Part shown: positions 1 to 64,000 of the stretch, piece by piece
Layout of the letters: every line of letters starts with the position of its first letter
How positions within the stretch are numbered: position 1 is the first letter of the stretch
Origin: a virus
Virus record (IMG/VR): IMGVR_UViG_3300023112_000009
Location: 61,610 to 125,609 of that record
DNA length: 64,000 nucleotides
Strand: one strand, 5' to 3'
Program-made: the position numbers and the translations under genes
Notes under the pieces: model-generated
What the model saw: the letters and a program-made list of their open reading frames with translations, nothing else
Told to the model about the DNA's origin: nothing
The model's database searches: none

Positions 1-88
1 AGTAGGACTAGTCTCTTCATGCTACCATTATACACCAGAAGCGGAGCAAGTCAAGCTCCGCTTCTAGTTTTTTATCTCTTACTGACGA

Positions 89-508
89 TTAGAAGAGTTG
101 TTCGTCAGTACCGCCTTCGCCACCACCAGTTGTGGCAGGAACCTTTTCACCGGGTTCGTCACCGCCCACGCTGGGAGCCCCGGAACCACCGCTGTTGCCA
201 ACGAAGAAGAAACCATTGACGTTTTCAAGCTGAACTTCTAGCTTGGTACGCTTCTCGCCTTCGTCGTTCGTCCAACTGTTCGGGATAAGATTGCCCCTGA
301 TAAGGATTTGCTTACCTTTTTCAAGGTGCTTGCCCATGATCTCGGCCTGCTTGCCAAAACCAACACAGTCCACGAAGGTAGTGGTCTTGCGATCACCGAA
401 GCCATTGTTAACAGCAATGGTAAATCGTACGACGTTATTTTCTTGACCCATCACCTTGGGGTCATCAACAAGGTTGCCTTGGGCAATAAATTGATTGAGA
501 TTACTCAT
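89..508 (-). CDS. ssb: Single-stranded DNA-binding protein
   Basis: OB-fold SSB motifs (GNLVDDP, FTIAVN, FVDCVGFGKQAE, KGKQILIRG); Gly-rich linker and acidic tail ending DEQLF. Confidence 0.95.
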   Translation of the reverse strand: MSNLNQFIAQGNLVDDPKVMGQENNVVRFTIAVNNGFGDRKTTTFVDCVGFGKQAEIMGKHLEKGKQILIRGNLIPNSWTNDEGEKRTKLEVQLENVNGFFFVGNSGGSGAPSVGGDEPGEKVPATTGGGEGGTDEQLF

Positions 509-516
509 ATTTATGT

Positions 517-1089
517 TCAGCTACCAGTGGTTTCAATACCATCTGCCACAGTGATAGCTTCTTCCTGTGCGACGGGGGTTTGAGGTTGTTTAGACGCTAC
601 GACTTCGGCCAACGCTTGTTCGCGTGTCAGGTCGCCAGCTTTAAACCTGACGTTTTGTTCACGAGACATACGAAAGCGATGCTTGGCTCCAGTGGCAGCT
701 TCGGCTAGATCCGTAAAGTTTTTCAAAGTCAGTGCGGGATCAAGATACACCGAGTCAGGTACTTCGGGCTTGCGGCCTTGTAGTTTTTCTAGGCCACCGT
801 TAGCCAAGAACTCTTGAAAGGCCCCTTCGCGGGTCAACGACATTGAATCGTTCCAGCCATCAATGATTTCAAGGGATTCTTTTACCCAATTGAACGGCTT
901 GCCTTTGTTGTTACGGGAATTCTCAAGAACGTTAGCTGCATCTTCAATACTGAGTCCACTAAAGGTGGAACGAGCAGCAGCGTCAAGAGAGGTAAGTGCG
1001 ATACGTGCAGCTTGATTTTTGGTCACTCGAAAACGAAAGCCCGTTTCCTTTGCGAAGTTGTCAAGCGTGAGGTTAGTTGTTGTTGTCAT
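517..1089 (-). CDS. Hypothetical protein with two copies of a short G-x-RF-R-x-[TS]-[KR]...LTRE-x-A module
   Basis: 190-aa ORF co-oriented with ssb; internal repeat visible. Confidence 0.7.
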   Translation of the reverse strand: MTTTTNLTLDNFAKETGFRFRVTKNQAARIALTSLDAAARSTFSGLSIEDAANVLENSRNNKGKPFNWVKESLEIIDGWNDSMSLTREGAFQEFLANGGLEKLQGRKPEVPDSVYLDPALTLKNFTDLAEAATGAKHRFRMSREQNVRFKAGDLTREQALAEVVASKQPQTPVAQEEAITVADGIETTGS

Positions 1090-1412
1090 GTGTTTACCTT
1101 TTACTGGGAGGAGTACATATACATTATGACACCTTGGCAGTAGAGTGTAAGGGGGATTCTTAAGTTTTCTACAGGCGTAAGTCTTTATCTAGCATTAGGT
1201 TAGGTCAATGATCCTGTCGGCACATTCGATTGCTTGTGAGGTCAGATCAGACGTATCGAACTTCTCCTTTCTAGTGTTGGATAGCATACCAGAGAGAATC
1301 TGAGCAACCATCAGTCTCTTGAGGTCACGCTGTGATAGTATGGGCTTGAGAGATTTAATCTTAATCGGTTTTTGAAAAACCAGAGGAGTAGTAGATCTGG
1401 GATTTTTCCTAC

Positions 1413-1670
1413 TCATGACATTCGGTGTTTCAATGCATTTCGTTTCCGTTCTTCTTCTTTATCTTTCAGCCAATCATTCCAACGAGTACAATATATGCTA
1501 ATCAGAGGTGCAACAAAGGCAAGTATAAACGTAACCGGGACAGCGAAGCAGCATAGGATTAATACTATCTCAGCCAAGATGAAAAATAATCCGAAGGAGC
1601 CTGGTACAGCGGGGTCAGCGTGTGCTAAAAACATCGCGATCAGCATTAGGGTGGGGTTTGATAGCCTCAA
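1413..1670 (-). CDS. Small membrane protein
   Basis: Long hydrophobic stretch followed by a charged tail. Confidence 0.5.
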   Translation of the reverse strand: MRLSNPTLMLIAMFLAHADPAVPGSFGLFFILAEIVLILCCFAVPVTFILAFVAPLISIYCTRWNDWLKDKEEERKRNALKHRMS

Positions 1671-1718
1671 TCGTGGTAGGCTGAATGATTAGTTCGCTCA
1701 TAGTAAGTAAAAAGTGTG

Positions 1719-1805
1719 TGGTACAGGAAGGGGGACTCGAACCCCCACACCATTTCTGATACGAGATCCTAAATCTCGTGCGGCTACCAATTACGCCATT
1801 CCTGC
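1719..1805 (-). tRNA. tRNA-Leu(TAG)
   Basis: Cloverleaf: GCAGGAA acceptor, loop TT-TAG-GA, long variable arm, GTTCGAG T-loop, encoded CCA. Confidence 0.92.
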
Positions 1806-1898
1806 ATGGCTCTCTCCGACAGAAAAAATTTCTGTGGGATTCCTTCAGTTCGATTAACCTTTGATATTATCTATAGTTAGTGAATGTCGGAGAGAGTG

Positions 1899-2048
1899 TT
1901 ATTCGTCTTCCAGGATTTCTTGGGCATCTGCATACCCTTCCCAGTTGTCAACGCCAGCAGCTTGTAGTGCCCGAAGGAACTGCTGATCTTCCAAGAGTTG
2001 TTCGTGCTCTGCACGAGTGAGAGTGACTGTTTCGTTTTGTTCGTTCAT
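1899..2048 (-). CDS. Small phage protein (49 aa, AAGVDNWEGY motif), probably leaderless
   Basis: MNEQNE...LRALQAAGVDNWEGY...; TTGACA..TATAAT promoter ends 6 nt before the ATG. Confidence 0.7.
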   Translation of the reverse strand: MNEQNETVTLTRAEHEQLLEDQQFLRALQAAGVDNWEGYADAQEILEDE

Positions 2049-2064
2049 GACTACATTATACTCG

Positions 2065-2274
2065 TTATTGCTCGTGTGTCAAGTTATTCCACTCAAAACT
2101 AGTAAATTTGGATCCTTCTTTTACAACCCAGGTGGCGTGTCCATTATCTACTGCTTCTTGACGAACTGAGTCTTTTCCAGCATCCATAATTGTGCCAATA
2201 ACAGCAATGATAGAAAGTATTACTAATATTGCAAGGCCCAACGTTATTAGATTATCTTTAGTTTTATATTTCAT
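2065..2274 (-). CDS. Small membrane-anchored protein
   Basis: N-terminal TM helix. Confidence 0.6.
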   Translation of the reverse strand: MKYKTKDNLITLGLAILVILSIIAVIGTIMDAGKDSVRQEAVDNGHATWVVKEGSKFTSFEWNNLTHEQ

Positions 2275-2281
2275 AGTTATT

Positions 2282-2370
2282 TGGTGGGAGTGGTAGGATT
2301 TGAACCCACGACGGAGCTTTCGCTCATCCGGTTAAAAGCCGGGTATCTTCGGCCACTTGATTACACTCCC
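2282..2370 (-). tRNA. tRNA-Lys(TTT) with a non-canonical long variable arm
   Basis: Loop CT-TTT-AA; extra GAGC-GAAA-GCTC arm; CCA end. Confidence 0.85.
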
Positions 2371-2399
2371 TTGACTTCATTCTTACGAACGAAGTGAGT

Positions 2400-2476
2400 T
2401 GGTACGGGCGGAAGGATTCGAACCCTCGTTTTTCAGCTTAGAAGGCTGATGCATTGGTCCACTATGCTACGCCCGC
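2400..2476 (-). tRNA. tRNA-Arg(TCT)
   Basis: Canonical cloverleaf, loop CT-TCT-AA, CCA. Confidence 0.92.
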
Positions 2477-2505
2477 ATTTTCGCTTCGCTCAAAGAGCGA
2501 ATGTT

Positions 2506-2585
2506 TGGTCGGCCCCCTGGGATTTGAACCCAGATCTGACGGATTAAGAGTCCGCCTCTTGCACCAATCCACAACCAACAGTCCG
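2506..2585 (-). tRNA. tRNA-Lys(CTT), degenerate acceptor and D arm (possible pseudo-tRNA)
   Basis: Good anticodon arm (CT-CTT-AA) and T arm; mismatched acceptor stem. Confidence 0.6.
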
Positions 2586-2626
2586 TTGTCTTGTCAACGT
2601 GCTTAAAGAACAACTGAATTGGATCC

Positions 2627-3085
2627 TTACGATTCATAATCCTCAATGTCTTTTGGAAAATGAAACCTTGTTAATGCTTCACCTATACCAAGGTCAAGAA
2701 TGTGGTTTAGAAGTTTCGTGTTGTCTCCGTCGTACGGAGAGTCTAACAGGGTTCCAAACCAACCGTACCACTTTTCATCAAGAACTATTTCAACAGGCCC
2801 ATTTGGGAGTCGTTCGAAATAACTAGACTCAACGCCAGCAGCAGGACGAATCTTGATCGTAATATCGCCCTTTCGTGACGTAGATGCTCGCGGCGTGGGG
2901 CGACTACCAACAGCACCAGCCGGAAGATCGTTGGCTTCCCTTAGGCGTAGTTCCAACGCTTTTTCAGCAGTCAGCCCCATTGCCATTTCTTCCTTAGTAC
3001 GCTTGAAACGCTTAGCTCCCATCACTTCCTTGTAAGAAGCAATGTCGTGAATGAGAGTTGCCTGATGAGAGGAAATTTCGTTCAT
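2627..3085 (-). CDS. Hypothetical protein, probably leaderless
   Basis: ATG at 3085 lies 5 nt after TTGACA-N17-TATACT. Confidence 0.7.
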   Translation of the reverse strand: MNEISSHQATLIHDIASYKEVMGAKRFKRTKEEMAMGLTAEKALELRLREANDLPAGAVGSRPTPRASTSRKGDITIKIRPAAGVESSYFERLPNGPVEIVLDEKWYGWFGTLLDSPYDGDNTKLLNHILDLGIGEALTRFHFPKDIEDYES

Positions 3086-3126
3086 ACTCAAGTATAGCAC
3101 GATTTTCGTGCTTGTCAAGTTTTATT

Positions 3127-3204
3127 TGGAGGTAAGTGTGGGATTTGAACCTACAATCGCCCGATTCGTAGTCGGGAGCCCTGGTCCAGTTAGGCCACGG
3201 GTGC
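3127..3204 (-). pseudogene. Chimeric tRNA-Arg(ACG) with non-pairing acceptor stem
   Basis: 5' GCACCCG cannot pair with 3' ACTTACC; anticodon arm CT-ACG-AA intact. Confidence 0.7.
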
Positions 3205-3210
3205 ATGTGT

Positions 3211-3285
3211 TGGTTGGGAATACGGGACTTGAACCCATAGCCCTGGCTTATGAGGCCAGGATGTTGCCGATTACACCAATTCCCT
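3211..3285 (-). tRNA. tRNA with CAT anticodon (Met or Ile2)
   Basis: Loop CT-CAT-AA, T arm, CCA; 1:72 mismatch. Confidence 0.85.
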
Positions 3286-3290
3286 GTGTT

Positions 3291-3731
3291 CTATAGCCTT
3301 ACGTTAACTTTCAGGCCGTTCGAGGTGTTGAATTGACTGCCGAAACCCGGATCACGGTACCAAGCTTGGAAGTAAATGGTATCACCAGGAGAAGCAAAGT
3401 CAAGTGTGGCTTGCCAGTTTTGTTCGCCGGTTGCAGAAGTGTACTTCGTGCCACCAATAAACTGAGAATATCCAGGATGGAGACAGAGCCAACCATCACC
3501 GAAGGGGAGTTCCATGGGGACGGTGCCGTACATGATGCCGCAGTAACGATTGCCAACCATATTGGTGACATTCATACTACAGTCATCAAGAGCGAGACTG
3601 GAGGTGCCTTCTCCAACGATAACGGCTCCAATTCCCCAGGAGTTATCACCTGATTGGCAATAGGACTCGAAATCGGGGGTGTTGCCGCTCATCAGAAGGG
3701 GGAGTGCTAGAAGGAGTGCTTTCATATTCAA
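3291..3731 (-). CDS. Secreted protein resembling a Planctomycetota C-terminal domain
   Basis: Signal peptide; YCxSxxNS, PFGDGWLC, FQAWYRDP and FNTSNGL motifs. Confidence 0.7.
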   Translation of the reverse strand: MNMKALLLALPLLMSGNTPDFESYCQSGDNSWGIGAVIVGEGTSSLALDDCSMNVTNMVGNRYCGIMYGTVPMELPFGDGWLCLHPGYSQFIGGTKYTSATGEQNWQATLDFASPGDTIYFQAWYRDPGFGSQFNTSNGLKVNVRL

Positions 3732-3776
3732 TAGAAGGGGTTAGGGGGTAAGTTGACTAATTATACCCTCAAGGGC

Positions 3777-5222
3777 TCAGTCTGTCAAGTAGGATTTCGG
3801 ATTTGTGCAGTCGTAGTCCTGTGAAGATCCATTAACTCCACGACTTTCATTAGCTGCATTGAAATGCTCAAAACTATCATAACCAAAAATGCCAATATTG
3901 TACATACCATTGTATGGACGGTACATTTCATGGCCGTTGTGGTTAGAGTGATTTAGTGTTTCTGAATAATCAGGAACCCAAATCGGAAACGTGTTTCTAA
4001 AGTTTGCAAGAATGTCGTCCAGGCCAAGCTCTTCATAAACAGAAGCTAAAAGCTGTGCTTGGAATCCACGAGTCAAGGGAACGTCCCCCATAACTTCAAA
4101 AATGTGTTGAGGTACGTTTTCGTCTCTCAAGCATACGCCATCTGGTGTGACCACACGACGAATAGCTGCAATGAAAAGTCGTCTCCACTTCTTACGCTCT
4201 CTGCGTCCTATGTACGGTGACACAGACAAGAAGCAACGAATTACATGATAGAAACCACGGTCAGCCCAGCGAGCCCCTTGGTTGGGTTCAGCAGAACGCA
4301 TTCTCTTGGTTAACGACCAGAACAAGTTGTTGTAATCGTTATTTCCAGCGGCACCCTCAAGGTTCATCTTGCAGTCGTTCCAAACCCACTTCATGAACAT
4401 GCGTGCAAATGGATCATAAGGAGCAAGCTGCCACGCCGCACGAATCATACGCCACAAGTGCGTGTAATCGTGAGCCTGATAGTGCATCAGCCATTCGCTA
4501 TATTCACACCAGTTGTCGGGCCAACTGTTAAACTGAGGCAATTCATGCTGATATGTTCTACCAAGCCAGTACTTTTCATTAAGCTGTAATGGTTTACCAT
4601 TTCTAGGCTTTAAACAAGCAATAGGTGAACGACAAACCTCGCCATAGAACTCAAGCGAACGAAGTTGGTATCCTTCTTTGCACTTGGTCCAATCAGAGAA
4701 GGGGGCGATGCCCGCTCCACCGTGCGAATCACTGAGCGTGTGGAACTTATTCCAAAAAGGCTTATACGGCCCGTACGAGTCTTCGCTGCGGTTGTGATAC
4801 TTGTCTATGGCAACCTTTGCTTTATGCGGCAGCCATTCCGGCACCCATTCCTCAGGAATGTGCTTGTAGTCCCTAACTTGGTCTGCGTCAGGTCCGGTAA
4901 CAAAACGCTCGGCAATGATGCCGCGAGGACGGATCATGTGTTTGCCGCTATACTCGCGAACTTCTCCGTCTACCTCAATTTTAAGATTTGTGAAATACTT
5001 GGTTCCCTTGTTACGGAAACCATTAGCAATACTTACAACAACCTCAGTCGCGTCGAAGTTATTGTGCTGCGTTAATGTAATGTGTAACGCCTGACCCAGA
5101 AGTCTCTTATACTTCTGAGTCCATCGCAAGTATCTTTCTTTTCTCCAGTGTAGCCCGCCGCTTAAAACATACTCCTCACGGGAGCCGTCGCGGAGTTCCA
5201 TACTTACTTTTATATCAAACAT
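3777..5222 (-). CDS. Hypothetical protein (481 aa)
   Basis: Long aromatic-rich ORF; no recognised motif. Confidence 0.75.
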   Translation of the reverse strand: MFDIKVSMELRDGSREEYVLSGGLHWRKERYLRWTQKYKRLLGQALHITLTQHNNFDATEVVVSIANGFRNKGTKYFTNLKIEVDGEVREYSGKHMIRPRGIIAERFVTGPDADQVRDYKHIPEEWVPEWLPHKAKVAIDKYHNRSEDSYGPYKPFWNKFHTLSDSHGGAGIAPFSDWTKCKEGYQLRSLEFYGEVCRSPIACLKPRNGKPLQLNEKYWLGRTYQHELPQFNSWPDNWCEYSEWLMHYQAHDYTHLWRMIRAAWQLAPYDPFARMFMKWVWNDCKMNLEGAAGNNDYNNLFWSLTKRMRSAEPNQGARWADRGFYHVIRCFLSVSPYIGRRERKKWRRLFIAAIRRVVTPDGVCLRDENVPQHIFEVMGDVPLTRGFQAQLLASVYEELGLDDILANFRNTFPIWVPDYSETLNHSNHNGHEMYRPYNGMYNIGIFGYDSFEHFNAANESRGVNGSSQDYDCTNPKSYLTD

Positions 5223-5270
5223 GTTGCCATCCGTTCTATAAGAGGACCATCCCCCTTATAGAATAGTACC

Positions 5271-5774
5271 CTAGAAGGGCCAGATTTCAAGCTGATAATC
5301 GCTAACGTTGTTTAACGAGGTGATACCCACTACAAAGCCGTAATTGCTTTGCGGCACAGGAAATCCAGTAACCTGTAACGAGCCAGGGTCTCCAATGAAG
5401 GAGTATACCAAATCGTGTACAATGATGGTTTCGCCTTCGTCCTGAATGAGACTGCGACCCCACACATTAAGATTAAGCGTTGTGTCTGCTTCGCTGTCTA
5501 GTGCAAGGTTCATCAGAACTTCGTCCTGTGAAATAAACCAGTAGTAGTCTTGTTCTGTCGGGTCGGTGTCGCCACAAACGAAATACCTATCAGGAATCTC
5601 AAAGTGGCCAATGAACTGCGGTAGCGGCAGCGTGGATCCGCCAGTCTCCCAATCGGTGCAGTCTTCGTGAATCTGCGGAGGGTCGGGCGGTTCGTGGTTG
5701 GTCTGCGGGCTCTCTGTCTTCTGCTGATGGCAGCTAGCCAGCAGAAGTAGAACCGCTGTTAGTTTTCTTAGCAT
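5271..5774 (-). CDS. Putative lipoprotein with a beta-rich (PPC-like) domain
   Basis: Lipobox LLASC; DYYWF motif. Confidence 0.6.
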   Translation of the reverse strand: MLRKLTAVLLLLASCHQQKTESPQTNHEPPDPPQIHEDCTDWETGGSTLPLPQFIGHFEIPDRYFVCGDTDPTEQDYYWFISQDEVLMNLALDSEADTTLNLNVWGRSLIQDEGETIIVHDLVYSFIGDPGSLQVTGFPVPQSNYGFVVGITSLNNVSDYQLEIWPF

Positions 5775-5803
5775 CTTTATTCTTTATGGTCTTTCAGTAA
5801 AGG

Positions 5804-5880
5804 TGGTGGCCCTAGCGGGAGTCGAACCCGCAAACCTCCGATTTTAAGTCGGATCCATATGCCAATTCTGGTACAGGGCC
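5804..5880 (-). tRNA. tRNA-Leu(TAA) with short variable loop
   Basis: Loop CT-TAA-AA; 77 nt; CCA. Confidence 0.88.
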
Positions 5881-5888
5881 GAGTTGTT

Positions 5889-5962
5889 TGGTCAGGCTAC
5901 TAGGAATCGAACCTAGACTGGATGTTCCCAAAACACCCGTGCGGCCATAACACTTTAGCCTG
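5889..5962 (-). tRNA. tRNA-Pro(TGG)
   Basis: Loop TT-TGG-GA; CAGGCTA/TAGCCTG acceptor; CCA. Confidence 0.88.
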
Positions 5963-5969
5963 ATTGTAT

Positions 5970-6058
5970 TGGCTCATGGACTAGGATTCGAACCTAGGAT
6001 GGAGATTTCTCTCGTTGGGTTAACGGCCCAATGCCTTCGACCGCTCGGCCATCCATGA
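5970..6058 (-). tRNA. tRNA-Asn(GTT) with long variable arm and Ser-like D arm
   Basis: Loop CC-GTT-AA; GAGA-GAAA-TCTC arm; G73, CCA. Confidence 0.85.
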
Positions 6059-6245
6059 ATGTTACTGTCTTCTGCACTTCAACAACTTGACAGTTTCGAA
6101 GGCTGTGAAAACGGCTTTGTGCTTTACTCGCTTCGCTTCGTGAAGCGTAGCTGTTGACTGCTTCCGCAGGATGCCCAGAGGTCCATCCGTGACGAACTCT
6201 AACGAATGATTCCGACTCAGGGCAGTAGATGATGAATCTGTTCAT
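5994..6245 (-). CDS. Hypothetical small protein whose 3' end overlaps tRNA-Asn
   Basis: ATG 6 nt after TTGACT-N17-TATACT. Confidence 0.45.
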   Translation of the reverse strand: MNRFIIYCPESESFVRVRHGWTSGHPAEAVNSYASRSEASKAQSRFHSLRNCQVVEVQKTVTFMDGRAVEGIGPLTQREKSPS

Positions 6246-6295
6246 GTTCAAAGTATAGCACGATTCTCGTGCTAGTCAAGTGAATTTCAAGAAAA

Positions 6296-6371
6296 TGGAA
6301 GCGGGACTGGGACTTGAACCCAGACAGACAGGTTCAAAACCTCTCATGCTAACCGATTACATCATCCCGCT
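6296..6371 (-). tRNA. tRNA-Gln(TTG)
   Basis: Loop TT-TTG-AA; cloverleaf; CCA. Confidence 0.85.
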
Positions 6372-6376
6372 ATAGT

Positions 6377-6452
6377 TGGCAGCGGGACTGAGATTCGAAC
6401 TCAGGTGACTGGGCTCAGAACCCAGCATACTAGACCGCTGTATGATCCCGCA
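6377..6452 (-). tRNA. tRNA-Gln(CTG)
   Basis: Loop TT-CTG-AG; cloverleaf; CCA. Confidence 0.88.
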
Positions 6453-6522
6453 CTACTTACCATAAAAGGTCGAAACGCCCTTTCATGACTTGTTTCAGCT
6501 TACTTGTTTTCTTGTGTTGTAT

Positions 6523-6596
6523 TGGTAGGCAATGAGGGTAACGATCCCCCGTCTTCGGTATGTAACACCGACGTTCTTCCATTGAACTAATCGCCC
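6523..6596 (-). tRNA. tRNA-Val(TAC)
   Basis: Loop GT-TAC-AT; atypical T-loop ATCGTTA; CCA. Confidence 0.8.
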
Positions 6597-6604
6597 GTGT
6601 GTGT

Positions 6605-6678
6605 TGGAGCCCCCACCAGGAATTGAACCAGGATTTCAAGTTTACAAAACTAGTGTTTTACCATTAAACTATAGGGGC
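6605..6678 (-). tRNA. tRNA-Thr(TGT)
   Basis: GCCCCTA acceptor; loop TT-TGT-AA; CCA. Confidence 0.88.
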
Positions 6679-6749
6679 TAATTTACGTGTTTCCAGGTTT
6701 TGCCTATCAATTTGGACAATTGATTAACTTTATTCCAAAATCTTTTCAT
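6678..6749 (-). pseudogene. Internally deleted HNH homing endonuclease remnant
   Basis: Encodes MKRFWNKVNQLSKLIGKTWKHVN, i.e. the N- and C-terminal ends typical of the HNH genes at 8231 and 20294. Confidence 0.65.
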
Positions 6750-7306
6750 TATCTGTCATATGCCATTTGTAATCTCGTACGTACTTGATCCATACCATCG
6801 TGAGCATTCACAAGATTTGGATTTTGTGTTGGACAATTCACTATCCCCAGTCCGCGTGGGCGATTTTGCAGCCAAAGCTCCATAAAAGGAAGATAGTCAT
6901 CCACGAATACACGACCGTAAGCAATGCGTTTGTCGTCAGTGATATGTAGCGTGGCTTCGGGAAGATTCTCTCGTACCCAATCAACCTTCTCACTCCAGGC
7001 TACTGAGCCTGTCGTGGGGCCTTTGGTAAGAACATGAATGTCAAATCCGATCTCGCGAGCGATATCGAGTACATCCCAACCCCATTGCAGCTTCGGAAGG
7101 TTACGCCAGAATCCAGGTTCCTTTTTGATTGCCTGGGCTCGTGCATACCAGTGATCGGGCATAGCCCACAGATTTTCAGGGATCTCTTCTTCTGGACCTT
7201 TCATGCGAAGCAAAGCTTCACGGAGCGGACCTTGAAAATTGACAAGGGTTTCGTCCATATCGAAGAGTGCGATCTTGTCACTATCGAACTTGGGTGCGTT
7301 CATCAT
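6749..7306 (-). CDS. HAD-family 5'(3')-deoxyribonucleotidase
   Basis: FDMDETL motif I, FWRNLP, EKVDWV, FVDD; promoter TTGACA-N17-TATACT upstream of ATG 7306. Confidence 0.88.
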   Translation of the reverse strand: MMNAPKFDSDKIALFDMDETLVNFQGPLREALLRMKGPEEEIPENLWAMPDHWYARAQAIKKEPGFWRNLPKLQWGWDVLDIAREIGFDIHVLTKGPTTGSVAWSEKVDWVRENLPEATLHITDDKRIAYGRVFVDDYLPFMELWLQNRPRGLGIVNCPTQNPNLVNAHDGMDQVRTRLQMAYDR

Positions 7307-7361
7307 GATATTTAGTATACCCTCGTTTTGACCGCTGTCAAACAGTACCGGGGGTATTATT

Positions 7362-7436
7362 TGGAACCGCATGCGAGGCTCGAACTCGCTTATCAAACTT
7401 GGAAGGCTTGCGTGTCACCCGTTACACTTATGCGGC
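7362..7436 (-). tRNA. tRNA-Gly(TCC)
   Basis: Loop CT-TCC-AA; U73; CCA. Confidence 0.88.
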
Positions 7437-7492
7437 ATATTCTTGTTTTCTCAAAAATGCTAGAAGCTTCTGAGATCCCCTTAAGGGGTGTA

Positions 7493-7572
7493 TGGTTGGC
7501 CCCGCAGGACTCGCACCTGCATTTCCTCCTGTAAATAGGAGGTGTCCTAGCTTGTTTTTAGACGAAAAGCCA
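7493..7572 (-). tRNA. tRNA-like gene with aberrant anticodon loop (TATTTACA), Glu/Asp-like body
   Basis: CCTCC/GGAGG stem closing an 8-nt loop; T arm GCAGG/CCTGC; CCA. Confidence 0.6.
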
Positions 7573-7649
7573 TTACTCAAAATCAATCAGATCGCAGTGA
7601 TTTTGGGTGTTTTCATATGATTTTCGATCATAAATGATCAGAATCTATT

Positions 7650-7968
7650 CGTTCGCAGTGATTCCTTCTCCTACGATGTTCGGTGACTGCTGTACTAGCT
7701 TCAAAGGATATTGTCCTTGAGTTTTGGCTTACCATGCCCAAGGACTCGCCTCCACCATTACAACTCACGGAGGTCGGCTCCGGTCTCTCCGAGACTAGGG
7801 GCTTTTGTTACGACTGTCATGTCGTTTCTACATCATGGGGCTTGTCGCCACCCCCACTAGCCACTAACAATGGCGTGTTCAAAAGCTAGAAAGGGTTTGC
7901 GGCCCTACGAGTTACCCTAGTTATCCTAGGTTCTAGGAAAGGCGTTACTGTTATCTCGCCTAGCTTGT
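7650..7968 (-). ncRNA. Candidate large structured ncRNA
   Basis: ORF-poor interval in the tRNA operon with many nested stems; strand inferred from the operon. Confidence 0.5.
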
Positions 7969-7970
7969 AT

Positions 7971-8059
7971 TGGTGCCGCATCTGGGTAATGCTCCCAGCG
8001 GGGCCTTTACGGCCACGAGGGTTACAGCCTCGGCCCTCTCTTTAGGGGTCTACTACGAC
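7971..8059 (-). tRNA. tRNA-Tyr(GTA) with atypical D and T loops
   Basis: Loop CT-GTA-AC; variable arm GGCC-GTAAA-GGCC; CCA. Confidence 0.78.
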
Positions 8060-8151
8060 GTTCGCTCCGCTCACGGAGCTTGAAAATACAATATCCACGA
8101 ACTAGATTTTGCCTTCGACAGTTACTAAAGCTGTCTGAATATTGCATTGTT

Positions 8152-8227
8152 TGGGGTACATAATGGGGTTTGAACCCATGCCGTCTCAGTCACAGTGAGA
8201 TATGCTGCCACCTACACCATATGCACC
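8152..8227 (-). tRNA. tRNA-His(GTG)
   Basis: Loop CT-GTG-AC; G-1:C73; CCA. Confidence 0.88.
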
Positions 8228-8230
8228 ATA

Positions 8231-8689
8231 CTATTTCCAGTACTTGTATCGAACTATTCCTTTAATGGCGTTGTGACTTACTTGGTATTTTTTAGCTAGA
8301 GCTTTAAAACCATAACCCTTAACGCCCGGACGATACTCTTGACGTATATTCTCTACGTCTTCTGGAGATAATTTTGTTTTACCTCTGCGGTTACGTCCTT
8401 TAGTAACCATATCTTTATTATTATCGTCTCTCGTACCTAAGAATAAATGATCTGATCGTACGCATTTTCTATTGTCGCACTTGTGACATACACAAAGACC
8501 ATGAAGAATTAATCCAAAGTGGAGCGTCCATGAAACACGATGAACATCAATAACTTTTTTGTTAATTTTTATTGCACCATATCCATTGCCACGACTACCG
8601 CCCTGCCATTCCCAGCATTCGGTTGGATACTTGCCATCTACTCCAAAAACGCCAGAGTTTTTGTTTACTTTATTCCAAAATCTTTGCAT
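8231..8689 (-). CDS. HNH homing endonuclease with C-terminal HTH
   Basis: CWEWQG, GYG, HRVSW, CHKCDNRKCVRSDHL. Confidence 0.92.
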   Translation of the reverse strand: MQRFWNKVNKNSGVFGVDGKYPTECWEWQGGSRGNGYGAIKINKKVIDVHRVSWTLHFGLILHGLCVCHKCDNRKCVRSDHLFLGTRDDNNKDMVTKGRNRRGKTKLSPEDVENIRQEYRPGVKGYGFKALAKKYQVSHNAIKGIVRYKYWK

Positions 8690-8694
8690 ATCAT

Positions 8695-9112
8695 TCGCTG
8701 CCCTATTGCAGCGTTGTATTTACGATAAACAACGAGCCGACCCTCCAAAAGCTTCTTCTTGTATCATCAGCTACTAGTTCAGCTTGCTACGCAAGCACAC
8801 ATTGGAGACTTATTCGTTTACCGTAAGAGGGTGAGTAATGTTATTTTTAAGGTCTGTGGGCCTTCGGCTCTAGCGAGCAGTCCACCATTCCGTTTTACCT
8901 TTTAAGAGTATTCCACAACTCTGCTAGATTAACACTGGATGATTACTCCAGTCGCCTTAAAAACAACGTGTAAGGTGGCGGGGTATCCCCCGCCTAAGGT
9001 GTGGCACTATTGGTAGCTCCAACATGCCGCCAGCGTTTCGAAGCTCTCGTTGCTTATCCATTCTTGTAGTCGAAGCAAATCCTAGGGTTTGTCAACGGAT
9101 ATAACACGAGAT
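8695..9112 (-). ncRNA. Candidate large ornate ncRNA
   Basis: More than 10 visible stems, including long-range GTTGTTTTTAAGG/CCTTAAAAATAAC; no credible ORF. Confidence 0.55.
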
Positions 9113-9131
9113 GTTTTCTAACACCCTGTAC

Positions 9132-9206
9132 TGGTGCGTCGGGCAGGCACTACCTCCTGCTCTACTCCCCCCGCTGGGAAGCGTGCTTTAATTACACCAC
9201 CGATGC
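9132..9206 (-). tRNA. Atypical tRNA-like RNA (loop CAGCGGG, no TTC in the T-loop)
   Basis: Acceptor GCATCGG/CCGACGC, D-like arm, CTTCC/GGGAG stem, GCAGG/CCTGC stem, CCA. Confidence 0.55.
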
Positions 9207-9257
9207 ATGTTCCTTAGCGGCAGACGCTATGCGTCTCTGCCGCTATGATTGGTTCCG

Positions 9258-9344
9258 AGTTTTCAAAGACCCCTCGTGACGAGGAGTTGTCAGGTCTCAG
9301 TTGACTTGACAGGTACATTGTACCCTGGAAGCGAAGATAGTCAA
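9258..9344 (-). promoter_or_regulatory. Sigma70-type promoter of the tRNA operon plus boxA-like antitermination motif
   Basis: TTGACT-N17-TACAAT followed by TCTTTGAAAACT (9258-9269). Confidence 0.6.
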
Positions 9345-9481
9345 GTTCTTTTCTTGAAAAGATTCGCTGACCAGGGTAATTACACTAGTTTAGGTGTGTC
9401 AAGAAACAATTATCTAATAAAATAGGTGACTCTCTCCAGAGCCACCTACCCTCGGGCGTTAGCCCAACACAAGGTTAACTT

Positions 9482-10369
9482 TTACCAGTCGCACTCGCAG
9501 TCGTCTTCCGGATAGCCGCACTCGCCGCAGTCGGAGTCTTCGCACTCGCCATCACAGTAGGATTCACCGCAAGAACTACAGCAGTCTTCTTCTACCTCAG
9601 GGAACGTGGGAGCGTACAGCGGCTCACTCAGTACCTTGTCTAGCTTGACTTCTTCAAGGACTTCGTAGCGGCAGCAGCGAAGCTTCTGGCAGTCATGGTC
9701 GCTCGGGACGCTCACCGCATCCTTGGGGTTGACCTTAACCAAAAGCAGACGTTGGCCAAAGCCAGATGCGTACCCCTGGGAGCCAATATGGAACCCAGAC
9801 GAGCAGTGGTTGTTCGGGTTGTCATCCACCGAAGAACGATCCATTTCGTGTACTTGACCGACACTGTTGTCGAACGAGTTCGTGTGACAATCCTTAAGGT
9901 CATTGTTCACGCCCTTGTACCCCACGAAACACCCGTCTTCCGTCACGGCCAACCCCTCGTTCTCCAGGAACGTGTACAGTTGTGCTCGCGAGTTGAAGGA
10001 CGGATTATCCATCAGGTTTTCAAGGAACTTCACAAGCGGCTGGAAGTCAAGGCCACGCTGGAAGAAATCCGTAATGCGTCTGCCGATAGCATTGTGCAAC
10101 TCTTCCCCATTGTAGGTGACTTCACCGTACTCGTTGACCACTACACTGCCGTTCGTGTAAGCGTTCAGGGCCTTCGGGATGTTGACCAGGGTAGGCAGTA
10201 CATCGTAGTCCTCAGCGTCGAGAGCTTCGATGATTTTGCCATGGTTCGGATGGGTGGAGCCAAGCATGTGGGTCTGACCATCAAGAACCAAAATGATCGA
10301 CAGATCGTTGGCGATGACAAACCTAGGGGCCTTGGCTTTACGACGGAAGGGGTTGGTTAAAATGCTCAT
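9482..10369 (-). CDS. rIIB: rIIB-like protein with acidic Cys-rich tail
   Basis: KFLENLMDNPS, QLYTFLE, TEDGCFVGYK, CSSGFH, KVNPKDAVSVP, KLRCCRYEV; directly downstream of rIIA. Confidence 0.85.
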   Translation of the reverse strand: MSILTNPFRRKAKAPRFVIANDLSIILVLDGQTHMLGSTHPNHGKIIEALDAEDYDVLPTLVNIPKALNAYTNGSVVVNEYGEVTYNGEELHNAIGRRITDFFQRGLDFQPLVKFLENLMDNPSFNSRAQLYTFLENEGLAVTEDGCFVGYKGVNNDLKDCHTNSFDNSVGQVHEMDRSSVDDNPNNHCSSGFHIGSQGYASGFGQRLLLVKVNPKDAVSVPSDHDCQKLRCCRYEVLEEVKLDKVLSEPLYAPTFPEVEEDCCSSCGESYCDGECEDSDCGECGYPEDDCECDW

Positions 10370-10371
10370 GA

Positions 10372-12294
10372 TTATGACTTGAGTTGGATGTATTCGATTA
10401 CGTCTTCGACTTTGGCGTAGTCAAGGTCGATGTTGGCAACCAGAGGGTATTGTTCTTTGAATGTGTTAGTGAAGTTCTCAGCCTTAGGCAGAGTCAGGTT
10501 GAACAAGCTAAGGAGTCCATTCCACCTGTAGTTGGTTTCTTCTGCCTTGGTCAGCTTGACCAGATTCGAACTAGCGTCCGACAGACCATCAACAGCGTTC
10601 AGGAACTCGTCAGAGAACTCTCTCGGAACACCATATTGTACCCTAGCTCTTGTGTACTGGTCGGCAGTTTTCACGAAATCTTCCATTTTCTTTCGAGCCT
10701 CGGTCGCAAGATCGTCCAGGCCAAGCTCGGCACGCAGCTTCTCGTAACGCTTTTGAGGAAGACCGTAGACCGACGTATAGCCAAGGCTTACGGCAATTTC
10801 CTGAATTTCGTTAGCGTTGTACTCTCGCCCCATCCAGATGCACTTGTATCCAATACGCTCGATAGCAATAGCGTTAGTAACATCAACGTCTTTCTTGTCA
10901 ACACTATCCCACATATCGCTAACTCGACTACGGTAGCGACAGTTGAGCTTCTTAACATAGGTCCGAGTGCCACTAGCGGTACCATTACTGCGTACCTTTT
11001 TGGGTGCGTCCGGAAGATCCGAAAGCTTAACGGTAACTTCGCCAAAGGTCTCTGCGAATTTCGCAGCGTCATCAATCTTGACTAGGAAGCACTCAGCGTT
11101 GTTACCGTTAAGGTAATGACGCAGGTTTCTCTTTTCTTTGTAGCTAATCTCGCAGTCATCGTTCTTTTGAATGAAGACGTATGTCCTGTCGGCCTTGGGC
11201 TGGAACCTGTGGGCGTGACGATTGATTTCAAGCGTCTTCTTACGATACGCCAATCCAACCGGATACAAAGTGTATGCACCGTCTTCGTGAGTATCAATAC
11301 TCTTTTCGTCTTGGTCGAAATTCACAAGACCACGGAAGGCATCCATTTTGATAATGCGTTCCATTCTGGTCTTGGCATCCTTAACGGTATCCAGTACCGC
11401 TACACAAGCCTCTGCTTCTGCTGTAGTCAAAGCAGCTTGCAGGTTTCCGATAGTCTTCTCGTCGTAGTGAAGTTCTTCACGACTCGGAGTAGGAGTACAA
11501 TCACCAACGTTCATTTCGAGCATCAGCTTAGCAGAATGCCCAAGCCCAGAACGAACTCCTCCACCAGTCGCATTGTAACAAACGTTACCCATAACGATAC
11601 TGATCTCAGAACGAGTGGGCGAAGAATACCCCCGATACAAGGACCAGCCATCACCAGACAGTGCGGGTTCATAATCCGTAAAGTCTAGACGGGCACCAGT
11701 GACGTTCGGACGAAGCTTGAAAAAGGCATACACCTTTTGGGCTTTCTGGTTGAAGTCCCAGATATCCCTTTCGTTAATGTGCAGCTTGATCTCAACACCG
11801 TTCTTTTCGACCGTGACGGTCTTATTCAACAGTGCAATCGTGGGTGCTCCTGCTTCACCTTTGAAGACAGAGTACTCGTACTTCATCCCCTTGAAATAAG
11901 AAGTAAAGGAAAACATGTCCACCAGAGCGAACGGGGTTTTCGAGCCCAGGCCGAAGCCTCCCGTGCATTCGTTGGAACCATTGCGGTTCGACTCGAAATA
12001 CGTAGAGTAAATACCTTCTACGTCTTCCTGCGAGAGACCAGTGCCGTAATCGCGGATCACGAACTCGGGGTCAATCGAGTTGGGAAGGTGAACGTCGAAC
12101 GGCTCAGGGTTTCCTGCATCAGTATGGGAGTCCGCAGCGTTGGTGCTGAGTTCCCGAATGATAGCAGTCATGGGGTCAGAGTACAGATTCTTCGACAGAA
12201 TCTCGAACGCCTGAGCGTTGGCCGCGATCTTGAATGCGGTCTCTTGAAAGTCGCCTGAGCGAACGATGGTGTTTTCTACTTGCTTGATTTCCAT
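10372..12294 (-). CDS. rIIA: rIIA-like protein (N-terminal GHKL ATPase)
   Basis: LYSDP..IIRELSTNAADSH, IRDYGTGL, GGFGLGSKTPF, MGNVCY, SREELHY. Confidence 0.88.
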   Translation of the reverse strand: MEIKQVENTIVRSGDFQETAFKIAANAQAFEILSKNLYSDPMTAIIRELSTNAADSHTDAGNPEPFDVHLPNSIDPEFVIRDYGTGLSQEDVEGIYSTYFESNRNGSNECTGGFGLGSKTPFALVDMFSFTSYFKGMKYEYSVFKGEAGAPTIALLNKTVTVEKNGVEIKLHINERDIWDFNQKAQKVYAFFKLRPNVTGARLDFTDYEPALSGDGWSLYRGYSSPTRSEISIVMGNVCYNATGGGVRSGLGHSAKLMLEMNVGDCTPTPSREELHYDEKTIGNLQAALTTAEAEACVAVLDTVKDAKTRMERIIKMDAFRGLVNFDQDEKSIDTHEDGAYTLYPVGLAYRKKTLEINRHAHRFQPKADRTYVFIQKNDDCEISYKEKRNLRHYLNGNNAECFLVKIDDAAKFAETFGEVTVKLSDLPDAPKKVRSNGTASGTRTYVKKLNCRYRSRVSDMWDSVDKKDVDVTNAIAIERIGYKCIWMGREYNANEIQEIAVSLGYTSVYGLPQKRYEKLRAELGLDDLATEARKKMEDFVKTADQYTRARVQYGVPREFSDEFLNAVDGLSDASSNLVKLTKAEETNYRWNGLLSLFNLTLPKAENFTNTFKEQYPLVANIDLDYAKVEDVIEYIQLKS

Positions 12295-12530
12295 GTGTCT
12301 TTGAGTGTTTGAAGGTTTCCCTTCGCCTTGTGTGAGTACATTATACCCTGGTTAGCACGTATGTCAAGTGATTTTTAAGATTGTGATGCGAATAAGTTTG
12401 CCCTTGCCAGCCCGAAAGTCTGTAAACCCAATCGGGACAAGCATTCCAGCACCCCGTCACCAATGACAAAGCACCATTCTTTGTTTTCGAGCTTCTTCAC
12501 GAGGATAGTATATCCCGTGAATGCCGTCTG

Positions 12531-13673
12531 TCAAGTATATAATTCTCTTGTTTTGATGTAATCAGATACAGCAGGAGTTAGGTACTCGTGTTCGTGGGGG
12601 TTGTCGTGCTCTCGTATTTCTGTAGAGCTTAAGTGATCCATGTCGCGGACACTTGACACTGACCAGTTAAGCGTGGCAGAGATTTGATTGTCTTGAATGT
12701 CCATACCCTTGCGTGACATAATCACGAAATCAGTATTGGGCAGACGATCACTTAGCCATTCCACAGACGGATACTGGTGTGCAGTAATCGTCATGTTCCA
12801 AGCGTCAGCACCCAGTACAAAGATAATGTCTTTTGCACCAGCAGTAGTAAGCGTCTGGCGTTTGTCTATAAATCTAGGTGCTTGCGTAAGTAGAGTCGGG
12901 CGACCTTCCACATCCAACATACGCACTCTATGAAGCATATCCTCAATAGAGAGCCCGCCCTTATAGTAGTGTTGTTGTGAAATCTCGTACAAGCAACTCT
13001 CCACGCTCAGGTGTTTTTGAGTAGGAGGATTGAATGCCCCAGGATAGATCGTGGGATAATCCCTAACGTAATCCATCACCCGTTGGAACTTGCCTTTGTG
13101 ATAAACCAAAGGATTGAGCGGCTTCAAAAGGATCATGCGTTCAGCATCAGAGACACCAGGAGCATACAACACATCGATATTGTGAGTCTCAAGGGAATCC
13201 TCAATACTATTAATGTGTTCAACCCAAGTGTCGGTGCTCAGCATACACGCATTCATGAGCCACTGTACACGATCACTTACAATGCGGCCAACCCACTCAC
13301 GGTCGGCACAGGCAGCTACCGAGAAGTGCATGTACGCTTGCCATTCTCTTGTGGCAATGTATATCCATCCATGCGACGGTCGATCCTGGTAGTGTGCTCC
13401 GGTAATAGCTAATCCAAACAGACTGGGACTATGTTCTGTTCGTCCCAACACTTTAAACAGGTTCTCATGAGCTAATCTCTTAGCGTTTTCAAGTGATACC
13501 GCACGCATACCTGCGGAGCGACCAGTAGCATCATACGGACAGTCAATGCCTAGAATCGTTTTGGATGCACCGGGTACTCGTAGATACTTAGAGCTAAACT
13601 CTAGACCTAGACCAACCTCCGTGATGATACCTCGCCACGAAGATTGATTAAGTTGATTGCAAAATTGTTCCAT
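12531..13673 (-). CDS. CinA-like domain fused to NadD-like (NMN adenylyltransferase) nucleotidyltransferase
   Basis: VPGASKTIL; YPGAFNPPTQKH (HxGH-like), PRFIDK, FVLGADA, LSSTEIR. Confidence 0.75.
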   Translation of the reverse strand: MEQFCNQLNQSSWRGIITEVGLGLEFSSKYLRVPGASKTILGIDCPYDATGRSAGMRAVSLENAKRLAHENLFKVLGRTEHSPSLFGLAITGAHYQDRPSHGWIYIATREWQAYMHFSVAACADREWVGRIVSDRVQWLMNACMLSTDTWVEHINSIEDSLETHNIDVLYAPGVSDAERMILLKPLNPLVYHKGKFQRVMDYVRDYPTIYPGAFNPPTQKHLSVESCLYEISQQHYYKGGLSIEDMLHRVRMLDVEGRPTLLTQAPRFIDKRQTLTTAGAKDIIFVLGADAWNMTITAHQYPSVEWLSDRLPNTDFVIMSRKGMDIQDNQISATLNWSVSSVRDMDHLSSTEIREHDNPHEHEYLTPAVSDYIKTRELYT

Positions 13674-15204
13674 CGATTTTGATTATGTCTGTTTCTGTGA
13701 CGGGGAGTGCGGCGTTGACCCGAATCTCATCGAGCGTCATGATGTTCATGGGGACACCATTATAGAGAACGTCTTGCAATAGGTTTTCCTTAAGTCTGGT
13801 CTCGTGAACTGTCTCCAGCTTAAGGGTTTTGAATTCGCCCCGTGAGTTACGGAAGACACCCAAGCGTCCACGCTTGGAGTTCTTTGTAGGATCGGTCTTC
13901 GGTTGCTTGAAGATATCGACCCACTCGCCATTGATTTGCATAGCAGAACACTTGATAGCGAAGCACTGCGTGTCTCGCGTGAAGTCTTGGAGGAGTCCCC
14001 CTCCAGAGCCGAACGCAATGTTGTCGGCAGAGATACCGTTAACCTTGAACGCTTCAAGAACATCGGCAACAGTGTGTCCCCAGTGGTCACACCATACGTC
14101 ATTCTCTGCTTGTGTTTTATACTCGTACCACTTAATGCCGTCGCCTTGGATCATGCGAACATAATCTGGCAGAACTCGGAAGCCTTTCTCGTTAACAGTA
14201 GTCCCGAAGACTTCTGCCAGGGCTTCAAAAACATCAATATCAATCTTGGGGAGCGTACCAGAATCGGGACGGAACACGACGGTTCCCTCGCGATTGCGGA
14301 TCATATCCATAATGTCTTCGTTGCCGCCGATGACGTTGTGAATAAAGCCCATGGTATCGAACGAGTCGATGACGATGGCAACCAAGCCTGTCGGATGAGC
14401 AGTGAGCACCTTGCGTACAATGTCGGCCTCGCCCTCGGGTCCACCCGAAGTCATAACAGAGTGCTCTGTTGCGGGGATGGAGAACCCAGGCATATCCCAT
14501 TGTGTCTTGCTGTCTGCCAGTCGCATCGACATGGGAAGTGCTTTGGGGCCATAGTAGTCCCGCAACAGGGGAAGTGCGGCCATGGTATCGGTGCCCATGA
14601 AACTCGTAAGGTGAGCAGCACCAGACAGTGCGGCAGTTTCGAGCGACGAAACACCACGCATGCCAAAATCATGAAGCTTAAACGGCAGGCCAGCAAGGTC
14701 GCCAGTCTCTTCCAGGTAGCGAGCGATGATCTTTTTGACCTTACGACTAGAGCTTGCAACGGTCGTGGGCGACCACATTTGCATAAGCAAAGTCTCCAGG
14801 AAGTTCGTTAGCCACGGCACCTGCGGATCGGTGTTCTCGATAGTGAATAGTGCTGTGCCTGTCGGCACGACCGTCCCCTCGGGGATAGCAGTAATCCTTA
14901 CGGGAAGGCGTCCTTGGCACTTGTCGAGAATGTATTCCCAGCCTTCGCGGTTGAAGACTTCTTCGCTACCGAAGTGTGCCGTACAGATAGCAGCGGCTTC
15001 CTCAATCTTATCTCGCGTAACAACCTGACCAGTCAGGTAACGCGAGATAATGTACTGTAGTCCGAAGAACACGGTCTCATCAAAACGAGCACCGACTCGC
15101 GGTTCGCAATACGAGTAAACGGTTTCAAGACCGTCAGGATAAAAACCGTGATGCGAATACTTGTAGGAATCCGATCCAAATGCTACTATGTTAAAATTAT
15201 TCAT
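13648..15204 (-). CDS. nadV: Nicotinamide phosphoribosyltransferase (NAMPT)
   Basis: DSYKYSH, FFGLQY, PEGT, LHDFGMRG, GTDT, PATEHS, RPDSG, IQGDG, FGSGGGLLQ, KNSKRG. Confidence 0.95.
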   Translation of the reverse strand: MNNFNIVAFGSDSYKYSHHGFYPDGLETVYSYCEPRVGARFDETVFFGLQYIISRYLTGQVVTRDKIEEAAAICTAHFGSEEVFNREGWEYILDKCQGRLPVRITAIPEGTVVPTGTALFTIENTDPQVPWLTNFLETLLMQMWSPTTVASSSRKVKKIIARYLEETGDLAGLPFKLHDFGMRGVSSLETAALSGAAHLTSFMGTDTMAALPLLRDYYGPKALPMSMRLADSKTQWDMPGFSIPATEHSVMTSGGPEGEADIVRKVLTAHPTGLVAIVIDSFDTMGFIHNVIGGNEDIMDMIRNREGTVVFRPDSGTLPKIDIDVFEALAEVFGTTVNEKGFRVLPDYVRMIQGDGIKWYEYKTQAENDVWCDHWGHTVADVLEAFKVNGISADNIAFGSGGGLLQDFTRDTQCFAIKCSAMQINGEWVDIFKQPKTDPTKNSKRGRLGVFRNSRGEFKTLKLETVHETRLKENLLQDVLYNGVPMNIMTLDEIRVNAALPVTETDIIKIDGTILQST

Positions 15205-15742
15205 TGAAGTTAGTTTTGGCGTATTCGCCAAATAATTCACGAGCTTTAGCGTCGTATGCTCGTGCTGCTTTTACGGGATTATCAAAATTACCAAGATAGA
15301 TTGCTTTGCCATTATGTCTTATTTCGGCCTGCCATCTATTTTTACTGTTTTTACTAATGCCTTTATATCCGGAAGATTTTGCCTTAGAGTTAAATTGTTG
15401 TTCTTGAACAGTAGCTAATCGCAGATTACGAATATCATTATCATGAATACATCCATTAACATGATCCACAGTTTTGCCGTCTGGTATTACTGTATTGAGG
15501 GCAGCAACCATAATCGCACGATGCATATAGATTGCTACTGGTTTATCAGAACTAATTGTTCTAAAAACCAATTGCACATATCCATAACGAGTTAATCGTC
15601 CTTTAAGTAACAGTGGACGCGGACGTTTGCCAGATTGACAATATTCACTATAGATGTTGCCGCTATACTTATTAACCGTGTATTTACCAGCATGTAATGC
15701 TTCTAAAAACAACGCATCGTTTTGTATGGGGCTCCGATTCAT
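15197..15742 (-). CDS. HNH endonuclease with AP2 DNA-binding domain
   Basis: MHR..VDHVNG..DNDIRNLR; SGYKGI..WQAEI..YLG.F..AARAYD; AT-richer than neighbours. Confidence 0.92.
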   Translation of the reverse strand: MNRSPIQNDALFLEALHAGKYTVNKYSGNIYSEYCQSGKRPRPLLLKGRLTRYGYVQLVFRTISSDKPVAIYMHRAIMVAALNTVIPDGKTVDHVNGCIHDNDIRNLRLATVQEQQFNSKAKSSGYKGISKNSKNRWQAEIRHNGKAIYLGNFDNPVKAARAYDAKARELFGEYAKTNFNE

Positions 15743-16164
15743 TACTGTTGCGTGTAATCGAGGTAGTCTTGAATGATTTGCTTATGATCAAAGCACAGTA
15801 CTAGAGTACCGTTGTAGTATTGATCAAGTGCGGTTTGCGGATCAATCACAATCGCATTCTTTGCATCGTCAGCACCAACAGGAGTGCCTTCTGCTTGAGC
15901 GTAATGTGTAATACTTACAGCGTGACCTCGCGGATCGCGGTCGGGAGCGTCATAGATGCCAGCTTCTACAACATTGTTAATTTTCAAGCCAGTTTCTTCC
16001 TTGGCTTCACGGATGGCAGCGTCTTGGCAGGTTTCACCTACGTCAACGCAACCTCCCGGTAGTGCCCAGCCATGGGGCTCATTCTTACGCTCGATCAGTA
16101 CGATACCATCTTCAATTTCGATGATGATATCGACTGTGAGCATGGGTGTTTCGGGTTTTGTCAT
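15742..16164 (-). CDS. Nudix hydrolase (ADP-ribose pyrophosphatase-like)
   Basis: GWALPGG..GE..AAIREAKEETG Nudix box; RDPR, DDA and FDH motifs. Confidence 0.92.
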   Translation of the reverse strand: MTKPETPMLTVDIIIEIEDGIVLIERKNEPHGWALPGGCVDVGETCQDAAIREAKEETGLKINNVVEAGIYDAPDRDPRGHAVSITHYAQAEGTPVGADDAKNAIVIDPQTALDQYYNGTLVLCFDHKQIIQDYLDYTQQ

Positions 16165-16166
16165 GA

Positions 16167-16889
16167 TTACCAGTGTGTGATGATTGATTCGCCTGTCCAA
16201 ATCGTGTAGAGTCTGGACTCGATGATTGGGCAACACGCCCATTCCATCTGACCAATCATACCCCGGTCTTCGCTATGATGATGCCCAAAAAAGCAAAAAC
16301 TTGGCTGAAACTTATCTACAATCGCTTGCAGTAGTTGCCGATTGCCCTTGCTCTCTGTATGATTACGTTTATAGCGATCATCAGAATATGGAATACACAT
16401 TGGATGCTCATGGGTGAACAGTGCATCGATTGTACCCTCAACATTGTCCAAAGTGTTTTGAACCTGTTGATAAGTAATATCTTCCTGTCGCCACCAAGAG
16501 GAACCTTCGACACGACGATACTTGTCAATCGAAGCAGCCCCACCGAAGAACATAGCTCTATAGCCATCAACCTCGATCACACTACCTCGCGGCATGTGTG
16601 TCCAATCGGGTTGCCATGCTCCACCATCCATTTCAAGCATGTCAAAGTTCTCATGGTTGCCGTCAATCCAAAGCTTCTCAGCGTTGTCGTAGACTTCCAT
16701 TTCCTCAGGAGAGAGAAAACTCTTACTTGCCTTAAATGGCTTATCTTTACTGTGGGGCCATGTACCGTAACCAAAATCCCCCACCTGGACAATATGCGTA
16801 ATGTCAGAGTGCTGACGGATCGCTCTCGCAATCGTCACGTTCATGTCTTCCCAGAAAGCATGAACATCGCCAAGGATGAGGAACTTCAT
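16167..16889 (-). CDS. Calcineurin-like metallophosphoesterase
   Basis: GDVH, VGDFG, DGNHEN, GGAASID, THEHP, FGHHH. Confidence 0.92.
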   Translation of the reverse strand: MKFLILGDVHAFWEDMNVTIARAIRQHSDITHIVQVGDFGYGTWPHSKDKPFKASKSFLSPEEMEVYDNAEKLWIDGNHENFDMLEMDGGAWQPDWTHMPRGSVIEVDGYRAMFFGGAASIDKYRRVEGSSWWRQEDITYQQVQNTLDNVEGTIDALFTHEHPMCIPYSDDRYKRNHTESKGNRQLLQAIVDKFQPSFCFFGHHHSEDRGMIGQMEWACCPIIESRLYTIWTGESIITHW

Positions 16890-16939
16890 TGTATCAGTAG
16901 TATTAGTGCGGCAATGTGTGCGAATTGGTCTGCTGCAAT

Positions 16940-17233
16940 TCATGACGGTATTAGTGAGGCGACCATAGCAGACCCAATTAGGATGATGATGACGATGCCA
17001 GCGATCCCGCCAAAGATCACGCCGACCTCGGGTTTCTTCTCAACTATGACCGTCACCACTTTAGGCTTATCCATTTCAAGCCACGCCAAAGCTTTCTGTA
17101 AGGCCATGACTTGTCCACGGTGATTGTCAATAGTTGGCGTATGTTGTTTTTTGTTGTCGGTTTCAGAAGCTACTACAGCCTCCGCTCGTGCCAATTCGTT
17201 TTGAAGAAACCGCTCGGCGTTTTCGTGCATCAA
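16940..17233 (-). CDS. Hypothetical protein with C-terminal TM helix
   Basis: Operon-packed ORF. Confidence 0.6.
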   Translation of the reverse strand: MMHENAERFLQNELARAEAVVASETDNKKQHTPTIDNHRGQVMALQKALAWLEMDKPKVVTVIVEKKPEVGVIFGGIAGIVIIILIGSAMVASLIPS

Positions 17234-17655
17234 GGCAATTTGCAGATAATTGTTTCCGGTGCGATATCCTCAAGCATGTGGACAACAACGTCCCAATCGC
17301 CTCCAGCGAGACCGCAGCCCATCATGTGGGGTATGTACAATTGGATGTCGTTTGCCCTGGTGAAGTCACGAGCCTGACGGAAAGCTTGGCACAATCCGTT
17401 GTAATCCGTTTGTACACCGCCACCTACGTTCTGTTGACCAGCCAGATTGGCCACGAATTGAGCGTCACCGATTGTTACCAGTTGACAGTCTCCCACTTGC
17501 CAATCGTCCTTGTCCACGTAGACATTGTAGACGTTTTCCCACTCTCTGCGAATTTGAAGGGCAAGCCCAGCACCCATGACCCCAAGGCAATTGACCTGAT
17601 GACAGATGACGGCAGGGCCAGTCACATCCAGGATGTTTTTCTCAATCAGTTTCAT
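17230..17655 (-). CDS. Macro domain protein (ADP-ribose binding or hydrolase)
   Basis: ICHQVNCLGVMGAGLA, NLAGQ, TDY, PHMMGCGLAGGDW. Confidence 0.92.
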   Translation of the reverse strand: MKLIEKNILDVTGPAVICHQVNCLGVMGAGLALQIRREWENVYNVYVDKDDWQVGDCQLVTIGDAQFVANLAGQQNVGGGVQTDYNGLCQAFRQARDFTRANDIQLYIPHMMGCGLAGGDWDVVVHMLEDIAPETIICKLP

Positions 17656-17846
17656 TTGTCTTCTTTGGGGTAATCGTTGCAGTAGAAGCCATCACCTTTA
17701 AAGATAACGCCAACATTCCTGCTGATCTGTCGTTGTAACTTCATCTTACCACACGATGGGCACTTACGCTTGGGGTTTTCCGACATTCTTTGAATGAATT
17801 CGTGCTCAGCATCACAAGCACTGCATTTGTATTCGTATGTAGGCAT
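17652..17846 (-). CDS. FmdB-family zinc ribbon protein
   Basis: MPTYEYKCSAC..CPSCG..FKGDGFY..DY. Confidence 0.9.
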   Translation of the reverse strand: MPTYEYKCSACDAEHEFIQRMSENPKRKCPSCGKMKLQRQISRNVGVIFKGDGFYCNDYPKEDK

Positions 17847-18481
17847 CTAGATGTATTGCTGACAAATCCAGCCACCGAGATGGGTTTTCATAACCCAAAA
17901 ACCACCTTCTCGATGGTTGGGATCACCAGCAATCACAGGAAGTTCTGGATCTAGCTGAGACAATTGTTCAATCAATTCTCGTACTTTCATATCTTTAAAT
18001 TCTATCTTTCGAGCAGTTTGAGGTCAGTAATGTTCCACGAAACGAAGCCCTCGATGGGCTTGTCTAGACGGACTCCTCCGGGGATATCATCATACATTCT
18101 GATGATGGTTCTGGTGCTTCTACCTCGGCGTACCTTCCGCCCAACGAGATCACTATCCGAGTTGTTTATGTCGTTTTTGTTTGTCATTTTTGGATGACCG
18201 TGCTGGTGCGTATTCTACACGATTGTCATTCATTTACAGCGGGATGACGTGGAACTCGCAATCAGACCTATGACTTAAACCAGTACAGGTGCATTGAGCA
18301 AACTTGTAACACATGAGGTCTGAAATCATGTCGCTTTCCTCTTGACTTTGAACGTTATCCTCGGTTAGCCACATGCGATTAAGGGCCTTGTGAACGGTCC
18401 TGTACTCACGTCTGTTAAGCTTTACTTCGATGATTGTGGCAATAGAGCGTTCCAGTAGTTCTTTTACGTGTTGATTGAACA

Positions 18482-18892
18482 TTAGATTTTATCTCTTTTC
18501 AAGCGAATCCACCTAATTAGGTGACGCCGGGTAGTAGGGCCACGAAACTCGTGTCCATCGCCAAGTTCGCGATGTACCAAATTGTGACATTCTACGCAGA
18601 GCCTAATCGTGGGTCTTGCTGATTGTGTGGCCAATCGCTCCTCATTAGAGACAAATGACGCTTTAGGAACTAAGTGATGACGAGTAATGAGTTCGCTGTT
18701 TGACTTGAACGTTTTTAAGCAGGCCGCACACGGTATCATGCTCCTAGCGGTGTTTGAACGCACCTTTCTGAGCTTTTCACTAAGCTTCTTAATGAGAGGG
18801 CGTACGTCCTGGTTTCTGGTTCGTTTTAAAGACTGCACAATGGCATCGAGTTCAACCTCGTCCAGTTTGGTCTTGATGGCAATGTTGTCCAT
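18482..18892 (-). CDS. HNH-like zinc-binding protein
   Basis: CAAC..TRHHLVPK..LCVECHNLVH. Confidence 0.7.
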   Translation of the reverse strand: MDNIAIKTKLDEVELDAIVQSLKRTRNQDVRPLIKKLSEKLRKVRSNTARSMIPCAACLKTFKSNSELITRHHLVPKASFVSNEERLATQSARPTIRLCVECHNLVHRELGDGHEFRGPTTRRHLIRWIRLKRDKI

Positions 18893-19116
18893 TATGGTTT
18901 AGGGCAAGCCTGATACTCTCCAAAACTACCATGAGTGATGTAGTTAGAGTTAATCAGGAAGGAAAGGTCGCATTGCGTGCGATGGAGTTGGGTATCTAGC
19001 TCTAGAGCGATCTCGCTAGCGGTCATGGGGGCACCACCATCCTCTAGTAGCTCGATGATCTTCTGTTGCCTCAGGGGGAGGTCTTTGGATGTGTACATGT
19101 CACAGTATAGCCGCAT
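18892..19116 (-). CDS. Small winged-helix DNA-binding protein
   Basis: QQKIIELL..PMTASEIALEL..LSFL. Confidence 0.55.
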   Translation of the reverse strand: MRLYCDMYTSKDLPLRQQKIIELLEDGGAPMTASEIALELDTQLHRTQCDLSFLINSNYITHGSFGEYQACPKP

Positions 19117-20005
19117 TAGCGGCTAAGTCAAGCTACTTTCCTGTAAAAGACAACATAAGAACGGCCAGTCGAGAAGTCTTCATCTTCTACACGAACCACG
19201 ATTTGGAGAACCCAGTCGCCATCTGGGGTTTGATAGAAGTCGGCGTGAGGGATTGTAGTCATGTTATTTTTAAGCGAATCCTAATCCCTATAGAGAACAA
19301 AAGAAGTCTTACAGGAACAACCAGTAGAAAGACAGGCAGGACAGGTGTAGGCGAGGGCGTTCGTGTGACTAGAGTCTACCACGATTTTGAGACCACAGCA
19401 AGAACATTCGTACGTTTCATCTTCATTGCTTCGTTCTTCTTGATTCTTCATATTGACCACAGGTGTACACACACTCACTATAAGTTAACGGAGGGCCTGC
19501 GTAGTGACGTGGTAGGATGCTTCTGCCAGTTTCGCAGCAGCGGCAGCAGAATCAGCCGTTTCTATGTCCCTCAGGATCACAGTAAGCCTGCCCAGCCGCT
19601 CCTCAGCCGTCTTAGCACTGAGCCCTTGTTCCTTTTGTAGTAGGATCTGTTCCCATAGAAGATTGATCTCTTGTCTTAGTTGTTCTTTCATGTGGGAATG
19701 ATACGCTTTAAAACGTACTCTGTCAAGGTAAAAATCTTTTTAACTTCCAGCTTGACTTCCTGTGGTTTGAGTGTACTATGAATACTCACGCAGAGACGGA
19801 CTGCCGATGCATGAGGTGAGGGGTAGTACCCTGGATACACTGCTTGAGTGGCTGAAGTTAAACGTAGAGGATAGTCAGACCAAAGGCTTGAAATGACAGA
19901 AATGGGGTTTGCGGGTATCAAACCGTCTCATTGATGTTTTCCTTGTTTTTCCTTGACATAGGGCGTATTTCGTCGTATAATGAGGTACTTGAAAACACAT
20001 AGTGT

Positions 20006-20081
20006 CGCGGGGTGGAGCAGTAGGTAGCTCGCCAGACCCATAATCTGGAGGTCGTAGGTTCGAATCCTACCCCCGCTACCA
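20006..20081 (+). tRNA. Initiator-type tRNA-Met(CAT)
   Basis: CGCGGGG acceptor with C1:A72 mismatch, loop CC-CAT-AA, CCA; TTGACA-N17-TATAAT promoter upstream. Confidence 0.92.
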
Positions 20082-20085
20082 ATAC

Positions 20086-20965
20086 ACCAGCCATGACCCA
20101 TGAGCCCGACCGTGGCTGGTTTCGTAGGGGCAACGTAAAGAAGTGGACAACCAGGATTGGCAGCCTATCAACAATCCTGACAAAACCACAGCCGTCAGGC
20201 TGACGGAAGCGGTCGCAACAAGATCGCCCCTAAAAGGACCAGACATTAGTCTGGTCCTATTTTATAGCAAAGAAGTAAGGACGCCACGCTACTATGGATC
20301 GCTTTTGGAACAAGGTACAGAAACTACCGGGGGTCAATACCTGCTGGTTGTGGACCGCTGGAAAAGACAGATATGGATACGGACAGTTTAAGCTGGACGG
20401 TAAGGTTGTACGTGCTCATCAGGTTAGCTGGAAAATCGAGAAGCGTGTGAATCCTTCTTACTTATGTCATACTTGTGACAATCGTGCCTGTGTGAACCCA
20501 GCACACTTGTACGAAGGTAGTCACGCTAGCAACATGAGCGACAAAAAGCACCGCAACCTTACATGGAGTAAATATGACCCTCATGTGATTAGACGTATTC
20601 GTAGGAAGTATGCCGTAGGTTTTTCAAGTGGACAACTCTCGAAAGAATTTAATATCCCTAGGAGCACCGTACTCAATATTCTAGACGGTAAGCTCTGTAG
20701 GAGCACCGGGGGTCCAATTAGAGATCCTAATTTTAGATACTATGGCAATCGCTTTAAAAAAGCCATTCCTAGAAAATCGTAGCAGTGTGGCGAAACGCCT
20801 TACTATGCTCAAAATTCCATCAGTGTCAGTTCTCCCCTTACTGTATCCGGGGAGGCAGGGATGAAGCCTGCCACTTATGTCCCCTCTGGGGAACCCCGAA
20901 TGGGGTGACTTCTCCGCTCAAGGCGGCTACTCGGGTTGGGCGAAGTCACTACTCCCAACGCGGTA
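20086..20965 (+). ncRNA. Candidate structured RNA interrupted by an HNH ORF
   Basis: Many hairpins on both sides; the sequences flanking the ORF are complementary. Confidence 0.55.
20294..20782 (+). CDS. HNH homing endonuclease with HTH
   Basis: RFWNKV, CWLWTA, GYG, AHQVSW, CHTCDNRACVNPAHL. Confidence 0.92.
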   Translation: MDRFWNKVQKLPGVNTCWLWTAGKDRYGYGQFKLDGKVVRAHQVSWKIEKRVNPSYLCHTCDNRACVNPAHLYEGSHASNMSDKKHRNLTWSKYDPHVIRRIRRKYAVGFSSGQLSKEFNIPRSTVLNILDGKLCRSTGGPIRDPNFRYYGNRFKKAIPRKS

Positions 20966-20980
20966 ACAGAGTATACCCTG

Positions 20981-21286
20981 TTATTCTAGAAAGTCAAGCA
21001 AAGGATCCGAAATCTTATGCCCTTCCTGAAGTAAATTGTAATGGCCAGTGCAAAAGTTCTTGCCGTCAAGCAAAAAAGACGCTTCTTGTTTGCACCTGAT
21101 ATGGAAGCATTCCACAGGTTTTTCCAGCATTTGCGTTAAATGATCTCGCAATCGCTCGGCCTCTTCTCTTTCGAGCATACGATAGACGTAATCGGCATCA
21201 TCCGACTGAATTTCTATCCTAAGCTCTAAACGATTCTTATGCCAATCGTTTTGGACGGTGATCGTTTCTTGTAAGTACATGCCCAA
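20981..21286 (-). CDS. Hypothetical protein
   Basis: ORF with an upstream TTGACA box. Confidence 0.55.
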   Translation of the reverse strand: MGMYLQETITVQNDWHKNRLELRIEIQSDDADYVYRMLEREEAERLRDHLTQMLEKPVECFHIRCKQEASFLLDGKNFCTGHYNLLQEGHKISDPLLDFLE

Positions 21287-21451
21287 TCATACCCTTAGGA
21301 TCTAACCCTGTCAACATGTTTCTAATAGTTTCTTATACTCTATGTTATTCTTTATTTTCAAGCATCTTCTGGGGTTGGCCGTAAGGGCAACCTTATATAG
21401 TACAGAGAACGCTTGGTTTTTCTGACTTTCCGAGATTTATTTAGATTCTAT

Positions 21452-21479
21452 TTGACTTTCCAGGACTTAGAGCTATACT
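21452..21479 (+). promoter_or_regulatory. First sigma70-type early promoter of the plus-strand early region
   Basis: TTGACT-N16-TATACT. Confidence 0.75.
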
Positions 21480-21531
21480 CTCCATGTTCGATCAATGAAA
21501 CGCCCCAACGGGCACAACCAAACACAAGACT

Positions 21532-21786
21532 ATGACCACCACGAAAAAGACCACGAAAAAGAATTCCAAGCCCGTTGCCACCACTATCAAGCGAGGCCGG
21601 GGCCGTCCCGCTAGCTTCCCCGCTGACGTGGCAACCCGTGCGATGCTCTCCACGATCCCCGTTGACAGCATCACCCAATTGCACGAACTCAAGACGAAAT
21701 GGGGTGTCAACCTCAATCAAGCCCTGGCCCGCGTGCTACAACGGGCACACAAGGACACTTTCCGCTCCCGCTCGAAAAAGAGCTAA
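21532..21786 (+). CDS. Small basic DNA-binding protein (AT-hook-like RGRGRP plus putative ribbon-helix-helix)
   Basis: KRGRGRP followed by a beta-helix-helix pattern; own terminator at about 21800-21830. Confidence 0.65.
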   Translation: MTTTKKTTKKNSKPVATTIKRGRGRPASFPADVATRAMLSTIPVDSITQLHELKTKWGVNLNQALARVLQRAHKDTFRSRSKKS

Positions 21787-21918
21787 GCCCACAGGAACAG
21801 GCCACCCAATCGGGTGGCTTTTTTCTTTTCTCCCGATTCTGTTTGCATTCCTCCCAATTGTGGGTATACTGTTTGTGAATCGAGGGAACGCCCTCACAAC
21901 CCTAACCAACACAAAGCC

Positions 21919-22986
21919 ATGAGCACTGATATCACAGGATTTTTCAACGCCCGCACCGATACGGATCAAGCGGCCAAAAGCATCTTCTTGGGTGTCGAGG
22001 GTGAAACCTCAGACCGCATCATTTCCGATCTTCCCACGTTTTTGGAGACTGCCGGGAGAGACTACGGCATCCTTCGGAAGCCCGCACTGGTTCGCGATCC
22101 CTTCGGTGGGGTTGACGCCCAAGGGAACGTCTGTGAGGCGATTCGCGAGGTGGACAATCAATATCACCTCTCCCGCACGAGTGACGGGCGAGTCGTGAGC
22201 CCGCACACTGTCACGAAACAGTACGCCCCTCTCACTTTGATGGACGTGGCAACCGAAATCAAGCCCTGGCTTGACGCGGGTTGGGTGACTCCCGATGCCG
22301 TTTTCAGCGGCAAAAACGAAAGTCTCGAATTGCTCTGTCTCAGGATGGATGCAAACGGTATGCTTCCCAACGGGGAGCAATGGCAACACTACATTATCTT
22401 GCGTCTTCCGCACGCTGCGGGCGGCAAGTGCAAGGGTCAAGTGGTGAATTTCCGTCCCCAGTGTTCCAACGTGTACGCTGCAATCGGACGTGGAAACGAG
22501 TTCACGATCTCTCACAGGATTTCGAGCAAGATGGACGACGCGGAACGTCAAGCCGCAATGCTCGCCCGTGTCAAGATGGCTAAGAACGCCTGGAAGACCG
22601 CACAGGATCACATTGAGGTTCTGGCCCGCAAGGTCAACGCATGGAGCGGGAAAGCTCTCACGGTGACTCAGGCTGTCAACCTCACGAACACCCTTCTGGG
22701 GATCAAGTCTCTTGACGACGCTAGCGGTGTCGCTAAGAACAAACAGGAAGCGATCCTAAACGGGTTCGATCTTCCGGAGTTCGGAACGCACGGGGCCACC
22801 CTTTACGATTGGGTGAACGCTGTCACGTTCTACACGTCAAGCCCTAACTCACCCGTAGTGGCGAAATCTACGGTCAACCCGATTGATCGTATGATCCGCA
22901 ACGTGGATCCCCAGGGTACGGGGTTCAAGATGGAAGACGCGGCCCAAAAGCTTGCGGCCCGATTCCTCGGGGGTGACTTCCAGTAA
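21919..22986 (+). CDS. DUF932/DUF945-like phage protein
   Basis: Y.PL, H..GG, R.QCSN, HGATLYDWVNAVTFY pattern. Confidence 0.6.
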   Translation: MSTDITGFFNARTDTDQAAKSIFLGVEGETSDRIISDLPTFLETAGRDYGILRKPALVRDPFGGVDAQGNVCEAIREVDNQYHLSRTSDGRVVSPHTVTKQYAPLTLMDVATEIKPWLDAGWVTPDAVFSGKNESLELLCLRMDANGMLPNGEQWQHYIILRLPHAAGGKCKGQVVNFRPQCSNVYAAIGRGNEFTISHRISSKMDDAERQAAMLARVKMAKNAWKTAQDHIEVLARKVNAWSGKALTVTQAVNLTNTLLGIKSLDDASGVAKNKQEAILNGFDLPEFGTHGATLYDWVNAVTFYTSSPNSPVVAKSTVNPIDRMIRNVDPQGTGFKMEDAAQKLAARFLGGDFQ

Positions 22987-23041
22987 ATAACCTAGGGGCC
23001 AGGGTTGACAAGCCCTGGCCCCTATGCTATACTGTATTCAC

Positions 23042-23263
23042 ATGGGAAGACATACCATTGGGGACCGACGCGGTTCCGTTCGGGGGGCTCCCCCCGACGT
23101 TTACATGGGGTTTGCATCGGCTGACGATGGGGACTCGGAAGCGATGGACGAAGCCATCACTTTGTTTGGCCGGTTTGTATTGTATGCTGTCGGCTCAATT
23201 GTTCTTGCTACAATCGCGGTAATCTTTTCGGCTGTCGGGTGCATTCCTGATATTTCGGATTGA
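23042..23263 (+). CDS. Small membrane protein
   Basis: Promoter TTGACA-N17-TATACT; C-terminal TM helix. Confidence 0.55.
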   Translation: MGRHTIGDRRGSVRGAPPDVYMGFASADDGDSEAMDEAITLFGRFVLYAVGSIVLATIAVIFSAVGCIPDISD

Positions 23264-23342
23264 TCTTTTTTCAGGGAGTCGCTTGACAAAGCGGCTCCCT
23301 GAGGTATACTGTCAGTGTTCGAGAGGACATGAAAACTCATAT

Positions 23343-23535
23343 GGGGCGGTAGCTCAGTCTGGCCAGAGCGGGGGGATAATCTCCCTCGATCAAAGGGTCT
23401 TAGCTAAGGATGTTTAGGGTAGCTCCCGAAGGTGTCCACGGCAGCAAAATAGTAGCCTATTCTGTTAGATCTAATGATGTTGCTAAATACTAGTACGTGC
23501 AATTTGTCGCAGGTTCGAATCCTGCCCGCCTCACC
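23343..23535 (+). ncRNA. tRNA-like RNA with a ~120-nt insertion
   Basis: GGGGCGGTAGCTCAGTCTGGCCAGAGC 5' half and GTCGCAGGTTCGAATCCTGCCCGCCTCACC 3' half; own promoter at 23283-23310. Confidence 0.75.
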
Positions 23536-23728
23536 TTTTTCCCAGTTTTCACTTGACAGCCTGTAAGGCGTTTTCAGCCCGCGAGGAATATGCCCGCGTG
23601 TCTATACTACGTCCGATTGTAAAAAGGTCGGGAGAACGGCTTAGAGAGCGTCTGAGAGAAAATCGCCCTCTTGAAAAAAGAAAAGGGTTATCTACTTGCT
23701 TTCTGTTCTTTCGAGGGTATACTCTGGC

Positions 23729-24361
23729 ATGACGATCAAAGCACTAGAACAAGCCATCGGCGGGCTTTCCAATCCCTCCAAAATGCCGGGATGGTCCTAT
23801 GGGATCCCGGCTTCCGCGTGCAAGATCGGGGCCATCCTTCGCAAGATCAAGCGTAGCGTGTGCTCCAAGTGTTACGCTTTCAAGGGTATGTATGTTTTCC
23901 CGGTTGTGAAGGAAGCACAAGCCCGTAGGCTTGCCATTCTCACGGGGGATCTTGAAACGTGGCAAGGGGATATGATCCAATTGCTTTCTTTCAAGTATCG
24001 CAAGAAAACGGGGGACGATAGGGTATTTCGCTGGCATGACGCGGGGGATATCCAATCGGAGGATCATTTTCAAGCGATTGTGAATATCGCTCTTGCCCTT
24101 CCCGATATCCAATTCTGGATTCCCACAAAAGAGTATGACCTGATTCGCCAGCACGCCCACAAGGCCCCTGCTAACCTCGTGGTGAGGGTTTCGGCCCCGA
24201 TGCTAGGGGATACCCTTCCCATGATCCCCGGCACGGTAGGGAGCACGGTAGGGACCGGCAAGGGCTTTGTCTGTGGAGCGTACACTCGGGAAGGCAAGTG
24301 TGGACCCTGCCGAGCGTGTTGGGATAAATCGGTGGAATGGGTTGACTATCCCCAGCACTAG
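23729..24361 (+). CDS. Phage GP88-like Cys-rich protein
   Basis: GLSNPSKMPG, C..CSKCYA.KG.Y, FRWHDAGD, CGPCRACWD. Confidence 0.8.
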   Translation: MTIKALEQAIGGLSNPSKMPGWSYGIPASACKIGAILRKIKRSVCSKCYAFKGMYVFPVVKEAQARRLAILTGDLETWQGDMIQLLSFKYRKKTGDDRVFRWHDAGDIQSEDHFQAIVNIALALPDIQFWIPTKEYDLIRQHAHKAPANLVVRVSAPMLGDTLPMIPGTVGSTVGTGKGFVCGAYTREGKCGPCRACWDKSVEWVDYPQH

Positions 24362-24374
24362 GGTATACTAGAGT

Positions 24375-24501
24375 GTCGCTTAGGAAGTGGCCTCGCTGGA
24401 CTCGCAAGAGAATGGTCAGCGTCGGGGGCTCCGATCAAGGGGAAACGGAGAAGCGACTATGAATGAGTGAGGCCCGGTGTCAAAACCGGGTCTCTTCTCT
24501 T
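24375..24501 (+). ncRNA. Candidate small RNA with own promoter and terminator
   Basis: TTGACT..TATACT, then GTCGCTT/AAGCGAC closing stem with two internal hairpins, then a hairpin with pyrimidine tract. Confidence 0.5.
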
Positions 24502-24719
24502 AGACCTCCTGTAAGCTCGCTCACGGCCACCGGCTCAAATCCGCGTGTCTATACTACCTTGTTTTGGACTCGTGCCCGCCTAGGGGCCTTGTAGGCCGCA
24601 CAATGGCTTATCTTATTTCTAGCAAAATCTCCTTGCCTTCCTGTGTTTTGACCGTATAATGTACCCATGAACGCGGACGATCAATACGACTGGTGGGAAA
24701 GCAAACCCAAGGAAAAACA

Positions 24720-25031
24720 ATGAATCAAGTCATCGAATGGATTTGGCAACGGCCCGCACGGGCTTTCAAGGTCTACTACAAGGGCAGCCGCTCCAATGCG
24801 ATCACAGAGAAGTGTATCGAGTGTGCCTGCACGCTCAAGGAGGCCAAGGAGTGTGAGATCTCCGATTGTGCCCTATGGTGCTTCCGTCCCGGTGCTACCA
24901 AGGGAGAGGTTCCCTCGTTCGTACCGCCTCAGGACGAGCTACAAGCCTTGGCAGACGCTAAGGTTCCCGATGCTGTCCGCGAGCACGCTCGCAAGATGGG
25001 CAACGCACGGAAGGAAGCTAGCGAGGAGTGA
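24720..25031 (+). CDS. Cys-rich hypothetical protein
   Basis: AI..KCIEC..C..CALW.FRP motif; GGA RBS. Confidence 0.7.
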   Translation: MNQVIEWIWQRPARAFKVYYKGSRSNAITEKCIECACTLKEAKECEISDCALWCFRPGATKGEVPSFVPPQDELQALADAKVPDAVREHARKMGNARKEASEE

Positions 25032-25084
25032 GGTTTCTCCTAATCCTGCTTGACTTCTACCCATTTCTAGGGTATTATCTAAAC

Positions 25085-25243
25085 ATGAAGAGAAGGAAGA
25101 AAAAGAGAAAGCCCAAGGCGGCTGAACAAGGACAACGGGGGGCAGGAGCTATGGCCAACGCTACCCGTGGTAGGGCACGACGATTCACTGACAAGCCCAA
25201 AGCGGCTAACAAGACAGCCTGTAGGGGCAAGGTAGAACTATGA
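25085..25243 (+). CDS. Small very basic protein
   Basis: Leaderless start after TTGACT..TATTAT. Confidence 0.6.
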   Translation: MKRRKKKRKPKAAEQGQRGAGAMANATRGRARRFTDKPKAANKTACRGKVEL

Positions 25244-25590
25244 GCACGGACGAAATGAATGCGATCCTAGGCCCGTGTCCTATTTGCAAAAAGGTCAAGT
25301 GGTGGTATAATGACTTGCCGCTTAGGGCCTTCTGCTGGGGATCACCAGACGACGAACACAAAGAGGTGTCCAGGGTGGCACCAACACAACGCAAGTACGC
25401 ATGAAAGAACGAATCGAAGCTTTCTTGGCAGCCCTAGCAGCCGCGTCCTACTACGATCCTAGCTCGGATAGCTCAGAAGTATTTCAAGGTATGTTCATCG
25501 AGCCCGATGGGGATTACATTGATAGACAAGAGTTGGAAGCATTAGTGAAAGAACATTTGACTTCCACCGATTAGGTGTTATACTGTAACC

Positions 25591-25821
25591 ATGAGCGAAC
25601 AAATCACAATCACAGAGAAGGTCCGCATTGGACTGGACGAACTGATCGCAGACTACAAAGCCTGTTGGTCATGGCAACACGAAAGCTTCTATTCCTTCCT
25701 GAGTGAGAAGGTGGCAGAAAAACTGGATCGTGAACTGGACAACTTCCAGGTTATGTGCTACTCTGTAGTAGGTCACGAACACGACGCCGTTATCTTTGAA
25801 GTCGAGAGGTACGAAGAATGA
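25591..25821 (+). CDS. Hypothetical protein
   Basis: Leaderless start after TTGACT..TATACT. Confidence 0.7.
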   Translation: MSEQITITEKVRIGLDELIADYKACWSWQHESFYSFLSEKVAEKLDRELDNFQVMCYSVVGHEHDAVIFEVERYEE

Positions 25822-26018
25822 CACTACGCTGCAAAACCTGCAACTCAAGCGACGTTCGGCAAGAGTGGACGGCCATGATTGACCCGAACGACGACGATTG
25901 CATGAAGGACTTTGACCCCACCACGTTGGAGTACAATGAGTTTGAGTACTGTCTTGACTGCGAAGACACGACGGACACCTACGACGACACGATGAAAGAC
26001 TTCAACTATTACGCTTGA
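25818..26018 (+). CDS. Acidic zinc-ribbon protein
   Basis: CKTC..CLDC. Confidence 0.65.
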   Translation: MTLRCKTCNSSDVRQEWTAMIDPNDDDCMKDFDPTTLEYNEFEYCLDCEDTTDTYDDTMKDFNYYA

Positions 26019-26047
26019 CATTCTCTGTTTTCAAGCTATACTAGAGC

Positions 26048-26302
26048 ATGAAGAAAGAAAAACTAGCTCTCATCAAGGTCATGGACGAGTGTTTGTGTTC
26101 GCCTGATGGAATGAGCGACAACGCTTACACGGTAGCATACGCTGCACTCGAAGACGATGATGAGATCGTGGATATCTTGGAAGCCGTAGAGGCGACCGAT
26201 GGACGGTTCTACTTTCCCGAGTGTCATGTGGGCATTGAGAACATGCTCCGCGTAGACGTTGGGAGCCGACACGAACAGGACGAGCAGCCGTCCGAGGGAT
26301 AA
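26048..26302 (+). CDS. Acidic hypothetical protein
   Basis: Leaderless start after TTGACA..TATACT. Confidence 0.7.
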   Translation: MKKEKLALIKVMDECLCSPDGMSDNAYTVAYAALEDDDEIVDILEAVEATDGRFYFPECHVGIENMLRVDVGSRHEQDEQPSEG

Positions 26303-26736
26303 GAACCCAGAACAGGCTGAAACGGTATCTCTCACGCTGGGGAGCGGTAAGGGGGTGCCTTGAAAGGCGGAAGACTAAGCATGGGGTCGTTTGAACCGCT
26401 AATACCTCCCGCGATGGATCGCCCCCGATACGCACGGTCGAGAGGTATACTGCCACAATTGTAGAAGGCTGAGAAAACCCTTTACCTCTTTTTAGAAGTG
26501 CGGGAAAAGACGTTACTGTAAAAATAGGCTTCTGCCATATTGGCATAGGGAAAACTTTTCCACGTCAATTTGGCAGGCTCCTGTAAGCTCGCCTACGGCC
26601 ACGGGCAAAAACGCAGGTAGTATAGACACGCGGGTTTGCCGCCATGCCCGTACAGGGCCGCACAGGACGTGCGAATTTCCAGCAACAAAATCCGAAATCC
26701 GTTTGCTTCTCCCGATTGTGGAGGTATAATGAAGGC

Positions 26737-27282
26737 ATGAAAGCAATCAATCAAGCCACCCTGATCGACACGATCAACGCCGTCAAGGGTGCCACGTTCG
26801 CCACGATCATCACCGAAACCGATGCCCGCCTCAAGAAAACGGGCAACCCCTTCGGTCCCGTCCGCAAGATTTCCCGCGTCAACGTTTGCCTCGGTTTCCA
26901 GTATGAGGCCGCTGTAAATCGTCAACGCATCCGTGAGGATTCCGAGGCCGATTTCGAGGCCCGTCCGCGTCAATGGGGCGAGCGTATCTCGGCCATGCTG
27001 ATCGGGCACAAGGGACGGACCTATCTCGAAACCAAGGTCCAGCGTGCTCTCGAAACGTCCTACATCGACGCCACGGGCAAGGAACTCTCCAAGGAAGATG
27101 TTCGCCCCTTCCTTCCTGCACGCTCCAAGAGCCGTCAAGAGGTCGCGGACGAGGTTATCGTCCGAGACTACGCTCTCGATTCGATCCGCTCGCTGGCCTT
27201 CGGTGGCGAAACGTACCTCTTGACTCAAGCAACGGCACCCGTGGCCGTCAAGATCGCCCGCACTCAACCCGTCACGAAATAA
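26737..27282 (+). CDS. Phage early hypothetical protein
   Basis: 181 aa; ATG 6 nt after TATAAT; YEAAVNRQ and HKGRTYL motifs. Confidence 0.8.
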   Translation: MKAINQATLIDTINAVKGATFATIITETDARLKKTGNPFGPVRKISRVNVCLGFQYEAAVNRQRIREDSEADFEARPRQWGERISAMLIGHKGRTYLETKVQRALETSYIDATGKELSKEDVRPFLPARSKSRQEVADEVIVRDYALDSIRSLAFGGETYLLTQATAPVAVKIARTQPVTK

Positions 27283-27454
27283 AGCCGCCAGGAGGCCCCG
27301 CAAGGGGCCTCTCTTGCGTTGTGCCGCGTCCTAGAAAATCCAAGGTAGTATAGACACGCGGGCGGGCGGGCGGTGGCCGTAGCGGGCAGCACAGGAGCCT
27401 GAAATAAATAAGGTTTAGAGTTTGCATTTTCGAGTGGAGAGGGTATACTGTGGC

Positions 27455-27649
27455 ATGAGTAAAGCACACACATGGAATGGCGAGCCGCCCCGGCACATCG
27501 AATACGCTCGGAACCTCGCCACCCGCTTGGGGAGAGCTAACATCAGCACCCGTATCGGGATGCCGATCAAGAGGATCCCCGTCACTGAAACCATTTCGGA
27601 GAAAACCAAACGCATTCTTGCCGAGTGCGATGCAATTCTCTGCAAGTAA
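27455..27649 (+). CDS. Cassette protein family A, copy 1
   Basis: Paralog of 28638-28832 (PRHIE.A.NLATRLG..TETISEKT.R.LAECDAILCK). Confidence 0.8.
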   Translation: MSKAHTWNGEPPRHIEYARNLATRLGRANISTRIGMPIKRIPVTETISEKTKRILAECDAILCK

Positions 27650-27726
27650 ATCAGAAAAACAGTTTGCCTTTTCCACTGGGGAGGGTATACTGTAATTGTT
27701 CGAGAGAAAACAAACAAAGGAATGCA

Positions 27727-27915
27727 ATGGAATTCAAAGAATGGATGAAAGCGATGAACCGCCACATTTCCGCCAAAATCTGCTTGGATGCTGGCGACAT
27801 GCCCGATCTGTGCTTTCGGGATATGTTCGAGGATGAAATGACGCCGAAAGAAGCGGCGGAAAACTCGCTCGAAATCTGGGCAGAACAAGGGGACGTTCCC
27901 TACGATCTGATCTAA
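27727..27915 (+). CDS. Small acidic protein
   Basis: Own promoter and AAGGA RBS. Confidence 0.7.
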   Translation: MEFKEWMKAMNRHISAKICLDAGDMPDLCFRDMFEDEMTPKEAAENSLEIWAEQGDVPYDLI

Positions 27916-28119
27916 CGCACTAGGAGGCCCCGCAAGGGGCCTCGCTTGCGTTGTGCCGAGACCTAGAAAATCCCGCGTGGCTTAGCCACACGGGGTCAAG
28001 GTCCGTGCCCGTACAGGGCCGCACAGGAGGCCAAAAAAGAATTGGCTTTCTACTTGCATTTTCGAGCGGGGAGGGTATACTGTAGCAGATTCGAGGCCAC
28101 TAACCAACGGAGTAACCGA

Positions 28120-28461
28120 ATGAATCAGAACATCATCAGCACCGATCAAGCCGCCAACCTCATTCACCAGAGCAACGGGACCGTGTTCACGGTCGGGTTC
28201 TACAAAAAGGGGAAAAAGAACGGGGAGGGCAAAAACGACTTCCGCGAAATGCGTGCTCGCCTCGGCAGCACGGTTCGCAAGGGGCTTGCGGGTGGCCCGC
28301 CCGCCTACAACCCTTCCGAGCACGGGCTTATCTGGGCCTACCTTATGGCGGGGGATGAGAACCGCGAAGAGGCCCGCAACCGCCGTAGCATCCCGGTGAG
28401 CGGCATCGTGGAATTGAACATCGGTGGCGAGTCCTATCGGGTCGCCGGATCGCCCCACTAA
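28120..28461 (+). CDS. SH3/WYL-like beta-barrel protein
   Basis: FTVGFYKK..REM.ARLG..RRSIP..I..L.I.G pattern. Confidence 0.6.
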   Translation: MNQNIISTDQAANLIHQSNGTVFTVGFYKKGKKNGEGKNDFREMRARLGSTVRKGLAGGPPAYNPSEHGLIWAYLMAGDENREEARNRRSIPVSGIVELNIGGESYRVAGSPH

Positions 28462-28637
28462 AAAACACCGCAGGAGGCCCCGCAAGGGGCCTCTCTTGCG
28501 TTGTGCCGCGTCCTACAAAATCGTGCGTAGTATAGACACGCGGGCGAGCCGCCCGTGCCCGCACAGGGCAGCACAGGAGCCTGAAATAAATAAGGTTTAG
28601 CGTTTGCTTTTCTAGCTCACGAGGGTATACTGTCAAC

Positions 28638-28832
28638 ATGAAAACAAAGAACATCACGGAGTACAAGGCTCCCCGTCACATCGAATTCGCACAGAACCTC
28701 GCCACCCGTTTGGGCAAGGTGGGAATCAGCACCCGCATCGGAAGGCCGGTCAAGGTGGTGATCGTGACCGAAACCATTTCGGAGAAAACCCGCCGCGTGC
28801 TCGCTGAGTGCGATGCAATTCTCTGCAAGTAA
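28638..28832 (+). CDS. Cassette protein family A, copy 2
   Basis: Paralog of 27455-27649. Confidence 0.8.
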   Translation: MKTKNITEYKAPRHIEFAQNLATRLGKVGISTRIGRPVKVVIVTETISEKTRRVLAECDAILCK

Positions 28833-28912
28833 AATCCAGAAAACAGTTGCCCTTCCCGCTGGGGAGGGTATACTGTAACGGTTCGAGAGACAGCAAACCA
28901 ACGGAGACAACG

Positions 28913-29164
28913 ATGGAACACGACGACGGCCCGGAAGAGTTGTGGGATGATGCGGAAGAGTTCGAGCGTGACGAGCTTGCACGGTTCTTAGCGGCCTATC
29001 CCGATGGCTGGACATGTCAGGATTGCTCCTGCGAATACCTGCCGGGAGAATGCCATCCCGTCATGCCAGCCGAAGACCTAGACGGTTGGGTTGCTGGTGA
29101 CGGCACGGTTTGTCCGCTGGGCCACGGATGCAAAGAGGACGAGGCCGAGGATCTGCCCTTCTGA
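28913..29164 (+). CDS. Acidic Cys-containing protein ending EDEAEDLPF
   Basis: Promoter and GGAG RBS. Confidence 0.7.
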   Translation: MEHDDGPEELWDDAEEFERDELARFLAAYPDGWTCQDCSCEYLPGECHPVMPAEDLDGWVAGDGTVCPLGHGCKEDEAEDLPF

Positions 29165-29801
29165 TGGACGAGATAGAATTCTGCAAGAGGCAGGCGAAAG
29201 CCTGTCTCTTGTTTCTAGTGCTCTTGCCCGTGGGCGTTGTTGTCGCCGTGCTTTGGGTTTACGGTTTTTAGCCACAGGAGGCCCCGCAAGGGGCCTCGCT
29301 TGCGTTGTGCCGCGTCCTACAAAATCGTGCGTAGTATAGACACGCGGACAAGGGGCCGGTGGCCGTACACGCCAGCACAGGAGGCCAAAAGAAAAACCAT
29401 TTGCTATTTGCTTTTTCAAGGGGTTGTGGTATACTGTGGCATGGATGAACGACAAGAGCTTGAAGACGAATACAACGCCCGCTATGGCGATCCTCGCCAC
29501 TGCCCGCATCACCCGATGGTGCAGACCTCTTCGGGTTGCGGCAACTTCGATGCCCCTTGTGGGCTTTGCGAGTCCGAGATGGACGAGTACGATACGGTGG
29601 ATCCCGATTGGGTTCCCGAGCCGTGGGTTGCTCCCGAAGAGGACGAGGCCGAGGATCTGCCCTTCTGATGGACGAGATAGAATTCTGCAAGAGGCAGGCG
29701 AAAGCCTGTCTCTTGTTTCTAGTGCTCTTGCCCGTGGGCGTTGTTGTCGCCGTGCTTTGGGTTTACGGTTTTTAGCCACAGGAGGCCCCGCAAGGGGCCT
29801 C
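29133..29801 (+). repeat. Exact 165-bp direct duplication (29133-29297 = 29637-29801) containing a 35-aa TM peptide ORF
   Basis: Identical text at a 504-bp offset; ORFs 29164-29271 and 29668-29775. Confidence 0.92.
29441..29668 (+). CDS. Acidic Cys/His protein ending EDEAEDLPF
   Basis: Leaderless start; CPHH..CGLC. Confidence 0.7.
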   Translation: MDERQELEDEYNARYGDPRHCPHHPMVQTSSGCGNFDAPCGLCESEMDEYDTVDPDWVPEPWVAPEEDEAEDLPF

Positions 29802-29944
29802 TCTTCCGTTCTCCCGCGTTCTACAAAATCGTGCGTAGTATAGACACGCGGGCGGGCGGGCCGTGCCCGTAGCGGGCCGCACAGGAGGTCAAAAAGATTT
29901 GGTTTTCCATTTGCTTTTCTAGCTTCCTAGGGTATAATGTAAAC

Positions 29945-30073
29945 ATGAACAACAAGGAAGACAAGCGGATCGGCAAGAAGGCACTGGGCCACACTCCCCA
30001 CTGCAAGTGGGGCCGCAAGAAAGCCAACAAGAAAAGCCGCAGTGTTGCGAAAAAGGAGTTGCACAATGTATAA
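29945..30073 (+). CDS. 42-aa basic peptide
   Basis: ATG 6 nt after TATAAT. Confidence 0.55.
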   Translation: MNNKEDKRIGKKALGHTPHCKWGRKKANKKSRSVAKKELHNV

Positions 30074-30293
30074 CGACGATTGGATGGATCCCGAGCCCGA
30101 GGAAGAGGTTGAGCCCATCAACCCCGAAGGGGACAAGGGACCGAACTACCTCCCCGACCCCGACCTTGACGGTCCCTACAAGGGTCCACCCGTGGGCACC
30201 TATGCCTACACCGCTTGGCTGATGGCTCAATCGGGCATGGATCCTGACGAGGCCGACGCCTGGAAGGACGAGATGAAAGAGCGAGATTTTTAG
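30066..30293 (+). CDS. Acidic protein with PEGD.GPNYLPDPDLD motif
   Basis: Motif shared with 34855-35100. Confidence 0.7.
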   Translation: MYNDDWMDPEPEEEVEPINPEGDKGPNYLPDPDLDGPYKGPPVGTYAYTAWLMAQSGMDPDEADAWKDEMKERDF

Positions 30294-30503
30294 TCAACAG
30301 GAGGCCCCGCAAGGGGCCTCTTCTGCTTTGTGTCGCATCCTACAAAATCGCAGGTAGCTTAGCCACGCACGATTGAGGCCACGCCCGCACGCGGCAGCAC
30401 AGGCAGCCACAGGGCAAACAAAAGAAATCACAAATACCATTTGCTTTTTCCAGCGGTTGTGGTATACTCTCGGTGGATTCAACAACAGCAACGGAGACAA
30501 GAC

Positions 30504-30683
30504 ATGCAAATCACCATCACCACGATTGACGACTCGGACGACGACTGCCGCAGGACCACCTACGAGACCCGCGTGGACGGCAAGCTCTACACGCTCGCCG
30601 CGTGCTCCCTTCGAGGGGAAGGCGTTGAGGAACGTGCTCGCGAGTTGTTCGGTGACGACGTGGAAATCGTTTGGGAATTCTAA
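30504..30683 (+). CDS. Cassette protein family B (DCRR motif), copy 1
   Basis: Paralog of 32018 and 39087. Confidence 0.78.
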   Translation: MQITITTIDDSDDDCRRTTYETRVDGKLYTLAACSLRGEGVEERARELFGDDVEIVWEF

Positions 30684-30757
30684 AGAAAGGACTTGCATCT
30701 GCCCGATACAGTGGTATACTGTTAGTGAGTCAAGGAAACAACACAACGGAGACAACA

Positions 30758-30973
30758 ATGAACGAGCAAAACGAAATCGGCGGCGACCTTCAAGACGAGT
30801 ACACCGCCATTCAAGAGGCCGAGCTTCTCGAAGAGAGTCCGATCATGGACCTCACCGATCAAGACTTGGAGGGCTGGTATCAGGAATGGCTCTCCGAGCA
30901 GGACGATCCCGCGAGCATCGACCCGGACTTTTACGATCCCCGCGTGGACTTCGGCCCCGATCCCCGCGACTAG
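30758..30973 (+). CDS. Highly acidic protein (MNEQNEI start)
   Basis: N-terminus shared with 35591-35764. Confidence 0.7.
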   Translation: MNEQNEIGGDLQDEYTAIQEAELLEESPIMDLTDQDLEGWYQEWLSEQDDPASIDPDFYDPRVDFGPDPRD

Positions 30974-31184
30974 CACACTTGTTGCTTCTCTCCTATGCTC
31001 CCTGGCGATTTAGGTCGTCAGGGGGCCTTTCCATGTGCCTAGGAGGCCGCAGGACGAGGGCTGCAAAAATCAAGGTAGCTTAGCCACGCAGGGTGAAGGC
31101 CCGTGCCCGTACAGGGCAGCACAGGAGCCCAAAAGAAATCACAAATGGAATTTGCTTTCTAGCCAATTGGGAGTATTATTGGGC

Positions 31185-31661
31185 ATGAGAAACAAGCAAC
31201 AGATTCAGGGCCAAGCGAGGGCCATCCTGAACAAACTCGCCCCGCAGTACCCCGTGCTGGCAAACCTGCCGATTCGCATTTCGACCCGTATGACACGGGC
31301 CGCTGGTCAGGCTTCCTGGCGAGGTGGTATCCCTGTCGAGATCACCCTTTCGCTCCCTTTTTTCGCAGATGAGGCGAACGACCTACATCGTACCGTAACG
31401 CATGAGGCGGCTCATATCGTCGCTGGCCACGCTGCTGGTCATGGCCCCACGTGGAAGGCTGTACACCGTAGCATGGGCGGCAAAGGCGACCGCTGCCACA
31501 CTATGAGCCTTGCGGAAGGTTTCAAGCATACTCCCCGCAAGCGTGCCCCGCGTGTCGAGGTGACTTGCCCCAAGTGTAGCCAACCGATGCTGCTGGGGCC
31601 TACGCAAGCCAAGAAGGCACAACGGGGCTATCGCTACACGCACGCACGCTGCCCGAGATAG
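31185..31661 (+). CDS. SprT-like zinc metalloprotease
   Basis: RMTRAAG, TVTHEAAH, GHGPTWK, RCH, CPKC. Confidence 0.88.
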   Translation: MRNKQQIQGQARAILNKLAPQYPVLANLPIRISTRMTRAAGQASWRGGIPVEITLSLPFFADEANDLHRTVTHEAAHIVAGHAAGHGPTWKAVHRSMGGKGDRCHTMSLAEGFKHTPRKRAPRVEVTCPKCSQPMLLGPTQAKKAQRGYRYTHARCPR

Positions 31662-31720
31662 GGTAAAGAAAAATCCCTTCTCCCGCTTGACTTCAAGCGG
31701 GGGGAGGGTATACTGCAAGC

Positions 31721-31930
31721 ATGAAAGAACAAACAACATTCGTCCTTCGCAACACGGGCACCTCGCGATTCGTCAAGACGAGCCCCCACGAGTTCCTTGA
31801 CGAGAACTTTGTCGAGGGGTGGGATAACCTCGCGGCTCGTGGTGCTCTGACCTTCGGGACGCACGAGGCGGCTCTGATCGCCAAGGATGCTGACCCCGAT
31901 GGCTGCTCTCTCGCTGTCGAGGAAATCTGA
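31721..31930 (+). CDS. Hypothetical protein
   Basis: Leaderless start after TTGACT..TATACT. Confidence 0.7.
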   Translation: MKEQTTFVLRNTGTSRFVKTSPHEFLDENFVEGWDNLAARGALTFGTHEAALIAKDADPDGCSLAVEEI

Positions 31931-32017
31931 TAAACAAAACCCTTTTCCCGCTTGACATTCGGCGGGGATGGGGTATACTGTCAGCGTTCAAGGAAACAAC
32001 AGCCAAGGAAACAAGCC

Positions 32018-32224
32018 ATGAAACTTCAAATCGAATACAACGACGCCTGCCGCAGGACCACCTACGAGTCTGACGACGACTGCCGCCGCGTGGACTACTG
32101 CGTGACCGTGGACGGCAAGGAATACTGCCTTTCCGGTTCTGCTCTCGGCAACGAGCACAACGACCGCGAAGCCACCGAGCGTGCTCGCGAGTTGTTCGGC
32201 CCCGACGTTGAGCTGATCTTCTAA
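32018..32224 (+). CDS. Cassette protein family B, copy 2
   Basis: DDDCRR..VDGKEY..ERARELFG. Confidence 0.78.
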   Translation: MKLQIEYNDACRRTTYESDDDCRRVDYCVTVDGKEYCLSGSALGNEHNDREATERARELFGPDVELIF

Positions 32225-32697
32225 GAGGCTGCCAGAATGGCGGGGGCCACGGCCCCCGCTGAGCCCCCTGCCTGCCCCCACACGGGGAGCGGCCCCGACC
32301 CCCTGTGGCTTAGCCACGCGGGCACGGCACTCGTGCCGGTAGAGCGTATCCCAGGCCCCTTGTGATGCCTGCTATGCGTTACGCTTTTTCGGTTTCTCGC
32401 TTGACTTCTGCCAATCGCATGGTATACTGTGGCATGAAGTTGAGCAAAGAAGATATGGAGTTCGCCCACGACACTATCCACGGTGCCCGCGAATACGCCG
32501 AATCCGCCTAACATGTACTCACTGACCTACAACGGAGAGCAACTGGCCGAGTGGACTATCCCACGCGGTTGGCTGCCCTCCTTTGGTACGCTGCTGGCCG
32601 TGAAATATCACGGTAGGCTGACGCTATTTCGTGCGATGGGAATTCAAGAAAGGGAAATTCTGCTTGACATCTACCAATCGTAGGGTATACTGTGGGC

Positions 32698-32895
32698 ATG
32701 AAGCAACAAGAAACAACCGAGTTCGCACAAGCCGTCGCCGGGAACTGTGACCGTTGGGTGCCCGCCTGTGGTGGCCACGAGCAACCGTTCACCCACAACG
32801 GCACTCGCTATCTGTACTGCTTCAACCCAAACAAGCACGAGCACGGGTATATCAATCTGGACACCGATATTCTGGAGACCACGCTGCCCTTCTGA
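32698..32895 (+). CDS. Cassette protein family C, copy 1
   Basis: Near-identical to 35142-35348 (WVPACGGHEQP..RYLYCFNP..HEH.Y.NLDTD). Confidence 0.8.
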   Translation: MKQQETTEFAQAVAGNCDRWVPACGGHEQPFTHNGTRYLYCFNPNKHEHGYINLDTDILETTLPF

Positions 32896-33074
32896 ATCCG
32901 AGACCACGAGGAGGCCCCGAAAGGGGTCTCTCGTGCGTTGTGCCGCGTCCTACAAAATCGCACGTAGTATAGACACGTTGGCTTGCGGTTCGTGGCCACC
33001 ACGGGCTGCACAGGAGGCCAAAAAGAATTACCATTTACAATTTGCTTTTTCCAGCGTGGAGGGTATACTCTAGC

Positions 33075-33221
33075 ATGGTTGAAGAAAACAAAGCACTGAC
33101 GAAGGCGGGCTGGGTTCTGGTTCGCATCACTGACGCCCAAGGCTTGGTTGTCTTTTGTGAGACGGTCAGGGACGAGGACGCCGAAAGCATCATCGCCAAG
33201 TTCCGCAACACAATTCGCTAA
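33075..33221 (+). CDS. Cassette protein family D, copy 1 (48 aa)
   Basis: G.V...TD..G.VV..ETV...DAE shared with 34702-34845. Confidence 0.68.
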   Translation: MVEENKALTKAGWVLVRITDAQGLVVFCETVRDEDAESIIAKFRNTIR

Positions 33222-33261
33222 AACAACTGGACACGCCCCCGAAAGGGGGCTATACTCTGAC

Positions 33262-33444
33262 ATGCACATTCACGACCCCGACTGGACAGGCCCTATCTGT
33301 CGCAACTGTACCGCCCCCGTCAAGAGCCTGCACATGATGGCACAGCATCAAGAGGCTTGGAACAAAGCGAAAGCGAAAGATTCCGAAGCAAAGGAACCGC
33401 CGCACTTCTGCTCAAACCAGTGCGTCTACGACAAGTACATGTAA
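33262..33444 (+). CDS. Small zinc-finger protein
   Basis: CRNC..FCSNQC. Confidence 0.65.
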   Translation: MHIHDPDWTGPICRNCTAPVKSLHMMAQHQEAWNKAKAKDSEAKEPPHFCSNQCVYDKYM

Positions 33445-33679
33445 AACAAGGCCCCTAGCTCTGCTGGATCACAACAAGAGAACCGGCTCTCTCTGTTCAC
33501 TGATCGAAGCCGCTAGGGGCCTTTTCTACCCACCTGAGAGCCCGCGTGCCGAGCCCTACAAAATCGCAGGTAGCTTAGCCACGTTGGCTTGCAGCCGGTG
33601 GCCGCACACGCCCGCACAGGAGGCCAAAAGAAATCACAAATGGTATTTGCTTTTTCGAGCGTGGAGGGTATACTCTGAC

Positions 33680-33874
33680 ATGCAAGAACAAACAAACCCC
33701 TTTGAAAAGGGAACTGACAAACACGCCCAATGGGAAGAGTTGGATTGTCACGAGTGCCGAGCCGCACTGAGTGATTCGATGTATCCCCGCCATAGTGGCA
33801 GCCGCAACTGCAATAGTGGCAGTATCGCCTCTGGCGGCAACAGATCGCACTGCACTTGCGACACTTGTTTCTAA
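33680..33874 (+). CDS. Small Cys/His-rich protein
   Basis: CHEC..P.H..S.NC.SG..HCTCDTCF. Confidence 0.7.
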   Translation: MQEQTNPFEKGTDKHAQWEELDCHECRAALSDSMYPRHSGSRNCNSGSIASGGNRSHCTCDTCF

Positions 33875-34217
33875 ACACCGCAGGAGGCCCCGCAAGGGGC
33901 CTCTTTTGCGTTGTGCCGAGAGCTACAAAATCGCAGGTAGTATAGACACGTTGGCAAGAGGTCGGTGGCCACCACGGGCCGCACAGGAGCTTTCTCTTTT
34001 TCTTATTTCAAGCTTGCATTCTTGTCAATTGAGGGTATACTCTGGCATGGATACAACAAAAGAAAATCTCAAGGTCGGCCTCGGAATCCTCCTGCCCTTC
34101 TACGTGATCGCGGCGGCCTACTGCTTCGAATTGTTTATGCGATATTTCGCTTGACATTTCGAGCGGAGAGGGTATACTCTCACTGTTCAAGAGCAACCGA
34201 AACCAACAGAAAGCAAC

Positions 34218-34484
34218 ATGGAACAAGTAAACGCAAGCGGGACCGGACTTCGAGGATACGTGGACGTGAGCTACAATCGACTCGTGGAAGTGTTCGGGGA
34301 GCCGCACTACCGCATGGGCGACAAGACCACCGTGGAGTGGTCCTTCGAGCACGAGGGTACGCGATTCACCCTGTACGACTACAAGTGGCAATCGGCACAG
34401 TCGGACCTCGTGGAACCCTTCCACGTTGGCGGCAATAGCCCGGAAGCGGTCAACGTGGTGCGAGCCCTGCTACTCGATTCCTGA
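34218..34484 (+). CDS. Phage hypothetical protein
   Basis: L.GY..VSY..LV.VFGEP..DKT..EW..FT.YDYK pattern. Confidence 0.75.
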   Translation: MEQVNASGTGLRGYVDVSYNRLVEVFGEPHYRMGDKTTVEWSFEHEGTRFTLYDYKWQSAQSDLVEPFHVGGNSPEAVNVVRALLLDS

Positions 34485-34701
34485 GACTGCCAGAATGGCG
34501 GGGGCTACGGCCCCCGCTAGGCCGTCTCTCTGCTCGTGTGCTGGCCCCGAGCCGATGCCCGCGTGGCTAAGCTACGCGGGGTGGGCGGTGGTCGCGGCAC
34601 GCGGCCTCCTGGGTGCCTTGTGGGGCCTGCTATGGCTTATCTTTTTTCGAGCTTTCTCCCTTTTCCATTTGCATTATCCGCTGGACGTGGTATAGTCTAG
34701 C

Positions 34702-34845
34702 ATGTTCGAGATCAAAGAAGCCCGCAACGGATACGTCGTCCTGACCGTCACCGACAGCCGTGGCACCGTGGTCCTGCACGAGACCGTCAAAGAGTACGAC
34801 GCGGAAGAGATCGCGGAGAAGTGCCTCCGCGTTATCCGCCCCTAG
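34702..34845 (+). CDS. Cassette protein family D, copy 2
   Basis: Paralog of 33075-33221. Confidence 0.68.
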   Translation: MFEIKEARNGYVVLTVTDSRGTVVLHETVKEYDAEEIAEKCLRVIRP

Positions 34846-34854
34846 GAGCATCCA

Positions 34855-35100
34855 ATGAGCAAGTTCACCGACCCGATCCGCAACCTTCGCCGCTGCCGCT
34901 TCTGCGGCCTGGATACCATCGAGGCGGCCTGCATCGAGGCCCACGAGGAGGGCTGCATCGACAACCCCGACAATGAGTGCGAGGTCGAGTACATCGACCC
35001 CGAGGGGGACCGTGGCCCGAACTACCTGCCCGACCCGGACCTTGACGACCTCCCTTCGGATGCGTTCGAGGACTGGCGAGACGATTGCGACTTTTCCTGA
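34855..35100 (+). CDS. Zinc-finger plus acidic PNYLPDPDLD protein
   Basis: CRFC..HEEGC; GGAG RBS. Confidence 0.7.
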   Translation: MSKFTDPIRNLRRCRFCGLDTIEAACIEAHEEGCIDNPDNECEVEYIDPEGDRGPNYLPDPDLDDLPSDAFEDWRDDCDFS

Positions 35101-35141
35101 TTTTCCGTTTGCTTTTCTCGCCCACCGTGGTATAGTAGAGC

Positions 35142-35348
35142 ATGAAGCAACAGGAACAAACAAACGAATTCGCTCAAGCCGTCGCCGGGAACTGTGACCG
35201 CTGGGTGCCTGCCTGCGGCGGCCACGAGCAACCTCTCACCTTCGCGGGCACGCGGTACCTGTACTGCTTCAACCCGAACAAGCACGAGCACGCCTATCTC
35301 AACCTCGACACCGACCTGATCGAGCCCTTCCCGCCCTTCTTGAGCTAA
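35142..35348 (+). CDS. Cassette protein family C, copy 2
   Basis: Paralog of 32698-32895. Confidence 0.8.
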   Translation: MKQQEQTNEFAQAVAGNCDRWVPACGGHEQPLTFAGTRYLYCFNPNKHEHAYLNLDTDLIEPFPPFLS

Positions 35349-35590
35349 ACACGAGGAAAAGAAAAATGCGAGACCCTCCAAAACGAGGCTATACGCGGCC
35401 TAGCCCACCGCACGATTTTTTGGCACTGGAGGCTCCACAAGGGGCCTCGTTTGCGTTGTGCCGAGACCGGCAAAAATCAAGGTAGCTTAGCCACGCGGGA
35501 AAAACGTAACGCCCGCACGGGGCCGCACAGGAGGTCAAAAAGATTTGGTTTTCCATTTGCTTTTTCCAGCGGATAGGGTATAATACAAAC

Positions 35591-35764
35591 ATGAACGAGC
35601 AAAACGAAATCAACGGCGACCTCCGCGACGAGTACCTCCAGATTCAAGAGGACGAAGCGTTTGAGGTCCACTGTGCCGAGTGTGGGGACAGTATCGGCTT
35701 CACAAGCTGCGAGATCACGGCTACCAGCATGACCCTTTGCTGGCCCTGCCACGATCAGGACTAA
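35591..35764 (+). CDS. Small acidic zinc-finger protein (MNEQNEI start)
   Basis: CAEC..CWPC. Confidence 0.65.
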   Translation: MNEQNEINGDLRDEYLQIQEDEAFEVHCAECGDSIGFTSCEITATSMTLCWPCHDQD

Positions 35765-35881
35765 GCCCGGTGGGGGCATGACCCCCATCGGGTGCCGACC
35801 CTGCCACCGAGGGGCATGATCCCCTCGGTGGTAATCGGCTTTTCTGTTTGACTTTTCCAGCACTGAGGGGTATAATACAGC

Positions 35882-36061
35882 ATGAAAGCAACAAACATCG
35901 AACTGGAAGGAATCGACACCGGAGACTACCCGGATTTCTGTGATGCGTTCATCGCCTACGCCGAGCACGAGGACGGTACGCCGTTCACTGAGGCAGAGCT
36001 TGAGATTCTGAACATGGACACCGACCTCATTCACAATCTGGTTTTCGAGGAGATGCAATAA
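35882..36061 (+). CDS. Small acidic phage protein (DYPDFCDAFI motif)
   Basis: Leaderless start after TTGACT..TATAAT. Confidence 0.72.
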   Translation: MKATNIELEGIDTGDYPDFCDAFIAYAEHEDGTPFTEAELEILNMDTDLIHNLVFEEMQ

Positions 36062-36232
36062 TCGCCTCACGAGGCCCCGCAAGGGGCCTCCCTTGCGTTC
36101 TCCCGAGTCCTACAAAAACGCAGGTAGCTTAGCCACGCGGGCGGGCGGGCCGTGGCCGTAGCGGGCCGCACAGGAGGTCAAAAAGATTTGGTTTTCCATT
36201 TGCATTTCTAGCATAGCGTGGTATACTGGGGC

Positions 36233-36364
36233 ATGAAGAAAGCAACCGAGTACGAAGTGAACGAACTCCTCACCATCGGCCCTATCGTTATCACCGAGTG
36301 TGGCGAGGAAAACATGTACTTCACGCTAGCCGATGGATCCACCGGATTCTGCAAAGCGTTCTAA
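36233..36364 (+). CDS. 43-aa protein
   Basis: Sole ORF between two repeat elements, with its own promoter. Confidence 0.6.
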   Translation: MKKATEYEVNELLTIGPIVITECGEENMYFTLADGSTGFCKAF

Positions 36365-36558
36365 GTCGCACACGAGGCCCCGCAAGGGGCCTCTCTTGCG
36401 TTGTGCCGAGAGCGGCAAAAATCAAGGTAGCTTAGCCACGCGGGAAAAACGTAATGCCCACACGAGGCAGCACAGGAGGCCAAAAAGATTTGGTTTTCTA
36501 CTTGCTTTTCTAGCACAATCGGGTATACTCTCAATGTCTCAAACAACGGAGAAAAGAC

Positions 36559-36813
36559 ATGGAACGCAAAGTAATCAAAACAGACGGCACCACCACCAGC
36601 ACTTGGGTTGGCGACGGGTTCGAGTCCTGGAACGAGGCCATTGGTGCCCGTGTGGGAACCATCGTGGTGAGCCCCGACCGCACGGTCGAGCTTTGGTGCG
36701 ACGACGAGGGCCTGATGGTGGCAGAGCCGCAGCTCAACCTTGCCGCGTCCATGCTGGTAGGCCAGCAGATCGTGGGCGACGTTATCTACTTCATGCCGGG
36801 AGATATCAAATAA
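36559..36813 (+). CDS. DUF3846-like protein
   Basis: LWCDDEGL..LNLAAS..IVGDVI. Confidence 0.75.
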   Translation: MERKVIKTDGTTTSTWVGDGFESWNEAIGARVGTIVVSPDRTVELWCDDEGLMVAEPQLNLAASMLVGQQIVGDVIYFMPGDIK

Positions 36814-37164
36814 AGCCACGAGGAGGCCCCGCAAGGGGTCTCCTTTGCTCTGTGCCGAGACCTACAAAATCGCAGGTAGCTTAGCCACGCTGATTTCCCG
36901 CCATGCCCGCACGCGGCAGCACAGACAGCCACAAGCCAATTTCTCTTTTTCAAGCTTTCTCCTTGTGTTTTCTCTGTTGGGCGGTATACTGAAACATGAA
37001 GAAACTACTTGTTGCAGCCGCTTGGACATACGTCGCTCTCTACGCTTTCGAGCTTTACATGAGGTATTCTTCGTGAAAGTTTTTCGAGGAATCATGTGGG
37101 CAATTGCCATAGAACTTTCCGTAGTTTGCATTTGCTTTATTGCGGTGACGTGCTATAATAGAGC

Positions 37165-37923
37165 ATGAAGTTAGAACAAACGTTCGAGGTAGCCGAGTGG
37201 GAAGAGACTGGCGAAACGGGTTTCAAGCCCGTACCCTCTGGTGATGATTGGGATCCGCTAGCGTACGCTCCTGGCCTTGCCCATGATTTCATGGAACACG
37301 CGGGCCAGTTCTCCCTGCGTGGTGAGACCAAAGCACATGCCGCTATGTTTTTCATGCGGTACGAAACTGGCTACTGTCCCCGCCTACCGTACGCCAAGCC
37401 TTTAGACCTAAACAGCTTTAGCCAAGAATGGGTAACGCTGTACAGAGGAATGGAGCAAGGGGCAACGCTTAGCGAATGCAAGCCGCAAGAGAAGCTAGAT
37501 GACATGCAAGAGGAAGAACTAGCCGAGATCGTATCTAAGGGCAAGAGAGCTATTCTAGCTGAGATCGAGAGAGAATGGCTCAACGTTGACGCCTACGCTA
37601 TGCTGTCCAAGCATTACGCGGAATGGTTCCGTAAGGGCTACCACGAAGCCGCTGCACGCTATAGCCGCATAGGTGCTCACGGTGCCCAATTTGCTTTCGA
37701 TCAAGTCTTGCAGTACTTCCTAGGGCAGCTATCGGGAGAACTCCAGTCAGGAAATAAAGTCAATATTTCCCTTGACCTTGAAACAGGAGAATTGACATTT
37801 CAAGAGATCAATCAGTGTTGGACGTGTGGGAATGATTGCGAGGATGAAACCTGCGAGGATTGCCAAGAGTACGACAAAGAAGAGGAAGAGCCCTTGACTT
37901 ATGAGCAATTGGGGATAGAATAA
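37165..37923 (+). CDS. Hypothetical protein with C-terminal CxxC motifs
   Basis: 252-aa ORF with leaderless start. Confidence 0.75.
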   Translation: MKLEQTFEVAEWEETGETGFKPVPSGDDWDPLAYAPGLAHDFMEHAGQFSLRGETKAHAAMFFMRYETGYCPRLPYAKPLDLNSFSQEWVTLYRGMEQGATLSECKPQEKLDDMQEEELAEIVSKGKRAILAEIEREWLNVDAYAMLSKHYAEWFRKGYHEAAARYSRIGAHGAQFAFDQVLQYFLGQLSGELQSGNKVNISLDLETGELTFQEINQCWTCGNDCEDETCEDCQEYDKEEEEPLTYEQLGIE

Positions 37924-38412
37924 GACATGAACCAGAAGCGAACACGCCGCCACGCTATGAAGCACGAAACAGACAACGGGGGCGATGCCCTAGACATAGG
38001 TAAGCGTATGGCGGGGGCTGGTGTCCTACTGATGACACTAACGCCGATTGCACTAGTGATATCCGTACTATGGGTTTCATGCACGCAAGCCTAAAAGAGC
38101 ATGGGGGTCGCTGTGATGCGTCTCCCTGCCCTTGTGCCGCGTCCGCTGAAAAAACAGATAGTATAGACACGTTGGTTTGCAGTTCGTGCCCTTAGAGAGC
38201 TTCCCAGGATTTGCTAGCAGTGGGAATACCTTCTTTAATGCACCCTCATGTGGAACATTTTTCCGTACCGTTTCCGCACACGGAAATTTTTTCTGTACCA
38301 TTTCCGCACGCGAAAATTCTTCCATTTTCCTGCCATTATGGCATAATCGGCCAATATGGCAATTCGCCTATATTCGGGCTTTTCTCTCAAGTTCATTTTT
38401 CGAGAATTCCCC

Positions 38413-38933
38413 TCAAGCCATATCCGCCCCATGCCGATAGGTGGGGTATGATTGAGCAGGAAAGAAGAATCGACCCGTATCGGGCTACCCTCGACTACAT
38501 GATTGAGACCCTTGTCCTATGCGGATATGACCGTGAAGAGATCGAAAAAGAATTAGAAGAAGTACAAGAACAAGCTCAACTTGAGCAAGAGAACACCCGA
38601 TAGGTACGGTATGAACAATCACCAAGAAAAAATGAGCAAAGCAGACATCCTCGATACCATCCGATGCGGATTCGATCTTCTCGCCCTGGAGAACAAGGGC
38701 GGGCGAGGAAATAAGGCAAGGCACGGCACGGCATATGTACCCGATCCTATCAAAATCGACGCTATGGCCAAGCGTATCGAAGCCAAAGCCAAAGCCGATC
38801 CTACTCGCCTAGGGGGCGAGACGCTGGAGGATATTCTCCCCTAGCCTATCCAGAGCCCCCCCTACGGGGGCTCATTTTCTTTTCGAGAAAAGCAAGAGAG
38901 CACTAAGGGTAGAGAGCCCATCCGCCGATAGGT
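38413..38933 (+). promoter_or_regulatory. Three sigma28(FliA)-like promoters
   Basis: TCAAG/TCAAC/TAAGG-N15-(G/C)CCGATAG; CCGATAGGT at 38434, 38597 and 38925. Confidence 0.5.
38611..38844 (+). CDS. Hypothetical protein
   Basis: ATG 5 nt after CCGATAGGT; followed by a hairpin terminator. Confidence 0.6.
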   Translation: MNNHQEKMSKADILDTIRCGFDLLALENKGGRGNKARHGTAYVPDPIKIDAMAKRIEAKAKADPTRLGGETLEDILP

Positions 38934-39086
38934 ATGGTAGGCAAGGAAAACCAACCAACCAACCAACCAACCAAGCAAACACAATGTTCAACGCTCACAA
39001 TATCGCCGTTCTCGCCGCCCTCTCCGCTTCCGCTTTTGTGGTCTACAGCCTGTATCTTCTCGCCGTTTCCACGGGGGCCTTTTAGA

Positions 39087-39272
39087 ATGAAAATCAAAAT
39101 CACCTACCTTGACGCAAGCGAGGAAGACTGCCGACGTACCGATTATGTAACATATGTAAACGGAAAAGAATACCTACTCGTCGCCTGTGCATTGGGGGGC
39201 AAATACACTACGATTGAAGTAGAGACTGCAGCGAGAAAATTTTTCGGTGATGATGTGATCATCAACTGGTAA
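39087..39272 (+). CDS. Cassette protein family B, copy 3 (AT-richer)
   Basis: EEDCRR..VNGKEY.L.ACAL..AR.FFGDDV. Confidence 0.72.
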   Translation: MKIKITYLDASEEDCRRTDYVTYVNGKEYLLVACALGGKYTTIEVETAARKFFGDDVIINW

Positions 39273-39815
39273 AACTTTCCACCTCGACCAGCCCCACTCA
39301 CTCGGAAAAGTCTTCCGGGGGGGTGGGGTTTTTTCATTCTGGGGGGAAATATTTTCCACCGGAGGCCGCCGGGTACCTTACACACACAGGTACACGAAAA
39401 TCAAGTTTCCCAGTTCCTCAGGCTTTTCGGTGTTCGAAAAGGGAATTCCAAAATATGTGGGAGCCCTCCCAAAACGATCAGTTGTTTAGCTGTCTAACGG
39501 CAGAACAGATTCAATTTCCCAGTAGCCGTCCATATATTCAGCACTATGCAGCGAAGGATGCGTCACGGACTCATGACGGAACAATCCGTTTGATCGTTTC
39601 CATGTGGTTTTCAAGCGGATCAACCAATAAGTATTGCCGCCTGTACCCTTTGTGGGTAGCCAAGCAAACTTAACAACCGTAACAGTTGATCCAGGAGGAT
39701 ACACCCCGGTAATAAGGTCGTTATGTGATTTCCAGTTTACCATTGTCGTCGTCCCTCCGACAAGCGGCGTCTAGCTCGCCAGCTTCGCATGGCATCGCCA
39801 TACTCGTAGGTGTTT

Positions 39816-40421
39816 CTACGAACCACACAGTCTCCACTTCTTGTCGTTAATGATATAGATGGACCAGTTATACATGCGTCCTCGAATGTAATCGAGAACG
39901 CGGGGCGAGGCTGCGACTGGCAAGTCAATATCGTAATCATTCTGATCTTTCGCGTAATGCTCGTCCAGATGATCCTCAATGGCGTCTTCGATTGCCGTGG
40001 CAATCGCGAGTTCTGCCTCATCGAGTGCATTCTCTTTTTCAAGCGTCTCCACCGGCAGCGAAGCAGTCGGTGGGTTGTCTGTCACAGACCTGTCGATGCC
40101 TATGACGTAATCTTTGCACGGATTGCCAAGTACGCACGGTTGACTCTCTCCTATTGCTGTCTCTTTTTCTGACACAATACGCTTGTCCCACCCTGGCATC
40201 ACGCCACTAAGTCCAGGCTGCGTGAACAGTTCGTCACCCTGAACGGTTCGCGTAGGCGAACCGGATTTGATCTTGCTAGCCGCTTCACTGATGTTGTCAA
40301 GCATCTCCTGATCCGATGAGATGCTAGTTTTTTGTTCAAACAGGAACTCATCGAACATTTTACGTTCGTGTTTTCGGATTGTATCTTCTACAGCCTTGTC
40401 GAAGTGTTTCTTGTCAACCAT
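39816..40421 (-). CDS. Acidic hypothetical protein
   Basis: 201-aa ORF in a minus-strand operon. Confidence 0.6.
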   Translation of the reverse strand: MVDKKHFDKAVEDTIRKHERKMFDEFLFEQKTSISSDQEMLDNISEAASKIKSGSPTRTVQGDELFTQPGLSGVMPGWDKRIVSEKETAIGESQPCVLGNPCKDYVIGIDRSVTDNPPTASLPVETLEKENALDEAELAIATAIEDAIEDHLDEHYAKDQNDYDIDLPVAASPRVLDYIRGRMYNWSIYIINDKKWRLCGS

Positions 40422-40757
40422 TACTTAATCTCTTCTACCAACATAAGGTCGGTAGAAGACTCCTGTAGGTCAGAACTTACAATGGGGTATGATCCACCTT
40501 GAGCGTTCTCAACGGCTTCATCTTCATTTTCCCCCTGGACAATGTAATACTCGTGCGTAACAACCTGTCTTTGAATGACAACTCTGTATGTACTCATTTT
40601 TTAAGCGTTTTGTGAACCATGTAAATTAGCATCCCTGCTGCCATAATCGGCCACAGGAGAGACAAAAAGAAACTCATGCCACGATCATCCTCTTCGTCGG
40701 TCTCTTCGAAACCACAAAAGGTCATGGACAAGCCGAGTAGGTATAGGATGGTGGCAA

Positions 40758-41018
40758 TCATTCGGTCTCCGGTAGAGGGCACCAGTCAGGATGTAAGTGT
40801 ATGTCGCAAAGCCGCATGATGGGCTCTAGCTCCATGTCAAGCTCCTCTCCTTCCTCATCCGGAGACGAGTCAGAGAAATCCCAGCGGTCTCCTTCGTCAA
40901 CTACTCGCTTACCAGCGAGTGAGCAGTCCCACCCAGCGTCAACGTCATTTGAGCCATGGTTAAAGCGAGCGTAAGGACAGTCCGCACAACCCTCAACTGT
41001 TAGCTGAATTCTTTTCAT
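40758..41018 (-). CDS. Cys-rich hypothetical protein
   Basis: CADCPY..C..PDWCPLPE. Confidence 0.65.
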   Translation of the reverse strand: MKRIQLTVEGCADCPYARFNHGSNDVDAGWDCSLAGKRVVDEGDRWDFSDSSPDEEGEELDMELEPIMRLCDIHLHPDWCPLPETE

Positions 41019-41427
41019 TAGTAGGGGTGACTCCACCATTCGTGAATTTCGAGATCAGTATCGTCCAACACCTTATTTGCTTTTTCAAGGCACTCTTCTA
41101 AAGACGCCCCTTCGATGGGGTCGAATACTGTGCCAGACAAGTGCAGGGTGTAGACTAGTTCTTCTGTCAATCCCCTGTTACTAATACCGGCCCTGCATCT
41201 TGACCTTCGTTTTGTTTTTAAAGCGTACATCGTATGCACCACCAAAGACATTCCTATCGTACGGATCATGATACCACGCGACAACCATACCTTCTTCTCC
41301 CGTGAGAACACTCTCTATGATTGTACCACAGGAGTACAGCTTCTCGCGAGGCTTCTCTACTGCCTCGTCCTTGCAACCGCAGGACATAGTAATTAACGCG
41401 AGCATCAACACATATAGAACTTTCATT

Positions 41428-41957
41428 TTAAAGCTTCCAGCCGTTAGGCTTGTTAAGGTATCGTAGGTCGCCCGTAAGCTCCACGGGACCGCCGTAGATA
41501 TCTACTCCTACTTCATAAAAACGCCCCCTACGGGCACGCAGCATGTCTACATCCTTGAATTCCGTGTGGTAGTGCCCGTACAGGTGAACACCGTTACGAC
41601 TTCGAACGAATGTAGATCGGGCATCACCTTGACCTTATTTTCAAGGTTAAAATCTTCAACGATTTTTACGATGCCACTCTGACCATACTTGGACACCGGC
41701 TGGTCGTGGTTTCCAGGAACAATATGGATTTCTCCATTCAAAAGACCTAGTTTTCCAGCTATGAAGCCATCCGTCGCAGGAGGCCCCATAGCGAAGTCAC
41801 CAACGACCTTTGTCACGTCATCGTCTCCGACGACAGCGTTCCAGCGGTCGATGAGGTACGTATCCATCGTTTCGCTATCGCGAAAGGGGCGATTGCAGAA
41901 ACGTATGATATTTTGGTGTCCGAAGTGTAGATCGGATATGGCGAATACTTTACTCAT
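41428..41957 (-). pseudogene. Metallophosphoesterase with internal deletion or frameshift
   Basis: SDLHFGH, VGDF and GNHD in one frame; the C-terminal HLYGHYH..VGVD motif continues in another frame from about 41597. Confidence 0.75.
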
Positions 41958-42928
41958 TTGTCGTAATAGTTGTTTACCTCGCTCGCGAGATACTCCATCA
42001 TAATTCCGACAAGCTCACGATCCCAAAATTTGGAATCTACCTTGTCGGGGAGTAGAGACTGCTCAGCTTGAAATTCGATAAACGCTAGATCGCGATCAAG
42101 GATATTCTGGACCTCCTCGAACGGAAGCCTGCCCTGCTTGATATCAAGCAGGAGCGGAGCGTCTGTGAGAGGAAACTGCACTTCGCGGAATGACAGTAGT
42201 TCAATTAGCTCTTTTGAGACTCGCACAGCGTGGCTCAAAGCTTTCCAGTCAACACCTTCGGCGTTAGCCGCAGAGTTGGCACGAATACCATACCTGTTAA
42301 TCGAAGCCTGAATAGTTTCTGCTACGTGAGAGCACATCGTGGTCTCACCGAACCATTTGCCGCCGATCTGTAGCTCGCGAATCCCCTGGGGGTTGGCACG
42401 CTCATCATCCTTGGGTAGCTGATCCCAAACACGTTCCATTCTGTCAAAAGGCTCAGCCTTATCCGTTAGGATGCTGTAGAACTTACGCAGCTTGTTTAGT
42501 CGCTCGCCTTTTAGGGAGTACTTCGCAGCCTGCGTACGTGCATAGCCTACGAATGCATCCATCTTCTTGCTCACGAGCTTTGAACGGTTCTCCTGAATGC
42601 GATCCCACACCCAGCCAAACTCCTTCGACCTGACAACAAGGTTGTCAGGAGCGAAGAGCATGTCAATCGCTACGGTCTGCCCTTGTGTCGCCAGACGCAA
42701 GAAGTGCTGTAGACTATAGTACTCGCAGTCTAGCTCATCAGCTTCGTTTTTCCTGGAGTCATCCTTCGTGGAAGAGTTCGCTGTTTTTGGGATGCGTCCC
42801 AAAAGGATCTCTTCGGCAGTGGGCAGAAAGATCCCCTTAAAGTCTCTATCGGACTTCTCGGTGGCAGTACCGTACAGGTGACTACCAAAGACCATTTCGC
42901 AGATCAGATTTTTGGGTTTATCAGACAT
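41954..42928 (-). CDS. Pol-beta superfamily nucleotidyltransferase (T4 NrdC.11/YcgL-like)
   Basis: GSHLYGT..SDRDFKGIF, DWKALSHAVR, LLDIKQG. Confidence 0.88.
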   Translation of the reverse strand: MSDKPKNLICEMVFGSHLYGTATEKSDRDFKGIFLPTAEEILLGRIPKTANSSTKDDSRKNEADELDCEYYSLQHFLRLATQGQTVAIDMLFAPDNLVVRSKEFGWVWDRIQENRSKLVSKKMDAFVGYARTQAAKYSLKGERLNKLRKFYSILTDKAEPFDRMERVWDQLPKDDERANPQGIRELQIGGKWFGETTMCSHVAETIQASINRYGIRANSAANAEGVDWKALSHAVRVSKELIELLSFREVQFPLTDAPLLLDIKQGRLPFEEVQNILDRDLAFIEFQAEQSLLPDKVDSKFWDRELVGIMMEYLASEVNNYYDK

Positions 42929-43364
42929 TTTTCCTGAGCTTCGCAGCTTCCTTCTCTAGTCGCGTGGCTTTCTTGAGAACACGTTCCTTCTCTTCGGTCG
43001 TACGCAATTCTAATTCTTGTTTTATAGCTGCTTCGTTTTCCTTAAACCAAGCCTTGTACTTTTCGTTTTCTTGTTTGTGTCTGGCAACCGCCGCGTTATA
43101 TGCAATGTCCGCACATTCTACGTAATTCAGTTTAAGACAAGCTGACGGAGTATCTGATTCGTAATAACAGCCTCCATAGTCAAGATCCATTTCCACGGTA
43201 GCATCTGGATAGTCTTCCTGGTGCTTCAAGAGGTTTGCGATAAACGTACCGATCTTGTCGCTATCGTAAGACCCCATGATCTCCTTAGAACGACTACGCC
43301 CTCGGTAGTTTGCCTTCTTGGGAGCAACAGGCTTCTTCTTGATTCTAAACTTTTTGCGTGCCAT
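42921..43364 (-). CDS. Hypothetical protein
   Basis: Operon-packed ORF with basic N-terminus. Confidence 0.6.
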   Translation of the reverse strand: MARKKFRIKKKPVAPKKANYRGRSRSKEIMGSYDSDKIGTFIANLLKHQEDYPDATVEMDLDYGGCYYESDTPSACLKLNYVECADIAYNAAVARHKQENEKYKAWFKENEAAIKQELELRTTEEKERVLKKATRLEKEAAKLRKNV

Positions 43365-43546
43365 CACTAACCTCAAACGTGAAGTCGTAGTATTGTTCGA
43401 TCTCTTTGACGATTGCAATGAAGTGCGGCATGGCCGAGTCCATCTTTGCTTTTACTAGGTTTGACTGTGCTACAGCCAACTGGATAAGCATACGTTGATA
43501 CTCAGCCTCGTCAATCTTCTTGTCGCCGCGTACAATACGCAGCGGT

Positions 43547-44050
43547 CTATTGTCTGGATTTTTCCTTGACATTGATGATATCTTGTAGTTGAAATATGTT
43601 GATGATCTTGCTACGATCACCAGCGTAATCTAGGCAGTTCATTGTTCCGCCGGATGTGCCATCCCAATACGCCGTTAGAACATCACAGTTGTCTACCATA
43701 AGCTCGTTACGCTTCTGCAACTTCCAGGGCTCGTATCCAGACTCACAAGCATACACAACTTCTTCGCACCTGTCAAGTAGCTTCTTGTGTTTTTGCCGCG
43801 AAAAGTCAGGCCACTTGGCGTCGTATCCTTCAAACGGTAACATGGCGATTACAGGTAGGTCCATATGTAGCCCTACCTCCATCCAGAATTGATCGATGCC
43901 CAATGCTCCTCCGGAGATCAGGCACAACTCACCATCAGGAGCTTGCTCTAGAAAGTCTCGCATGTGACGACGAATCGCCTTAAAGTTGTCGGTGGCATTA
44001 TAGCCACCGAGTTTGTGAGGTCTGTGTCCTGTTACTGCAATTTTAACCAT
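43547..44050 (-). CDS. SLOG/YspA (DUF1273)-family protein
   Basis: IAVTGHRP, ISGGALGID, RNELMVD, WDGTSGGT.NC. Confidence 0.9.
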   Translation of the reverse strand: MVKIAVTGHRPHKLGGYNATDNFKAIRRHMRDFLEQAPDGELCLISGGALGIDQFWMEVGLHMDLPVIAMLPFEGYDAKWPDFSRQKHKKLLDRCEEVVYACESGYEPWKLQKRNELMVDNCDVLTAYWDGTSGGTMNCLDYAGDRSKIINIFQLQDIINVKEKSRQ

Positions 44051-44579
44051 CGAGTTTATCTACCTGGATTCCTGCCTTTCTCAAAAGTTCTAGACCATCG
44101 GTTGTTCTATACTGTTCTGCATAAACGATCCTGCTAATCTTTGTGGGGATCAGCAGAACAGAGCAGTCAAAACACGGTGAAAGCGTTACGTAGATTGTGG
44201 CTCCGATGGAACTGTTTGTGGAACACGCAACCTTAGCAAGAGCATTCAGTTCAGCGTGAATCACTTCGGGCTTAGTGACTAATTCGTATGACTTTCTTGG
44301 TGCTTTTATGTCAGAGTCGCTTCCGAACTCTTTACAATCTCCACAAACGTATCTCTGGTTCCTCTCGTCACGGAAAATGTTTTTATGATCACACAACACA
44401 ACCTGTGTCTCACAACGGTTATCAAACCCAGGAGGCGTACCGTTGAACCCTTCTGCGATGATGCCAGAATTGGGCGATACTACAATAGCCCCAACCTGTT
44501 TGCGTTTAGCGTGCGATAGCTCAGCCATAGCGTAAGCACACTTCATGTACGCTCTATCAAGACTCTCTTGACTTGCCAT
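44043..44579 (-). CDS. dCMP deaminase with inserted zinc ribbon
   Basis: QVGA, GFNGTP.G, HAELNA, TLSPCFDC. Confidence 0.92.
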   Translation of the reverse strand: MASQESLDRAYMKCAYAMAELSHAKRKQVGAIVVSPNSGIIAEGFNGTPPGFDNRCETQVVLCDHKNIFRDERNQRYVCGDCKEFGSDSDIKAPRKSYELVTKPEVIHAELNALAKVACSTNSSIGATIYVTLSPCFDCSVLLIPTKISRIVYAEQYRTTDGLELLRKAGIQVDKLDG

Positions 44580-44764
44580 TGAATGGATCCAGTAGTCGTG
44601 TGGCCTTTGCGGGTCCGAAGATCTTACTTACTTCGGTGCGTATTCCTTTGAGATAGTTGATTGCAACCAACTCAAAAAATTCTTCTTCGTCTAACGTGGG
44701 ATGATTATGTGCTGCCTGTGAGGCAAAGCTTCGGAGGCTACCTAGGTCTCGCTGGATAGCCTAC

Positions 44765-45313
44765 TTACCAAGGTGTCGGGCCACTTGGTCCGGACTCGTC
44801 TCTGTACTGAAATTCTTTGAGTTGTTCAATGTACTTTTTCTTGATTCGACGGTAAACTTCTTCGACCTTCATACCTGGAGGCTCTTTTGAGAGTTGTCGT
44901 ACCAAACGTGCCATGTGTGATATGTCTTTGTTGACTTTATCAAGATGCATGTCAATACCCTTGATCAAAGCATTAATGACCAAACGACTCGCGGCCTTTT
45001 CGGCGTCATTCAAGGTTTCCAGTAAGCCCTTCAGCTTAGACTTCATGAGTCTGCCTCTGGCTTCAAACGCTTGCCGCTTTTTTACGGTCACCTTGGGTTC
45101 GTCTACCCATAGAATTTGACCGTCTCCAGATAGGTTGTAAATTTCGTGTGCGTGATGGGGGTTGTCTGCTTCAATGAGAACGCCGCTGAATATCATAGAG
45201 CTTGGTTCGAACTCAGCGAGTGCAAAATCTTCAATCGAGCTTTCCTTGACATACAGACAATCTCGACTGAAGGGGTCATCATCCTTGATGGTGTAAACGT
45301 AGAATCTGTTCAT
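44765..45313 (-). CDS. Hypothetical protein
   Basis: ATG about 6 nt after TTGACT-N17-TATACT. Confidence 0.65.
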   Translation of the reverse strand: MNRFYVYTIKDDDPFSRDCLYVKESSIEDFALAEFEPSSMIFSGVLIEADNPHHAHEIYNLSGDGQILWVDEPKVTVKKRQAFEARGRLMKSKLKGLLETLNDAEKAASRLVINALIKGIDMHLDKVNKDISHMARLVRQLSKEPPGMKVEEVYRRIKKKYIEQLKEFQYRDESGPSGPTPW

Positions 45314-45344
45314 TGGGTGTAGTATACTGTCATTCTGGCAGAAG

Positions 45345-45644
45345 TCAAGTGATTTTTTCCCATTCATTGAGAATACCAAGCAGTTCATGTGCTCGTACTT
45401 CGTACTCGCGACGACGATGCTTAGATTTTGTCGTAGCAAGCACCTCTAGTACCTCTGCAAGTCTTTTGTCAATGACCGTCGTAAGTGCTAACAGATGCTT
45501 CGCATACGGAACACGTTTCTTCGATCCCATGATGGCACCAACAGTACCCATGATGAGTTCGATACCAACCGCTACCTCAGGTGCGGCTGCTCTGAGCCCA
45601 TACCTGATGAGAGGGTTACTCAGTAACTTCTGGACTTCTTGCAT
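45345..45644 (-). CDS. Hypothetical protein
   Basis: Operon-packed ORF. Confidence 0.55.
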   Translation of the reverse strand: MQEVQKLLSNPLIRYGLRAAAPEVAVGIELIMGTVGAIMGSKKRVPYAKHLLALTTVIDKRLAEVLEVLATTKSKHRRREYEVRAHELLGILNEWEKIT

Positions 45645-45903
45645 GATGTGTCACGCCCTGCACCTTGAAATCAATACTCAAGGCGTTGGCCGTTTCGGTT
45701 TGCTTGCACTTTACCAGGATCGTGGCGTTTTCCAGTTCTGGCCTCTGATTGATCCTAGACCTCAGGAAAGCATTCATAATGGACTTCAAGCCATTGATCA
45801 CGCACAACTGATCGGGACTAGCACCATCTACACCAATAGGCGTTGATTTACGAATCTTCCCGTTTTTGACGAGAACCTCGCTGCTGTATCGTACTTTTGT
45901 CAT
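45616..45903 (-). CDS. Hypothetical protein
   Basis: ATG 6 nt after TATAAT. Confidence 0.6.
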   Translation of the reverse strand: MTKVRYSSEVLVKNGKIRKSTPIGVDGASPDQLCVINGLKSIMNAFLRSRINQRPELENATILVKCKQTETANALSIDFKVQGVTHHARSPEVTE

Positions 45904-45927
45904 ACAGACATTATACGCCTATTGGTG

Positions 45928-46650
45928 CTACTTGTCAACCGAAAAACGGCAATCTTCAGTCTTGTGGTTCACGTCAGGACGTGTCCAGTAGTGCAACAGG
46001 TTGTGGTAAGCCAAGCCGATCTCGATAGGAGATAACTGCTTCTGAGGATTATTGCTAACAGAACTGGGGTACATCACGAAATTCGTGGCGTCCTGCTCTG
46101 GAGGCAGGACTACATATCCAGTGTATCCTAGCTCATCAAAGCTGATGATGTGAGGTACGCCAAGCATATGACCAAGCTCGTGTAGACAAACCGAGTAAGC
46201 CCGAGCGTCGTTTTCAAGAAAGTCTGCATCCAACAGAATCTTACCACCATCAGACAACCACATCCCCAATAAGTTGTTGGGTAAGTTATAAGGGTCGGAT
46301 TGCAAATCTATCATGTGGACCTCAATAGAGTCCATCCTTCCACTGATAGAGAACGGTAAAGCATGATCTTCAACCAGGACGACCCACCTAACCGGGATGT
46401 GCTGTCTCCATTCGTCAAGTGCCGCTTGAAAATGCTTCCATGTTTCGGGGTACTGATCGATCTCTTGTTGAAATACGATAAACTCTATGTTAACATAAAA
46501 TTTATCCTCAACTACAGAGAGACTGATGGGCTCAGCCTTATCAGTCGGTTCGTTAGCTACGACAGCTAGACCCGTGTTATTCGCCGGTCTAGCTGCCATA
46601 CAAGCTACAAGACCTAACGAGCCCGCTAGGATGAATGTTCGTAGTTTCAT
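45928..46650 (-). CDS. Secreted or lipoprotein matrixin-like zinc metalloprotease
   Basis: Lipobox LVAC; HELGHMLGVPH; Met-turn VMYP. Confidence 0.88.
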   Translation of the reverse strand: MKLRTFILAGSLGLVACMAARPANNTGLAVVANEPTDKAEPISLSVVEDKFYVNIEFIVFQQEIDQYPETWKHFQAALDEWRQHIPVRWVVLVEDHALPFSISGRMDSIEVHMIDLQSDPYNLPNNLLGMWLSDGGKILLDADFLENDARAYSVCLHELGHMLGVPHIISFDELGYTGYVVLPPEQDATNFVMYPSSVSNNPQKQLSPIEIGLAYHNLLHYWTRPDVNHKTEDCRFSVDK

Positions 46651-46905
46651 TGAAACCCCCATTAGGTTTTAAAGAGCTGTCGTCTAAACGACTGCGGTAA
46701 GCATCACTCTTAAAAAATACCCTAACAAAAGTTTACTAAAAAGCTAGAAAATAAGAAAAAACATCTTTTGTGTGTACTATGTACATAGTGGCCGTTCATC
46801 TTACGGCCTGGAGTCGTACGTGGCTCCGTATCGCTTCGCCTCTGTCTGCCCAACTCAGTATGAGTTATTATGACATGAAATGACCACTTTGTCAACCACT
46901 TTCTG

Positions 46906-47166
46906 ATGGAAACAACAATCAGCTCTGAGCAAGACTTTAAAGACTATCCGGACAAGTTACCGGATAATCTGATCATGGTCCATTTTAAGATGATTGGAGT
47001 AGGTCCAAATACGATGGCGAAAGCAGAACACTCCGGGTCGGAGATTTGCAAAATTGTTCGCGAACAACCCGGTTTTTTCCTTGTGAGCCAAGATGGCTCC
47101 GGTCTGCGAGACGCCATGCATGATCTCGTAGATCGATTTTGTGACGCACAAGAAGGACGCGAATGA
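46906..47166 (+). CDS. Hypothetical protein
   Basis: First ORF of the plus-strand late operon. Confidence 0.6.
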   Translation: METTISSEQDFKDYPDKLPDNLIMVHFKMIGVGPNTMAKAEHSGSEICKIVREQPGFFLVSQDGSGLRDAMHDLVDRFCDAQEGRE

Positions 47167-47573
47167 AGTCGTGTGCTAAATGTGGTGAGATTAAATCTCT
47201 CGATGAATTCTACAAGGCCGCAAATATGCGTTCTGGCAGATACAGCTATTGTAAATTATGCTGTCAAGCCAACAGACGGTTAACAAGAAGTCAAACTAAA
47301 GATGATGTTTTCGAAGCGTACGGTGGTTACATCTGTGCGTGCTGTAGTGAAACTGAACCTAAGTTTTTAAGTATAGATCATATCAATAATGATGGAGCAG
47401 ATCATCGCAAACGTATCAACGGTGGCGGCACTCGTTTGTACGATTGGTTGAAAGCTCGTAACTTTCCCGATGGTTTTCAGGTTTTATGCATGAATTGCAA
47501 CCTGGGTAAACATCGTAACGGTGGCGTGTGTCCACATCAAACTAGTGCCGTTCTAATTGGAGAATCAAAATGA
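47163..47573 (+). CDS. HNH-type endonuclease with N-terminal zinc finger
   Basis: CAKC..CKLC; CACC..LSIDHINNDG..LCMNCN. Confidence 0.85.
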   Translation: MKSCAKCGEIKSLDEFYKAANMRSGRYSYCKLCCQANRRLTRSQTKDDVFEAYGGYICACCSETEPKFLSIDHINNDGADHRKRINGGGTRLYDWLKARNFPDGFQVLCMNCNLGKHRNGGVCPHQTSAVLIGESK

Positions 47574-47899
47574 ACCAGAGATCTAAACGTGCGAGAGATC
47601 GCAAAAACGGCCAAGATATTGGTGCGTCAACTTTTAACACCGGGGGTCATGTAGCTTCGCATCGTCGCGGCTCAGACCCCGTTGTCCGTACTCCTCAGAA
47701 AGCCACAGGTGATGTGCCCGCAGAGAAGATCAGCGGTGCCGCAAAGGCTTCTCCTTTTTTCAAGAAACTGAAAGAGGTATTGCCGGGATCCAAAGCTGAA
47801 GAGAAGAAGGTAATTGCTAAGGCTACTGAAAAAGCTCCTGAAGTTAAAACTGAAGAAGCCAAGATCGAAGACAAGAAGGATAAGAAAGACACCAAGTAA
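47570..47899 (+). CDS. Basic low-complexity protein
   Basis: GGAG RBS; Lys/Glu-rich. Confidence 0.6.
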   Translation: MNQRSKRARDRKNGQDIGASTFNTGGHVASHRRGSDPVVRTPQKATGDVPAEKISGAAKASPFFKKLKEVLPGSKAEEKKVIAKATEKAPEVKTEEAKIEDKKDKKDTK

Positions 47900-48492
47900 T
47901 GATGGCGAGCGGTATAGCGGCTAATAGCACCCCCTCCTATGCTGAAGTAGCCGATGTCATTGAGGCGTTGGTTTACAAAGAGGGACGGAGATATCCGATT
48001 CCTGGAATGGACTTTGAGGACATTGCCCAGGAAATTAGGATGGAGTGTATTCGTGTATTGCAGTCGTATGACTCAACGCGAATCGGTCCCTCGCCGTACA
48101 AGTACCTTCAAACGTGTGTACGAAACTTTTTGTACAACAAGCGTAGAGGTATCTGGGTTCCTAACAACCCTCCTTGTGTTAGGTGTCCTCTTTGGGACAA
48201 GGTAAAAAAGACATGTACGATTGATGAGGTCGATTGCGACAAGATCGTGCAGTATAAAAGAAACATGGCTACTAAGGCAGCGATTCGACAACCGAACTCT
48301 CTTGAGTTTGACATTACTGATTACCAACACGAAGAGGGGCTAGATGCTATCGTGTTAGATCAGAGTATTCGTAATGCGTTACCGGGTAACTTGATTCAGT
48401 ATTATGAAAAGATGCTAATGGGAGAAAAGATTCCTGCTCGTGTCAAAAAGCAGATTCGTGATATTGCAACTGGAGTAATCAACGATGCCTAA
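47899..48492 (+). CDS. RNA polymerase sigma factor-like protein (region 2) with Cys insert
   Basis: DFEDIAQE..YD..YL..VRN.L.N..R. Confidence 0.7.
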   Translation: MMASGIAANSTPSYAEVADVIEALVYKEGRRYPIPGMDFEDIAQEIRMECIRVLQSYDSTRIGPSPYKYLQTCVRNFLYNKRRGIWVPNNPPCVRCPLWDKVKKTCTIDEVDCDKIVQYKRNMATKAAIRQPNSLEFDITDYQHEEGLDAIVLDQSIRNALPGNLIQYYEKMLMGEKIPARVKKQIRDIATGVINDA

Positions 48493-49246
48493 GATCTTTC
48501 CTGAAGAAGAACGTATCCGCGTACACGAACTGTCTGTAGACGGTAAGAGTAACGCTGAGGTTGCTCGCGTGATGAAAGATGAGTACCCCGAGAACTGGAG
48601 TTCTGATTATGCTCATCGTACCGTAGCCAAGATTCTCAAGGAAGAAAACGTGCCTGTGCGTGAAGTGAAGACGTTGGATGAAATGACACGAGAAGAACGC
48701 TTCCGTTTCATTGACACACGACTTCAGGGGAGTCCGAGGTTCAAGATGGTATTCAAGAACTTCGACAACGAAGAAAAGAGCCTGTTCATCGGTGAGTATC
48801 TTGATATCATTAAGTCTACCGATACTTTGACCGAGGTTGAAGAACAAGCGGTCTTTGCTGCTGTTCTAGAGTTTGTTCTCGCCATCCAAGCGTTGAACCG
48901 CAAAGAGGTCGAAGAAAAACTACGCGACCAAAGCTTAGCTGGCGAGATTCAAGAAGGCGACATTAAGTTCCGCCGCCATGTGGATGACAAGTACCAAAAG
49001 GAGTATGATGCCCACATGAAGCTATACCAAAAAGGTATGGAACAACTGAAGATGGCACGTCGAGATCGACTGAAAGATGTTAGGTCTCAAAAACAAACAC
49101 TTGTTGACTTGGCCGAAACGCTATCCAACAAGAACGCTCAGTCTGAGGTTGCTGACGAGATTGAACGCTTGTCAAAACTAAAAGACGCAGAGCTACAGAG
49201 ACTATTGGAGTTAGGACATATACATGGGGTCTTCGATGAATACTAA
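48485..49246 (+). CDS. HTH plus coiled-coil protein (possible terminase small subunit)
   Basis: N-terminal HTH (GKSNAEVARVM), helical C-terminus; upstream of terminase. Confidence 0.5.
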   Translation: MPKIFPEEERIRVHELSVDGKSNAEVARVMKDEYPENWSSDYAHRTVAKILKEENVPVREVKTLDEMTREERFRFIDTRLQGSPRFKMVFKNFDNEEKSLFIGEYLDIIKSTDTLTEVEEQAVFAAVLEFVLAIQALNRKEVEEKLRDQSLAGEIQEGDIKFRRHVDDKYQKEYDAHMKLYQKGMEQLKMARRDRLKDVRSQKQTLVDLAETLSNKNAQSEVADEIERLSKLKDAELQRLLELGHIHGVFDEY

Positions 49247-49721
49247 ACGTTGTTCTAAATGCAAGCAAGTTAAAGAGGCTGATGCATTTACTAAAGCCAA
49301 TACAAAACCGGGCGGTTTACGATCTCGTTGTAAGGTGTGCGTGAAGAAGCACACAAAGAGATATCAGACAACAGAAATGACATACACGACACGAGCAAGG
49401 TACATGGAAGATTGGTCTCAGTTCTTTGAGCTAGAATATGGCATGGATCCTTCATGTCAAGTGTGTAGTTCGTCTTTGTCGTATCATAGAGATGATGATT
49501 TACCTACTGTGGTTTTTGATCATCGTTGCGGTGACGAAACCATTAAGGGGAGTCCATCGGCATTTTGTCGTACTCATCCTTGTATTGAGCAACATCAAGT
49601 GACTTGGCGTTCTTGCGATTTTGGTATTTTATGTAGAAAGTGTAATGCTGCACTTCCTACAAATGGTAGACAGGAATGGCTTGATGGAGTCATTAGATAT
49701 ATGAGTGGGGTGCAGGTATGA
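49236..49721 (+). CDS. Zinc-finger / endonuclease VII-like HNH protein
   Basis: CSKC..CKVC; CQVC..FDH..GILCRKCN. Confidence 0.7.
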   Translation: MNTKRCSKCKQVKEADAFTKANTKPGGLRSRCKVCVKKHTKRYQTTEMTYTTRARYMEDWSQFFELEYGMDPSCQVCSSSLSYHRDDDLPTVVFDHRCGDETIKGSPSAFCRTHPCIEQHQVTWRSCDFGILCRKCNAALPTNGRQEWLDGVIRYMSGVQV

Positions 49722-50659
49722 AGATTGCAATGCTATATGCGAGTTGGGAGAAGTTTGGCGAGACATGGAGTACACCTCAAGGAGTTCGTAACGAACTAAA
49801 TGCTCGCGGACATGAAGTTCGTCAATACAATCTATACCACGACGAGGGTAGATTGCCACCTAACAAGATGCGTCGTTATTCCAACCAGGGAATCAATAGT
49901 CTTATGGAAGACATCAGACTGGAGATCTTCAGGCCAGATGCCGTCATGTGCATGGATTATGGTCCGTGGGATGCTCTACAGTTTGATAAGCAGTTCTTCC
50001 CTGGTGTTGTAATGTTGAGTGAGGCCGGTGATGAACCTCAGTCTCATCGTCAACATCTTTCGAAAGCCCCAAGGGTCCACGTTGTGTTGTCTCCAGACCG
50101 TCAATGTGTTGAACGATATAACTCGTTTGGTGCAAATGCTGTCTACTGGACCCACTTTGCTGATACAGCAATTTTCTATCCTCGTCCCGACGTTAATGTC
50201 GAATTCGATTGCGTAACCACTTGTGGTTCTCGCGGCGGCGGTCTGACGGAGGAGATAAAGAAGGCCCTTGGGGATTCCTTCAATAACGAACGATACTTCT
50301 ACGGTGAGGATCATGCCGTAAGACTGAACATGGGGAAGATGGTATTCCAGTGTTCGCAGTTCAAGGAAGTGACTCGTCGTATTTTCGAAGGCATGGCTTG
50401 TGGTAAAATGGTTCTGACAGACAGGCTCCCAGAGGAGACTGGTCTGTCAGAGATGTTTGTCGATGGTGAAGATATCGTGTATTACGACAATGCCAAAGAT
50501 GCCATCGAGAAGATTCGTTACTACGCCAGTCATGATGAAGAACGTGAGCGAATTGCTCTGAATGGATTCAACAAGGTTATGGCTGAGCATTCTCAAGTTC
50601 AGCGTTGTGATGTTATCGAGGCGTGTATTACTGCTGTTAAGGAGACCGTATTTGTATGA
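49718..50659 (+). CDS. Glycosyltransferase (GT-B, CgeB-like)
   Basis: RRIFEGMACG..LTD, F.DGEDIVYY, RERIA..G..H. Confidence 0.88.
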   Translation: MKIAMLYASWEKFGETWSTPQGVRNELNARGHEVRQYNLYHDEGRLPPNKMRRYSNQGINSLMEDIRLEIFRPDAVMCMDYGPWDALQFDKQFFPGVVMLSEAGDEPQSHRQHLSKAPRVHVVLSPDRQCVERYNSFGANAVYWTHFADTAIFYPRPDVNVEFDCVTTCGSRGGGLTEEIKKALGDSFNNERYFYGEDHAVRLNMGKMVFQCSQFKEVTRRIFEGMACGKMVLTDRLPEETGLSEMFVDGEDIVYYDNAKDAIEKIRYYASHDEERERIALNGFNKVMAEHSQVQRCDVIEACITAVKETVFV

Positions 50660-50949
50660 AGTATATCCCTCGACATGATTTCGTGATTATCCAAATGGAA
50701 GAATCACCAGAGGAAAGCAGGGGTGGTATTTTCCTTCCTAGAGACGTGCGAGAAGATCGTATGCCCGGTGAAGTGCTTGCCATTGGCCCTGGACGTATGA
50801 GCGAACATGGTCATTTGATTGAAGTAACTGATCTAAAGGTTGGAGATCGTGTGATTTTCAATAAGTTCTCTGGTCTTGAGCTTAACGAAGAAGAACGACT
50901 TTACATGCTTCGTGGAAACGACATTGGATGTAAGCTAGATGACAAGTAG
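50656..50949 (+). CDS. groES: Co-chaperonin GroES
   Basis: PRHD.V, SRGGIFLP, GEVLAIGPG, KVGDRVIF.KF.G. Confidence 0.93.
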   Translation: MKYIPRHDFVIIQMEESPEESRGGIFLPRDVREDRMPGEVLAIGPGRMSEHGHLIEVTDLKVGDRVIFNKFSGLELNEEERLYMLRGNDIGCKLDDK

Positions 50950-51742
50950 CGAACGACATCACAAAGGCCAGCGTTGGGATTACGGAAGCCCGTGCTACAA
51001 AGAGAACCGAGATGTTTTCTTTGAGCCTGGACTTACGTCTATTATAGTGCTAGCACACGGTCGTCCGGAGATTACTCGTAAAGCTGTTTTGTCCACACTG
51101 GATTGCGTTCGTCATTACGAAGGTGAGATCGAATGGATCTTTATAGAGAACGGTTGCTGTGAAGCAACATACGAATTCTTTCAGGGCTTGAACCTAGAAA
51201 GAAAGGTAGTTGTTCGTCAAAGAAACTATGGGATCAACGAGGGGCTTAATCAAGGTTGGGCCTTATCCCGTGGCGAATACTGCATGATACATGAAAATGA
51301 CTGGGAGGCAACTCGCGAAGTTAACTACTTCCAGTACGCCAAGGATATCTTTACTGACTTTCCAGAGATTGGAGTCATTCAGTTGAGAGACCCGCTTGAT
51401 CCTCACGAGAATCATGGCACTGGTAAGCCGATCTATAACCCCTGGTCTTGTCATGATCACGTCTTGGAACGTGCTGGTGTTGTTGTCACAAAAGAGACTA
51501 CAGAAAGCGGTCACGTCTTTTTGAAGTCAGACTTCCCTAATGGATTTAACAACAATCCAGTTATCATGAGGAAAAACGTATACCGTGCCTGTGGGGCGTA
51601 TCCTGAACCAGAGGTTGGTTCTGATCCCAGACACGGTGAGACGGAGTATCAGGCTCGCGTAGCTGAACTTGGTTGCTCTATCGCTCACATTGGTATTCCC
51701 GTGTACTGGCATCAGGGACGGGTACAAACACAGGCAAATTAA
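50939..51742 (+). CDS. Glycosyltransferase family 2
   Basis: SIIVL..R, IENG, NYGI..GLN.G..RGEY..END. Confidence 0.85.
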   Translation: MTSSERHHKGQRWDYGSPCYKENRDVFFEPGLTSIIVLAHGRPEITRKAVLSTLDCVRHYEGEIEWIFIENGCCEATYEFFQGLNLERKVVVRQRNYGINEGLNQGWALSRGEYCMIHENDWEATREVNYFQYAKDIFTDFPEIGVIQLRDPLDPHENHGTGKPIYNPWSCHDHVLERAGVVVTKETTESGHVFLKSDFPNGFNNNPVIMRKNVYRACGAYPEPEVGSDPRHGETEYQARVAELGCSIAHIGIPVYWHQGRVQTQAN

Positions 51743-51756
51743 AAGGAGTAGTAATT

Positions 51757-51996
51757 ATGATTAAGAATGGAACAAGAGTAATTGTTGACGGAGTACAGGC
51801 GACTGTTCAAGGTTCGTTTGCATCTGGCCGACACAGACAATACGAACTTAGCGATGGACGAATCATGATTGATTTGCATATTGCTGTAGAGAAAAACATC
51901 GCTAAGGTCTTGCCAGATCTTGAAACTCCGAAGCCTAAAGAACGTCGTAGTGCGTTCCGTAGTCTTCCCAAGGAAACTGAGGATCTAGAAGAGTAA
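51757..51996 (+). CDS. Hypothetical protein
   Basis: AGGAG RBS before ATG 51757. Confidence 0.65.
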   Translation: MIKNGTRVIVDGVQATVQGSFASGRHRQYELSDGRIMIDLHIAVEKNIAKVLPDLETPKPKERRSAFRSLPKETEDLEE

Positions 51997-51998
51997 GA

Positions 51999-52496
51999 AT
52001 GGTCAAAGAGAAGCCGATTCTCATTGTTGACACAAGAGAAAAGCAGCCCTGGTGTTTTGAAGGGGATGATGCATTCGCTGATGTCATCTATCAGAAGCTA
52101 GATGGTGGTGATTACTCTATTCAAGGAATGGAGCACATCATTACTATCGAGCGTAAGGCAACCGTAGACGAACTGTACATGAACTTCACGAAAGATAAGA
52201 AGCGAATTGCAGCAGAGTTTGAAAGACTTAAGGACCACAGGTTTAAGATTGTTGTAGTAGAGGAGTCATGTGAGGATGTCATGAACCCTAACAAGTATTA
52301 TGTCAACAAGAAGAAAATCAACAGACGGAGCCCAAAGATGCCCGTGGCTGTAGTGACTTCCAACCTGACTAAACTACTGTTAGAACATGACGTGCATATC
52401 ATCTTTGGCGGCATGCGAGCACAGGCTATGGCTCGTGGTATTCTACTGCATGCTTATGAACTTCACCAAAAGGGAAAGCTAATTGAAGGGGACTGA
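51999..52496 (+). CDS. ERCC4-domain nuclease
   Basis: IVDTREKQP, GDYS, IERK. Confidence 0.92.
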   Translation: MVKEKPILIVDTREKQPWCFEGDDAFADVIYQKLDGGDYSIQGMEHIITIERKATVDELYMNFTKDKKRIAAEFERLKDHRFKIVVVEESCEDVMNPNKYYVNKKKINRRSPKMPVAVVTSNLTKLLLEHDVHIIFGGMRAQAMARGILLHAYELHQKGKLIEGD

Positions 52497-54534
52497 TGTT
52501 AAAAGGCTTCGTGGTTCTCCATGGAAGCAATCTTGGACGACAGAAGATCTTGAAAGTATCCTGAGAGAGACAGGGCCTTTCGAGAGTGTCTATCATTTTG
52601 CTTCATTCAATCTAGCGTGGTTCGTAGAGAAGTGCTTTAATAACCAACAGGGTAAGCCACTTAAGCTAGAGTCCTTCCAGCAAGTCATGTTAGATATGTT
52701 GTGGAACAATAAGTTCCCAATGATCCTAGCGACTCGTGGTGCTGGTAAGACTTTCATGCTTGCGTTGTACTCGCTCATTAGGGCTATCCTTGTTCCTGGT
52801 TCAAAGATCGTTATCGTTGGTTCCGGTTTCCGTCAAGCCAAGCTTGTGTTCAAGTATATTGAACAACTGTACGAATCAAGCCCCCTGATCAAAGAGGCTT
52901 TGGCTGGTGGCGGTGGACCTAAGTACGGGTCTGACGCTGCTACTCTTCGTGTTGGACTATCTACTATTCAGGCCATCCCGATTGGTGACGGCGAAAAGAT
53001 TCGTGGTCTTCGTGCTACCGTTCTTATCGCTGATGAATTTGGATCTATCCCTGAAGACATCTTTGATATCGTGATCGAGCCGTTCACCGCTGTTCACGCT
53101 AACCCCGCTGAACGTGCTGCTCAAAAACGATTTATCGCAAGGCTTGAAGCCATTGGTGCTGATGAAGGACTGATTCAGTCTATCGAGAACACGCAGGGGT
53201 TTGGTAACCAAGTTGTAATCTCGGGTACGCCCAGCTATAAGCACAATCATTTCTATAAGAGATGGTCTGTCTATATGGCGTTCCTAAGATCTAAGGGAGA
53301 CCCTACTAAGCTAAAGCACGCACTTGAGGAAAGACAACTACAGTCTACTGGTAAGCTAGTAGAAATTAGCGAGGACGATGTTCAGCATGCAGAAGAGTCG
53401 TGGAAGCACTACTCTGTATTCCAGCTACCTCATACCGCGTTGCCAGAAGGCTTCATGGAAGAGGACATTATCCGAAAGGCGAAGGCTACGTATCCTGCCC
53501 ATCGCTTTGCAATGGAGTACATGTCGCAGTTCCCAGATGACACCGATGGGTTCATCAAGAGATCTTGGATTGATAGAGCGACACCGAGACCGCCGGAAGA
53601 TATTCCTGTAAACATTGAGTTGTATGGTGATCCCAGAGTAACTTATGTTATGGGCGTTGACCCTGCTCGTTTCAATGACAACCTGGGTGTTGTCGTTTTC
53701 AAGTGTACAGATCGTGGTCGTGAGTTCGTTTACTGTGAAGCCTGGGATCGTACCCAATTCAGTGTGTCAGCACAAAAGATCCGTGAAATTGTAAAGCGTT
53801 TCAACGTCTCCTACATCGCTATGGATAAGGGCGGTGGTGGAGAAGAGATCCGAGAATGGCTCTGTAAGAAAGTTGACGGTGTTGAGCCCCACGATTTCAT
53901 TTGGGTTATCCCCGAGCAGATGGAGAAGTTTACTGGAGACAAGACAGGCATGTCTGCTCCTGGTAAGAGAATTCTTGAAATGGTTGATTTCACTGCGTCA
54001 TGGATCTCGCAAGCTGCACACGGTGTAGAAGCTAACATCCAGCAATGTCATATCTTATTTCCAGACAATCGTGTTGATCCTCATAGAATTTATGATCAGT
54101 ACATGCGTCACTTTACGAAGGACAGTATTACGGAAGGTGAGAAGACCGCCCTGCAACGAGACCTGTGGGGTATGGATGAGTGGGAGGCCGACGCTATCGC
54201 CGCTGAGACGGGCAAGAAGACCCAGAGGTTCTTTGGTGTAACTCAGCAAATTGATGAGTGTATCAATGAGACGTGTGCGATCATGCGTACCGTGACACCA
54301 AAAGGCACAGAAAGTTTCGAATTACCCAAACTAGCAGAACAGCCCGAGGGGCTGGATATGAGACGCCGAGATAGGTGGTCAGCCTTGATGTTGGCTAATT
54401 ACGCGGCCAAAATTGATGGTGGTACTGGACATAAAGTATCCGGTGGTATTGGTCGTAGTCCTGGTCAACCTGCAAGAAGTGGCGGTAGTTACACAAATCG
54501 TGGAGCACGTCGTAAGGGGTCTGTAGGGTATTAG
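52483..54534 (+). CDS. terL: Terminase large subunit
   Basis: Walker A RGAGKT, IRGLRA..IADEF, SGTP; nuclease GVDPA, MDKGGGG, RDRWSAL; start position uncertain. Confidence 0.93.
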   Translation: MKGTDVKRLRGSPWKQSWTTEDLESILRETGPFESVYHFASFNLAWFVEKCFNNQQGKPLKLESFQQVMLDMLWNNKFPMILATRGAGKTFMLALYSLIRAILVPGSKIVIVGSGFRQAKLVFKYIEQLYESSPLIKEALAGGGGPKYGSDAATLRVGLSTIQAIPIGDGEKIRGLRATVLIADEFGSIPEDIFDIVIEPFTAVHANPAERAAQKRFIARLEAIGADEGLIQSIENTQGFGNQVVISGTPSYKHNHFYKRWSVYMAFLRSKGDPTKLKHALEERQLQSTGKLVEISEDDVQHAEESWKHYSVFQLPHTALPEGFMEEDIIRKAKATYPAHRFAMEYMSQFPDDTDGFIKRSWIDRATPRPPEDIPVNIELYGDPRVTYVMGVDPARFNDNLGVVVFKCTDRGREFVYCEAWDRTQFSVSAQKIREIVKRFNVSYIAMDKGGGGEEIREWLCKKVDGVEPHDFIWVIPEQMEKFTGDKTGMSAPGKRILEMVDFTASWISQAAHGVEANIQQCHILFPDNRVDPHRIYDQYMRHFTKDSITEGEKTALQRDLWGMDEWEADAIAAETGKKTQRFFGVTQQIDECINETCAIMRTVTPKGTESFELPKLAEQPEGLDMRRRDRWSALMLANYAAKIDGGTGHKVSGGIGRSPGQPARSGGSYTNRGARRKGSVGY

Positions 54535-54582
54535 TGTACTCTGAGATAGTCAATCATATTACAATAATATCGGACAACACAC

Positions 54583-57018
54583 ATGACTAAGCAACGCACT
54601 AACGCCGCCAAAAAGACACGAGAAGATGCCATTTCACGTACCGCTTCTGCGGACACCATGATGGCAGCAGCTTCGCGTGCTAACGGTATGGATCGCACTA
54701 AAGCCTATGAGTACGGTAACTTAGGCGACAGCATCGAAAGACGTTATGGCGGTGGTGGAGGCGGTCTAGGTGGTGGAGACGACGGTTTTCAAGGAATGAT
54801 GGGAACTGGCTCATCTTGGCAAGGTCAAGGTGGCGGCAATTACTTTGGAAGTGGATTACTAAATGGTAACGGGAGAATGTTCTCTGGCGTCCATAGCGGT
54901 GGTGGTGCTGGTGGATTCACCTATTTACGTAGGTTCTCTTCAAACTCAGCTTTTAACCATCAGTTAATCGCGTCCTGCATGATGGCGTACCTTGGGTATG
55001 GCGTCGTACGCAATATCATTGATCTGTACTCTGACTTCGCAACCGAAGGCATCGAGATCGATCATCCGGACGAGAGTGTCCGTAACTTTTATAAGTCGTG
55101 GGCCACTAAGGTAGATCTTCGTGATCGCGTCCACAGTATGTTCCTAAACCTTTTCGTGTCAGGTAACGTACACGTACATCGTCGTTGGGCTGAGTTGACC
55201 AACCAAGAAAAACGAGCGATGAAGAGTGCTAAAGCCACCGAGAAGATCAACGACATGTTGGTCGTTCGTGGTAACTCTAAAGACACCACAATCGAAGGAC
55301 GTGAAGCTGGATTCATTGATTGGTTTTTAAGCAAAAGCGAAATCCACCTATCCGACGACACAAAGAACAACAAGTCAACTGCTGCCCCCAAATCTCCCCA
55401 AGACGAGCAGATGCCTGAGAACCCGTCTAAGAAGATTCCGTGGGGCTATACGTTCCTGAATCCTCTACAGATGGAACTTCGCGGACGCAAGTTACGCGGA
55501 GACAGCTATTGGATCATGGCCATTGATAAGCGAGACACACTTGACATCGCTCGCGGCATGGGCTTGTACAGTAGCTATAACCAAGAGCTTGGAACGACAG
55601 AGATGAATCTTCCCAAGGAATTCCTGGGACGTATCAAGAAATACTCTGGACCGGGTGCTGGCTATTCAGCCGAAGTAAAGCTAACCACAGAAGAACTGTC
55701 TGTAATCCAGGCCCCCGGCAAGTGGGACTGGTTCGACTGGGCGGTGCCCTTCTGCTATCCTGCGTTGCGTGCTTTGAGCTTTAAGGACTGTTTACGCAAT
55801 ATGGAGATGAAGGCTTGTCAGTCCGTCATCAACTCTATTTTCCTTTTCAAGCTAGGTAATATCGAGAAGGGAATGCCAGCCGAGGACGAACACTTTGAAC
55901 GTCTTGCTGACATGTTGCAGCAACCCGGCCAAACCCTTAACATTTTGTGGAACGAGGCAATCGAGACTGAGGTTGTTCAGGCTGACGTAGCTAACATTTT
56001 CAATACAGACAAGCACGATTCCGCTGACAAGGATATCCTGACGGCACTCGGTATCCCCGAAGTGTTGGTTGGTGGTAAAGGTGGAAACTTCTCTAACTCG
56101 TACATCGCTGTTGCTACAGTGCTTGAGCGTTTGGAGTCGTACCGTAATAAGGTACATACTTGGTTGATGAACGAACTGAAGATTATTGCTGACGCAATGG
56201 GCTTCAAGAAGTTGCCAACGGTTCGTTTTGGTCGTACGAGCCTGAAAGACGAAAAGGCACAACAGACATTCCTTATGGGTATGTATGATCGTGGTATTCT
56301 TTCTGCTGACACTCTGCTTGAGGAAGGTGGTACTACTGCTGAGATTGAAGCTTCCAAGATGAAGGAAGAAAAGACTAAGTATAAGGAAAAGGATATCTTC
56401 GAGCCGAAGGGTCCGTTCGTTAAAGATCCTAAGCCTGCTCCGGGTGCTGCTGGTCCTCCGGGTGCTAAGAAGCCCGCAGCTAAAAAGCCTGCTGGTGGAC
56501 CCGGTGGTCGTCCTGTAAACACTGGGACTGGTCCTACTGGCAAGCAGGATAATGCTCGTGGACCGAAAGGTCAGGGGCTTGCCGATCTGTTGGCCATGCA
56601 GGAAGTCTTGCAGCGTCGTGGGCGTGCAATGCTTGATCACCTTGAGTCGTTTATCAGTGATAAGGTCTTATCTTCTAAAGCGAAAGAAAATCCAAATCTT
56701 AAGCATGTTAAGAATTTACGTGCCGCTGAACGCGAACGTCTTGAATGGTTAATCTATAACGTGTTCAGTCACATGCCGCCTCCCGAGAAAGAAGAGGACG
56801 TGCGGGATGAGTTTATCATTCACATGTTGCGTTCTGATGCTTGTGAGAGCGTTAAAGCTGATGTTTTCGGTTCCTACACAGACAAGGTAGCCGAGTACAG
56901 TACAACTTATGGCAAGGCTCCTACACGAGAGATGCGTAGACAGTTCATGGTGTCGGCCTGGACCCAACAGGCTATTTTAGAACATGTTGCTGAAAAACCA
57001 GATCTATTATCTTTCTAG
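54583..57018 (+). CDS. Portal protein with Gly-rich N-terminal and Pro/Gly-rich C-terminal extensions
   Basis: Follows terL; VRNIIDL..DF, ILTALGIP..L.G, LERLE..R. Confidence 0.85.
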   Translation: MTKQRTNAAKKTREDAISRTASADTMMAAASRANGMDRTKAYEYGNLGDSIERRYGGGGGGLGGGDDGFQGMMGTGSSWQGQGGGNYFGSGLLNGNGRMFSGVHSGGGAGGFTYLRRFSSNSAFNHQLIASCMMAYLGYGVVRNIIDLYSDFATEGIEIDHPDESVRNFYKSWATKVDLRDRVHSMFLNLFVSGNVHVHRRWAELTNQEKRAMKSAKATEKINDMLVVRGNSKDTTIEGREAGFIDWFLSKSEIHLSDDTKNNKSTAAPKSPQDEQMPENPSKKIPWGYTFLNPLQMELRGRKLRGDSYWIMAIDKRDTLDIARGMGLYSSYNQELGTTEMNLPKEFLGRIKKYSGPGAGYSAEVKLTTEELSVIQAPGKWDWFDWAVPFCYPALRALSFKDCLRNMEMKACQSVINSIFLFKLGNIEKGMPAEDEHFERLADMLQQPGQTLNILWNEAIETEVVQADVANIFNTDKHDSADKDILTALGIPEVLVGGKGGNFSNSYIAVATVLERLESYRNKVHTWLMNELKIIADAMGFKKLPTVRFGRTSLKDEKAQQTFLMGMYDRGILSADTLLEEGGTTAEIEASKMKEEKTKYKEKDIFEPKGPFVKDPKPAPGAAGPPGAKKPAAKKPAGGPGGRPVNTGTGPTGKQDNARGPKGQGLADLLAMQEVLQRRGRAMLDHLESFISDKVLSSKAKENPNLKHVKNLRAAERERLEWLIYNVFSHMPPPEKEEDVRDEFIIHMLRSDACESVKADVFGSYTDKVAEYSTTYGKAPTREMRRQFMVSAWTQQAILEHVAEKPDLLSF

Positions 57019-57053
57019 TTTTAGAGTATTCTTCTAGTGAGGAATCTTAATTT

Positions 57054-57983
57054 ATGTACAAAGCCAATGCTATAATCCGCAAGGTTGGCAATAAGTTTTG
57101 CGTCTTTTCTAAAGATGGTAAGAACTTAGGGTGTTCCAACACTCGTGAAGGTGCGGAAAAAAGATTAAAGCAGGTTGAGTTTTTCAAGCATAAAGGGTCA
57201 TCAAAAATGAATTACAACAAAGCGTTCGATAACTTTGCCAAAGCTCTCAATGAAGGGTTTACACCAGACAGTGTTGGTGGGGCTCCTGATGCAGCACCTC
57301 GCAAGGTTGACGTGCATTCTGAAACCCTGAGTGTTGCAGACAGTCTACGTACTGGCGGCATTGCTGGTCATGCGTCCGATAGACTATTGGACAAGAAGGA
57401 ACACTTCCCTGTATTTACGCAGACCCAAGCTCAATCGAGTATGGCCCGTGTTATGCAGTTGAGTGAAATTCCTTCTTGGTATAATGGTACCCTGGCAGAG
57501 CTTCGCCAAGAAGTATACGCTGGTATCAACAAGATTCATCCTGGCATTGATCTCAATGTGAGGGTGTCTGCGGAAATGGCCGTTGCATTGTCTGACGGTG
57601 AGACCCCAGCCAAGACAAGTCAGAAGTCCATTGATGACCCTAATGACATTGTTAAGAGCAAAGTTCCTCAGGTGTCCCGCCCGACCCTAACGAGTGCTGA
57701 CGTGGAACAAGCCCTAGAAGACGAGGATACTCGCCAAGCTATTGCTGGTCGCTTAATGGAAATGCTTGATAAGCAGCTAGAGCACATGGAATCTGCCAAG
57801 AAGGTTGGGCAACGCCTAATGAAGACTGGCTTGAAATCAGAAGAGTTTGATCAGCTAAGTACGTACCTTCAAGAAGACATCCTTCGTGAGCTTATGTCGC
57901 GTGGTGCAACTGCCACTGCTAACGCTGCGGAAGATCGTCGTAAAGAACTTCTGGCTCGCATGAATAAGAAGGGAGAGCAGTAA
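57054..57983 (+). CDS. Hypothetical head-region protein
   Basis: 309-aa ORF; GAGG RBS. Confidence 0.7.
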   Translation: MYKANAIIRKVGNKFCVFSKDGKNLGCSNTREGAEKRLKQVEFFKHKGSSKMNYNKAFDNFAKALNEGFTPDSVGGAPDAAPRKVDVHSETLSVADSLRTGGIAGHASDRLLDKKEHFPVFTQTQAQSSMARVMQLSEIPSWYNGTLAELRQEVYAGINKIHPGIDLNVRVSAEMAVALSDGETPAKTSQKSIDDPNDIVKSKVPQVSRPTLTSADVEQALEDEDTRQAIAGRLMEMLDKQLEHMESAKKVGQRLMKTGLKSEEFDQLSTYLQEDILRELMSRGATATANAAEDRRKELLARMNKKGEQ

Positions 57984-58294
57984 TGCCTACAAATCTAAAC
58001 GCTGGTTACTCCAACAATATTAACGTCATCCAGATTCGTGGTAACGGTGCTCATATGTCACGTTACACGGATCGTGCTATTGATGTTACTGGCGATGGCG
58101 TAGACGAGAAGGTGACCATTACGCACGTCTCTGGAGACGCGACTGGTACGCCGAGTGCTCCTGGTGGTAAAACACGTAGCACGGTAACGATCCCCGCTGG
58201 TGTTGCACGCACCATTATCCAAGAAGTCACTGAAACTGATGGCGGTATCCATACGGATTCTGACGTTACTGAGTACACGGAAGGTGGAGAGTAA
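57983..58294 (+). CDS. Hypothetical virion protein
   Basis: Thr/Gly-rich; located in the head operon. Confidence 0.6.
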   Translation: MPTNLNAGYSNNINVIQIRGNGAHMSRYTDRAIDVTGDGVDEKVTITHVSGDATGTPSAPGGKTRSTVTIPAGVARTIIQEVTETDGGIHTDSDVTEYTEGGE

Positions 58295-58495
58295 TGACTA
58301 ATCGTGAAGATCGCGTTGAATCGCTGATAGATCCCGGCAAGAGAAACATGGATCGAAATCGTGGTTTACAGGCTAATGCTTTCAAGGAAGCACTCCTGAG
58401 AGCCGCCGCTGAGACGGAAAAGTCTACTGACGACACCGTTAAGCCAGAGAATTCTGGTCAGTAGTTTCGCCATTTAGTTTATTAATCCGATAGGC

Positions 58496-60367
58496 ATGAA
58501 ATACCGCACAACATTAACAGCGAAAGCTGAGATACTAAAGCCTAACTCGAATGAGTTCAAGGCTGTAGCTGCATCCCTACAGGATCGCTATGGTTTTGAT
58601 CTTAAGCCGCAGATGGACCTTTTGTATGTTCGATCCTGCCTTGTATCGGCTGGTGATGGTGTTGGAGTAAATGATAACGATGATATCTTTACTCGCGAAG
58701 AAGCCTGGGCTGCACGTCATACGCCCGTCCTAAAGCCATTCAATTGGCAGCACAAAGACACAGATATTGTAGGTGTAATGTACACCGTACAAGCTCGCGA
58801 CACGGAAGGTGGTATCCTTGATATCAATGATGAGACACCTCCGGATTGTGATTTCGATCTCTATGTAGAAGCAGCTATCTTCAGTTTGATTCATGAAGAT
58901 AGGGCAGCAGAAATTGCCGCCAGAGCCAGTAATGACTCTCTTTTTGTTTCTATGGAAGCTTGGTTTGACGACTATAGCTATGGCTTGTTTGATCGAGATA
59001 ATGGTGCTTTAGCCAAGACCGTTAGCAGAACCCAGAGCACCAGTTACCTCGATAAGCATTTACGTGCTAATAGTGGTGCTGGGGTATATCGCGATCCTGA
59101 ATCTGATCAAGATATGCGAATTGGTCGCGTCCTAAGGTCCATCACCTTTGGGGGCTGCGGCTTTGTAGATCGTCCTGCAAACAAACGTTCCACAATTGAA
59201 ATTGCGGAACCGATGAATTCTATTGCAGAACAGGATGTAGAGCTGCAAATTGAGAAATTACTTAAAAAGGTGTTGGAATCCCAAGTAGAGGATCTAACGG
59301 AGGTAACTGTTATGAATACTCAAGCTAGTACTCCGGGTGCAAGCCCCGAGGAAATTACGGCTGCGGTCAATGACTCTCTCGATGCGAGAGAAAAAGCCGC
59401 TGCTAAGGTGCGTGAGCAGGAAGCCCTGCAAGCCCGTGCCGCTGAAGCTGAGCAAGCGAGTGAAGAACTCCAAGCTCAGGTCACTGAACTAACCGAAGCT
59501 AAGGAAGCTAAGGTTGCCGAAGTAGAGGCCCTTGAAACACAAATGACCGAATACGGCGAAGCCGTTGATAGTCTTGTTCAAGAGCACACTGCTGCTGGTG
59601 CAACTGGAAGTACTCCTGCCGAAATCGCTGCTATCGATGCTGCGAGTGATGGTGCTGCTGCTTTTACTGCTAAGCTCGCGTGGCTTGGTAAGTCGGCTGC
59701 TAACCTAATGGCTCGTGCGGCTCGTGCTGACGAACTAGAAACTCAACTAGCACAGGCGGAAGCTGTTGTGCGTGAGCAAGAAGTTCGTAGCCTGCTAGGC
59801 GACAACTTCTCGGCTGAAACTGTTGACGTTATGGTCTCTCGTGCTGCAAGCCTAGATGACGAAGGTTATCAAGCTTGGCGTGACGAGAAGGAGCTTATGG
59901 TCATCGAGATGGCTACTGCTGCTGAAGACAAGAAAGAAAAGAAGCTACCTCCTTTCATGAAGAAAGGCAAGGAAGCTAAAGAAGAAAAAGAAGCTAAGGC
60001 GGGTAACCCGTTTGAAGCTCTGTTGGCTCAACGTCGTGTTGAGAGTGGAATGGCTTCGCCTGACACTCCCCCGTACGAGCCGCATTTGATTAATCCTGTG
60101 GGTGGAGATGGCGTCAACAGTGGCGTTACCCCCGCTTCCCCAGGTCTAAGTACACCGCGTCATAAGATTGCTGGCTCTGCCGACAACGACCCCGCTCAGA
60201 TTCTTGAGGATGCTCAAGAAGTGAACGGCGTTTCCCTTGCCGGATCCCAAGCTAGTGATGATGGTGTCAGTGCTAATCCCTTCCGTACTCTTGCGGAAGC
60301 TGTGACTGGTACTGAAGAAGAAGAAGAAGCTCCGACTGAAAAGCCGGGTTTCGATCCCATTTCGTAA
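58496..60367 (+). CDS. Prohead protease / scaffold-like protein
   Basis: NDNDD.F, N.QH..IVG, VSMEAWF, F.G.G.V.RPAN, followed by a long Ala/Glu coiled coil. Confidence 0.78.
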   Translation: MKYRTTLTAKAEILKPNSNEFKAVAASLQDRYGFDLKPQMDLLYVRSCLVSAGDGVGVNDNDDIFTREEAWAARHTPVLKPFNWQHKDTDIVGVMYTVQARDTEGGILDINDETPPDCDFDLYVEAAIFSLIHEDRAAEIAARASNDSLFVSMEAWFDDYSYGLFDRDNGALAKTVSRTQSTSYLDKHLRANSGAGVYRDPESDQDMRIGRVLRSITFGGCGFVDRPANKRSTIEIAEPMNSIAEQDVELQIEKLLKKVLESQVEDLTEVTVMNTQASTPGASPEEITAAVNDSLDAREKAAAKVREQEALQARAAEAEQASEELQAQVTELTEAKEAKVAEVEALETQMTEYGEAVDSLVQEHTAAGATGSTPAEIAAIDAASDGAAAFTAKLAWLGKSAANLMARAARADELETQLAQAEAVVREQEVRSLLGDNFSAETVDVMVSRAASLDDEGYQAWRDEKELMVIEMATAAEDKKEKKLPPFMKKGKEAKEEKEAKAGNPFEALLAQRRVESGMASPDTPPYEPHLINPVGGDGVNSGVTPASPGLSTPRHKIAGSADNDPAQILEDAQEVNGVSLAGSQASDDGVSANPFRTLAEAVTGTEEEEEAPTEKPGFDPIS

Positions 60368-60379
60368 AGGAGGCCAAAA

Positions 60380-60847
60380 ATGAGTCTAAAAGAATCGCGT
60401 CAAACGTTCCAAACGAACATTGACTGCACTGTTTCTGGCGTAGCCGAACGTGGTGGTATCCTATCTTATGTACCCGGTGTTGCTGGTCTATGCGAGTATG
60501 CTGATGCTACCGCTGTTTCTGGTGCCCTGTCAAACCCTGCCGGTTTGCTTATGGATGATGTAGAAGCTCTAAACTACTACAACCACCCTGAGTACCGTCA
60601 GCGTAACGTTGTTCCGCAAGGAAGCGTTGTTGGCATTGCAACTGAAGGCGAATTCCTAACGGACTTCGTTGAGACCGCTACCGCCGATGGTGCATCTGTA
60701 GGAACCTACGCACCCGGTGATACGCTTTATCTTGCTGACAGCGGAAACGTAAGTCGTCAGCAAATCGCTGCTCTACGTCCGCAAGTTGGTAAGTGCCTCG
60801 CAGCCATTACCGCTGACGGATTCCTCAAGATCCGCGTGGAACTATAA
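60380..60847 (+). CDS. Capsid decoration/cement protein
   Basis: Small beta-rich protein directly before the MCP; PGDTLYL..G..VG..ADGF.KI. Confidence 0.72.
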   Translation: MSLKESRQTFQTNIDCTVSGVAERGGILSYVPGVAGLCEYADATAVSGALSNPAGLLMDDVEALNYYNHPEYRQRNVVPQGSVVGIATEGEFLTDFVETATADGASVGTYAPGDTLYLADSGNVSRQQIAALRPQVGKCLAAITADGFLKIRVEL

Positions 60848-60860
60848 GGAGGAATTGAAT

Positions 60861-61898
60861 ATGAATTTTCAACGTTATCCGCAGGAAGCAATTGAAGCTC
60901 TGAGAGCAACCGCAAGTCCGGACACTAGTGTCCGCGAGCGTGCTCAAAAAGCATTTGCTGGTGAACTGAACATGCCGCTTCGTCAGGGCGTGTTTGATCG
61001 TGACAACCTTGGTGGTATTTTTGAGAAGCAGGTGCTTGCACCTGGGGCTCAAGCTAACTACCCTCTCGACTTCGTGAAGCCGGGTGAAGAAGATGAATTC
61101 ATCGCCTTCACTCTGCCCAAGCAGGGTCGCGTGCCGGAACGTCACGTTGAAGGCGACGAGTTGTGGGTGCCGACGTTTAACATCGGTAACTCCATTGACT
61201 GGTCTTTGAAGTATGCTAAAGAAGCACGATTCGACGTTATCATGCGTGCGATCCGTGTGTACGAGGCTGGCTTTGTCCGTAAGATCAACTCTGATGGTTG
61301 GCGTACCGTTCTCGGTGCCGCTGACGGTCGTGGTCTGGTCGTGACTGCGGGTGGTGCTGCTCCGTTCACTGGTTCTACGCTTACTCCGACTGCGGCTGCT
61401 GGTCAGTTCACCAAAGAACTGATTAGTCGCATGAAGACTGCGATGACCCGTGGTGCTGGTGGCAATGGTAACTCCGGTCGTTTGACCGACGTTTACCTGT
61501 CGCTTGAGGCGATGGAAGACATTCGTGCTTGGGATGTTGACGAGATTGACGAGTTTACTCGTCGTGAGATCTTCGTCAGCCGTGAATACGGGCTTGCCCA
61601 GATCTACGGTATCGTTCTGCACGAGATGACTGAATTTGGTGAAGGCCAAGAGTACGAAGAGTTCCTCGAAACTACTCTTGCTCGTTCTCACCAGACCGTC
61701 AACTCTGTTACTTTGAAGGAGTTCTGCATTGGCTTGGACCTGTCCACTACGGACAGCTTCGTGATGCCGATTCGTGAAGAGCTTCAGACGTACGAAGACC
61801 CCGCTCTCTACCGTGAGCAGCGTGCTGGTATCTTCGGCTGGATGGAGCACGGCTTCGCCGTTCTTGATCCTCGTCGCATTCTGATTGGCGAATTCTAA
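60861..61898 (+). CDS. Major capsid protein (HK97 fold)
   Basis: 345 aa; AAGGAGG RBS; biased codon use; position after protease and decoration genes; terminator follows. Confidence 0.88.
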   Translation: MNFQRYPQEAIEALRATASPDTSVRERAQKAFAGELNMPLRQGVFDRDNLGGIFEKQVLAPGAQANYPLDFVKPGEEDEFIAFTLPKQGRVPERHVEGDELWVPTFNIGNSIDWSLKYAKEARFDVIMRAIRVYEAGFVRKINSDGWRTVLGAADGRGLVVTAGGAAPFTGSTLTPTAAAGQFTKELISRMKTAMTRGAGGNGNSGRLTDVYLSLEAMEDIRAWDVDEIDEFTRREIFVSREYGLAQIYGIVLHEMTEFGEGQEYEEFLETTLARSHQTVNSVTLKEFCIGLDLSTTDSFVMPIREELQTYEDPALYREQRAGIFGWMEHGFAVLDPRRILIGEF

Positions 61899-61920
61899 GA
61901 GTTCGTCTCAGTATGACTTA

Positions 61921-61959
61921 AAGGGGGCGGTGGGAGCAATCCCACCGCCCTCTTTTCTT
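61921..61959 (+). terminator. Rho-independent terminator
   Basis: GGGCGGTGGGA-GCAA-TCCCACCGCCC followed by TCTTTTCTT. Confidence 0.9.
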
Positions 61960-62004
61960 AGTGTATTATCTAGTGTCAACAGACGTTAATTAAGAGGTAT
62001 TGAA

Positions 62005-62877
62005 ATGGCTGGTGAAACAAAAGTCTTAACTATTGGACAAGCAGCGTCGGCTCTTGATATCTTTTTATCAGCCAACGGTGCATCGGTCAGTGGGCAGTAC
62101 GTCGGATTTGAGCTATTCGATGCAGCGAACGCTTCAGCAGTGAGCGGAGTCGCACTTAACCCGGCGTTCGGGCAGTATGTTGGATCAGGTACGATCCCCG
62201 CAGGTTTCCAGTTAGGATCCTGGAGGGTTGATTGGACCATTATCACGCTAAATAACACTCTTGCAACCGCAACGGAACCGTTCTGCGTGCAAGACATCAA
62301 TGTATCCATTGGGTTCGTTAGTCCTGAAGATAAGACTAGTGATATCTACGAAGCTGTACGACTAGACATCGGTGATCCTGACGGCAATGTTTTTAATGAC
62401 GACTTTCTAGCGAGAAATCTAAAGAAAGCCGTACGCAGACTAAACCACCGTCTAGGGCTATCGCCCACTCAGAGACCCAAGGGAATCCCTGGGGGCTTTG
62501 GTGGGCCTAGAATTAAGGTCTCTCCTATCGTTGCTGATACGGAGGCTGGTACGATTACGCCATGTAATGATGAGCTTGTGGACTTGATTATCTTGCAAAT
62601 AGAATACATCATTATCACTAGCGAGTTATCAGCATTGAAGCGTTTGGCTGCTACTTCTAACTCTGGTCCATATGCTCAGTTAGTGGCGTCTGCTTCACAA
62701 GATGGTATCTCGGTTAAGAATAGTGATGGGGTTACTGTTAGTATTTCTCCTAGTCGTCTTAATGTCAGGGCTGACCTACACAAGTTTGATGTTAAGCGAC
62801 GTAACGAAGAGCTTGAAGCGGCCATCAAAGCATATTTGAACAGACAAACTGGAAATTACGGAAAATTAATATACTAA
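62005..62877 (+). CDS. Putative head-tail connector / virion protein
   Basis: Ig-like N-terminus, then VRLDIGD..F.D..L adaptor-like pattern. Confidence 0.6.
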   Translation: MAGETKVLTIGQAASALDIFLSANGASVSGQYVGFELFDAANASAVSGVALNPAFGQYVGSGTIPAGFQLGSWRVDWTIITLNNTLATATEPFCVQDINVSIGFVSPEDKTSDIYEAVRLDIGDPDGNVFNDDFLARNLKKAVRRLNHRLGLSPTQRPKGIPGGFGGPRIKVSPIVADTEAGTITPCNDELVDLIILQIEYIIITSELSALKRLAATSNSGPYAQLVASASQDGISVKNSDGVTVSISPSRLNVRADLHKFDVKRRNEELEAAIKAYLNRQTGNYGKLIY

Positions 62878-63455
62878 TGCATAATTTCACTTGTCACTTT
62901 TGCTCGGTTGGTTTTACGGCCAACAACTCTAGAGCTAAATATTGTTCTGGTAATTGTAAAACAAAAGCATGGTATTGCAGAAACAAAGATGACGTTGAGT
63001 TTCGCAACAAACACCGCGACCAACGTCGTGTTGATCGTGCTAAACGTAGCGACGAAATTAATGCACGTAGAGTAGAACGTTTTAAGACCGATACTGAATA
63101 CAGAACTCGTACAAGAATCAACACTGCCGTTTCAAGAAAACGCAAGCCACAAGCTGAAAATAACAAAACATGGAGATTAGCTAATCCATACAAAGCGATG
63201 TTGAAAAATCTTCGTAAGCGTGGTCAACGACTTGTAGACGCTGCTGACTTGAAGTATATTTTTGAGCGTGATAATGGTGAGTGTCAATACTGTGGATCTA
63301 CTGAACAACCATCATTAGATCATCGTCATCCTGTTAGTCGCGGTGGCGATAGTAGCATTGACAACCTATGTGTAGCATGTCAGTCTTGCAATTCTCGCAA
63401 AGGCACCAAAACAGTAGAAGAGTTTTTGATTTACCTTGAGGAAATCAAATGTTAG
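62877..63455 (+). CDS. HNH endonuclease
   Basis: RDNGECQYCG..LDHRHP.SRGG..DNL..AC.SCN..KG. Confidence 0.92.
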   Translation: MHNFTCHFCSVGFTANNSRAKYCSGNCKTKAWYCRNKDDVEFRNKHRDQRRVDRAKRSDEINARRVERFKTDTEYRTRTRINTAVSRKRKPQAENNKTWRLANPYKAMLKNLRKRGQRLVDAADLKYIFERDNGECQYCGSTEQPSLDHRHPVSRGGDSSIDNLCVACQSCNSRKGTKTVEEFLIYLEEIKC

Positions 63456-63793
63456 TACACTGTAAAATACCCAAAGGCGTACTGCACCTGAATCAGTATA
63501 AGATCTACGGAAAACACACGAAGATGCCGCCCATCGACATCCCTTTCGAACTGTACAATCAATGTAAGGACGGACTAGCAGAAGGTACATATCGCGAAGG
63601 GCATCTGCAAAAGATGTTTGGTGGCATTTTTCCTGTGATTGCCTTTACGTATACAGAATTGCGTTGGCTTCCGGATGTAACGTTAGACAAGATTGGACCA
63701 CTCATGGTATCAGGGTACGATGCAGCTTGGTCACACAAGAAGAAAGTTGATCAGATCAAGGTCTCAATTCGCGAGAAAGCACCATGTCTTTAA
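63449..63793 (+). CDS. Hypothetical protein
   Basis: GAGG RBS; operon-packed. Confidence 0.65.
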   Translation: MLVHCKIPKGVLHLNQYKIYGKHTKMPPIDIPFELYNQCKDGLAEGTYREGHLQKMFGGIFPVIAFTYTELRWLPDVTLDKIGPLMVSGYDAAWSHKKKVDQIKVSIREKAPCL

Positions 63794-64000
63794 AGCCACT
63801 TCGACAAACAGAACAGGTCAACATTGACCACATCACTCCTTGGACTCAAGAGCGTGGTGGTTGTCTGAGTATTGTTGAATCGTCTGGCATGTACATAGCT
63901 GAATATGCACATGATCCCAGTGGCTTGTTTGCTATGGGTGTTCAGTTAAATGATATTGAATGGATGAACCTGTCTCGTCAGTATCATCGCACGTTCTCTC
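63784..64000 (+). CDS. Second decoration-protein paralog (truncated by window end)
   Basis: MSLKPLRQTEQVNID..ERGG.LS..G..LND.E..N aligns with 60380-60847. Confidence 0.7.
   Translation, partial: MSLKPLRQTEQVNIDHITPWTQERGGCLSIVESSGMYIAEYAHDPSGLFAMGVQLNDIEWMNLSRQYHRTFS

Follow-up and report, generated by a model that had tools for sequence, protein, structure and literature searches.

An HNH nuclease gene lies here between two conserved structured RNA elements without names, beside an initiator tRNA gene, in DNA of an uncultured marine phage clade. This raises the question of whether the two flanks of the gene are parts of one RNA or separate elements. The original prediction, made from the 64,000-nt stretch of viral DNA that was analysed (the window), had described an ornate RNA or ribozyme of about 390 nt with the nuclease ORF in a terminal loop. 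Every helix listed in it was located in the window, and its view that the flanks hold uncharacterised structured RNA was borne out by covariation in related loci. Comparison of ten distinct loci (the window, L115, L003, L019, L106, L110, L111, L117, L118 and L152) established the anatomy of the region, the presence and absence pattern of HNH and the covariation. The explanation that we consider best, and hold to be probable, is a conserved non-coding block of four parts, not one RNA, that was entered by a free-standing HNH homing endonuclease gene. In order, the block would consist of tRNA-fMet with RNA-B, a repeat array, a hairpin with an H-type pseudoknot, and a convergent minus-strand promoter. 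RNA-B, repeats and minus-strand promoter keep the same order and orientation in nine of nine loci covering the region, and the pseudoknot is recognisable in eight.

Database searches assigned none of these elements to a known family. Rfam returned only tRNA for positions 19500-21500 at E up to 10, likewise for the whole window, and again at E up to 1 for six related loci, of which four have no HNH at this site. The ORF-free check was done on such natural HNH-free loci. The statement that no group I/II intron, RNase P or tmRNA core can be recognised therefore holds, and no intron or ncRNA family other than tRNA appeared in the HNH-free loci either. A blastn search against cultured phages matched the tRNA only, and tblastn of the neighbouring 353-aa protein against cultured phages gave nothing. 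Exact-pattern scans differed in yield: in one, ten of 11 matches were due to chance and one was a true locus; in another, nine of 17 were true; in a scan with 87 stretches L008 was a true locus, and BLAST of 86 loci (L020 upward, including L123 and L124) matched only L033. All 22 matches in prokaryote genomes were chance, and a further scan recovered known loci only. No RNA run is among the sequencing runs listed for the sequence.

The initiator tRNA unit and RNA-B

The plus-strand part of the block begins with a sigma-70 type promoter, TTGACA-17-TATAAT (19953..19981, + strand), which matches the consensus at 12 of 12 positions and lies upstream of tRNA-fMet and RNA-B; no second promoter ahead of the tRNA was called by the scan. 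The tRNA-Met (CAT) gene (20006..20081, + strand) is initiator-like, encodes its CCA end and was identified by ARAGORN and by the Rfam tRNA model with 63 bits. It is followed in all ten loci by RNA-B (20086..20230, + strand), an element of ~150 nt that consists of a P1 hairpin and a four-way junction. The fold z-score of this 5′ flank is -5.4, compared with only -1.8 (plus strand) and -1.6 (minus strand) for the 3′ flank.

In P1 (20086-20120), CCAGCCATG at 20086-20095 pairs with CGTGGCTGG at 20111-20120 around a near-invariant loop (..CCCNUGAGCCCGAC). The junction is closed by P2 (GGGG 20127-20130 with CCCC 20227-20230) and contains P3 (GUGG 20143-46 with CCAC 20186-89), which carries the variable P3a, as well as P4 (20192-20206) and P5 (20209-20227), all on the plus strand. 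The helix CAGGATTG/CAATCCTG of the original prediction was found at 20152-20159 with 20172-20179 (+ strand). Sequences of P1, P3a, P4, P5 and the terminator differ between loci while the helices are kept in ten of ten, and P3 changes from GUGG/CCAC in the window to GUGA/UCAC in L152. When the covariation was counted with HNH-free homologs included, 20 of 34 RNAalifold pairs (9 sequences) showed compensatory change, among them all eight pairs of P1.

RNA-B is followed by an intrinsic terminator (20235..20265, + strand; called by the scan) with a 10-bp stem and an ATTA loop; the hairpin GGACCAGAC/GTCTGGTCC spans 20235-20258 and ATTTTAT comes after it. A hairpin with a T run stands at the same place in ten of ten loci and its stems covary, which speaks against one RNA of ~390 nt, since RNA-B ends at a terminator of its own throughout. 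The strong early promoter would yield tRNA-fMet jointly with RNA-B up to this terminator, with a plus-strand RNA of about 180 nt from just behind the tRNA (about 20082) to about 20265, and its perfect match and the lack of another promoter ahead of the tRNA fit the suggested co-transcription of the tRNA with the 5′ flank, as far as can be judged from sequence.

Several candidates in this part were rejected. An RNAalifold helix, ACC-C-CCGU/ACGG-G-GGU, clashes with P5, which covaries. The variable base of the P1 loop as a start codon (AUG/GUG/UUG) is not significant, because three of four bases would give one, and no conservation is seen in the reading frames that would start there. In the window the P1 loop could pair with the joining strand of the pseudoknot over 7 bp, yet across loci the loop stays while its partner varies. 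The promoter-driven stretch 19781-19945 is not a structured RNA by its z-score (+0.33).

The HNH gene and its bracketing stem

The gene between the flanks (20294..20782, + strand) encodes a protein of 162 aa with an HNH/His-Me finger followed by a helix-turn-helix. Its best family match is phrog_1872 (E 8e-27), with ten further endonuclease families of which nine are named HNH, so that it belongs to the HNH/His-Me finger nucleases. Its Pfam HNH_3 match (16.3 bits against a 24.8-bit cut-off) and its HTH_7 match are both below cut-off. IscB contains a RuvC domain; family scans of the 162-aa protein gave matches to HNH and helix-turn-helix only and none to RuvC. The gene occurs at this site in three of ten loci (window, L115 and L003, the last with 61% identity to the window protein) and is missing from seven. 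Genomes that are otherwise syntenic thus differ in whether they have it at this site, which lies in no intron or intein. L110 has a paralogous HNH gene (44% identity; Pfam HNH_3 E 2.9e-14, 52.9 bits) at another site, between tRNA-fMet and P1, where the TGA in the P1 loop serves as its stop codon. The HNH genes are oriented on the plus strand. Contigs of four DNA sequencing runs contained no joint across the HNH gene and therefore no empty site in those populations. We infer homing: in mixed infections the gene would spread by cleaving the HNH-less alleles of related phages.

The pairing that had been predicted to bracket the ORF is real. The 5′ arm, AGTAAGG-A-CGCCACGCT (20274..20290, + strand), and the 3′ arm, AGTGTGGCG-AAACG-CCTTACT (20784-20804), form a long-range stem of 16 bp around the HNH ORF (about 490 nt) which the MFE and centroid folds of 20082-20990 both contain. 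No shuffle out of 2000 reached its duplex energy of -25.5 kcal/mol, whereas 42 did so among 5000 segment pairs taken from the window at the same spacing. The 5′ arm repeats, in inverted form, a unit of the neighbouring repeat array: it was recovered as a reverse-strand match to the repeat-unit pattern, and it is present neither in L003 nor in any HNH-free locus. It also contains the Shine-Dalgarno sequence of the HNH gene (AAGGA, 20277-20281). This sequestering stem is confined to the window and its near-twin L115, which are identical there, and for this reason lacks covariation support; the only candidate in L003 is another, weaker pairing, whose -28.1 kcal/mol was matched in 6 of 1000 shuffles. 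The HNH gene would be transcribed by read-through past the RNA-B terminator, and its translation would be restrained, with the Shine-Dalgarno sequence tied up in the 16-bp stem with the next repeat unit.

Could the stem belong to a self-splicing group I or group II intron with the HNH ORF in a loop? Stem and structured flanks do bracket the ORF, and HNH ORFs are known from group I introns of phages, I-TevIII being an example given in PMC2988022. Neither an interrupted host gene nor a catalytic core was found: the upstream tRNA is intact, HNH-free relatives have no joined exon but keep both flanks together with additional repeat units, the Rfam searches described above returned no intron at either threshold, and a terminator lies within the would-be intron. 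An intron is already contradicted by this anatomy and seems hardly credible.

The alternative closest to the original prediction is one large ornate plus-strand RNA or ribozyme that reaches from behind the tRNA to the pseudoknot and can hold an HNH ORF, or else a tRNA, within a peripheral loop, much as GOLLD and ROOL would near tRNAs. The bracketing stem, far beyond chance in the window, and the fixed order and orientation of RNA-B, repeats and minus-strand promoter in nine of nine loci would suit such an RNA, as would the location next to tRNA genes, which is shared with GOLLD and ROOL in the portion of PMC5737381 drawn on. In L152, moreover, a plus-strand tRNA-Thr occupies the site held by HNH in the window, directly behind the RNA-B terminator and with no room for a promoter, so that plus-strand transcription must pass this terminator; such read-through could continue into the repeats and the pseudoknot. 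However, we regard one large RNA as improbable. The terminator hairpin and T run stand behind RNA-B in every locus, and the 5′ arm of the stem is a local derivative of a repeat unit that L003 and the HNH-free loci do not have. The spacer holds an HNH gene, tRNA-Thr or 100-250 bp of repeats (two to five units) in different loci. The flanks are therefore separable, and no fixed geometry joins the halves. Rfam gave no match, and the signals of the 3′ flank, considered below, point to the other strand. What stands of the idea of an ornate RNA invaded by a nuclease is the structured RNA of the flanks and the invader, an HNH gene optional in this clade; the single RNA does not.

Repeats, pseudoknot and minus-strand promoter

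Two to five units of 45 bp and of the form (T)AGMAG-N12-13-CCCTTACT fill the spacer, also in HNH-free loci, and the period is 44-46 bp in L019, L106, L110, L117 and L118. Unit u1 of the window (GTAGCAG-N-CCTTACT, 20779..20804) contains the HNH stop codon and, at 20784-20804, the 3′ arm of the stem; u2 (20817..20842) is of the B type (..CAGTGTCAG..CCCTTACT) and has orthologous units in L110, L117, L118, L003 and L152. In the favoured explanation the HNH gene took the place of the array's first units. Across the 125.6-kb record the unit pattern occurs at this locus and at one unrelated place outside the window, C1:54657. A conserved protein of 84 aa is encoded in the neighbourhood, at 21532-21786. 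Units within a single locus differ strongly, whereas orthologous units are conserved between phages. Judged by eye, the 5′ word of the unit varies (TAGAAG, TACAAG, TAGCAG) and its would-be partner CTTACTA is constant. Behind the units, the hairpins CTCCCC/GGGGAG, GGCAGG/CCTGCC (20854-20859 with 20867-20872) and CCCC/GGGG (20832..20893 as a whole) are specific to the lineage of the window and L115; the other loci have different sequence at this position.

None of the obvious roles fitted the units. A hairpin within each unit shows no compensatory change. General phage promoters are contradicted by the restriction of the motif to two places in the record, and sigma-70 promoters by a -35 part that is not conserved and by the scan, which called none. 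A small minus-strand ORF starting from the first unit (SD + AUG) encodes no conserved peptide and is antisense to differing things among loci. It is also very unlikely that the units form an RNA array, such as the ToxI-like decoy repeats of type III antitoxins or another RNA sponge, in which each unit would fold and then be bound or cut by a protein. Two to five tandem units of ~45 nt behind a minus-strand promoter might suggest this, as might AGUAAGGG, which resembles a Shine-Dalgarno sequence and is found in the units when they are read on the minus strand. However, type III antitoxin arrays combine near-identical tandem repeats with an adjacent toxin endoribonuclease gene. Here the units diverge within a locus and are conserved as orthologues between phages, no covarying stem was seen in them by eye, the ORF lists contain no toxin gene beside the array, and Rfam gave no match. 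Our guess is that the repeats are a protein-binding DNA array flanked by convergent transcripts; its basis is only the absence of RNA covariation together with the regular spacing.

The 3′ flank (20894..20959, probably minus strand) consists of hairpin t (20894-20905) and a pseudoknot. In helix a, GTGACTTC at 20905-20912 pairs with GAAGTCAC at 20942-20949 and four of eight pairs are compensatory; helix b, the GTTGGG/CCCAAC pairing (20935-20940 with 20954-20959), has compensatory changes in four of six pairs and 100% of cells paired. An inner hairpin is predicted at 20914-26. With two crossing helices that each show compensatory changes, the element is an H-type pseudoknot. In the alignment 94.2% of cells are paired and nine pairs are compensatory, 0 of 500 shuffles were as good, and slid controls stayed at or below 51%. 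Covariation was counted on seven sequences and L152, in which helices a and b were also found, was added by eye; in L117 helix b is missing and the pseudoknot is not recognisable. The suggested pseudoknot thus gained covariation support, though probably on the opposite strand, which also tells against the single RNA of ~390 nt.

A minus-strand promoter (TTGACT-16-TATACT, 20970..20997, - strand) is directed into the pseudoknot. Read by eye, it is kept in nine of nine loci covering this place as TTGACN (TAGACA in L003), a spacer of 16-17 nt and TATACT. Because of this conservation the pseudoknot probably belongs to the minus strand, where it would form the 5′ end of an antisense transcript with a predicted start near 20963. 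The pairing itself points the same way, if modestly, with wobble cells at helix ends and some loci of shared ancestry: the minus strand has five G-U cells and the plus strand one, and where the minus strand gives G-U in helices a and b, the plus strand has A-C mismatches. A variant, 20935 G>A, found in contigs of all four sequencing runs, is likewise G-U on the minus and A-C on the plus strand. Clean C(UNCG)G tetraloops occur on the minus strand in four of eight pseudoknot-bearing loci (L003, L110, L118, L152), with an ambiguous triloop in L019 and L106 and an AUUC loop in the window. The minus-strand hairpin resembles a terminator only in L118, where U6 follows it, and weakly in L019.

Alternatively, pseudoknot and repeats might act on the plus strand, in the 3′ part of transcripts produced by read-through, where their structure might, for instance, protect or regulate the tRNA or HNH transcript. 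Only an antisense regulator would then come from the minus-strand promoter. The read-through required by tRNA-Thr in L152 and the plus orientation of the HNH genes agree with this, 91.9% of cells still pair on the plus strand with nine compensatory pairs, and the stem of the window has a G-U that exists on the plus strand only. The A-C mismatches, the UNCG loops confined to the minus strand, the lack of a plus-strand terminator beyond the pseudoknot and the conserved minus-strand promoter make this placement rather unlikely; the last three, with the G-U cells, weigh against one large RNA as well.

The block among known phage systems

What appeared to be a ribozyme with a nuclease in its loop is recast here as a mobile nuclease gene parked among independent elements; the modules around HNH are separable, unclassified phage RNA and DNA, neither an intron nor an ornate ribozyme. 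Two covariation-backed RNA motifs without an Rfam family emerge, RNA-B near tRNA-fMet and the promoter-proximal pseudoknot, and the regularly spaced repeat array is a further element of value. All three are conserved across the clade, and HNH genes have entered them at two separate sites. Since homing endonucleases as a rule settle beside sequence that phages can ill afford to alter, the block is probably important. More tentatively, RNA-B, the 45-bp array and the antisense pseudoknot RNA may be one conserved functional module of the clade, whose strong conservation would make it a recurrent target of homing endonucleases. It might be a protein-binding DNA array, akin to an origin or a partition site, with its use governed by two structured, convergent transcripts; or else it might provide two new phage RNAs that affect translation initiation, next to the initiator tRNA of the phage itself. 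GC and AT skew gave no clear origin signal, only an AT-skew sign change that tracks gene orientation.

The phage RNAs of T4 offer a first comparison. RNAC and RNAD lie in the tRNA gene region of T4 and are made together with the tRNAs. RNA-B shows no sequence or Rfam relation to them and differs in having its own fold (P1 and a four-way junction) and in coming from an uncultured marine clade. As the consulted part of PMC9697503 has it, they too are phage small RNAs without assigned function. GOLLD and ROOL are likewise structured RNAs of phage DNA without assigned function, often near tRNA genes (PMC5737381, in part). Each of them, however, is one RNA with many junctions and a length of about 580-800 nt, whereas the modules found here are two, small and separable, and probably lie on opposite strands, and the Rfam covariance models of GOLLD, ROOL and HEARO (IscB omega RNA) did not match, only tRNA passing. 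With group I introns such as the one carrying I-TevIII in nrdB the locus shares a phage HNH ORF between structured RNA, but it has no host gene, exon junction or core match, and its terminator is internal.

The nearest parallel is provided by the free-standing homing endonuclease genes of T-even phages. Judging from the sections of PMC2988022 and PMC2330249 used here, these are also small nuclease genes in an intergenic spacer of a conserved region beside tRNA genes, with a patchy presence among relatives. Homing endonuclease genes of T4 such as mobE and segB, the latter in the tRNA region, are described as having hairpins that sequester the ribosome binding site (PMC2988022, in part). On read-through transcripts of mobE and segB a stable RNA helix encloses the Shine-Dalgarno sequence (PMC2988022; PMC2330249, both in part), and that of the HNH gene in the window likewise falls inside a stable helix, here a predicted one, on transcripts that would be initiated upstream. 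In contrast to their local hairpin, the helix here is a long-range stem of 16 bp that closes the whole ORF, and one of its arms is a resident repeat unit.

The 5′ flank and its relatives

What our analysis adds is a non-coding block of three parts that is conserved among phages of an uncultured marine clade. In the window, which derives from a 125.6-kb IMG/VR virus record, a promoter scan identified a perfect sigma-70 promoter (19953-19981, plus strand) upstream of tRNA-Met(CAT) (20006-20081, plus; tRNA searches including Rfam). A sequence dense in hairpins follows, up to a terminator called by the scan that consists of a 10-bp hairpin and a T run (20235-20258, plus). Behind it lie a 162-aa HNH ORF (20294-20782, plus; ORF list) and further hairpins, into which a scanned TTGACT-16-TATACT promoter (20997-20970, minus) is directed back.

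Relatives were gathered by protein and by DNA pattern searches, and redundant handles were merged (L003 with L008 and L151; L019 with L033, L122 and L150; L110 with L107 and L113). The block was thereby found in 10 distinct phage loci, namely the window, the near-identical L115, L003, L019, L106, L110, L111 (cut short), L117, L118 and L152. Eight of 17 matches in the metagenome pattern scan and all 22 in the prokaryote-genome scan were due to chance, and cultured phages showed nothing common to the region beyond the tRNA.

All ten loci share a fold behind the tRNA (RNA-B; 20086-20230 in the window). Its P1 hairpin (9-14 bp) differs in sequence in nearly every locus and carries an almost invariant loop (..CCCNUGAGCCCGAC), while P2 (GGGG/CCCC) closes a four-way junction containing P3 (GUGG/CCAC, GUGA/UCAC in L152), a variable P3a, P4 (e.g. 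CCGU/ACGG, CCGC/GCGG, CCAU/AUGG or CCUG/CAGG) and P5, the sixth pair of which is C-G, G-C, A-U or U-A. RNAalifold detected compensatory changes in 20 of 34 pairs across nine sequences, including all eight P1 pairs, and a strong hairpin with T run directly follows the junction in every locus. The T runs and G-U pairs, such as the fourth pair of P5, assign RNA-B to the plus strand. Judged by this covariation, the 5′ flank is an RNA of its own. Rfam searches returned only tRNAs, both for 19500-21500 at E up to 10 and for the whole window, and the search of HNH-free sequence proposed with the original prediction, run on natural HNH-free loci, gave no family for RNA-B. The uncharacterised structured RNA that had been predicted is thus upheld.

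Several other features were observed nearby. The anticodon loop of the window tRNA-fMet (20032-20038) reads CCCAUAA, with C at position 33, where U is usual; in L019 the loop is identical (CCCAUAA, C33), and in L003 it is UUCAUAA. At 19752-19945 a second promoter-like site (TTGACT-16-TACTAT) precedes about 150 nt without convincing ORF; this stretch is partly kept in L003 (80% over 44 nt) and folds no better than shuffles (z = +0.33). Between tRNA-fMet and RNA-B, L118:11151-11233 and L117:714-882 (minus strand of the loci) hold a cloverleaf-looking element of ~80-170 nt with an acceptor-like stem and a T-arm-like hairpin, in which ARAGORN calls no tRNA. A tRNA match at L019:5470-5661 spans 192 nt and therefore carries a long insert; its relative position is that of window 23283-23541. 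A small ORF 1.4 kb to the left (18485-18892, minus) has a weak Pfam HNH match below cut-off (E 0.0023).

The HNH gene, its bracketing stem and the repeats

Among phage HNH endonuclease families, the 162-aa ORF has matches such as phrog_1872 (E 8e-27); its Pfam matches (HNH_3, His-Me finger, helix-turn-helix) were all sub-threshold, and sequence searches matched no solved structure. The gene stands behind the RNA-B terminator in three of ten loci (window, L115 and L003, with 61% protein identity between window and L003), and the other seven have repeat units at its position. A second site was found at L110:2854-3285 (also L107 and L113), where a paralogous HNH gene (44% identity over the nuclease domain; HNH_3 E 2.9e-14) lies between tRNA-fMet and P1; the 5′ arm of P1 consists of the gene's final codons, with the TGA in the conserved P1 loop as stop codon. 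In L152 a tRNA-Thr (GGT; 3399-3473, plus) abuts the RNA-B terminator, leaving no room for a promoter, which implies read-through of the terminator. Two insertion sites of one nuclease family, with a tRNA at one of them, show the flanks to be separable modules and the region to be a spot where mobile genes settle. Judged by this distribution, the HNH gene is an insert that a locus may or may not carry, in line with the invading nuclease originally proposed.

L106, a locus without HNH gene, has at 587-601 a 15-mer identical to window 20700-20714 (3′ part of the ORF), and the sequence behind it is similar too. Weak as this evidence is (E 0.021 in a small database), the site could be what is left of a nuclease gene that was lost. 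The same word, GGAGCACCGGG, makes up the 5′ arm of the terminator behind RNA-B in L019, L110 and L111.

All helices listed in the original prediction are present in the window, and so is the pairing that brackets the ORF (20274-20290 with 20784-20804), which appears in MFE and centroid folds; its -25.5 kcal/mol was reached by 0/2000 shuffles and 42/5000 equally spaced genomic pairs. The 3′ arm belongs to a repeat, (T)AGMAG-N12-13-CCCTTACT, as one of its units; the 5′ arm is such a unit in inverted copy and holds the Shine-Dalgarno sequence. Since the 5′ arm is missing from L003, where the one candidate pairing is another and weaker one, the stem is lineage-specific. The idea of one 390-nt RNA whose conserved terminal loop holds the ORF therefore did not hold up, given this stem, the separable flanks and the terminator that RNA-B has of its own in 10/10 loci, and the original interpretation is supported in part. 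As described in PMC2988022, a helix hides the ribosome-binding site of T4 homing endonuclease genes (among them segB in the tRNA region and mobE) on read-through transcripts, and the window stem fits this arrangement. We take the HNH part to be a predicted free-standing homing endonuclease gene of the ordinary kind, in which long-range masking of the ribosome-binding site, likewise predicted, takes an unusual form.

Every locus has two to five repeat units, with a period of 44-46 bp in L019, L106, L110, L117 and L118; in the whole record the pattern occurs at this locus and at one unrelated place outside the window (C1:54657). Orthologous units (CATGGGG, GTGTCAG and GGGTGG types) are kept between phages, and the units of one phage differ. 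No covarying stem was found within the units, and a DNA-level site is our guess from how regularly they are spaced and from the words that do not vary. About 0.5 kb right of the block (21532-21786) lies the gene of a conserved protein (70-85 aa; N-terminal GRGRPAxFP motif), present in every locus seen, with counterparts in L003, L019, L118 and L152; it had no family match and is a candidate for binding the repeats.

The 3′ pseudoknot and its strand

The 3′ flank contains a hairpin and an H-type pseudoknot (together 20894-20959; helix a 20905-20912/20942-20949, helix b 20935-20940/20954-20959), which were aligned for seven sequences, omitting L117, where no pseudoknot was recognisable. L152, found later, has both crossing helices with yet other sequences, so that eight of nine loci covering the place possess it. 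Read on the minus strand, the four helices are paired in 94.2% of cells, with compensatory changes at nine pairs; none of 500 shuffles was as good and slid controls reached at most 51%. The pseudoknot suggested in the original prediction is, on this comparative evidence, real.

It probably lies on the minus strand, although the plus-strand reading pairs 91.9% of cells. The minus-strand promoter is kept in 9/9 loci (by scan for the window, by eye for the others), and five cells have G-U on minus where plus has A-C, with one reverse case. Clean C(UNCG)G loops occur on the minus strand in L003, L110, L118 and L152 (ambiguous in L019 and L106; AUUC in window and L115), and in L118 the hairpin is trailed by a U6 run. 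A G>A variant at 20935, seen in contigs of 4/4 DNA runs and in L115 and L110, alters the outer pair of helix b and retains G-U only on the minus strand. Against this reading, the wobble cells sit at helix ends, single-sequence folding of the 3′ flank favoured neither strand, and the L152 tRNA-Thr implies plus-strand transcription past the RNA-B terminator.

Comparison with known RNAs

The reading as a ribozyme, originally proposed, did not hold up, nor did that as an intron, which fails on three features: a host gene is absent, no intron core matched in Rfam and ORF-free relatives have no exon junction. RNAC and RNAD of T4 are located in its tRNA region. PMC9697503 describes them as phage small RNAs of unknown function, and solely in this respect is RNA-B like them. 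GOLLD and ROOL are single large RNAs, unlike the window block, and neither matches it; what the block shares with them, as described in PMC5737381, is the tRNA and phage context.

Follow-up and report, generated by a model that had tools for sequence, protein, structure and literature searches.

A repeated module of terminator hairpin, conserved palindrome and promoter fences small early-gene units in an uncultured marine phage

The closest described counterparts of the locus reported here are found in T4-type phages, whose PeSL (promoter-early stem-loop) cassettes (Arbiol et al. 2010, PMC2839356; Comeau et al. 2014, PMC4122927) combine a stem-loop with an A/T-rich stretch and a strong early promoter of sigma-70-like type; tens of copies occur in a plastic region, where they head small genes of unknown function and bound the insertions, deletions and replacements between relatives. 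The middle promoters of T4 have a MotA box, wwwTGCTTtA, located 12 ± 1 bp from the -10 hexamer, according to Hinton (2010, PMC2988021).

In an uncultured marine phage with a genome of 125,609 bp (125.6 kb), we find that a repeated module, consisting of a terminator hairpin, a conserved palindrome and then a promoter, fences about 20 small early-gene units. The array extends from 23555 to 38213 (+ strand) of the window, the whole 64,000-nucleotide stretch analysed, and has 20 copies of the element and ∼37 sigma-70-like promoters, with all genes on the + strand and a G+C content of 52–57%, compared to 44–49% elsewhere in the window. A recurring element in some 20 copies had been proposed in a sequence-only reading of this DNA. 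Indeed, a whole-genome search for the 13-bp core (GT[AG]G[CT][AT]TAG[AC]CAC, ≤1 mismatch) confirmed 20 sites at 23598–38170 of the window, and the rest of the genome yielded a single match with one mismatch, 46 kb upstream of the window. Similarly, the hairpin GAGGCCCCGCAAGGGGCCTC (≤3 mismatches) has 12 matches from 27292 to 36842, all on the + strand, compared to 0 expected by chance (100 shuffles).

The module shares with PeSL the composite motif, the repetition, the plastic region and the motif-bounded exchanges, and the analogy drawn in the sequence-only reading was apt. The module differs in that its stem-loop lies ∼130 bp upstream of the promoter, compared to a position within or adjoining the promoter in PeSL, and in that the two are separated by a conserved polar element of ∼50 bp that contains a palindrome; the fixed spacing, quantised promoter distance, separate -35 type and mostly leaderless mRNAs also set it apart. 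Unlike the phages that carry PeSL, this phage is not recognisable as a T4-type virus, and three large proteins encoded beside its terminase gene had no match in Pfam. The host-takeover module of SPO1 had been named there as a loose analogue as well. Classical PeSL-like promoters, in which the hairpin overlaps the -35 hexamer, are also found in the array at 31687, 31952 and 33228.

The module is ∼190 bp long, and its parts can be followed in the unit at 27292–27457 (+ strand): a terminator-type hairpin (27292–27311, an exact copy), a genome-specific left arm (27312–27344), the core (27345–27357, GTAGTATAGACAC), the right arm (27358–27388), the box GCACAGGAG (27389–27397), an A-rich stretch, and a promoter with -35 TTGCAT at 27422 and -10 TATACT at 27444, followed by an ATG at 27455. 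The polar element within it comprises an A- or T-tract, an 11–17-bp palindrome (GC)GTRGCTWAGCYAC(GC), GCGG, GTGCC..GGC and YACAGG. The other 11 hairpins (+ strand) start at 27924, 28474, 29278, 29782, 30301, 32911, 33884, 35429, 36071, 36374 and 36823; two of the 12 hairpins also appear in a list of terminator-like sites. The nearly invariant spacing seen in the first reading held: the hairpin start precedes the core start by 53 nt in 12/12 hairpin-bearing copies (about 54 had been given), and with few exceptions YACAGG begins 44–45 nt past the start of the core, as had been claimed for CACAG. These box positions were read by eye; an automatic finder that allowed 1 mismatch took earlier false matches in some copies.

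The unit layout given in that reading stood with respect to hairpin, core, spacing and promoter, but not with respect to uniform orientation, since three copies carry the asymmetric core reversed, nor to a single-sided arrangement, since the copy at 26617 has arms on both sides of the core. The element at core 23598–23610 (- strand) is inverted as a whole, with a -35 at 23696, a -10 at 23718 and the ATG of a GP88-family gene at 23729; that at 24545–24557 (-) has an inverted core flanked by an arm on each side (-35 at 24633, -10 at 24655); and that at 34563–34575 (-), with the core asymmetry reversed, belongs to a 'type 2' unit in which the distance from core to -35 is 106. The copy at 26617–26629 (+), likewise with two arms, is a full dyad, the left CCTGT...CGGCCAC being a mirror image of the right arm (-35 at 26703). 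For the remaining + strand copies, the core-to-(-35) distance is 77 at 27345, 27977–27989 (a perfect palindrome, GTGGCTTAGCCAC), 28527–28539, 29331–29343, 31075–31087 (which precedes a SprT-like gene and has no standard hairpin), 33570–33582 and 33937–33949; 76 at 29835–29847 and 36124–36136; 75 at 35482–35494 and 36427–36439; 78 at 32964–32976; 87 at 36876–36888 and at 30354–30366, where the CACAGG box is duplicated, with ∼10 extra bp; and 96 at 32305–32317, a perfect palindrome in another 'type 2' unit, after the hairpin TGCCAGAATGGCGGGGGCC.... The last copy, 38158–38170 (+, ATAGTATAGACAC), ends the array.

Six related phage records hold the core and the polar right arm, in 1 to ∼15 copies each; counted by eye, there are 14 in G004, 10 in G011, 9 in G007, 3 in G001, 1 in G002 and 1–2 in G008. 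A sequence-only model (R1) gave 23 matches in this genome (G000), 27 in G004, 21 in G011, 8 in G007, 6 in G001 and 1 each in G002 and G008; across 12 records it matched 8, counting a weak match in G012, and 4 had none. Terminases of the relatives are 68–80% identical (six genomes measured). Agreement between genomes is limited to the core, its GC/GCGG flank, GTGCC, GG(G)C and (Y)ACAGG; two boxes noted in the first reading, CTTGCGTTGTGCCG and CTACAAAATC, are peculiar to this genome, without conservation in the relatives. G000 and G004 have orthologous SprT-like genes (44% protein identity), and the copies that precede them keep 12/13 core positions and the 31-nt spacing to YACAGG, with a spacer in which ∼13/31 positions are identical (hand count). 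In G004, some copies have the core asymmetry (R at position 3, Y at position 11) pointing one way with respect to the arm and others the opposite way, as would be expected of a symmetric dimer site.

A sigma-70-like promoter is found downstream of 19/20 copies, the exception being the copy at 38158; a promoter is likewise absent downstream of the last copy in G004. At 16 of the 19 element-linked promoters an ATG lies 4–6 nt past the -10 hexamer, and the mRNAs would therefore be leaderless. The array region also has 18 good promoters without the element; thus, promoter activity does not need it. The element had been read as dividing the region into promoter-plus-microgene units, which fits the 19 copies that precede a promoter but not these 18; it marks junctions after a terminator, not every promoter. 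The two promoter groups differ in -35 type, TTGCWT at element-linked promoters and mostly TTGACW at the others. A TTGCnn hexamer is found at 16/17 element-linked and 5/18 element-less promoters in this genome, and at 28/33 and 16/47, respectively, in five genomes pooled (Fisher P = 9e-6), although this link could reflect co-inheritance rather than function. The sequence was present in no RNA run.

The distance from core to -35 is quantised. Among 48 copies it falls in five classes, 75–78 (14 copies), 85–88 (25), 96–99 (5), 105–106 (2) and 118–119 (2), with none between. In a scan of 5–20 bp the best period was 10.4 bp (R 0.81, P = 0.0006), based on 12 genome-by-class values that are not independent in ancestry; collapsed to the 5 distance classes, R is 0.80 and P is 0.10. 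The 105–106 class is ∼2–3 bp out of phase and the 75–78 distances spread within one class. The extra 10 bp arose at different places: after the box in G004, by duplication of the box in the copy at 30354, and within the right arm in G007, in which the core-to-YACAGG distance is 54, not 44–45.

We favour the reading, to which we assign a probability of about one half, that the module is an extended PeSL-type boundary, that its palindrome serves as a control site, bound by protein and in helical phase, and that cassettes shuffle by ordinary homologous recombination. The earlier suggestion of a protein-bound DNA site is favoured by the boxes and spacing conserved in 7 diverged genomes, the lack of RNA support, the ∼10.4-bp quantised distances and the separate -35 type, and the module most likely binds a regulator. 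There are precedents for such an arrangement: the KorB operators of plasmid RK2 are 13-bp palindromes that act at a distance on many promoters, and rrnB P1 has Fis sites and an UP element upstream. The phage array resembles these in its repeated 13-bp palindrome, located tens to >100 bp from the start, and in the A/T-rich stretch before the -35. However, the KorB operators are unrelated in sequence to the phage core, and a ParB/KorB-type gene (PF02195) is absent from this genome. The element-linked -35 region, (A/T)TTTGCTTTT, is close to the T4 MotA box as given by Hinton (2010) and replaces the consensus hexamer, but would end 14 bp from the -10 rather than 12 ± 1; MotCF and AsiA had no match in 5 genomes, in a search in which the controls were silent as well. 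No DNA-binding family matched any of 27 early-region proteins scanned, and none of 237 G004 ORFs of at least 60 aa is found in G011 and G007 yet missing from G008 and G009. The GP88 protein at the head of the array was set aside as a DNA binder, its structure having a weak likeness to a radical-SAM partial barrel (best Z 6.8).

A protein-bound DNA site need not regulate initiation. Palindromes, or gyrase or topoisomerase bound as at REP/BIME sites, might instead absorb or relieve supercoiling among the many strong tandem promoters, or block read-through. Such a topological or insulating role would suit the packing of ∼37 promoters in 15 kb, the constant position of the element after a terminator-type hairpin and before the next promoter, its presence at both ends of the array and the ability of the core to form a hairpin of 5–10 pairs. 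We consider it unlikely: it leaves the ∼10.4-bp distance classes and the special -35 type unexplained, the 640-aa HATPase_c protein adjoins a RIIB-like protein and is more likely rIIA than GyrB, and the gyrase consensus is not reliably scorable on this sequence.

RNase III sites lie between the early genes of T7, and the element might similarly be transcribed, as a read-through 3' UTR or a short antisense RNA, and act as a processing, stability or termination signal. In this genome, GATTTTG comes after the core hairpin on the - strand, and sites of this kind figure in a list of terminator-like sequences; G.U pairing would also fit the - strand in 8 GTAGC..GCCAC cores. However, a T-run replaces the A-run in G004, G011 and G002, with loss of the terminator-like appearance of the - strand, and wobble pairing in G004 would favour either strand. 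In G004 and G011 the T-run precedes the core, and little read-through RNA would therefore be expected. The first reading had allowed for a described repeat or ncRNA family; the element had no match in Rfam at E ≤ 1. Covariation was no better than in shuffles (0.123 versus 0.120; paired cells 63.0% versus 63.1%), and there was no common fold or strand preference (MFE z-scores mostly near 0, the + strand better in 17/38 copies). The terminator hairpin of the same units does bear an RNA signature, since 3/3 variant stems (32911, 35429 and 36823) keep their pairing through G.U on the + strand only. An RNA role for the element is thus quite improbable.

The 90 bp between terminator and promoter might also be a passenger with no function of its own, copied along with the module and kept uniform through gene conversion. 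The left arm and a good part of the spacer are indeed uniform within a genome and different between genomes, 9/12 hairpins are identical, and the segments of a unit partly share history (Mantel r 0.05–0.55). Against this, the core, GCGG, GTGCC, GGC and YACAGG persist with their spacing in 7 genomes in which the sequence between them is scrambled, and we regard a passenger as a very doubtful explanation.

Whole cassettes distinguish strains and relatives from one another, with some of the joints inside the module. G000 and G004 share cassettes in a partly different order, cassettes have been gained or lost whole, and many are confined to one genome. Among population contigs from four runs, each under a different study, three joints lie inside the module: 28579->29891 (4 runs) leads from the end of the GCACAGGAG box of the copy at 28527 to that at 29835, 33619->36476 (3 runs) from the same box of the copy at 33570 to that at 36427, and 32997->30420 (1 run, X6) starts in the right arm of the copy at 32964, 11 nt before the box. 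Joints 28793->27614 and 28978->35047 lie within paralogous genes, a position expected under ordinary homologous recombination. The shuffling proposed in the first reading is thus real, but its integron-like, site-specific form did not hold up. Integron attC sites and REP/BIME (REPIN) elements resemble the element as imperfect palindromes 3' of gene units with variable cassette content; the phage differs in that its cassettes carry their own promoters, the way the element varies in sequence does not point to a folded single strand, and, as the first reading had it for recombinases in the window, no IntI-type, serine or Y1 (RAYT) enzyme is found (PF00589, PF00239 and PF01797: 0 matches in G000 and 0/5 in G004, G011, G001, G007 and G002; four of the six genomes ≥90% complete). 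REP heads begin with GTAG. A site-specific recombination site, whether of the integron or REP/RAYT kind or a Chi-like hot spot at YACAGG that sets the cassette edges, is the least probable reading, even with the joints at or near the box, the inverted element at 23598 and the many cores that open with GTAG, given the missing enzymes, the promoter on every cassette, the joints in paralogous genes and the fact that the GCACAGGAG box and A-tract form the longest shared stretch, where homologous exchange would resolve anyway.

In the control-site reading that we prefer, the module would serve as the boundary in a system of early-gene cassettes and represent an extended version of the T4-type PeSL module. 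The G+C-rich hairpin would terminate the + strand RNA of the upstream unit or stabilise its 3' end, the polar ∼50-bp element would work as DNA, and the third part would be an A/T-rich stretch with a host-type promoter that has an off-consensus -35 (TTGCWT) and usually gives a leaderless mRNA. A dimeric protein, encoded by the host or belonging to the core proteins of the phage, would occupy the palindrome ∼105–145 bp upstream of the transcription start, on the helix face that also bears the YACAGG box and the -35 hexamer; through activation, timed shut-off or architecture it may set how active the whole promoter class is. Since the ∼190-bp module recurs some 20 times, ordinary homologous recombination between its copies would duplicate, delete and reorder cassettes; judging from the genomes compared, gain, loss and relocation of gene units among related phages have taken place at this module.

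The window makes up the second half of a single virus contig of 125,609 bp, with an estimated completeness of 69%, and carries 15 tRNA genes. The virus encodes a T4-type large terminase, an RNA ligase, a nicotinamide phosphoribosyltransferase and an RIIB-like protein adjoined by a HATPase_c protein, while the three large proteins whose genes adjoin the terminase gene have no Pfam match. No relative of window 27200-30400 was found by blastn among 50,697 deposited phage records. Every gene from 23.5 to 38.2 kb lies on the + strand, and the G+C content is 52-57%, compared to 44-49% elsewhere. The early proteins are small and often acidic or cysteine-rich; among the 27 that were scanned, Pfam matches are confined to the GP88, SprT-like and DUF3846 families, and PHROGs gave three matches, all of unknown function. 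The early, or ‘host-takeover’, regions of large phages contain most of their unknown genes, and to our knowledge their regulation and gene exchange are known in detail for only a few model phages.

Placing the copies in register defined the repeated unit as a hairpin, a 33-nt left arm, the 13-bp core, GCGG(G), ∼11 variable nt, GTGSCCG-N3-5-(C)GGGC, (G)CACAGG(AG) and a promoter part, which consists of 25-35 A/T-rich nt, TTGCWT, 16 bp and TATAMT. The sequence-only reading had described an array of DNA elements with fixed geometry, and this is confirmed: the core occurs 20 times in the array (23555-38213), with a single one-mismatch match in the rest of the genome, the hairpin occurs 12 times compared to 0 expected, and the spacings are rigid. 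All 12 hairpin-bearing copies have the core 53 nt from the hairpin, and the claimed 44-45 nt from core to YACAGG was borne out, by eye, in nearly all copies. The recurrent left-arm boxes of that reading are uniform within this genome, but are not kept between genomes. The asymmetric core is reversed in three copies; the entire element is inverted at core 23598, and mirror arms flank both sides of the copy at 26617.

A promoter was claimed to follow each unit, and indeed one lies downstream of 19 of the 20 copies, with scores of 10-12 of 12 (relaxed consensus TTGMMW, 16-17 bp, TATAMT); the final copy, at 38158, has none behind it. Promoter-like sites number 26, compared to 7.8 expected. In 16 of the 19 promoters an ATG lies 4-6 nt past the -10 hexamer, and thus the mRNA is predicted to be leaderless. 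The array region holds 18 more good promoters without the element, from which we conclude that the element marks junctions that are preceded by a non-coding stretch or a terminator, rather than promoters generally. Two promoter-led stretches (24342-24500 and 26302-26600) contain no convincing ORF and have no Rfam match at E ≤ 1; one ends in a terminator-like hairpin (24469-24494), and these stretches may be small RNAs.

A terminase search yielded ten related IMG/VR contigs at 60-80% identity. To find the element in relatives, we used pattern matching together with a model of sequence alone, for which 38 right arms served as input. This profile and search, which had been proposed as a check, found the element in six relatives. 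The model matches, and the copies recognized by eye, number 23 and 20 in the present genome (125.6 kb, 69% complete), 27 and 14 in G004 (154 kb, 99% complete), 21 and 10 in G011 (170 kb), 8 and 9 in G007 (152 kb), 6 and 3 in G001 (169 kb), 1 and 1 in G002 (complete), and 1 and 1-2 in G008 (complete). Four more relatives, some of which end before the place where the early region would lie, have no match; no complete genome of the clade lacks the element. Since there were no matches in 80 more distant GP88-encoding contigs (833 kb), the element belongs to this clade. GP88 is encoded on many further viral contigs (587 of the first 600 candidate stretches). A locus from the first pattern scan (L001) proved to be a chance match. 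A search of article main texts for the core strings found no description of the motif in the articles covered, only strings in contexts that, judged by the titles, are unrelated. No host operator stood out: CGTGGCTWAGCCACG has at least 120 matches in genome_contigs, spread over many phyla and nearly all single, as expected by chance. A contig of a Sedimentisphaerales MAG (L069) has at 820-1180 a ∼91-bp tandem repeat, each unit with TCGTGGCTTAGCCACGTT; this palindrome is the same as the phage core in an unrelated context, and is probably a coincidence.

The promoters linked to the element differ at the -35 hexamer from those without it. In five genomes pooled, TTGCnn is found in 28 of 33 element-linked promoters, but in only 16 of 47 element-less ones (Fisher p 9e-6), most of the rest of which have TTGACW. 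The same difference is seen in the present genome alone (16 of 17 compared to 5 of 18) and in G004 (9 of 11 compared to 2 of 14). Moreover, the distance from the core to the -35 hexamer, measured for 48 copies in six genomes, falls into discrete windows of 75-78 nt (14 copies), 85-88 nt (25), 96-99 nt (5), 105-106 nt (2) and 118-119 nt (2), with nothing between them. A scan of periods from 5 to 20 bp peaked at 10.4 bp (R 0.81). For 12 genome-by-class values, which share ancestry, the p value was 0.0006 when the period was limited to 9.5-11.5 bp and 0.003 when it was left free. With the values collapsed into five classes, R was 0.80 with p 0.10, and this, together with the 75-78 spread within a class and the off-phase 105-106 nt, led us to soften a claim of strict helical phasing. 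We nevertheless take the periodicity seriously because the extra turns arose in different ways: in G004 as 10-12 unrelated bases behind the box, in copy 30354 as a duplicated box, and in G007 as 10 bp inside the right arm, where the core-to-YACAGG distance is 54 nt and the core-to-(-35) distance is still 86-87 nt in 9 of 9 copies.

We favor, with a probability of about 0.5, the interpretation that the element is an extended boundary of the promoter-early stem-loop (PeSL) type, in which the palindrome and its arm would be a protein-bound, helix-phased control site for this distinct class of early promoter. That the repeats instead act on DNA topology or insulate neighboring units from one another seems unlikely to us.

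Even less likely is an element that works as RNA. The sequence-only reading had named a match to a described ncRNA family as evidence against its own proposal of a protein-bound site; an Rfam search of window 23000-39000 on both strands returned none at E ≤ 1. Folding of 38 copies on both strands gave no common structure and z-scores mostly near 0, and the + strand folded better in 17 of the 38 copies, which amounts to no preferred strand. One long hairpin between the left and right arms was rejected, since the folds vary from copy to copy with z-scores near 0. Similarly, two local hairpins, in the core and the right arm (15 pairs, 38 copies), could not be upheld as conserved structure: 63.0% of cells are paired compared to 63.1% in shuffles, and the covariation of 0.123, compared to 0.120, was reached by 201 of 500 shuffles. 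Thus, the apparent pairing is what the conserved palindromic sequence alone would give. Within G004, the asymmetry of the core (A at position 3 or T at position 11) may point either way with respect to the arm, which would suit a symmetric protein site and neither RNA strand. The terminator hairpin has three variant stems, all still paired via G•U on the + strand only; unlike the core element, it behaves as an RNA hairpin should.

The conserved features of the element are also hard to reconcile with a passenger sequence, merely copied along with its surroundings, which we judge highly improbable. The consensuses of all genomes retain the core TRGCTWAGCYA, its GC/GCGG flank, GTGCC, GG(G)C and (Y)ACAGG, and an A-run (present genome, G001, G007) or a T-run (G004, G011, G002) always lies a few bases ahead of the core. 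One orthologous pair of elements lies upstream of the SprT-like genes of the present genome and G004, whose proteins are 44% identical. The cores of this pair are identical at 12 of 13 positions and lie equally far from YACAGG, while the spacer is identical at only ∼13 of 31 positions (hand count), which argues for selection on the boxes and their spacing, not mere copying.

The module resembles PeSLs in its sigma-70-like early promoter with an A/T-rich upstream stretch (19 of 20 copies), in the stem-loop or terminator within an intergenic module (12 hairpins that precede the core by 53 nt), in its repetition in a plastic region before small genes of unknown function (43 ORFs), and in bounding indels and replacements (three joints in population contigs; mosaic content relative to four related genomes). 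The geometry of its hairpin differs from that of the five PeSL subclasses described in PMC2839356. A classical PeSL layout, without the element, is present at 31687-31720, 31952-31985 and 33228-33262, where the -35 hexamer lies inside a G+C-rich hairpin or the spacer forms one (e.g. CCCGCTTGAC..GCGGG); G002 also has this layout (contig L033, 7318-7373).

All or part of the array was present in 24 public DNA runs, sampled from seawater, sediment and hydrothermal vents; no RNA run was among the 24, which speaks neither for nor against expression. Joints were read from the assembled contigs of four runs, each from a different study, and stretches uncovered in some runs (e.g. 33840-34973) were counted only where a contig joins across. 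The joint 28579→29891, seen in 4 of 4 runs and on a 403-nt bridging contig, removes two cassettes; 33619→36476, in 3 of 4 runs, removes about five; and 32997→30420, in one run, reorders cassettes. The first and second fall at the GCACAGGAG box; the third begins 11 nt before it. These are 3 among the 15 joints listed (there are 22 further), and the others listed lie inside paralogous genes or diverged gene stretches. Diverged paralogues of several early genes are found as pairs in different cassettes, at 27455-27649/28638-28832, 32698-32895/35142-35348, 33075-33221/34702-34845 and 30504-30683/32018-32224; the population contigs contain hybrid joints between some of these pairs (28793→27614). 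Two neighboring cassettes end in the same ∼116 bp (29160-29275 and 29664-29779), which comprise the acidic tail ...EDEAEDLPF, a small hydrophobic ORF and the hairpin; this has the look of a recent duplication whose breakpoint fell within a gene. The proposed comparison of cassette order between relatives revealed orders that are not identical: the present genome and G004 have about a dozen common cassettes in a partly different order, some cassettes are common only with G011 or G007, many are confined to one genome, and the content is also mosaic relative to G001.

Homologous exchange between the ∼190-bp repeats is enough to account for all of these cassette differences, and has also been proposed for PeSLs (PMC2839356, PMC4122927); cassette shuffling would then be a by-product of module repetition. 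Independent assortment of the unit segments proved only partly true (Mantel r 0.05-0.55), and therefore we claim no single crossover point. The integron-like recombination suggested earlier found no support: no tyrosine, serine or Y1 recombinase was found in the present genome or five relatives (four at least 90% complete), with control genomes positive in each search. An integron has a tyrosine recombinase beside the array, but PF00589 has no match in the present genome and matches in 0 of 5 relatives (controls positive in 14 of 14 genomes); its cassettes are promoterless and served by one common promoter, whereas each unit here has its own. Likewise, REP/BIME sequences with RAYT have a Y1 (HUH) transposase, but PF01797 has no match in the present genome or in any of the 5 relatives. 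Least probable of all is a site-specific recombination site, which the position of the three joints at or near the GCACAGGAG box would favor, but against which stand the lack of any such recombinase match in these genomes and the joints inside paralogous genes.

The TTTGCTTTT motif recalls the T4 MotA box, which lies 12 ± 1 bp from the -10 hexamer (PMC2988021). Here 16 bp separate TTGCTT from the -10 hexamer, which would leave 14 bp between it and the end of the box, two bases beyond the T4 spacing. MotA and AsiA (PF09158, PF09010) had matches in 0 of 5 genomes, with the controls likewise silent. Among candidates for a protein that would read the palindrome, ParB_N had no match in the present genome. 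None of 237 ORFs in G004 tracked the array, a comparison of low power because every complete clade genome has a copy and, in the related record G009, the early region falls at the end of the contig; 74 ORFs are common to all eight genomes compared. The array opens with a gene (23729-24361) for a GP88-family protein (PF17338) with invariant Cys clusters, which is present in all of the seven related genomes compared except G002, and has more than 2,000 homologues in metagenomes. We rejected it as the reader of the element: it has no PDB sequence match and no Foldseek match at E ≤ 0.001, and its AF2 model (pLDDT 88.4) has only a weak likeness to radical-SAM partial TIM barrels (QueE, best by VIA Z 6.8). 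With no candidate among the early proteins, in the ORF profile or in GP88, this leaves as the putative reader a factor of the host, a conserved protein of the phage or a protein of very small size.

A second family of conserved palindromes (TGCCATAATGGCA / GCCAATATGGC / TGCCAGAATGGCG) occurs at 26536-26548, 38332-38344, 38352-38363, 32229-32241 and 34487-34499. Its members border the early region and head the ‘type 2’ units around cores 32305 and 34563; the family recurs in G008 (contig L173, 3888, 4813 and 7350) and G004, and may be a second operator. Just past the last element copy, 38255-38325 holds direct repeats (TTTTTCCGTACCGTTTCCGCACACGG / TTTTTCTGTACCATTTCCGCACGCG), and no clear ORF lies in the stretch that separates the early array from the next gene block.

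The module is a conserved and sharply defined cis element, with a geometry that can be measured and a promoter class to match, in a clade of environmental phages. With it one can test whether PeSL-type shuffling boundaries may also carry a dedicated regulator site, and the palindrome is a bait for finding the predicted regulator. We suggest, more tentatively, that a single upstream operator or enhancer, composed of an 11-17-bp palindrome and a polar arm at whole helical turns (∼7, 8, 9 or 11), runs the leaderless TTGCWT early promoters of this uncultured marine phage clade, such that one putative protein could switch up to 20 cassettes together while the same module serves as the substrate for cassette exchange. 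If so, a single DNA element would combine regulation with evolvability.

What the first reader, a model, noticed from the sequence alone, without database searches (positions are those of the whole stretch)
24505..26670. The element is a ~90-bp dyad whose central segment occurs in both orientations between same-orientation flanks
Seen in sequence: the copy centred at 26623 is symmetric about the core centre. CCTGT at -43..-39 mirrors ACAGG at +39..+43, and ACGGCCAC at -28..-21 mirrors ATGCCCGT at +21..+28. The copy centred at 24551 has the same left flank (CTCCTGTAAGCTCGC..ACGGCCAC) at identical offsets and GTGCCCGC at +21..+28. Its inner ~40 bp is reverse-complemented (CGCGTGTCTATACTAC instead of GTAGTATAGACACGCG). 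The core at 34563 is also flipped, and the copy at about 23560-23660 appears wholly inverted. Inference: the inner segment has been inverted between the arms, or the site works in either orientation, as expected for a symmetric multimeric complex or an invertible switch.
Basis: partly seen in the sequence, partly recalled or inferred. Interest (0 to 1): 0.8.

Follow-up and report, generated by a model that had tools for sequence, protein, structure and literature searches.

The report
Repeated phage promoter cassettes, some inverted
An uncultured marine phage separates about twenty tiny early genes with copies of one control module (hairpin, conserved 13-base box, promoter), and a few copies carry the upstream block backwards because of old recombination, not because it is a flipping switch.

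Summary
The sequence facts are right. The stated motifs sit at the stated offsets around 26623 and 24551. The 16-bp core occurs 14 times against 0.23 expected, and a profile finds 19 full copies plus 2 partial ones, all within window 23.5-38.2 kb.

The family is not a ~90-bp dyad. Extended symmetry beats background only in copy 26617 (22 of 38 pairs; 0 of 2002 background places reach this).

There are three architectures:
- L-core-R: 15 copies.
- Whole-block inversion R'-core'-L': 23595, 24542, 34560, plus partial 32305.
- One chimera, R'-core-R: 26617.

Orientation at 23595 and 24542 is the same in contigs from 4 of 4 other runs. No serine or tyrosine recombinase is in the 125.6-kb record.

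Each copy sits about 100 bp upstream of a sigma-70-type promoter placed 5-6 nt before an ATG. Related contigs swap whole gene cassettes between these modules.

Closest known: PeSL promoter/stem-loop cassettes of T4-type phages (PMC2839356). The extra feature is a conserved near-palindromic box, GTRGCTWAGCYAC, whose role is inferred, not shown.

This scan has noted PeSL-like arrays before on other DNA. Interest is modest.

The parts
23544..23670 (-). Inverted block (R'-core'-L'), variant-1 core at 23595-23610. Promoter TTGCTT-16-TATACT starts at 23718; ATG at 23729 (GP88-like gene).
   Evidence: Profile hit on the minus strand, model 15-141, E 3.5e-20. Right flank matches RC(L) with z 6.3. Promoter.
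24503..24623 (-). Inverted block (R'-core'-L'), variant-1 core at 24542-24557. It has its own plus-strand terminator-like hairpin upstream at 24469-24494. Promoter TTGCCT-16-TATAAT at 24655; ATG at 24667.
   Evidence: (minus strand, model 6-152, E 1.2e-19). Colinear in 4 of 4 runs.
26578..26668 (+). Chimeric 'dyad' copy (R'-core-R): an inverted R-type arm replaces hairpin L. Direct variant-1 core at 26617-26632. Promoter TTGCTT-16-TATAAT at 26725; ATG at 26737.
   Evidence: Extra minus-strand partial hit to model 99-155 at 26543-26606, E 7e-4. 22 of 38 dyad pairs, with 0 of 2002 background places reaching this. Same arrangement in contigs Ga0164315_10002983 and Ga0255048_10057921.
27290..27399 (+). 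Direct module L-core-R, variant 1, core at 27345. -10 at 27444; ATG at 27455.
27922..28031 (+). Direct module with a perfectly palindromic core GTGGCTTAGCCAC (27977). -10 at 28076. No ATG follows; there is a conserved GATTCGAG leader instead.
   Evidence: (new hit at window 27911-28064).
28472..28581 (+). Direct module, variant 1, core at 28527. -10 at 28626; ATG at 28638.
29276..29385 (+). Direct module, variant 1, core at 29331. -10 at 29430; ATG at 29441.
29780..29889 (+). Direct module, variant 1, core at 29835. -10 at 29933; ATG at 29945.
30299..30408 (+). Direct module, variant 2 (GTAGCTTAGCCAC), core at 30354. -10 at 30463.
31020..31129 (+). Direct module, variant 2, with a divergent left hairpin, core at 31075. 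-10 TATTAT at 31174; ATG at 31185.
32300..32389 (-). Partial copy: palindromic core GTGGCTTAGCCAC at 32305 plus an inverted-L-type right flank. Promoter TTGACT-16-TATACT at 32423; ATG at 32434.
   Evidence: partial hit, E 8e-4; right flank matches the 34560 right flank, z 11.5.
32909..33018 (+). Direct module, variant 1, core at 32964. -10 at 33064; ATG at 33075.
33515..33624 (+). Direct module, variant 2, with a divergent left hairpin, core at 33570. -10 at 33669; ATG at 33680.
33882..33991 (+). Direct module, variant 1, core at 33937. -10 at 34036; ATG at 34047.
34517..34647 (-). Inverted block (R'-core'-L'), variant-2 core read GTGGCTAAGCTAC on the plus strand (34563-34575). Promoter TTGCAT-16-TATAGT at 34691; ATG at 34702.
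   Evidence: minus strand, model 5-133, E 1.6e-16; right flank matches RC(L), z 7.7. Compared with a close relative, the locus is identical over about 410 bp except for 5 changes within 18 bp at the core.
35427..35536 (+). Direct module, variant 2, core at 35482. -10 at 35579; ATG at 35591.
36069..36178 (+). Direct module, variant 2, core at 36124. -10 at 36222; ATG at 36233.
36372..36481 (+). Direct module, variant 2, core at 36427. -10 at 36524; ATG at 36534.
36821..36930 (+). Direct module, variant 2, core at 36876. -10 at 36985; ATG at 36996.
38103..38212 (+). Last, degenerate direct copy (ATAGTATAGACAC, core at 38158). No promoter was found behind it.
   Evidence: (E 3.7e-25).

Best explanation
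**What the copies are**
The flagged sequences are copies of one composite intergenic control module. It is repeated about 20 times in the GC-richer, ORFan-filled early region of an uncultured marine lytic phage. Relatives have contigs of about 160-183 kb.

**Anatomy of a standard copy, left to right**
1. An A-rich leader after the previous stop codon.
2. An 8-bp GC hairpin with a GCAA loop (called L). It is inferred to be the terminator or attenuator for the upstream gene.
3. An A-tract.
4. A conserved box: either GTAGTATAGACAC or the near-palindrome GTRGCTWAGCYAC.
5. A spacer of fixed length but variable sequence.
6. A small GC hairpin followed by CACAGGAGG (called R).
7. An A/T-rich stretch.
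8. A sigma-70-type promoter, TTGCWT-16-TATAMT, ending 5-6 nt before the ATG. A leaderless mRNA is inferred.

**What it does**
The module gives each micro-gene its own start and stop signals. As about 170 bp of dispersed homology, it is also the seam at which related phages gain, lose and replace cassettes. That is the PeSL principle.

**Where the orientation variants come from**
They are fixed products of past recombination between copies:
- three whole-block inversions, plus one partial, that left the promoter in place;
- one chimera whose left arm is an inverted R arm. This is the only true long dyad.

Nothing points to an active invertible switch.

**Shown versus inferred**
- Shown: the repeat family, its anatomy, its orientations, cassette mosaicism among relatives, and its tie to one promoter class.
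- Inferred: promoter and terminator activity, leaderless starts, and any protein binding to the box.
For: **Family and anatomy**
-. There are 19 full profile hits with E 6e-45 to 1.6e-16. Eighteen of them were the training copies, so they match by construction; one is new (27911-28064).
- All copies lie within window 23.5-38.2 kb.
- 13 typical direct copies align without gaps from about -55 to +55.

**Hairpin L**
- It is fully paired in 13 of 13 typical copies, with 3 G.T and 0 A.C cells.
- In the inverted copy 34560 its 3 non-Watson-Crick cells of the A.C/G.T kind are again G.T on the plus strand.

**Promoters**
- 26 promoter-like sites against 8.1+-2.8 in shuffles, 22 of them on the plus strand.
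- 36 TTG-N3/16-18/TATAAT-like sites on the plus strand. 16 of 19 element-linked sites have TTGCWT against 3 of 17 element-less ones (Fisher p 1.4e-4).
- The box centre lies 101-105 nt before the start codon in 11 of 13 direct copies with a start codon. It lies 113-114 nt before it in the other two (30354, 36876) and in the dyad copy 26617, and 116-133 nt before it in the three inverted copies and the partial one.

**Orientation**
- whole-block inversions; dyad symmetry is rare; fixed in 4 of 4 runs; the 26617 chimera and the 34560 inversion are kept in relatives.

**Mosaicism**
- Long related contigs share blocks at 98.7-100% identity. These are interrupted by replaced cassettes. For example, window 32440-35930 is replaced by about 2.5 kb of other cassettes in Ga0164315_10002983, and the same alternative is seen in Ga0164320, Ga0164318, Ga0209834 and Ga0190359.
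- Block ends fall at gene stops, module edges or promoters.
- Paralogous micro-genes occur in shuffled order.

**Gene content**
- Of the 43 array ORFs scanned, none has a Pfam match above the curated cut-off. In one search two array ORFs did: the GP88-like gene and a SprT-like gene.

**PeSL definition and behaviour**
- PMC2839356: abstract and sections 13 and 16 read.
Against: - No transcript data exist, so promoter, terminator and leaderless starts are consensus-based inferences.
- The conserved box, the fixed-length spacer and the CACAGGAGG motif are not needed for a plain promoter/terminator cassette. This account leaves them unexplained.
- The right flank of 24542 does not match inverted L directly (z 0.2-1.2). 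It is assigned only through 34560.
- Short contigs that 'skip' between elements (28579 to 29891, and others) could simply be a paralogous element mapped to its best copy, or an assembly jump at a repeat. They are weak evidence on their own.
- The long contigs are assemblies too.
Confidence: 0.7

Rival explanations
1. Operator reading, compatible with the main account. The 13-bp box is the binding site of a dimeric host or phage DNA-binding protein. That protein coordinates, insulates or times about 20 early promoters. A symmetric binder would explain why the block is tolerated in either orientation.
For: - Among distinct copies in the window and related contigs, oriented with the genes, variant 2 reads: GTAGCTTAGCCAC 23, GTGGCTTAGCCAC 7, GTGGCTAAGCCAC 3 (after removing 1 from an unrelated contig), GTAGCTAAGCCAC 1, GTGGCTAAGCTAC 1.
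- That gives the IUPAC palindrome GTRGCTWAGCYAC with a free central base.
- In more distant relatives the box and the adjacent A-tract stay while the arms diverge.
- Conserved blocks are separated by a spacer of fixed length and variable sequence.
- The box is tied to the promoter class with the weaker -35.
- RNAalifold finds no consensus RNA fold.
Against: - Variant 1 (GTAGTATAGACAC; 16 direct and 2 inverted copies) is not palindromic.
- The box lies about 104 nt upstream of the start, which is far for a classical activator or repressor.
- Inverted copies break both distance and helical phase (116-133 nt).
- No DNA-binding domain was found in 43 array ORFs.
- At orthologous loci the box is no better conserved than its surroundings: 7.5% of cells are variable.
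- The host is unknown, so no host regulon could be checked.
Confidence: 0.3
2. Active invertible switch: the centre or the whole block flips by site-specific recombination between inverted arms within a population.
For: Copy 26617 has significant inverted arms. The core is found in both orientations next to the same left arm. At 34560 a close relative differs by 5 changes within 18 bp at the core, inside about 410 otherwise identical bases.
Against: - The 23595 and 24542 orientation is identical in 4 of 4 runs.
- The 26617 and 34560 architectures are kept in relatives.
- No strand-changing joint is among the 15 listed.
- No resolvase or integrase domain is in the record.
- 16 of 19 copies lack significant arms.
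- The segment holds no promoter or gene whose direction would matter.
- The changes are not a clean inversion.
Confidence: 0.03
3. Selfish miniature palindromic element (MITE, Correia or ERIC-like) that inserted in either orientation next to pre-existing promoters and was then amplified.
For: About 110 bp, non-coding, intergenic, in both orientations. Some copies have inverted arms. The element is absent from distant relatives that carry the GP88-like gene.
Against: - Most copies have no terminal inverted repeats above background.
- No transposase was found.
- No copy lies outside the array in 125.6 kb.
- The block is tightly tied to one promoter class at a fixed distance. So it spreads together with the promoter as one unit.
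- Target-site duplications were not searched for systematically.
Confidence: 0.1
4. Structured RNA element: a processing site of the RNase III type, a stabiliser, or an antisense terminator formed by the box hairpin plus the T-run on the minus strand.
For: - Hairpin L wobbles are G.U on the plus strand.
- On the minus strand, the box plus the A-tract scores as terminator-like in 8 copies: 5 of variant 2 (including the 10-bp stem at 27977) and 3 of variant 1.
- The A.C mismatch of GTAGC..GCCAC becomes G.U in antisense RNA (read directly from the sequence).
Against: - No Rfam match at E up to 1 in 20-40 kb apart from a tRNA.
- No consensus fold for the 19 copies.
- Per-copy MFE folds differ, with no strand preference.
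- Covariation is weak: score 0.130 against 0.120 shuffled, reached by 122 of 500 shuffles.
- Variant 1 cannot form the box hairpin.
- There are no minus-strand genes nearby.
Confidence: 0.1

Closest known systems
PeSLs (promoter-early stem-loops) of T4-type phages; Arbiol et al. 2010, PMC2839356 (abstract and sections 13, 16 read); Comeau et al. 2014, PMC4122927 (abstract and outline read)
   Same: - Repeated motifs of about 100 bp concentrated in a hyperplastic, ORFan-rich region.
- Each combines a sigma-70-like early promoter, an upstream A/T-rich stretch and a stable GC stem-loop.
- Each is placed directly in front of small genes of unknown function.
- Close relatives differ by insertion, deletion or replacement of genes between the motifs.
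   Different: - There is an extra conserved 13-16-bp box with flanking blocks between hairpin and promoter. The unit is much longer and more uniform: about 170 bp, aligning without gaps.
- The start codon sits 5-6 nt after the -10 element with no Shine-Dalgarno sequence. PeSLs end with a Shine-Dalgarno sequence.
- The upstream block is inverted in 3-4 copies while the promoter stays in place.
- The phage's terminase and portal matches are not T4-type.
- Promoter and terminator activity and mini-circles are untested here.
SAS/ESAS repeats of Cluster K mycobacteriophages; Pope et al. 2011, PMC3203893 (passages found by term search)
   Same: - Imperfect inverted repeats with a variable spacer, repeated in front of many genes.
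- Almost all in one orientation, with rare copies on the other strand.
- Conserved among relatives. Function unknown to the authors.
   Different: ESAS lies immediately upstream of a translation-start motif. Here the box lies about 104 nt upstream of the start and upstream of a promoter. There is no sequence similarity.
Stoperators of Cluster A mycobacteriophages (PMC9283540, PMC6550527; search listing and abstracts only)
   Same: A short site, asymmetric in one of its two forms, repeated many times across a transcribed region and mostly in one orientation relative to transcription.
   Different: Stoperators are bound by an immunity repressor of temperate phages. No repressor or lysogeny gene was seen here. 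Binding is untested.
Small hairpin-associated inversions and miniature palindromic repeats such as Correia or ERIC elements (recalled; no call)
   Same: A central segment found in both orientations between inverted arms. Intergenic palindromic units found in either orientation.
   Different: Only 1 of 19 copies has significant arms. No evidence of independent transposition.

Membership tests
PeSL (promoter-early stem-loop cassette) | Repeated motif concentrated in a variable, ORFan-rich region, directly upstream of small genes | tested here: met
   All 19 full and 2 partial copies lie in window 23.5-38.2 kb. None of the 43 array ORFs scanned has a Pfam match above the cut-off; only the GP88-like and SprT-like array genes did.
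PeSL (promoter-early stem-loop cassette) | Sigma-70-like -35/-10 promoter with an A/T-rich region upstream | tested here: met
   19 of 20 copies are followed by TTGxxx-16-TATAAT-like sites. Region-wide, 26 sites against 8.1 expected. The A-rich stretch is visible. Activity was not tested.
PeSL (promoter-early stem-loop cassette) | Stable stem-loop acting as terminator or attenuator | tested here: inconclusive
   The 8-bp GC stem with GCAA loop is fully paired in 13 of 13 typical copies. Only 2 L hairpins pass the T-tail rule of the terminator scan. Function was not tested.
PeSL (promoter-early stem-loop cassette) | Shine-Dalgarno sequence and start codon at the 3' end of the motif | tested here: not met
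   The ATG lies 5-6 nt after the -10 hexamer in most copies, with no room for a Shine-Dalgarno sequence.
PeSL (promoter-early stem-loop cassette) | Close relatives differ by indels or replacements bounded by the motifs | tested here: met
   Blocks at 98.7-100% identity alternate with replaced cassettes in Ga0164315_10002983. Ga0255049_10000300 shows mixed blocks at 83-98% identity. Four further contigs share the alternative arrangement. Supporting short-contig joints are, with the caveats stated.
PeSL (promoter-early stem-loop cassette) | Host phage belongs to the T4 superfamily | tested here: inconclusive
   rIIA/rIIB, RNA ligase, endonuclease VII-like, dCMP deaminase and NAMPT are present. 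But terminase and portal match generic PHROGs, and a 249-aa sigma factor is present.
PeSL (promoter-early stem-loop cassette) | Mini-circles formed by recombination between neighbouring motifs | not testable with these tools
   This needs PCR on virion DNA.
Site-specific invertible switch (Hin/Gin/fim type) | Inverted repeats bounding the invertible segment | tested here: not met
   Significant in 1 of 19 copies.
Site-specific invertible switch (Hin/Gin/fim type) | Serine or tyrosine recombinase encoded nearby | tested here: not met
   PF00239 and PF00589: 0 matches in the 125.6-kb record. The controls rang in 12 and 14 of 14 genomes. The record is 69% complete.
Site-specific invertible switch (Hin/Gin/fim type) | Both orientations at one locus within a population | tested here: not met
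   Contigs of 4 of 4 runs are colinear at 23595 and 24542. Contigs cannot show minority forms.
Integron attC cassette array | Integron integrase, and attC sites with R''/L''/L'/R' boxes at the 3' end of promoterless cassettes | tested here: not met
   No tyrosine recombinase. Each cassette has its own promoter. The GTTRRRY core site was looked for by eye only, in the consensus, and was not seen. That motif is recalled.
MITE-type palindromic element | Terminal inverted repeats, target-site duplication, dispersed insertion sites | tested here: not met
   Arms are at background level in 16 of 19 copies. No copy lies outside the array. Target-site duplications were not searched for systematically.

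The most novel reading that the evidence does not exclude
The near-palindromic box, with its fixed-geometry flanks, is the recognition site of a dedicated phage or host protein. That protein could be a regulator, or one of the phage's many HNH or endonuclease-VII-type nucleases. On this reading the array is a purpose-built, recombinase-free cassette-exchange and co-regulation system. The box's asymmetry could be flipped by short-tract conversion between copies paired in either orientation. This would fit the 5-changes-in-18-bp patch at the 34560 locus and the opposite core orientation at the GP88-downstream locus of a distant relative.
Probability: 0.12. Interest if true: 0.7.

Novelty: new variant of a known kind. 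Interest (0 to 1): 0.33.

Why it matters
- It extends the PeSL principle (mobile promoter/terminator cassettes that let phages shuffle small early genes) to an uncultured marine phage lineage. This lineage seems to use leaderless early genes.
- It adds a conserved, unexplained 13-bp box that could be tested as a shared control site for about 20 promoters.
- It is a worked example of how a repeat family with partial self-symmetry can mimic an 'invertible segment'.
- For the scan, the specific claim of a flipping dyad can be set aside.

Tried and rejected
- **Rfam.** With E up to 1 on 20-40 kb, only the tRNA at 20006 matched.
- **RNA folding.** RNAalifold on 19 copies gave no consensus pairs. 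Per-copy MFE folds showed no common structure or strand bias.
- **Phage database.** Blastn of 23000-30900 gave no match.
- **Exact 14-mer scan of IMG/VR.** 37 single hits, with no flank similarity by eye.
- **Distant relatives.** The GP88-like loci L046-L059 have no profile hits. No analogous arrays were found in L047, L050 and L051, 3 of the 14 loci examined.
- **Half-site mosaic cores.** The forms seen turned out to lie only in unrelated chance-hit contigs, so that argument was dropped.
- **Orthologous substitution profile.** The core is no better conserved than its neighbours, so this is uninformative for selection.
- **Sigma-54 reading of TGG-N10-GC upstream of the -35.** By eye it fits about half of the copies only, and it leaves the universal TATAMT unexplained. 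The consensus is recalled.
- **SPO1-type middle promoter AGGAGA-N17-18-TTTNTTT.** 0 matches in the genome. The consensus is recalled.
- **NtcA, IHF and Fis consensus sequences.** Compared by eye (recalled); no fit.
- **Archaeal host.** Suggested by one source name, 'Nitrososphaera sp.', on a partial terminase. Rejected because of the sigma factor, the peptide deformylase and the bacterial-type promoters.
- **RNA runs.** No RNA holder is listed for the stretch.
- **Fetching more of contig Ga0233414_10000005.** The record is not held.
- **Minus-strand ORF 26079-26546 as a divergent gene served by the left arm of 26617.** No Pfam match and no convincing promoter by eye. Left open.
Full report
**Setting**

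The window is bases 61610-125609 of a 125.6-kb IMG/VR virus record rated 69% complete.

The record encodes:
- rIIA/rIIB, NAMPT, large terminase and portal;
- a 1097-aa DNA polymerase, a primase and ribonucleotide reductase;
- PhoH, peptide deformylase, RNA ligase and a 249-aa sigma factor;
- many HNH nucleases;
- in the window itself, 15 tRNA genes.

Terminase relatives are all uncultured, on contigs of up to 183 kb.

Between about 22 and 38 kb of the window the GC content rises to 0.52-0.575, against 0.44-0.49 around it. This stretch is filled with small plus-strand ORFs. Of the 43 scanned, none has a Pfam match above the curated cut-off. In one search only the GP88-like and SprT-like genes did.

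**The observation**

The family is far beyond chance:
- The 16-bp core occurs 14 times with up to 3 mismatches, against 0.23 expected.
- A degenerate 14-mer occurs 17 times in the whole record, always inside the array.
- A profile built from 18 copies recovers them, which is by construction. It adds one new full copy at 27911-28064 and two partial matches.

**Anatomy**

Thirteen typical direct copies align without gaps from about -55 to +55 around the core. From left to right the unit consists of:
1. an A-rich leader;
2. hairpin L, AGGAGGCCCC-GCAA-GGGGCCTCT;
3. GTGCCG.G.CC and an A-tract;
4. the core;
5. a 12-nt spacer of variable sequence;
6. a small GC hairpin followed by GCACAGGAGG (called R);
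7. an A/T-rich stretch;
8. TTGCWT, exactly 16 nt, then TATAMT;
9. an ATG 5-6 nt later.

The box centre lies 101-105 nt before the start codon in 11 of 13 direct copies that have one. In the other two (30354, 36876) it lies 113-114 nt before it.

There are two discrete core types:
- GTAGTATAGACAC, which is not palindromic;
- GTAGCTTAGCCAC, a near-palindrome.

Two copies in the window read the perfect palindrome GTGGCTTAGCCAC.

**Is it a 90-bp dyad?**

I counted complementary positions outside the inner +-7 bp, taking the best of 17 centres.
- Only 26617 exceeds every one of 2002 background places in the same region (22 of 38).
- Copies 30354 and 33570 are marginal (19 of 38).
- The other 16 copies score 13-17, against a background mean of 14.4 and maximum of 20.
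- Among 49 distinct copies from related contigs, 3 reach 21 or more. One of these is the orthologue of 26617.

So long dyad symmetry belongs to a few copies, not to the family. The symmetric part that is general is the 13-bp box of variant 2.

**What the flipped copies are**

The profile aligns 23595, 24542 and 34560 on the minus strand over model positions 5-152.

Pairwise flank tests against shuffles give the following.

| Comparison | z |
|---|---|
| 24542 left flank vs reverse complement of an R arm | 7.3 |
| 24542 left flank vs 26617 left flank | 14.5 |
| 34560 right flank vs reverse complement of L | 7.7 |
| 23595 right flank vs reverse complement of L | 6.3 |
| 24542 right flank vs 34560 right flank | 11.5 |
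| 24542 right flank vs R on the same strand | 2.2-3.2 |
| 24542 right flank vs inverted L directly | 0.2-1.2 |

The alignment shows the 34560 flank covering the hairpin and its upstream leader.

Hence there are three architectures:
- L-core-R, 15 copies;
- R'-core'-L', 3 copies plus the partial 32305;
- R'-core-R, only 26617.

But the right-hand sides are of different kinds, so a simple inversion of an inner segment does not connect them.

A plausible origin for 26617 is recombination between an inverted copy and a direct copy. It would occur at the short A-tract/T-tract similarity next to the core. This is inference.

**Fixed or switching?**

Contigs of four runs from four studies were laid on 22500-38800.
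- The 23595 and 24542 loci are covered colinearly with 9, 9, 10 and 4 differences in all. The fourth contig covers only 24542. A flipped variant-1 core alone would cost 10.
- None of the 15 joints listed changes strand; 26 more were not shown.

Related long contigs keep the 26617 chimera and the 34560 inversion. No resolvase or integrase domain is in the record. Contigs cannot exclude a rare minority form.

Over longer evolutionary distances the picture is less rigid.
- At the locus downstream of the GP88-like gene, a relative with about 67% nucleotide identity has the same R'-type left arm followed by a direct variant-2 core.
- At 34560 a close relative is identical over about 410 bp, except for 5 changes within 18 bp at the core: GTGGCTAAGCTAC against GTGGCTTAGCCAC.

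For the near-palindromic box, 'orientation' rests on only three positions.

**Function of the module**

The promoter scan finds 26 sigma-70-like sites against 8.1 expected, 22 of them on the plus strand.

An unbiased list of 36 plus-strand sites splits into two classes. TTGCWT is the -35 hexamer in 16 of 19 element-linked promoters, but in only 3 of 17 element-less ones, which mostly have TTGACW (p 1.4e-4). The inverted blocks precede the same class. So the block and the promoter are one evolutionary unit, and inversion happened inside that unit.

Hairpin L is fully paired in 13 of 13 typical copies. Its wobble pairs are G.U on the plus strand both in direct copies (3 against 0) and in the inverted copy 34560 (3), as expected for an RNA hairpin read from the plus strand. 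The numbers are small.

**Cassette exchange**

A pattern scan of metagenome contigs returned 32 contig stretches. 19 of them hold profile hits, up to 17 hits per stretch, and 13 are chance matches.
- Ga0164315_10002983 is colinear with window 25320-38325 in blocks of 98.7-100% identity (one block at 91.9%). These are interrupted by replaced cassettes. For example, 3.5 kb with six elements is exchanged for 2.5 kb with four.
- The same alternative arrangement recurs in four other contigs.
- Block ends lie at gene stops, at the left edge of the module, or in the promoter and first codons.
- Short contigs join equivalent offsets of different copies: +52/+56 in all four runs, +33/+66, and +83/+91. 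These could also reflect best-paralogue mapping or assembly at repeats.
- Paralogous micro-genes occur in different order within the window.

This is the behaviour described for PeSLs (PMC2839356, sections 13 and 16).

**The box**

I oriented copies with the genes. After removing 3 copies from unrelated contigs there are 53 distinct copies.
- Variant 1: 16 direct and 2 inverted.
- Variant 2: GTAGCTTAGCCAC 23, its reverse complement 1, GTGGCT(T/A)AGCCAC 7 and 3, and GTAGCTAAGCCAC 1.

Variant 2 therefore fits GTRGCTWAGCYAC with a free centre, as a symmetric protein site would. In the most distant relatives the box and the A-tract persist while the arms change.

Several points weigh against a simple operator:
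- variant 1 is asymmetric;
- the site lies about 104 nt upstream;
- inverted copies break the spacing;
- no DNA-binding domain was found in the array;
- orthologous comparisons show no extra conservation.

RNA readings are weak. I rate 'protein site' at about 0.3 and leave the role of the box open.

**Verdict**

This is a PeSL-like family of terminator/box/promoter cassettes in a marine phage, with whole-block inversions and one chimeric dyad copy. It is not an invertible switch. It is a new variant of a known kind.

The scan has already noted PeSL-like arrays in other phages, and the same array was noted on this window.

Noticed in passing
window 23343-23535: A tRNA gene interrupted by an insert of about 110-137 nt in the anticodon region, with its own TTGACA-16-TATACT promoter at 23283-23310. 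ARAGORN misses it by default. It calls it only when introns are allowed: tRNA-Ser(act), 110-nt intron, weak anticodon stem. In one related run the stretch 23369-23506 is replaced by 20 letters, and other relatives carry different tRNAs here.
   Followed up: partly
window 24667-25031: The leaderless ORF starting at 24667 is frameshifted in the window. All four related runs have an extra G after 24709, which joins it to the ORF at 24693-25031. This is either a pseudogene or an assembly error.
   Followed up: partly
window 23305, 27686, 28076, 28869, 31974, 34173 (-10 starts): A second cassette class. The promoter is followed not by ATG but by a conserved leader, GTNNNNGTTCGAGA(G/A)..., or GATTCGAG, or GTTCAAG. 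The same leader occurs in a related contig. It could be a leader carrying a Shine-Dalgarno sequence or the start of a small RNA.
   Followed up: no
window 22000-38000: The early array is 5-10 points richer in GC than the rest of the phage: 0.52-0.575 against 0.44-0.49.
   Followed up: no
window 29635: All four related runs carry an 18-nt insertion here. It resembles the T-rich tail of the inverted-type blocks (GGCTTATCTTTTTTCGA).
   Followed up: no
whole record: Few genes outside the array have a visible Shine-Dalgarno sequence: about 2 of the 33 upstream regions I looked at by eye. Together with the leaderless early genes, this points to a host that makes little use of Shine-Dalgarno sequences. 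One partial terminase relative is labelled 'Nitrososphaera sp.' by its source, probably a binning artefact.
   Followed up: partly
L041 (IMG/VR contig): An unrelated viral contig has tandem copies of a unit of about 16 nt containing AGTATAGACACGTCAC. This is a chance match to the core and looks like iterons.
   Followed up: no
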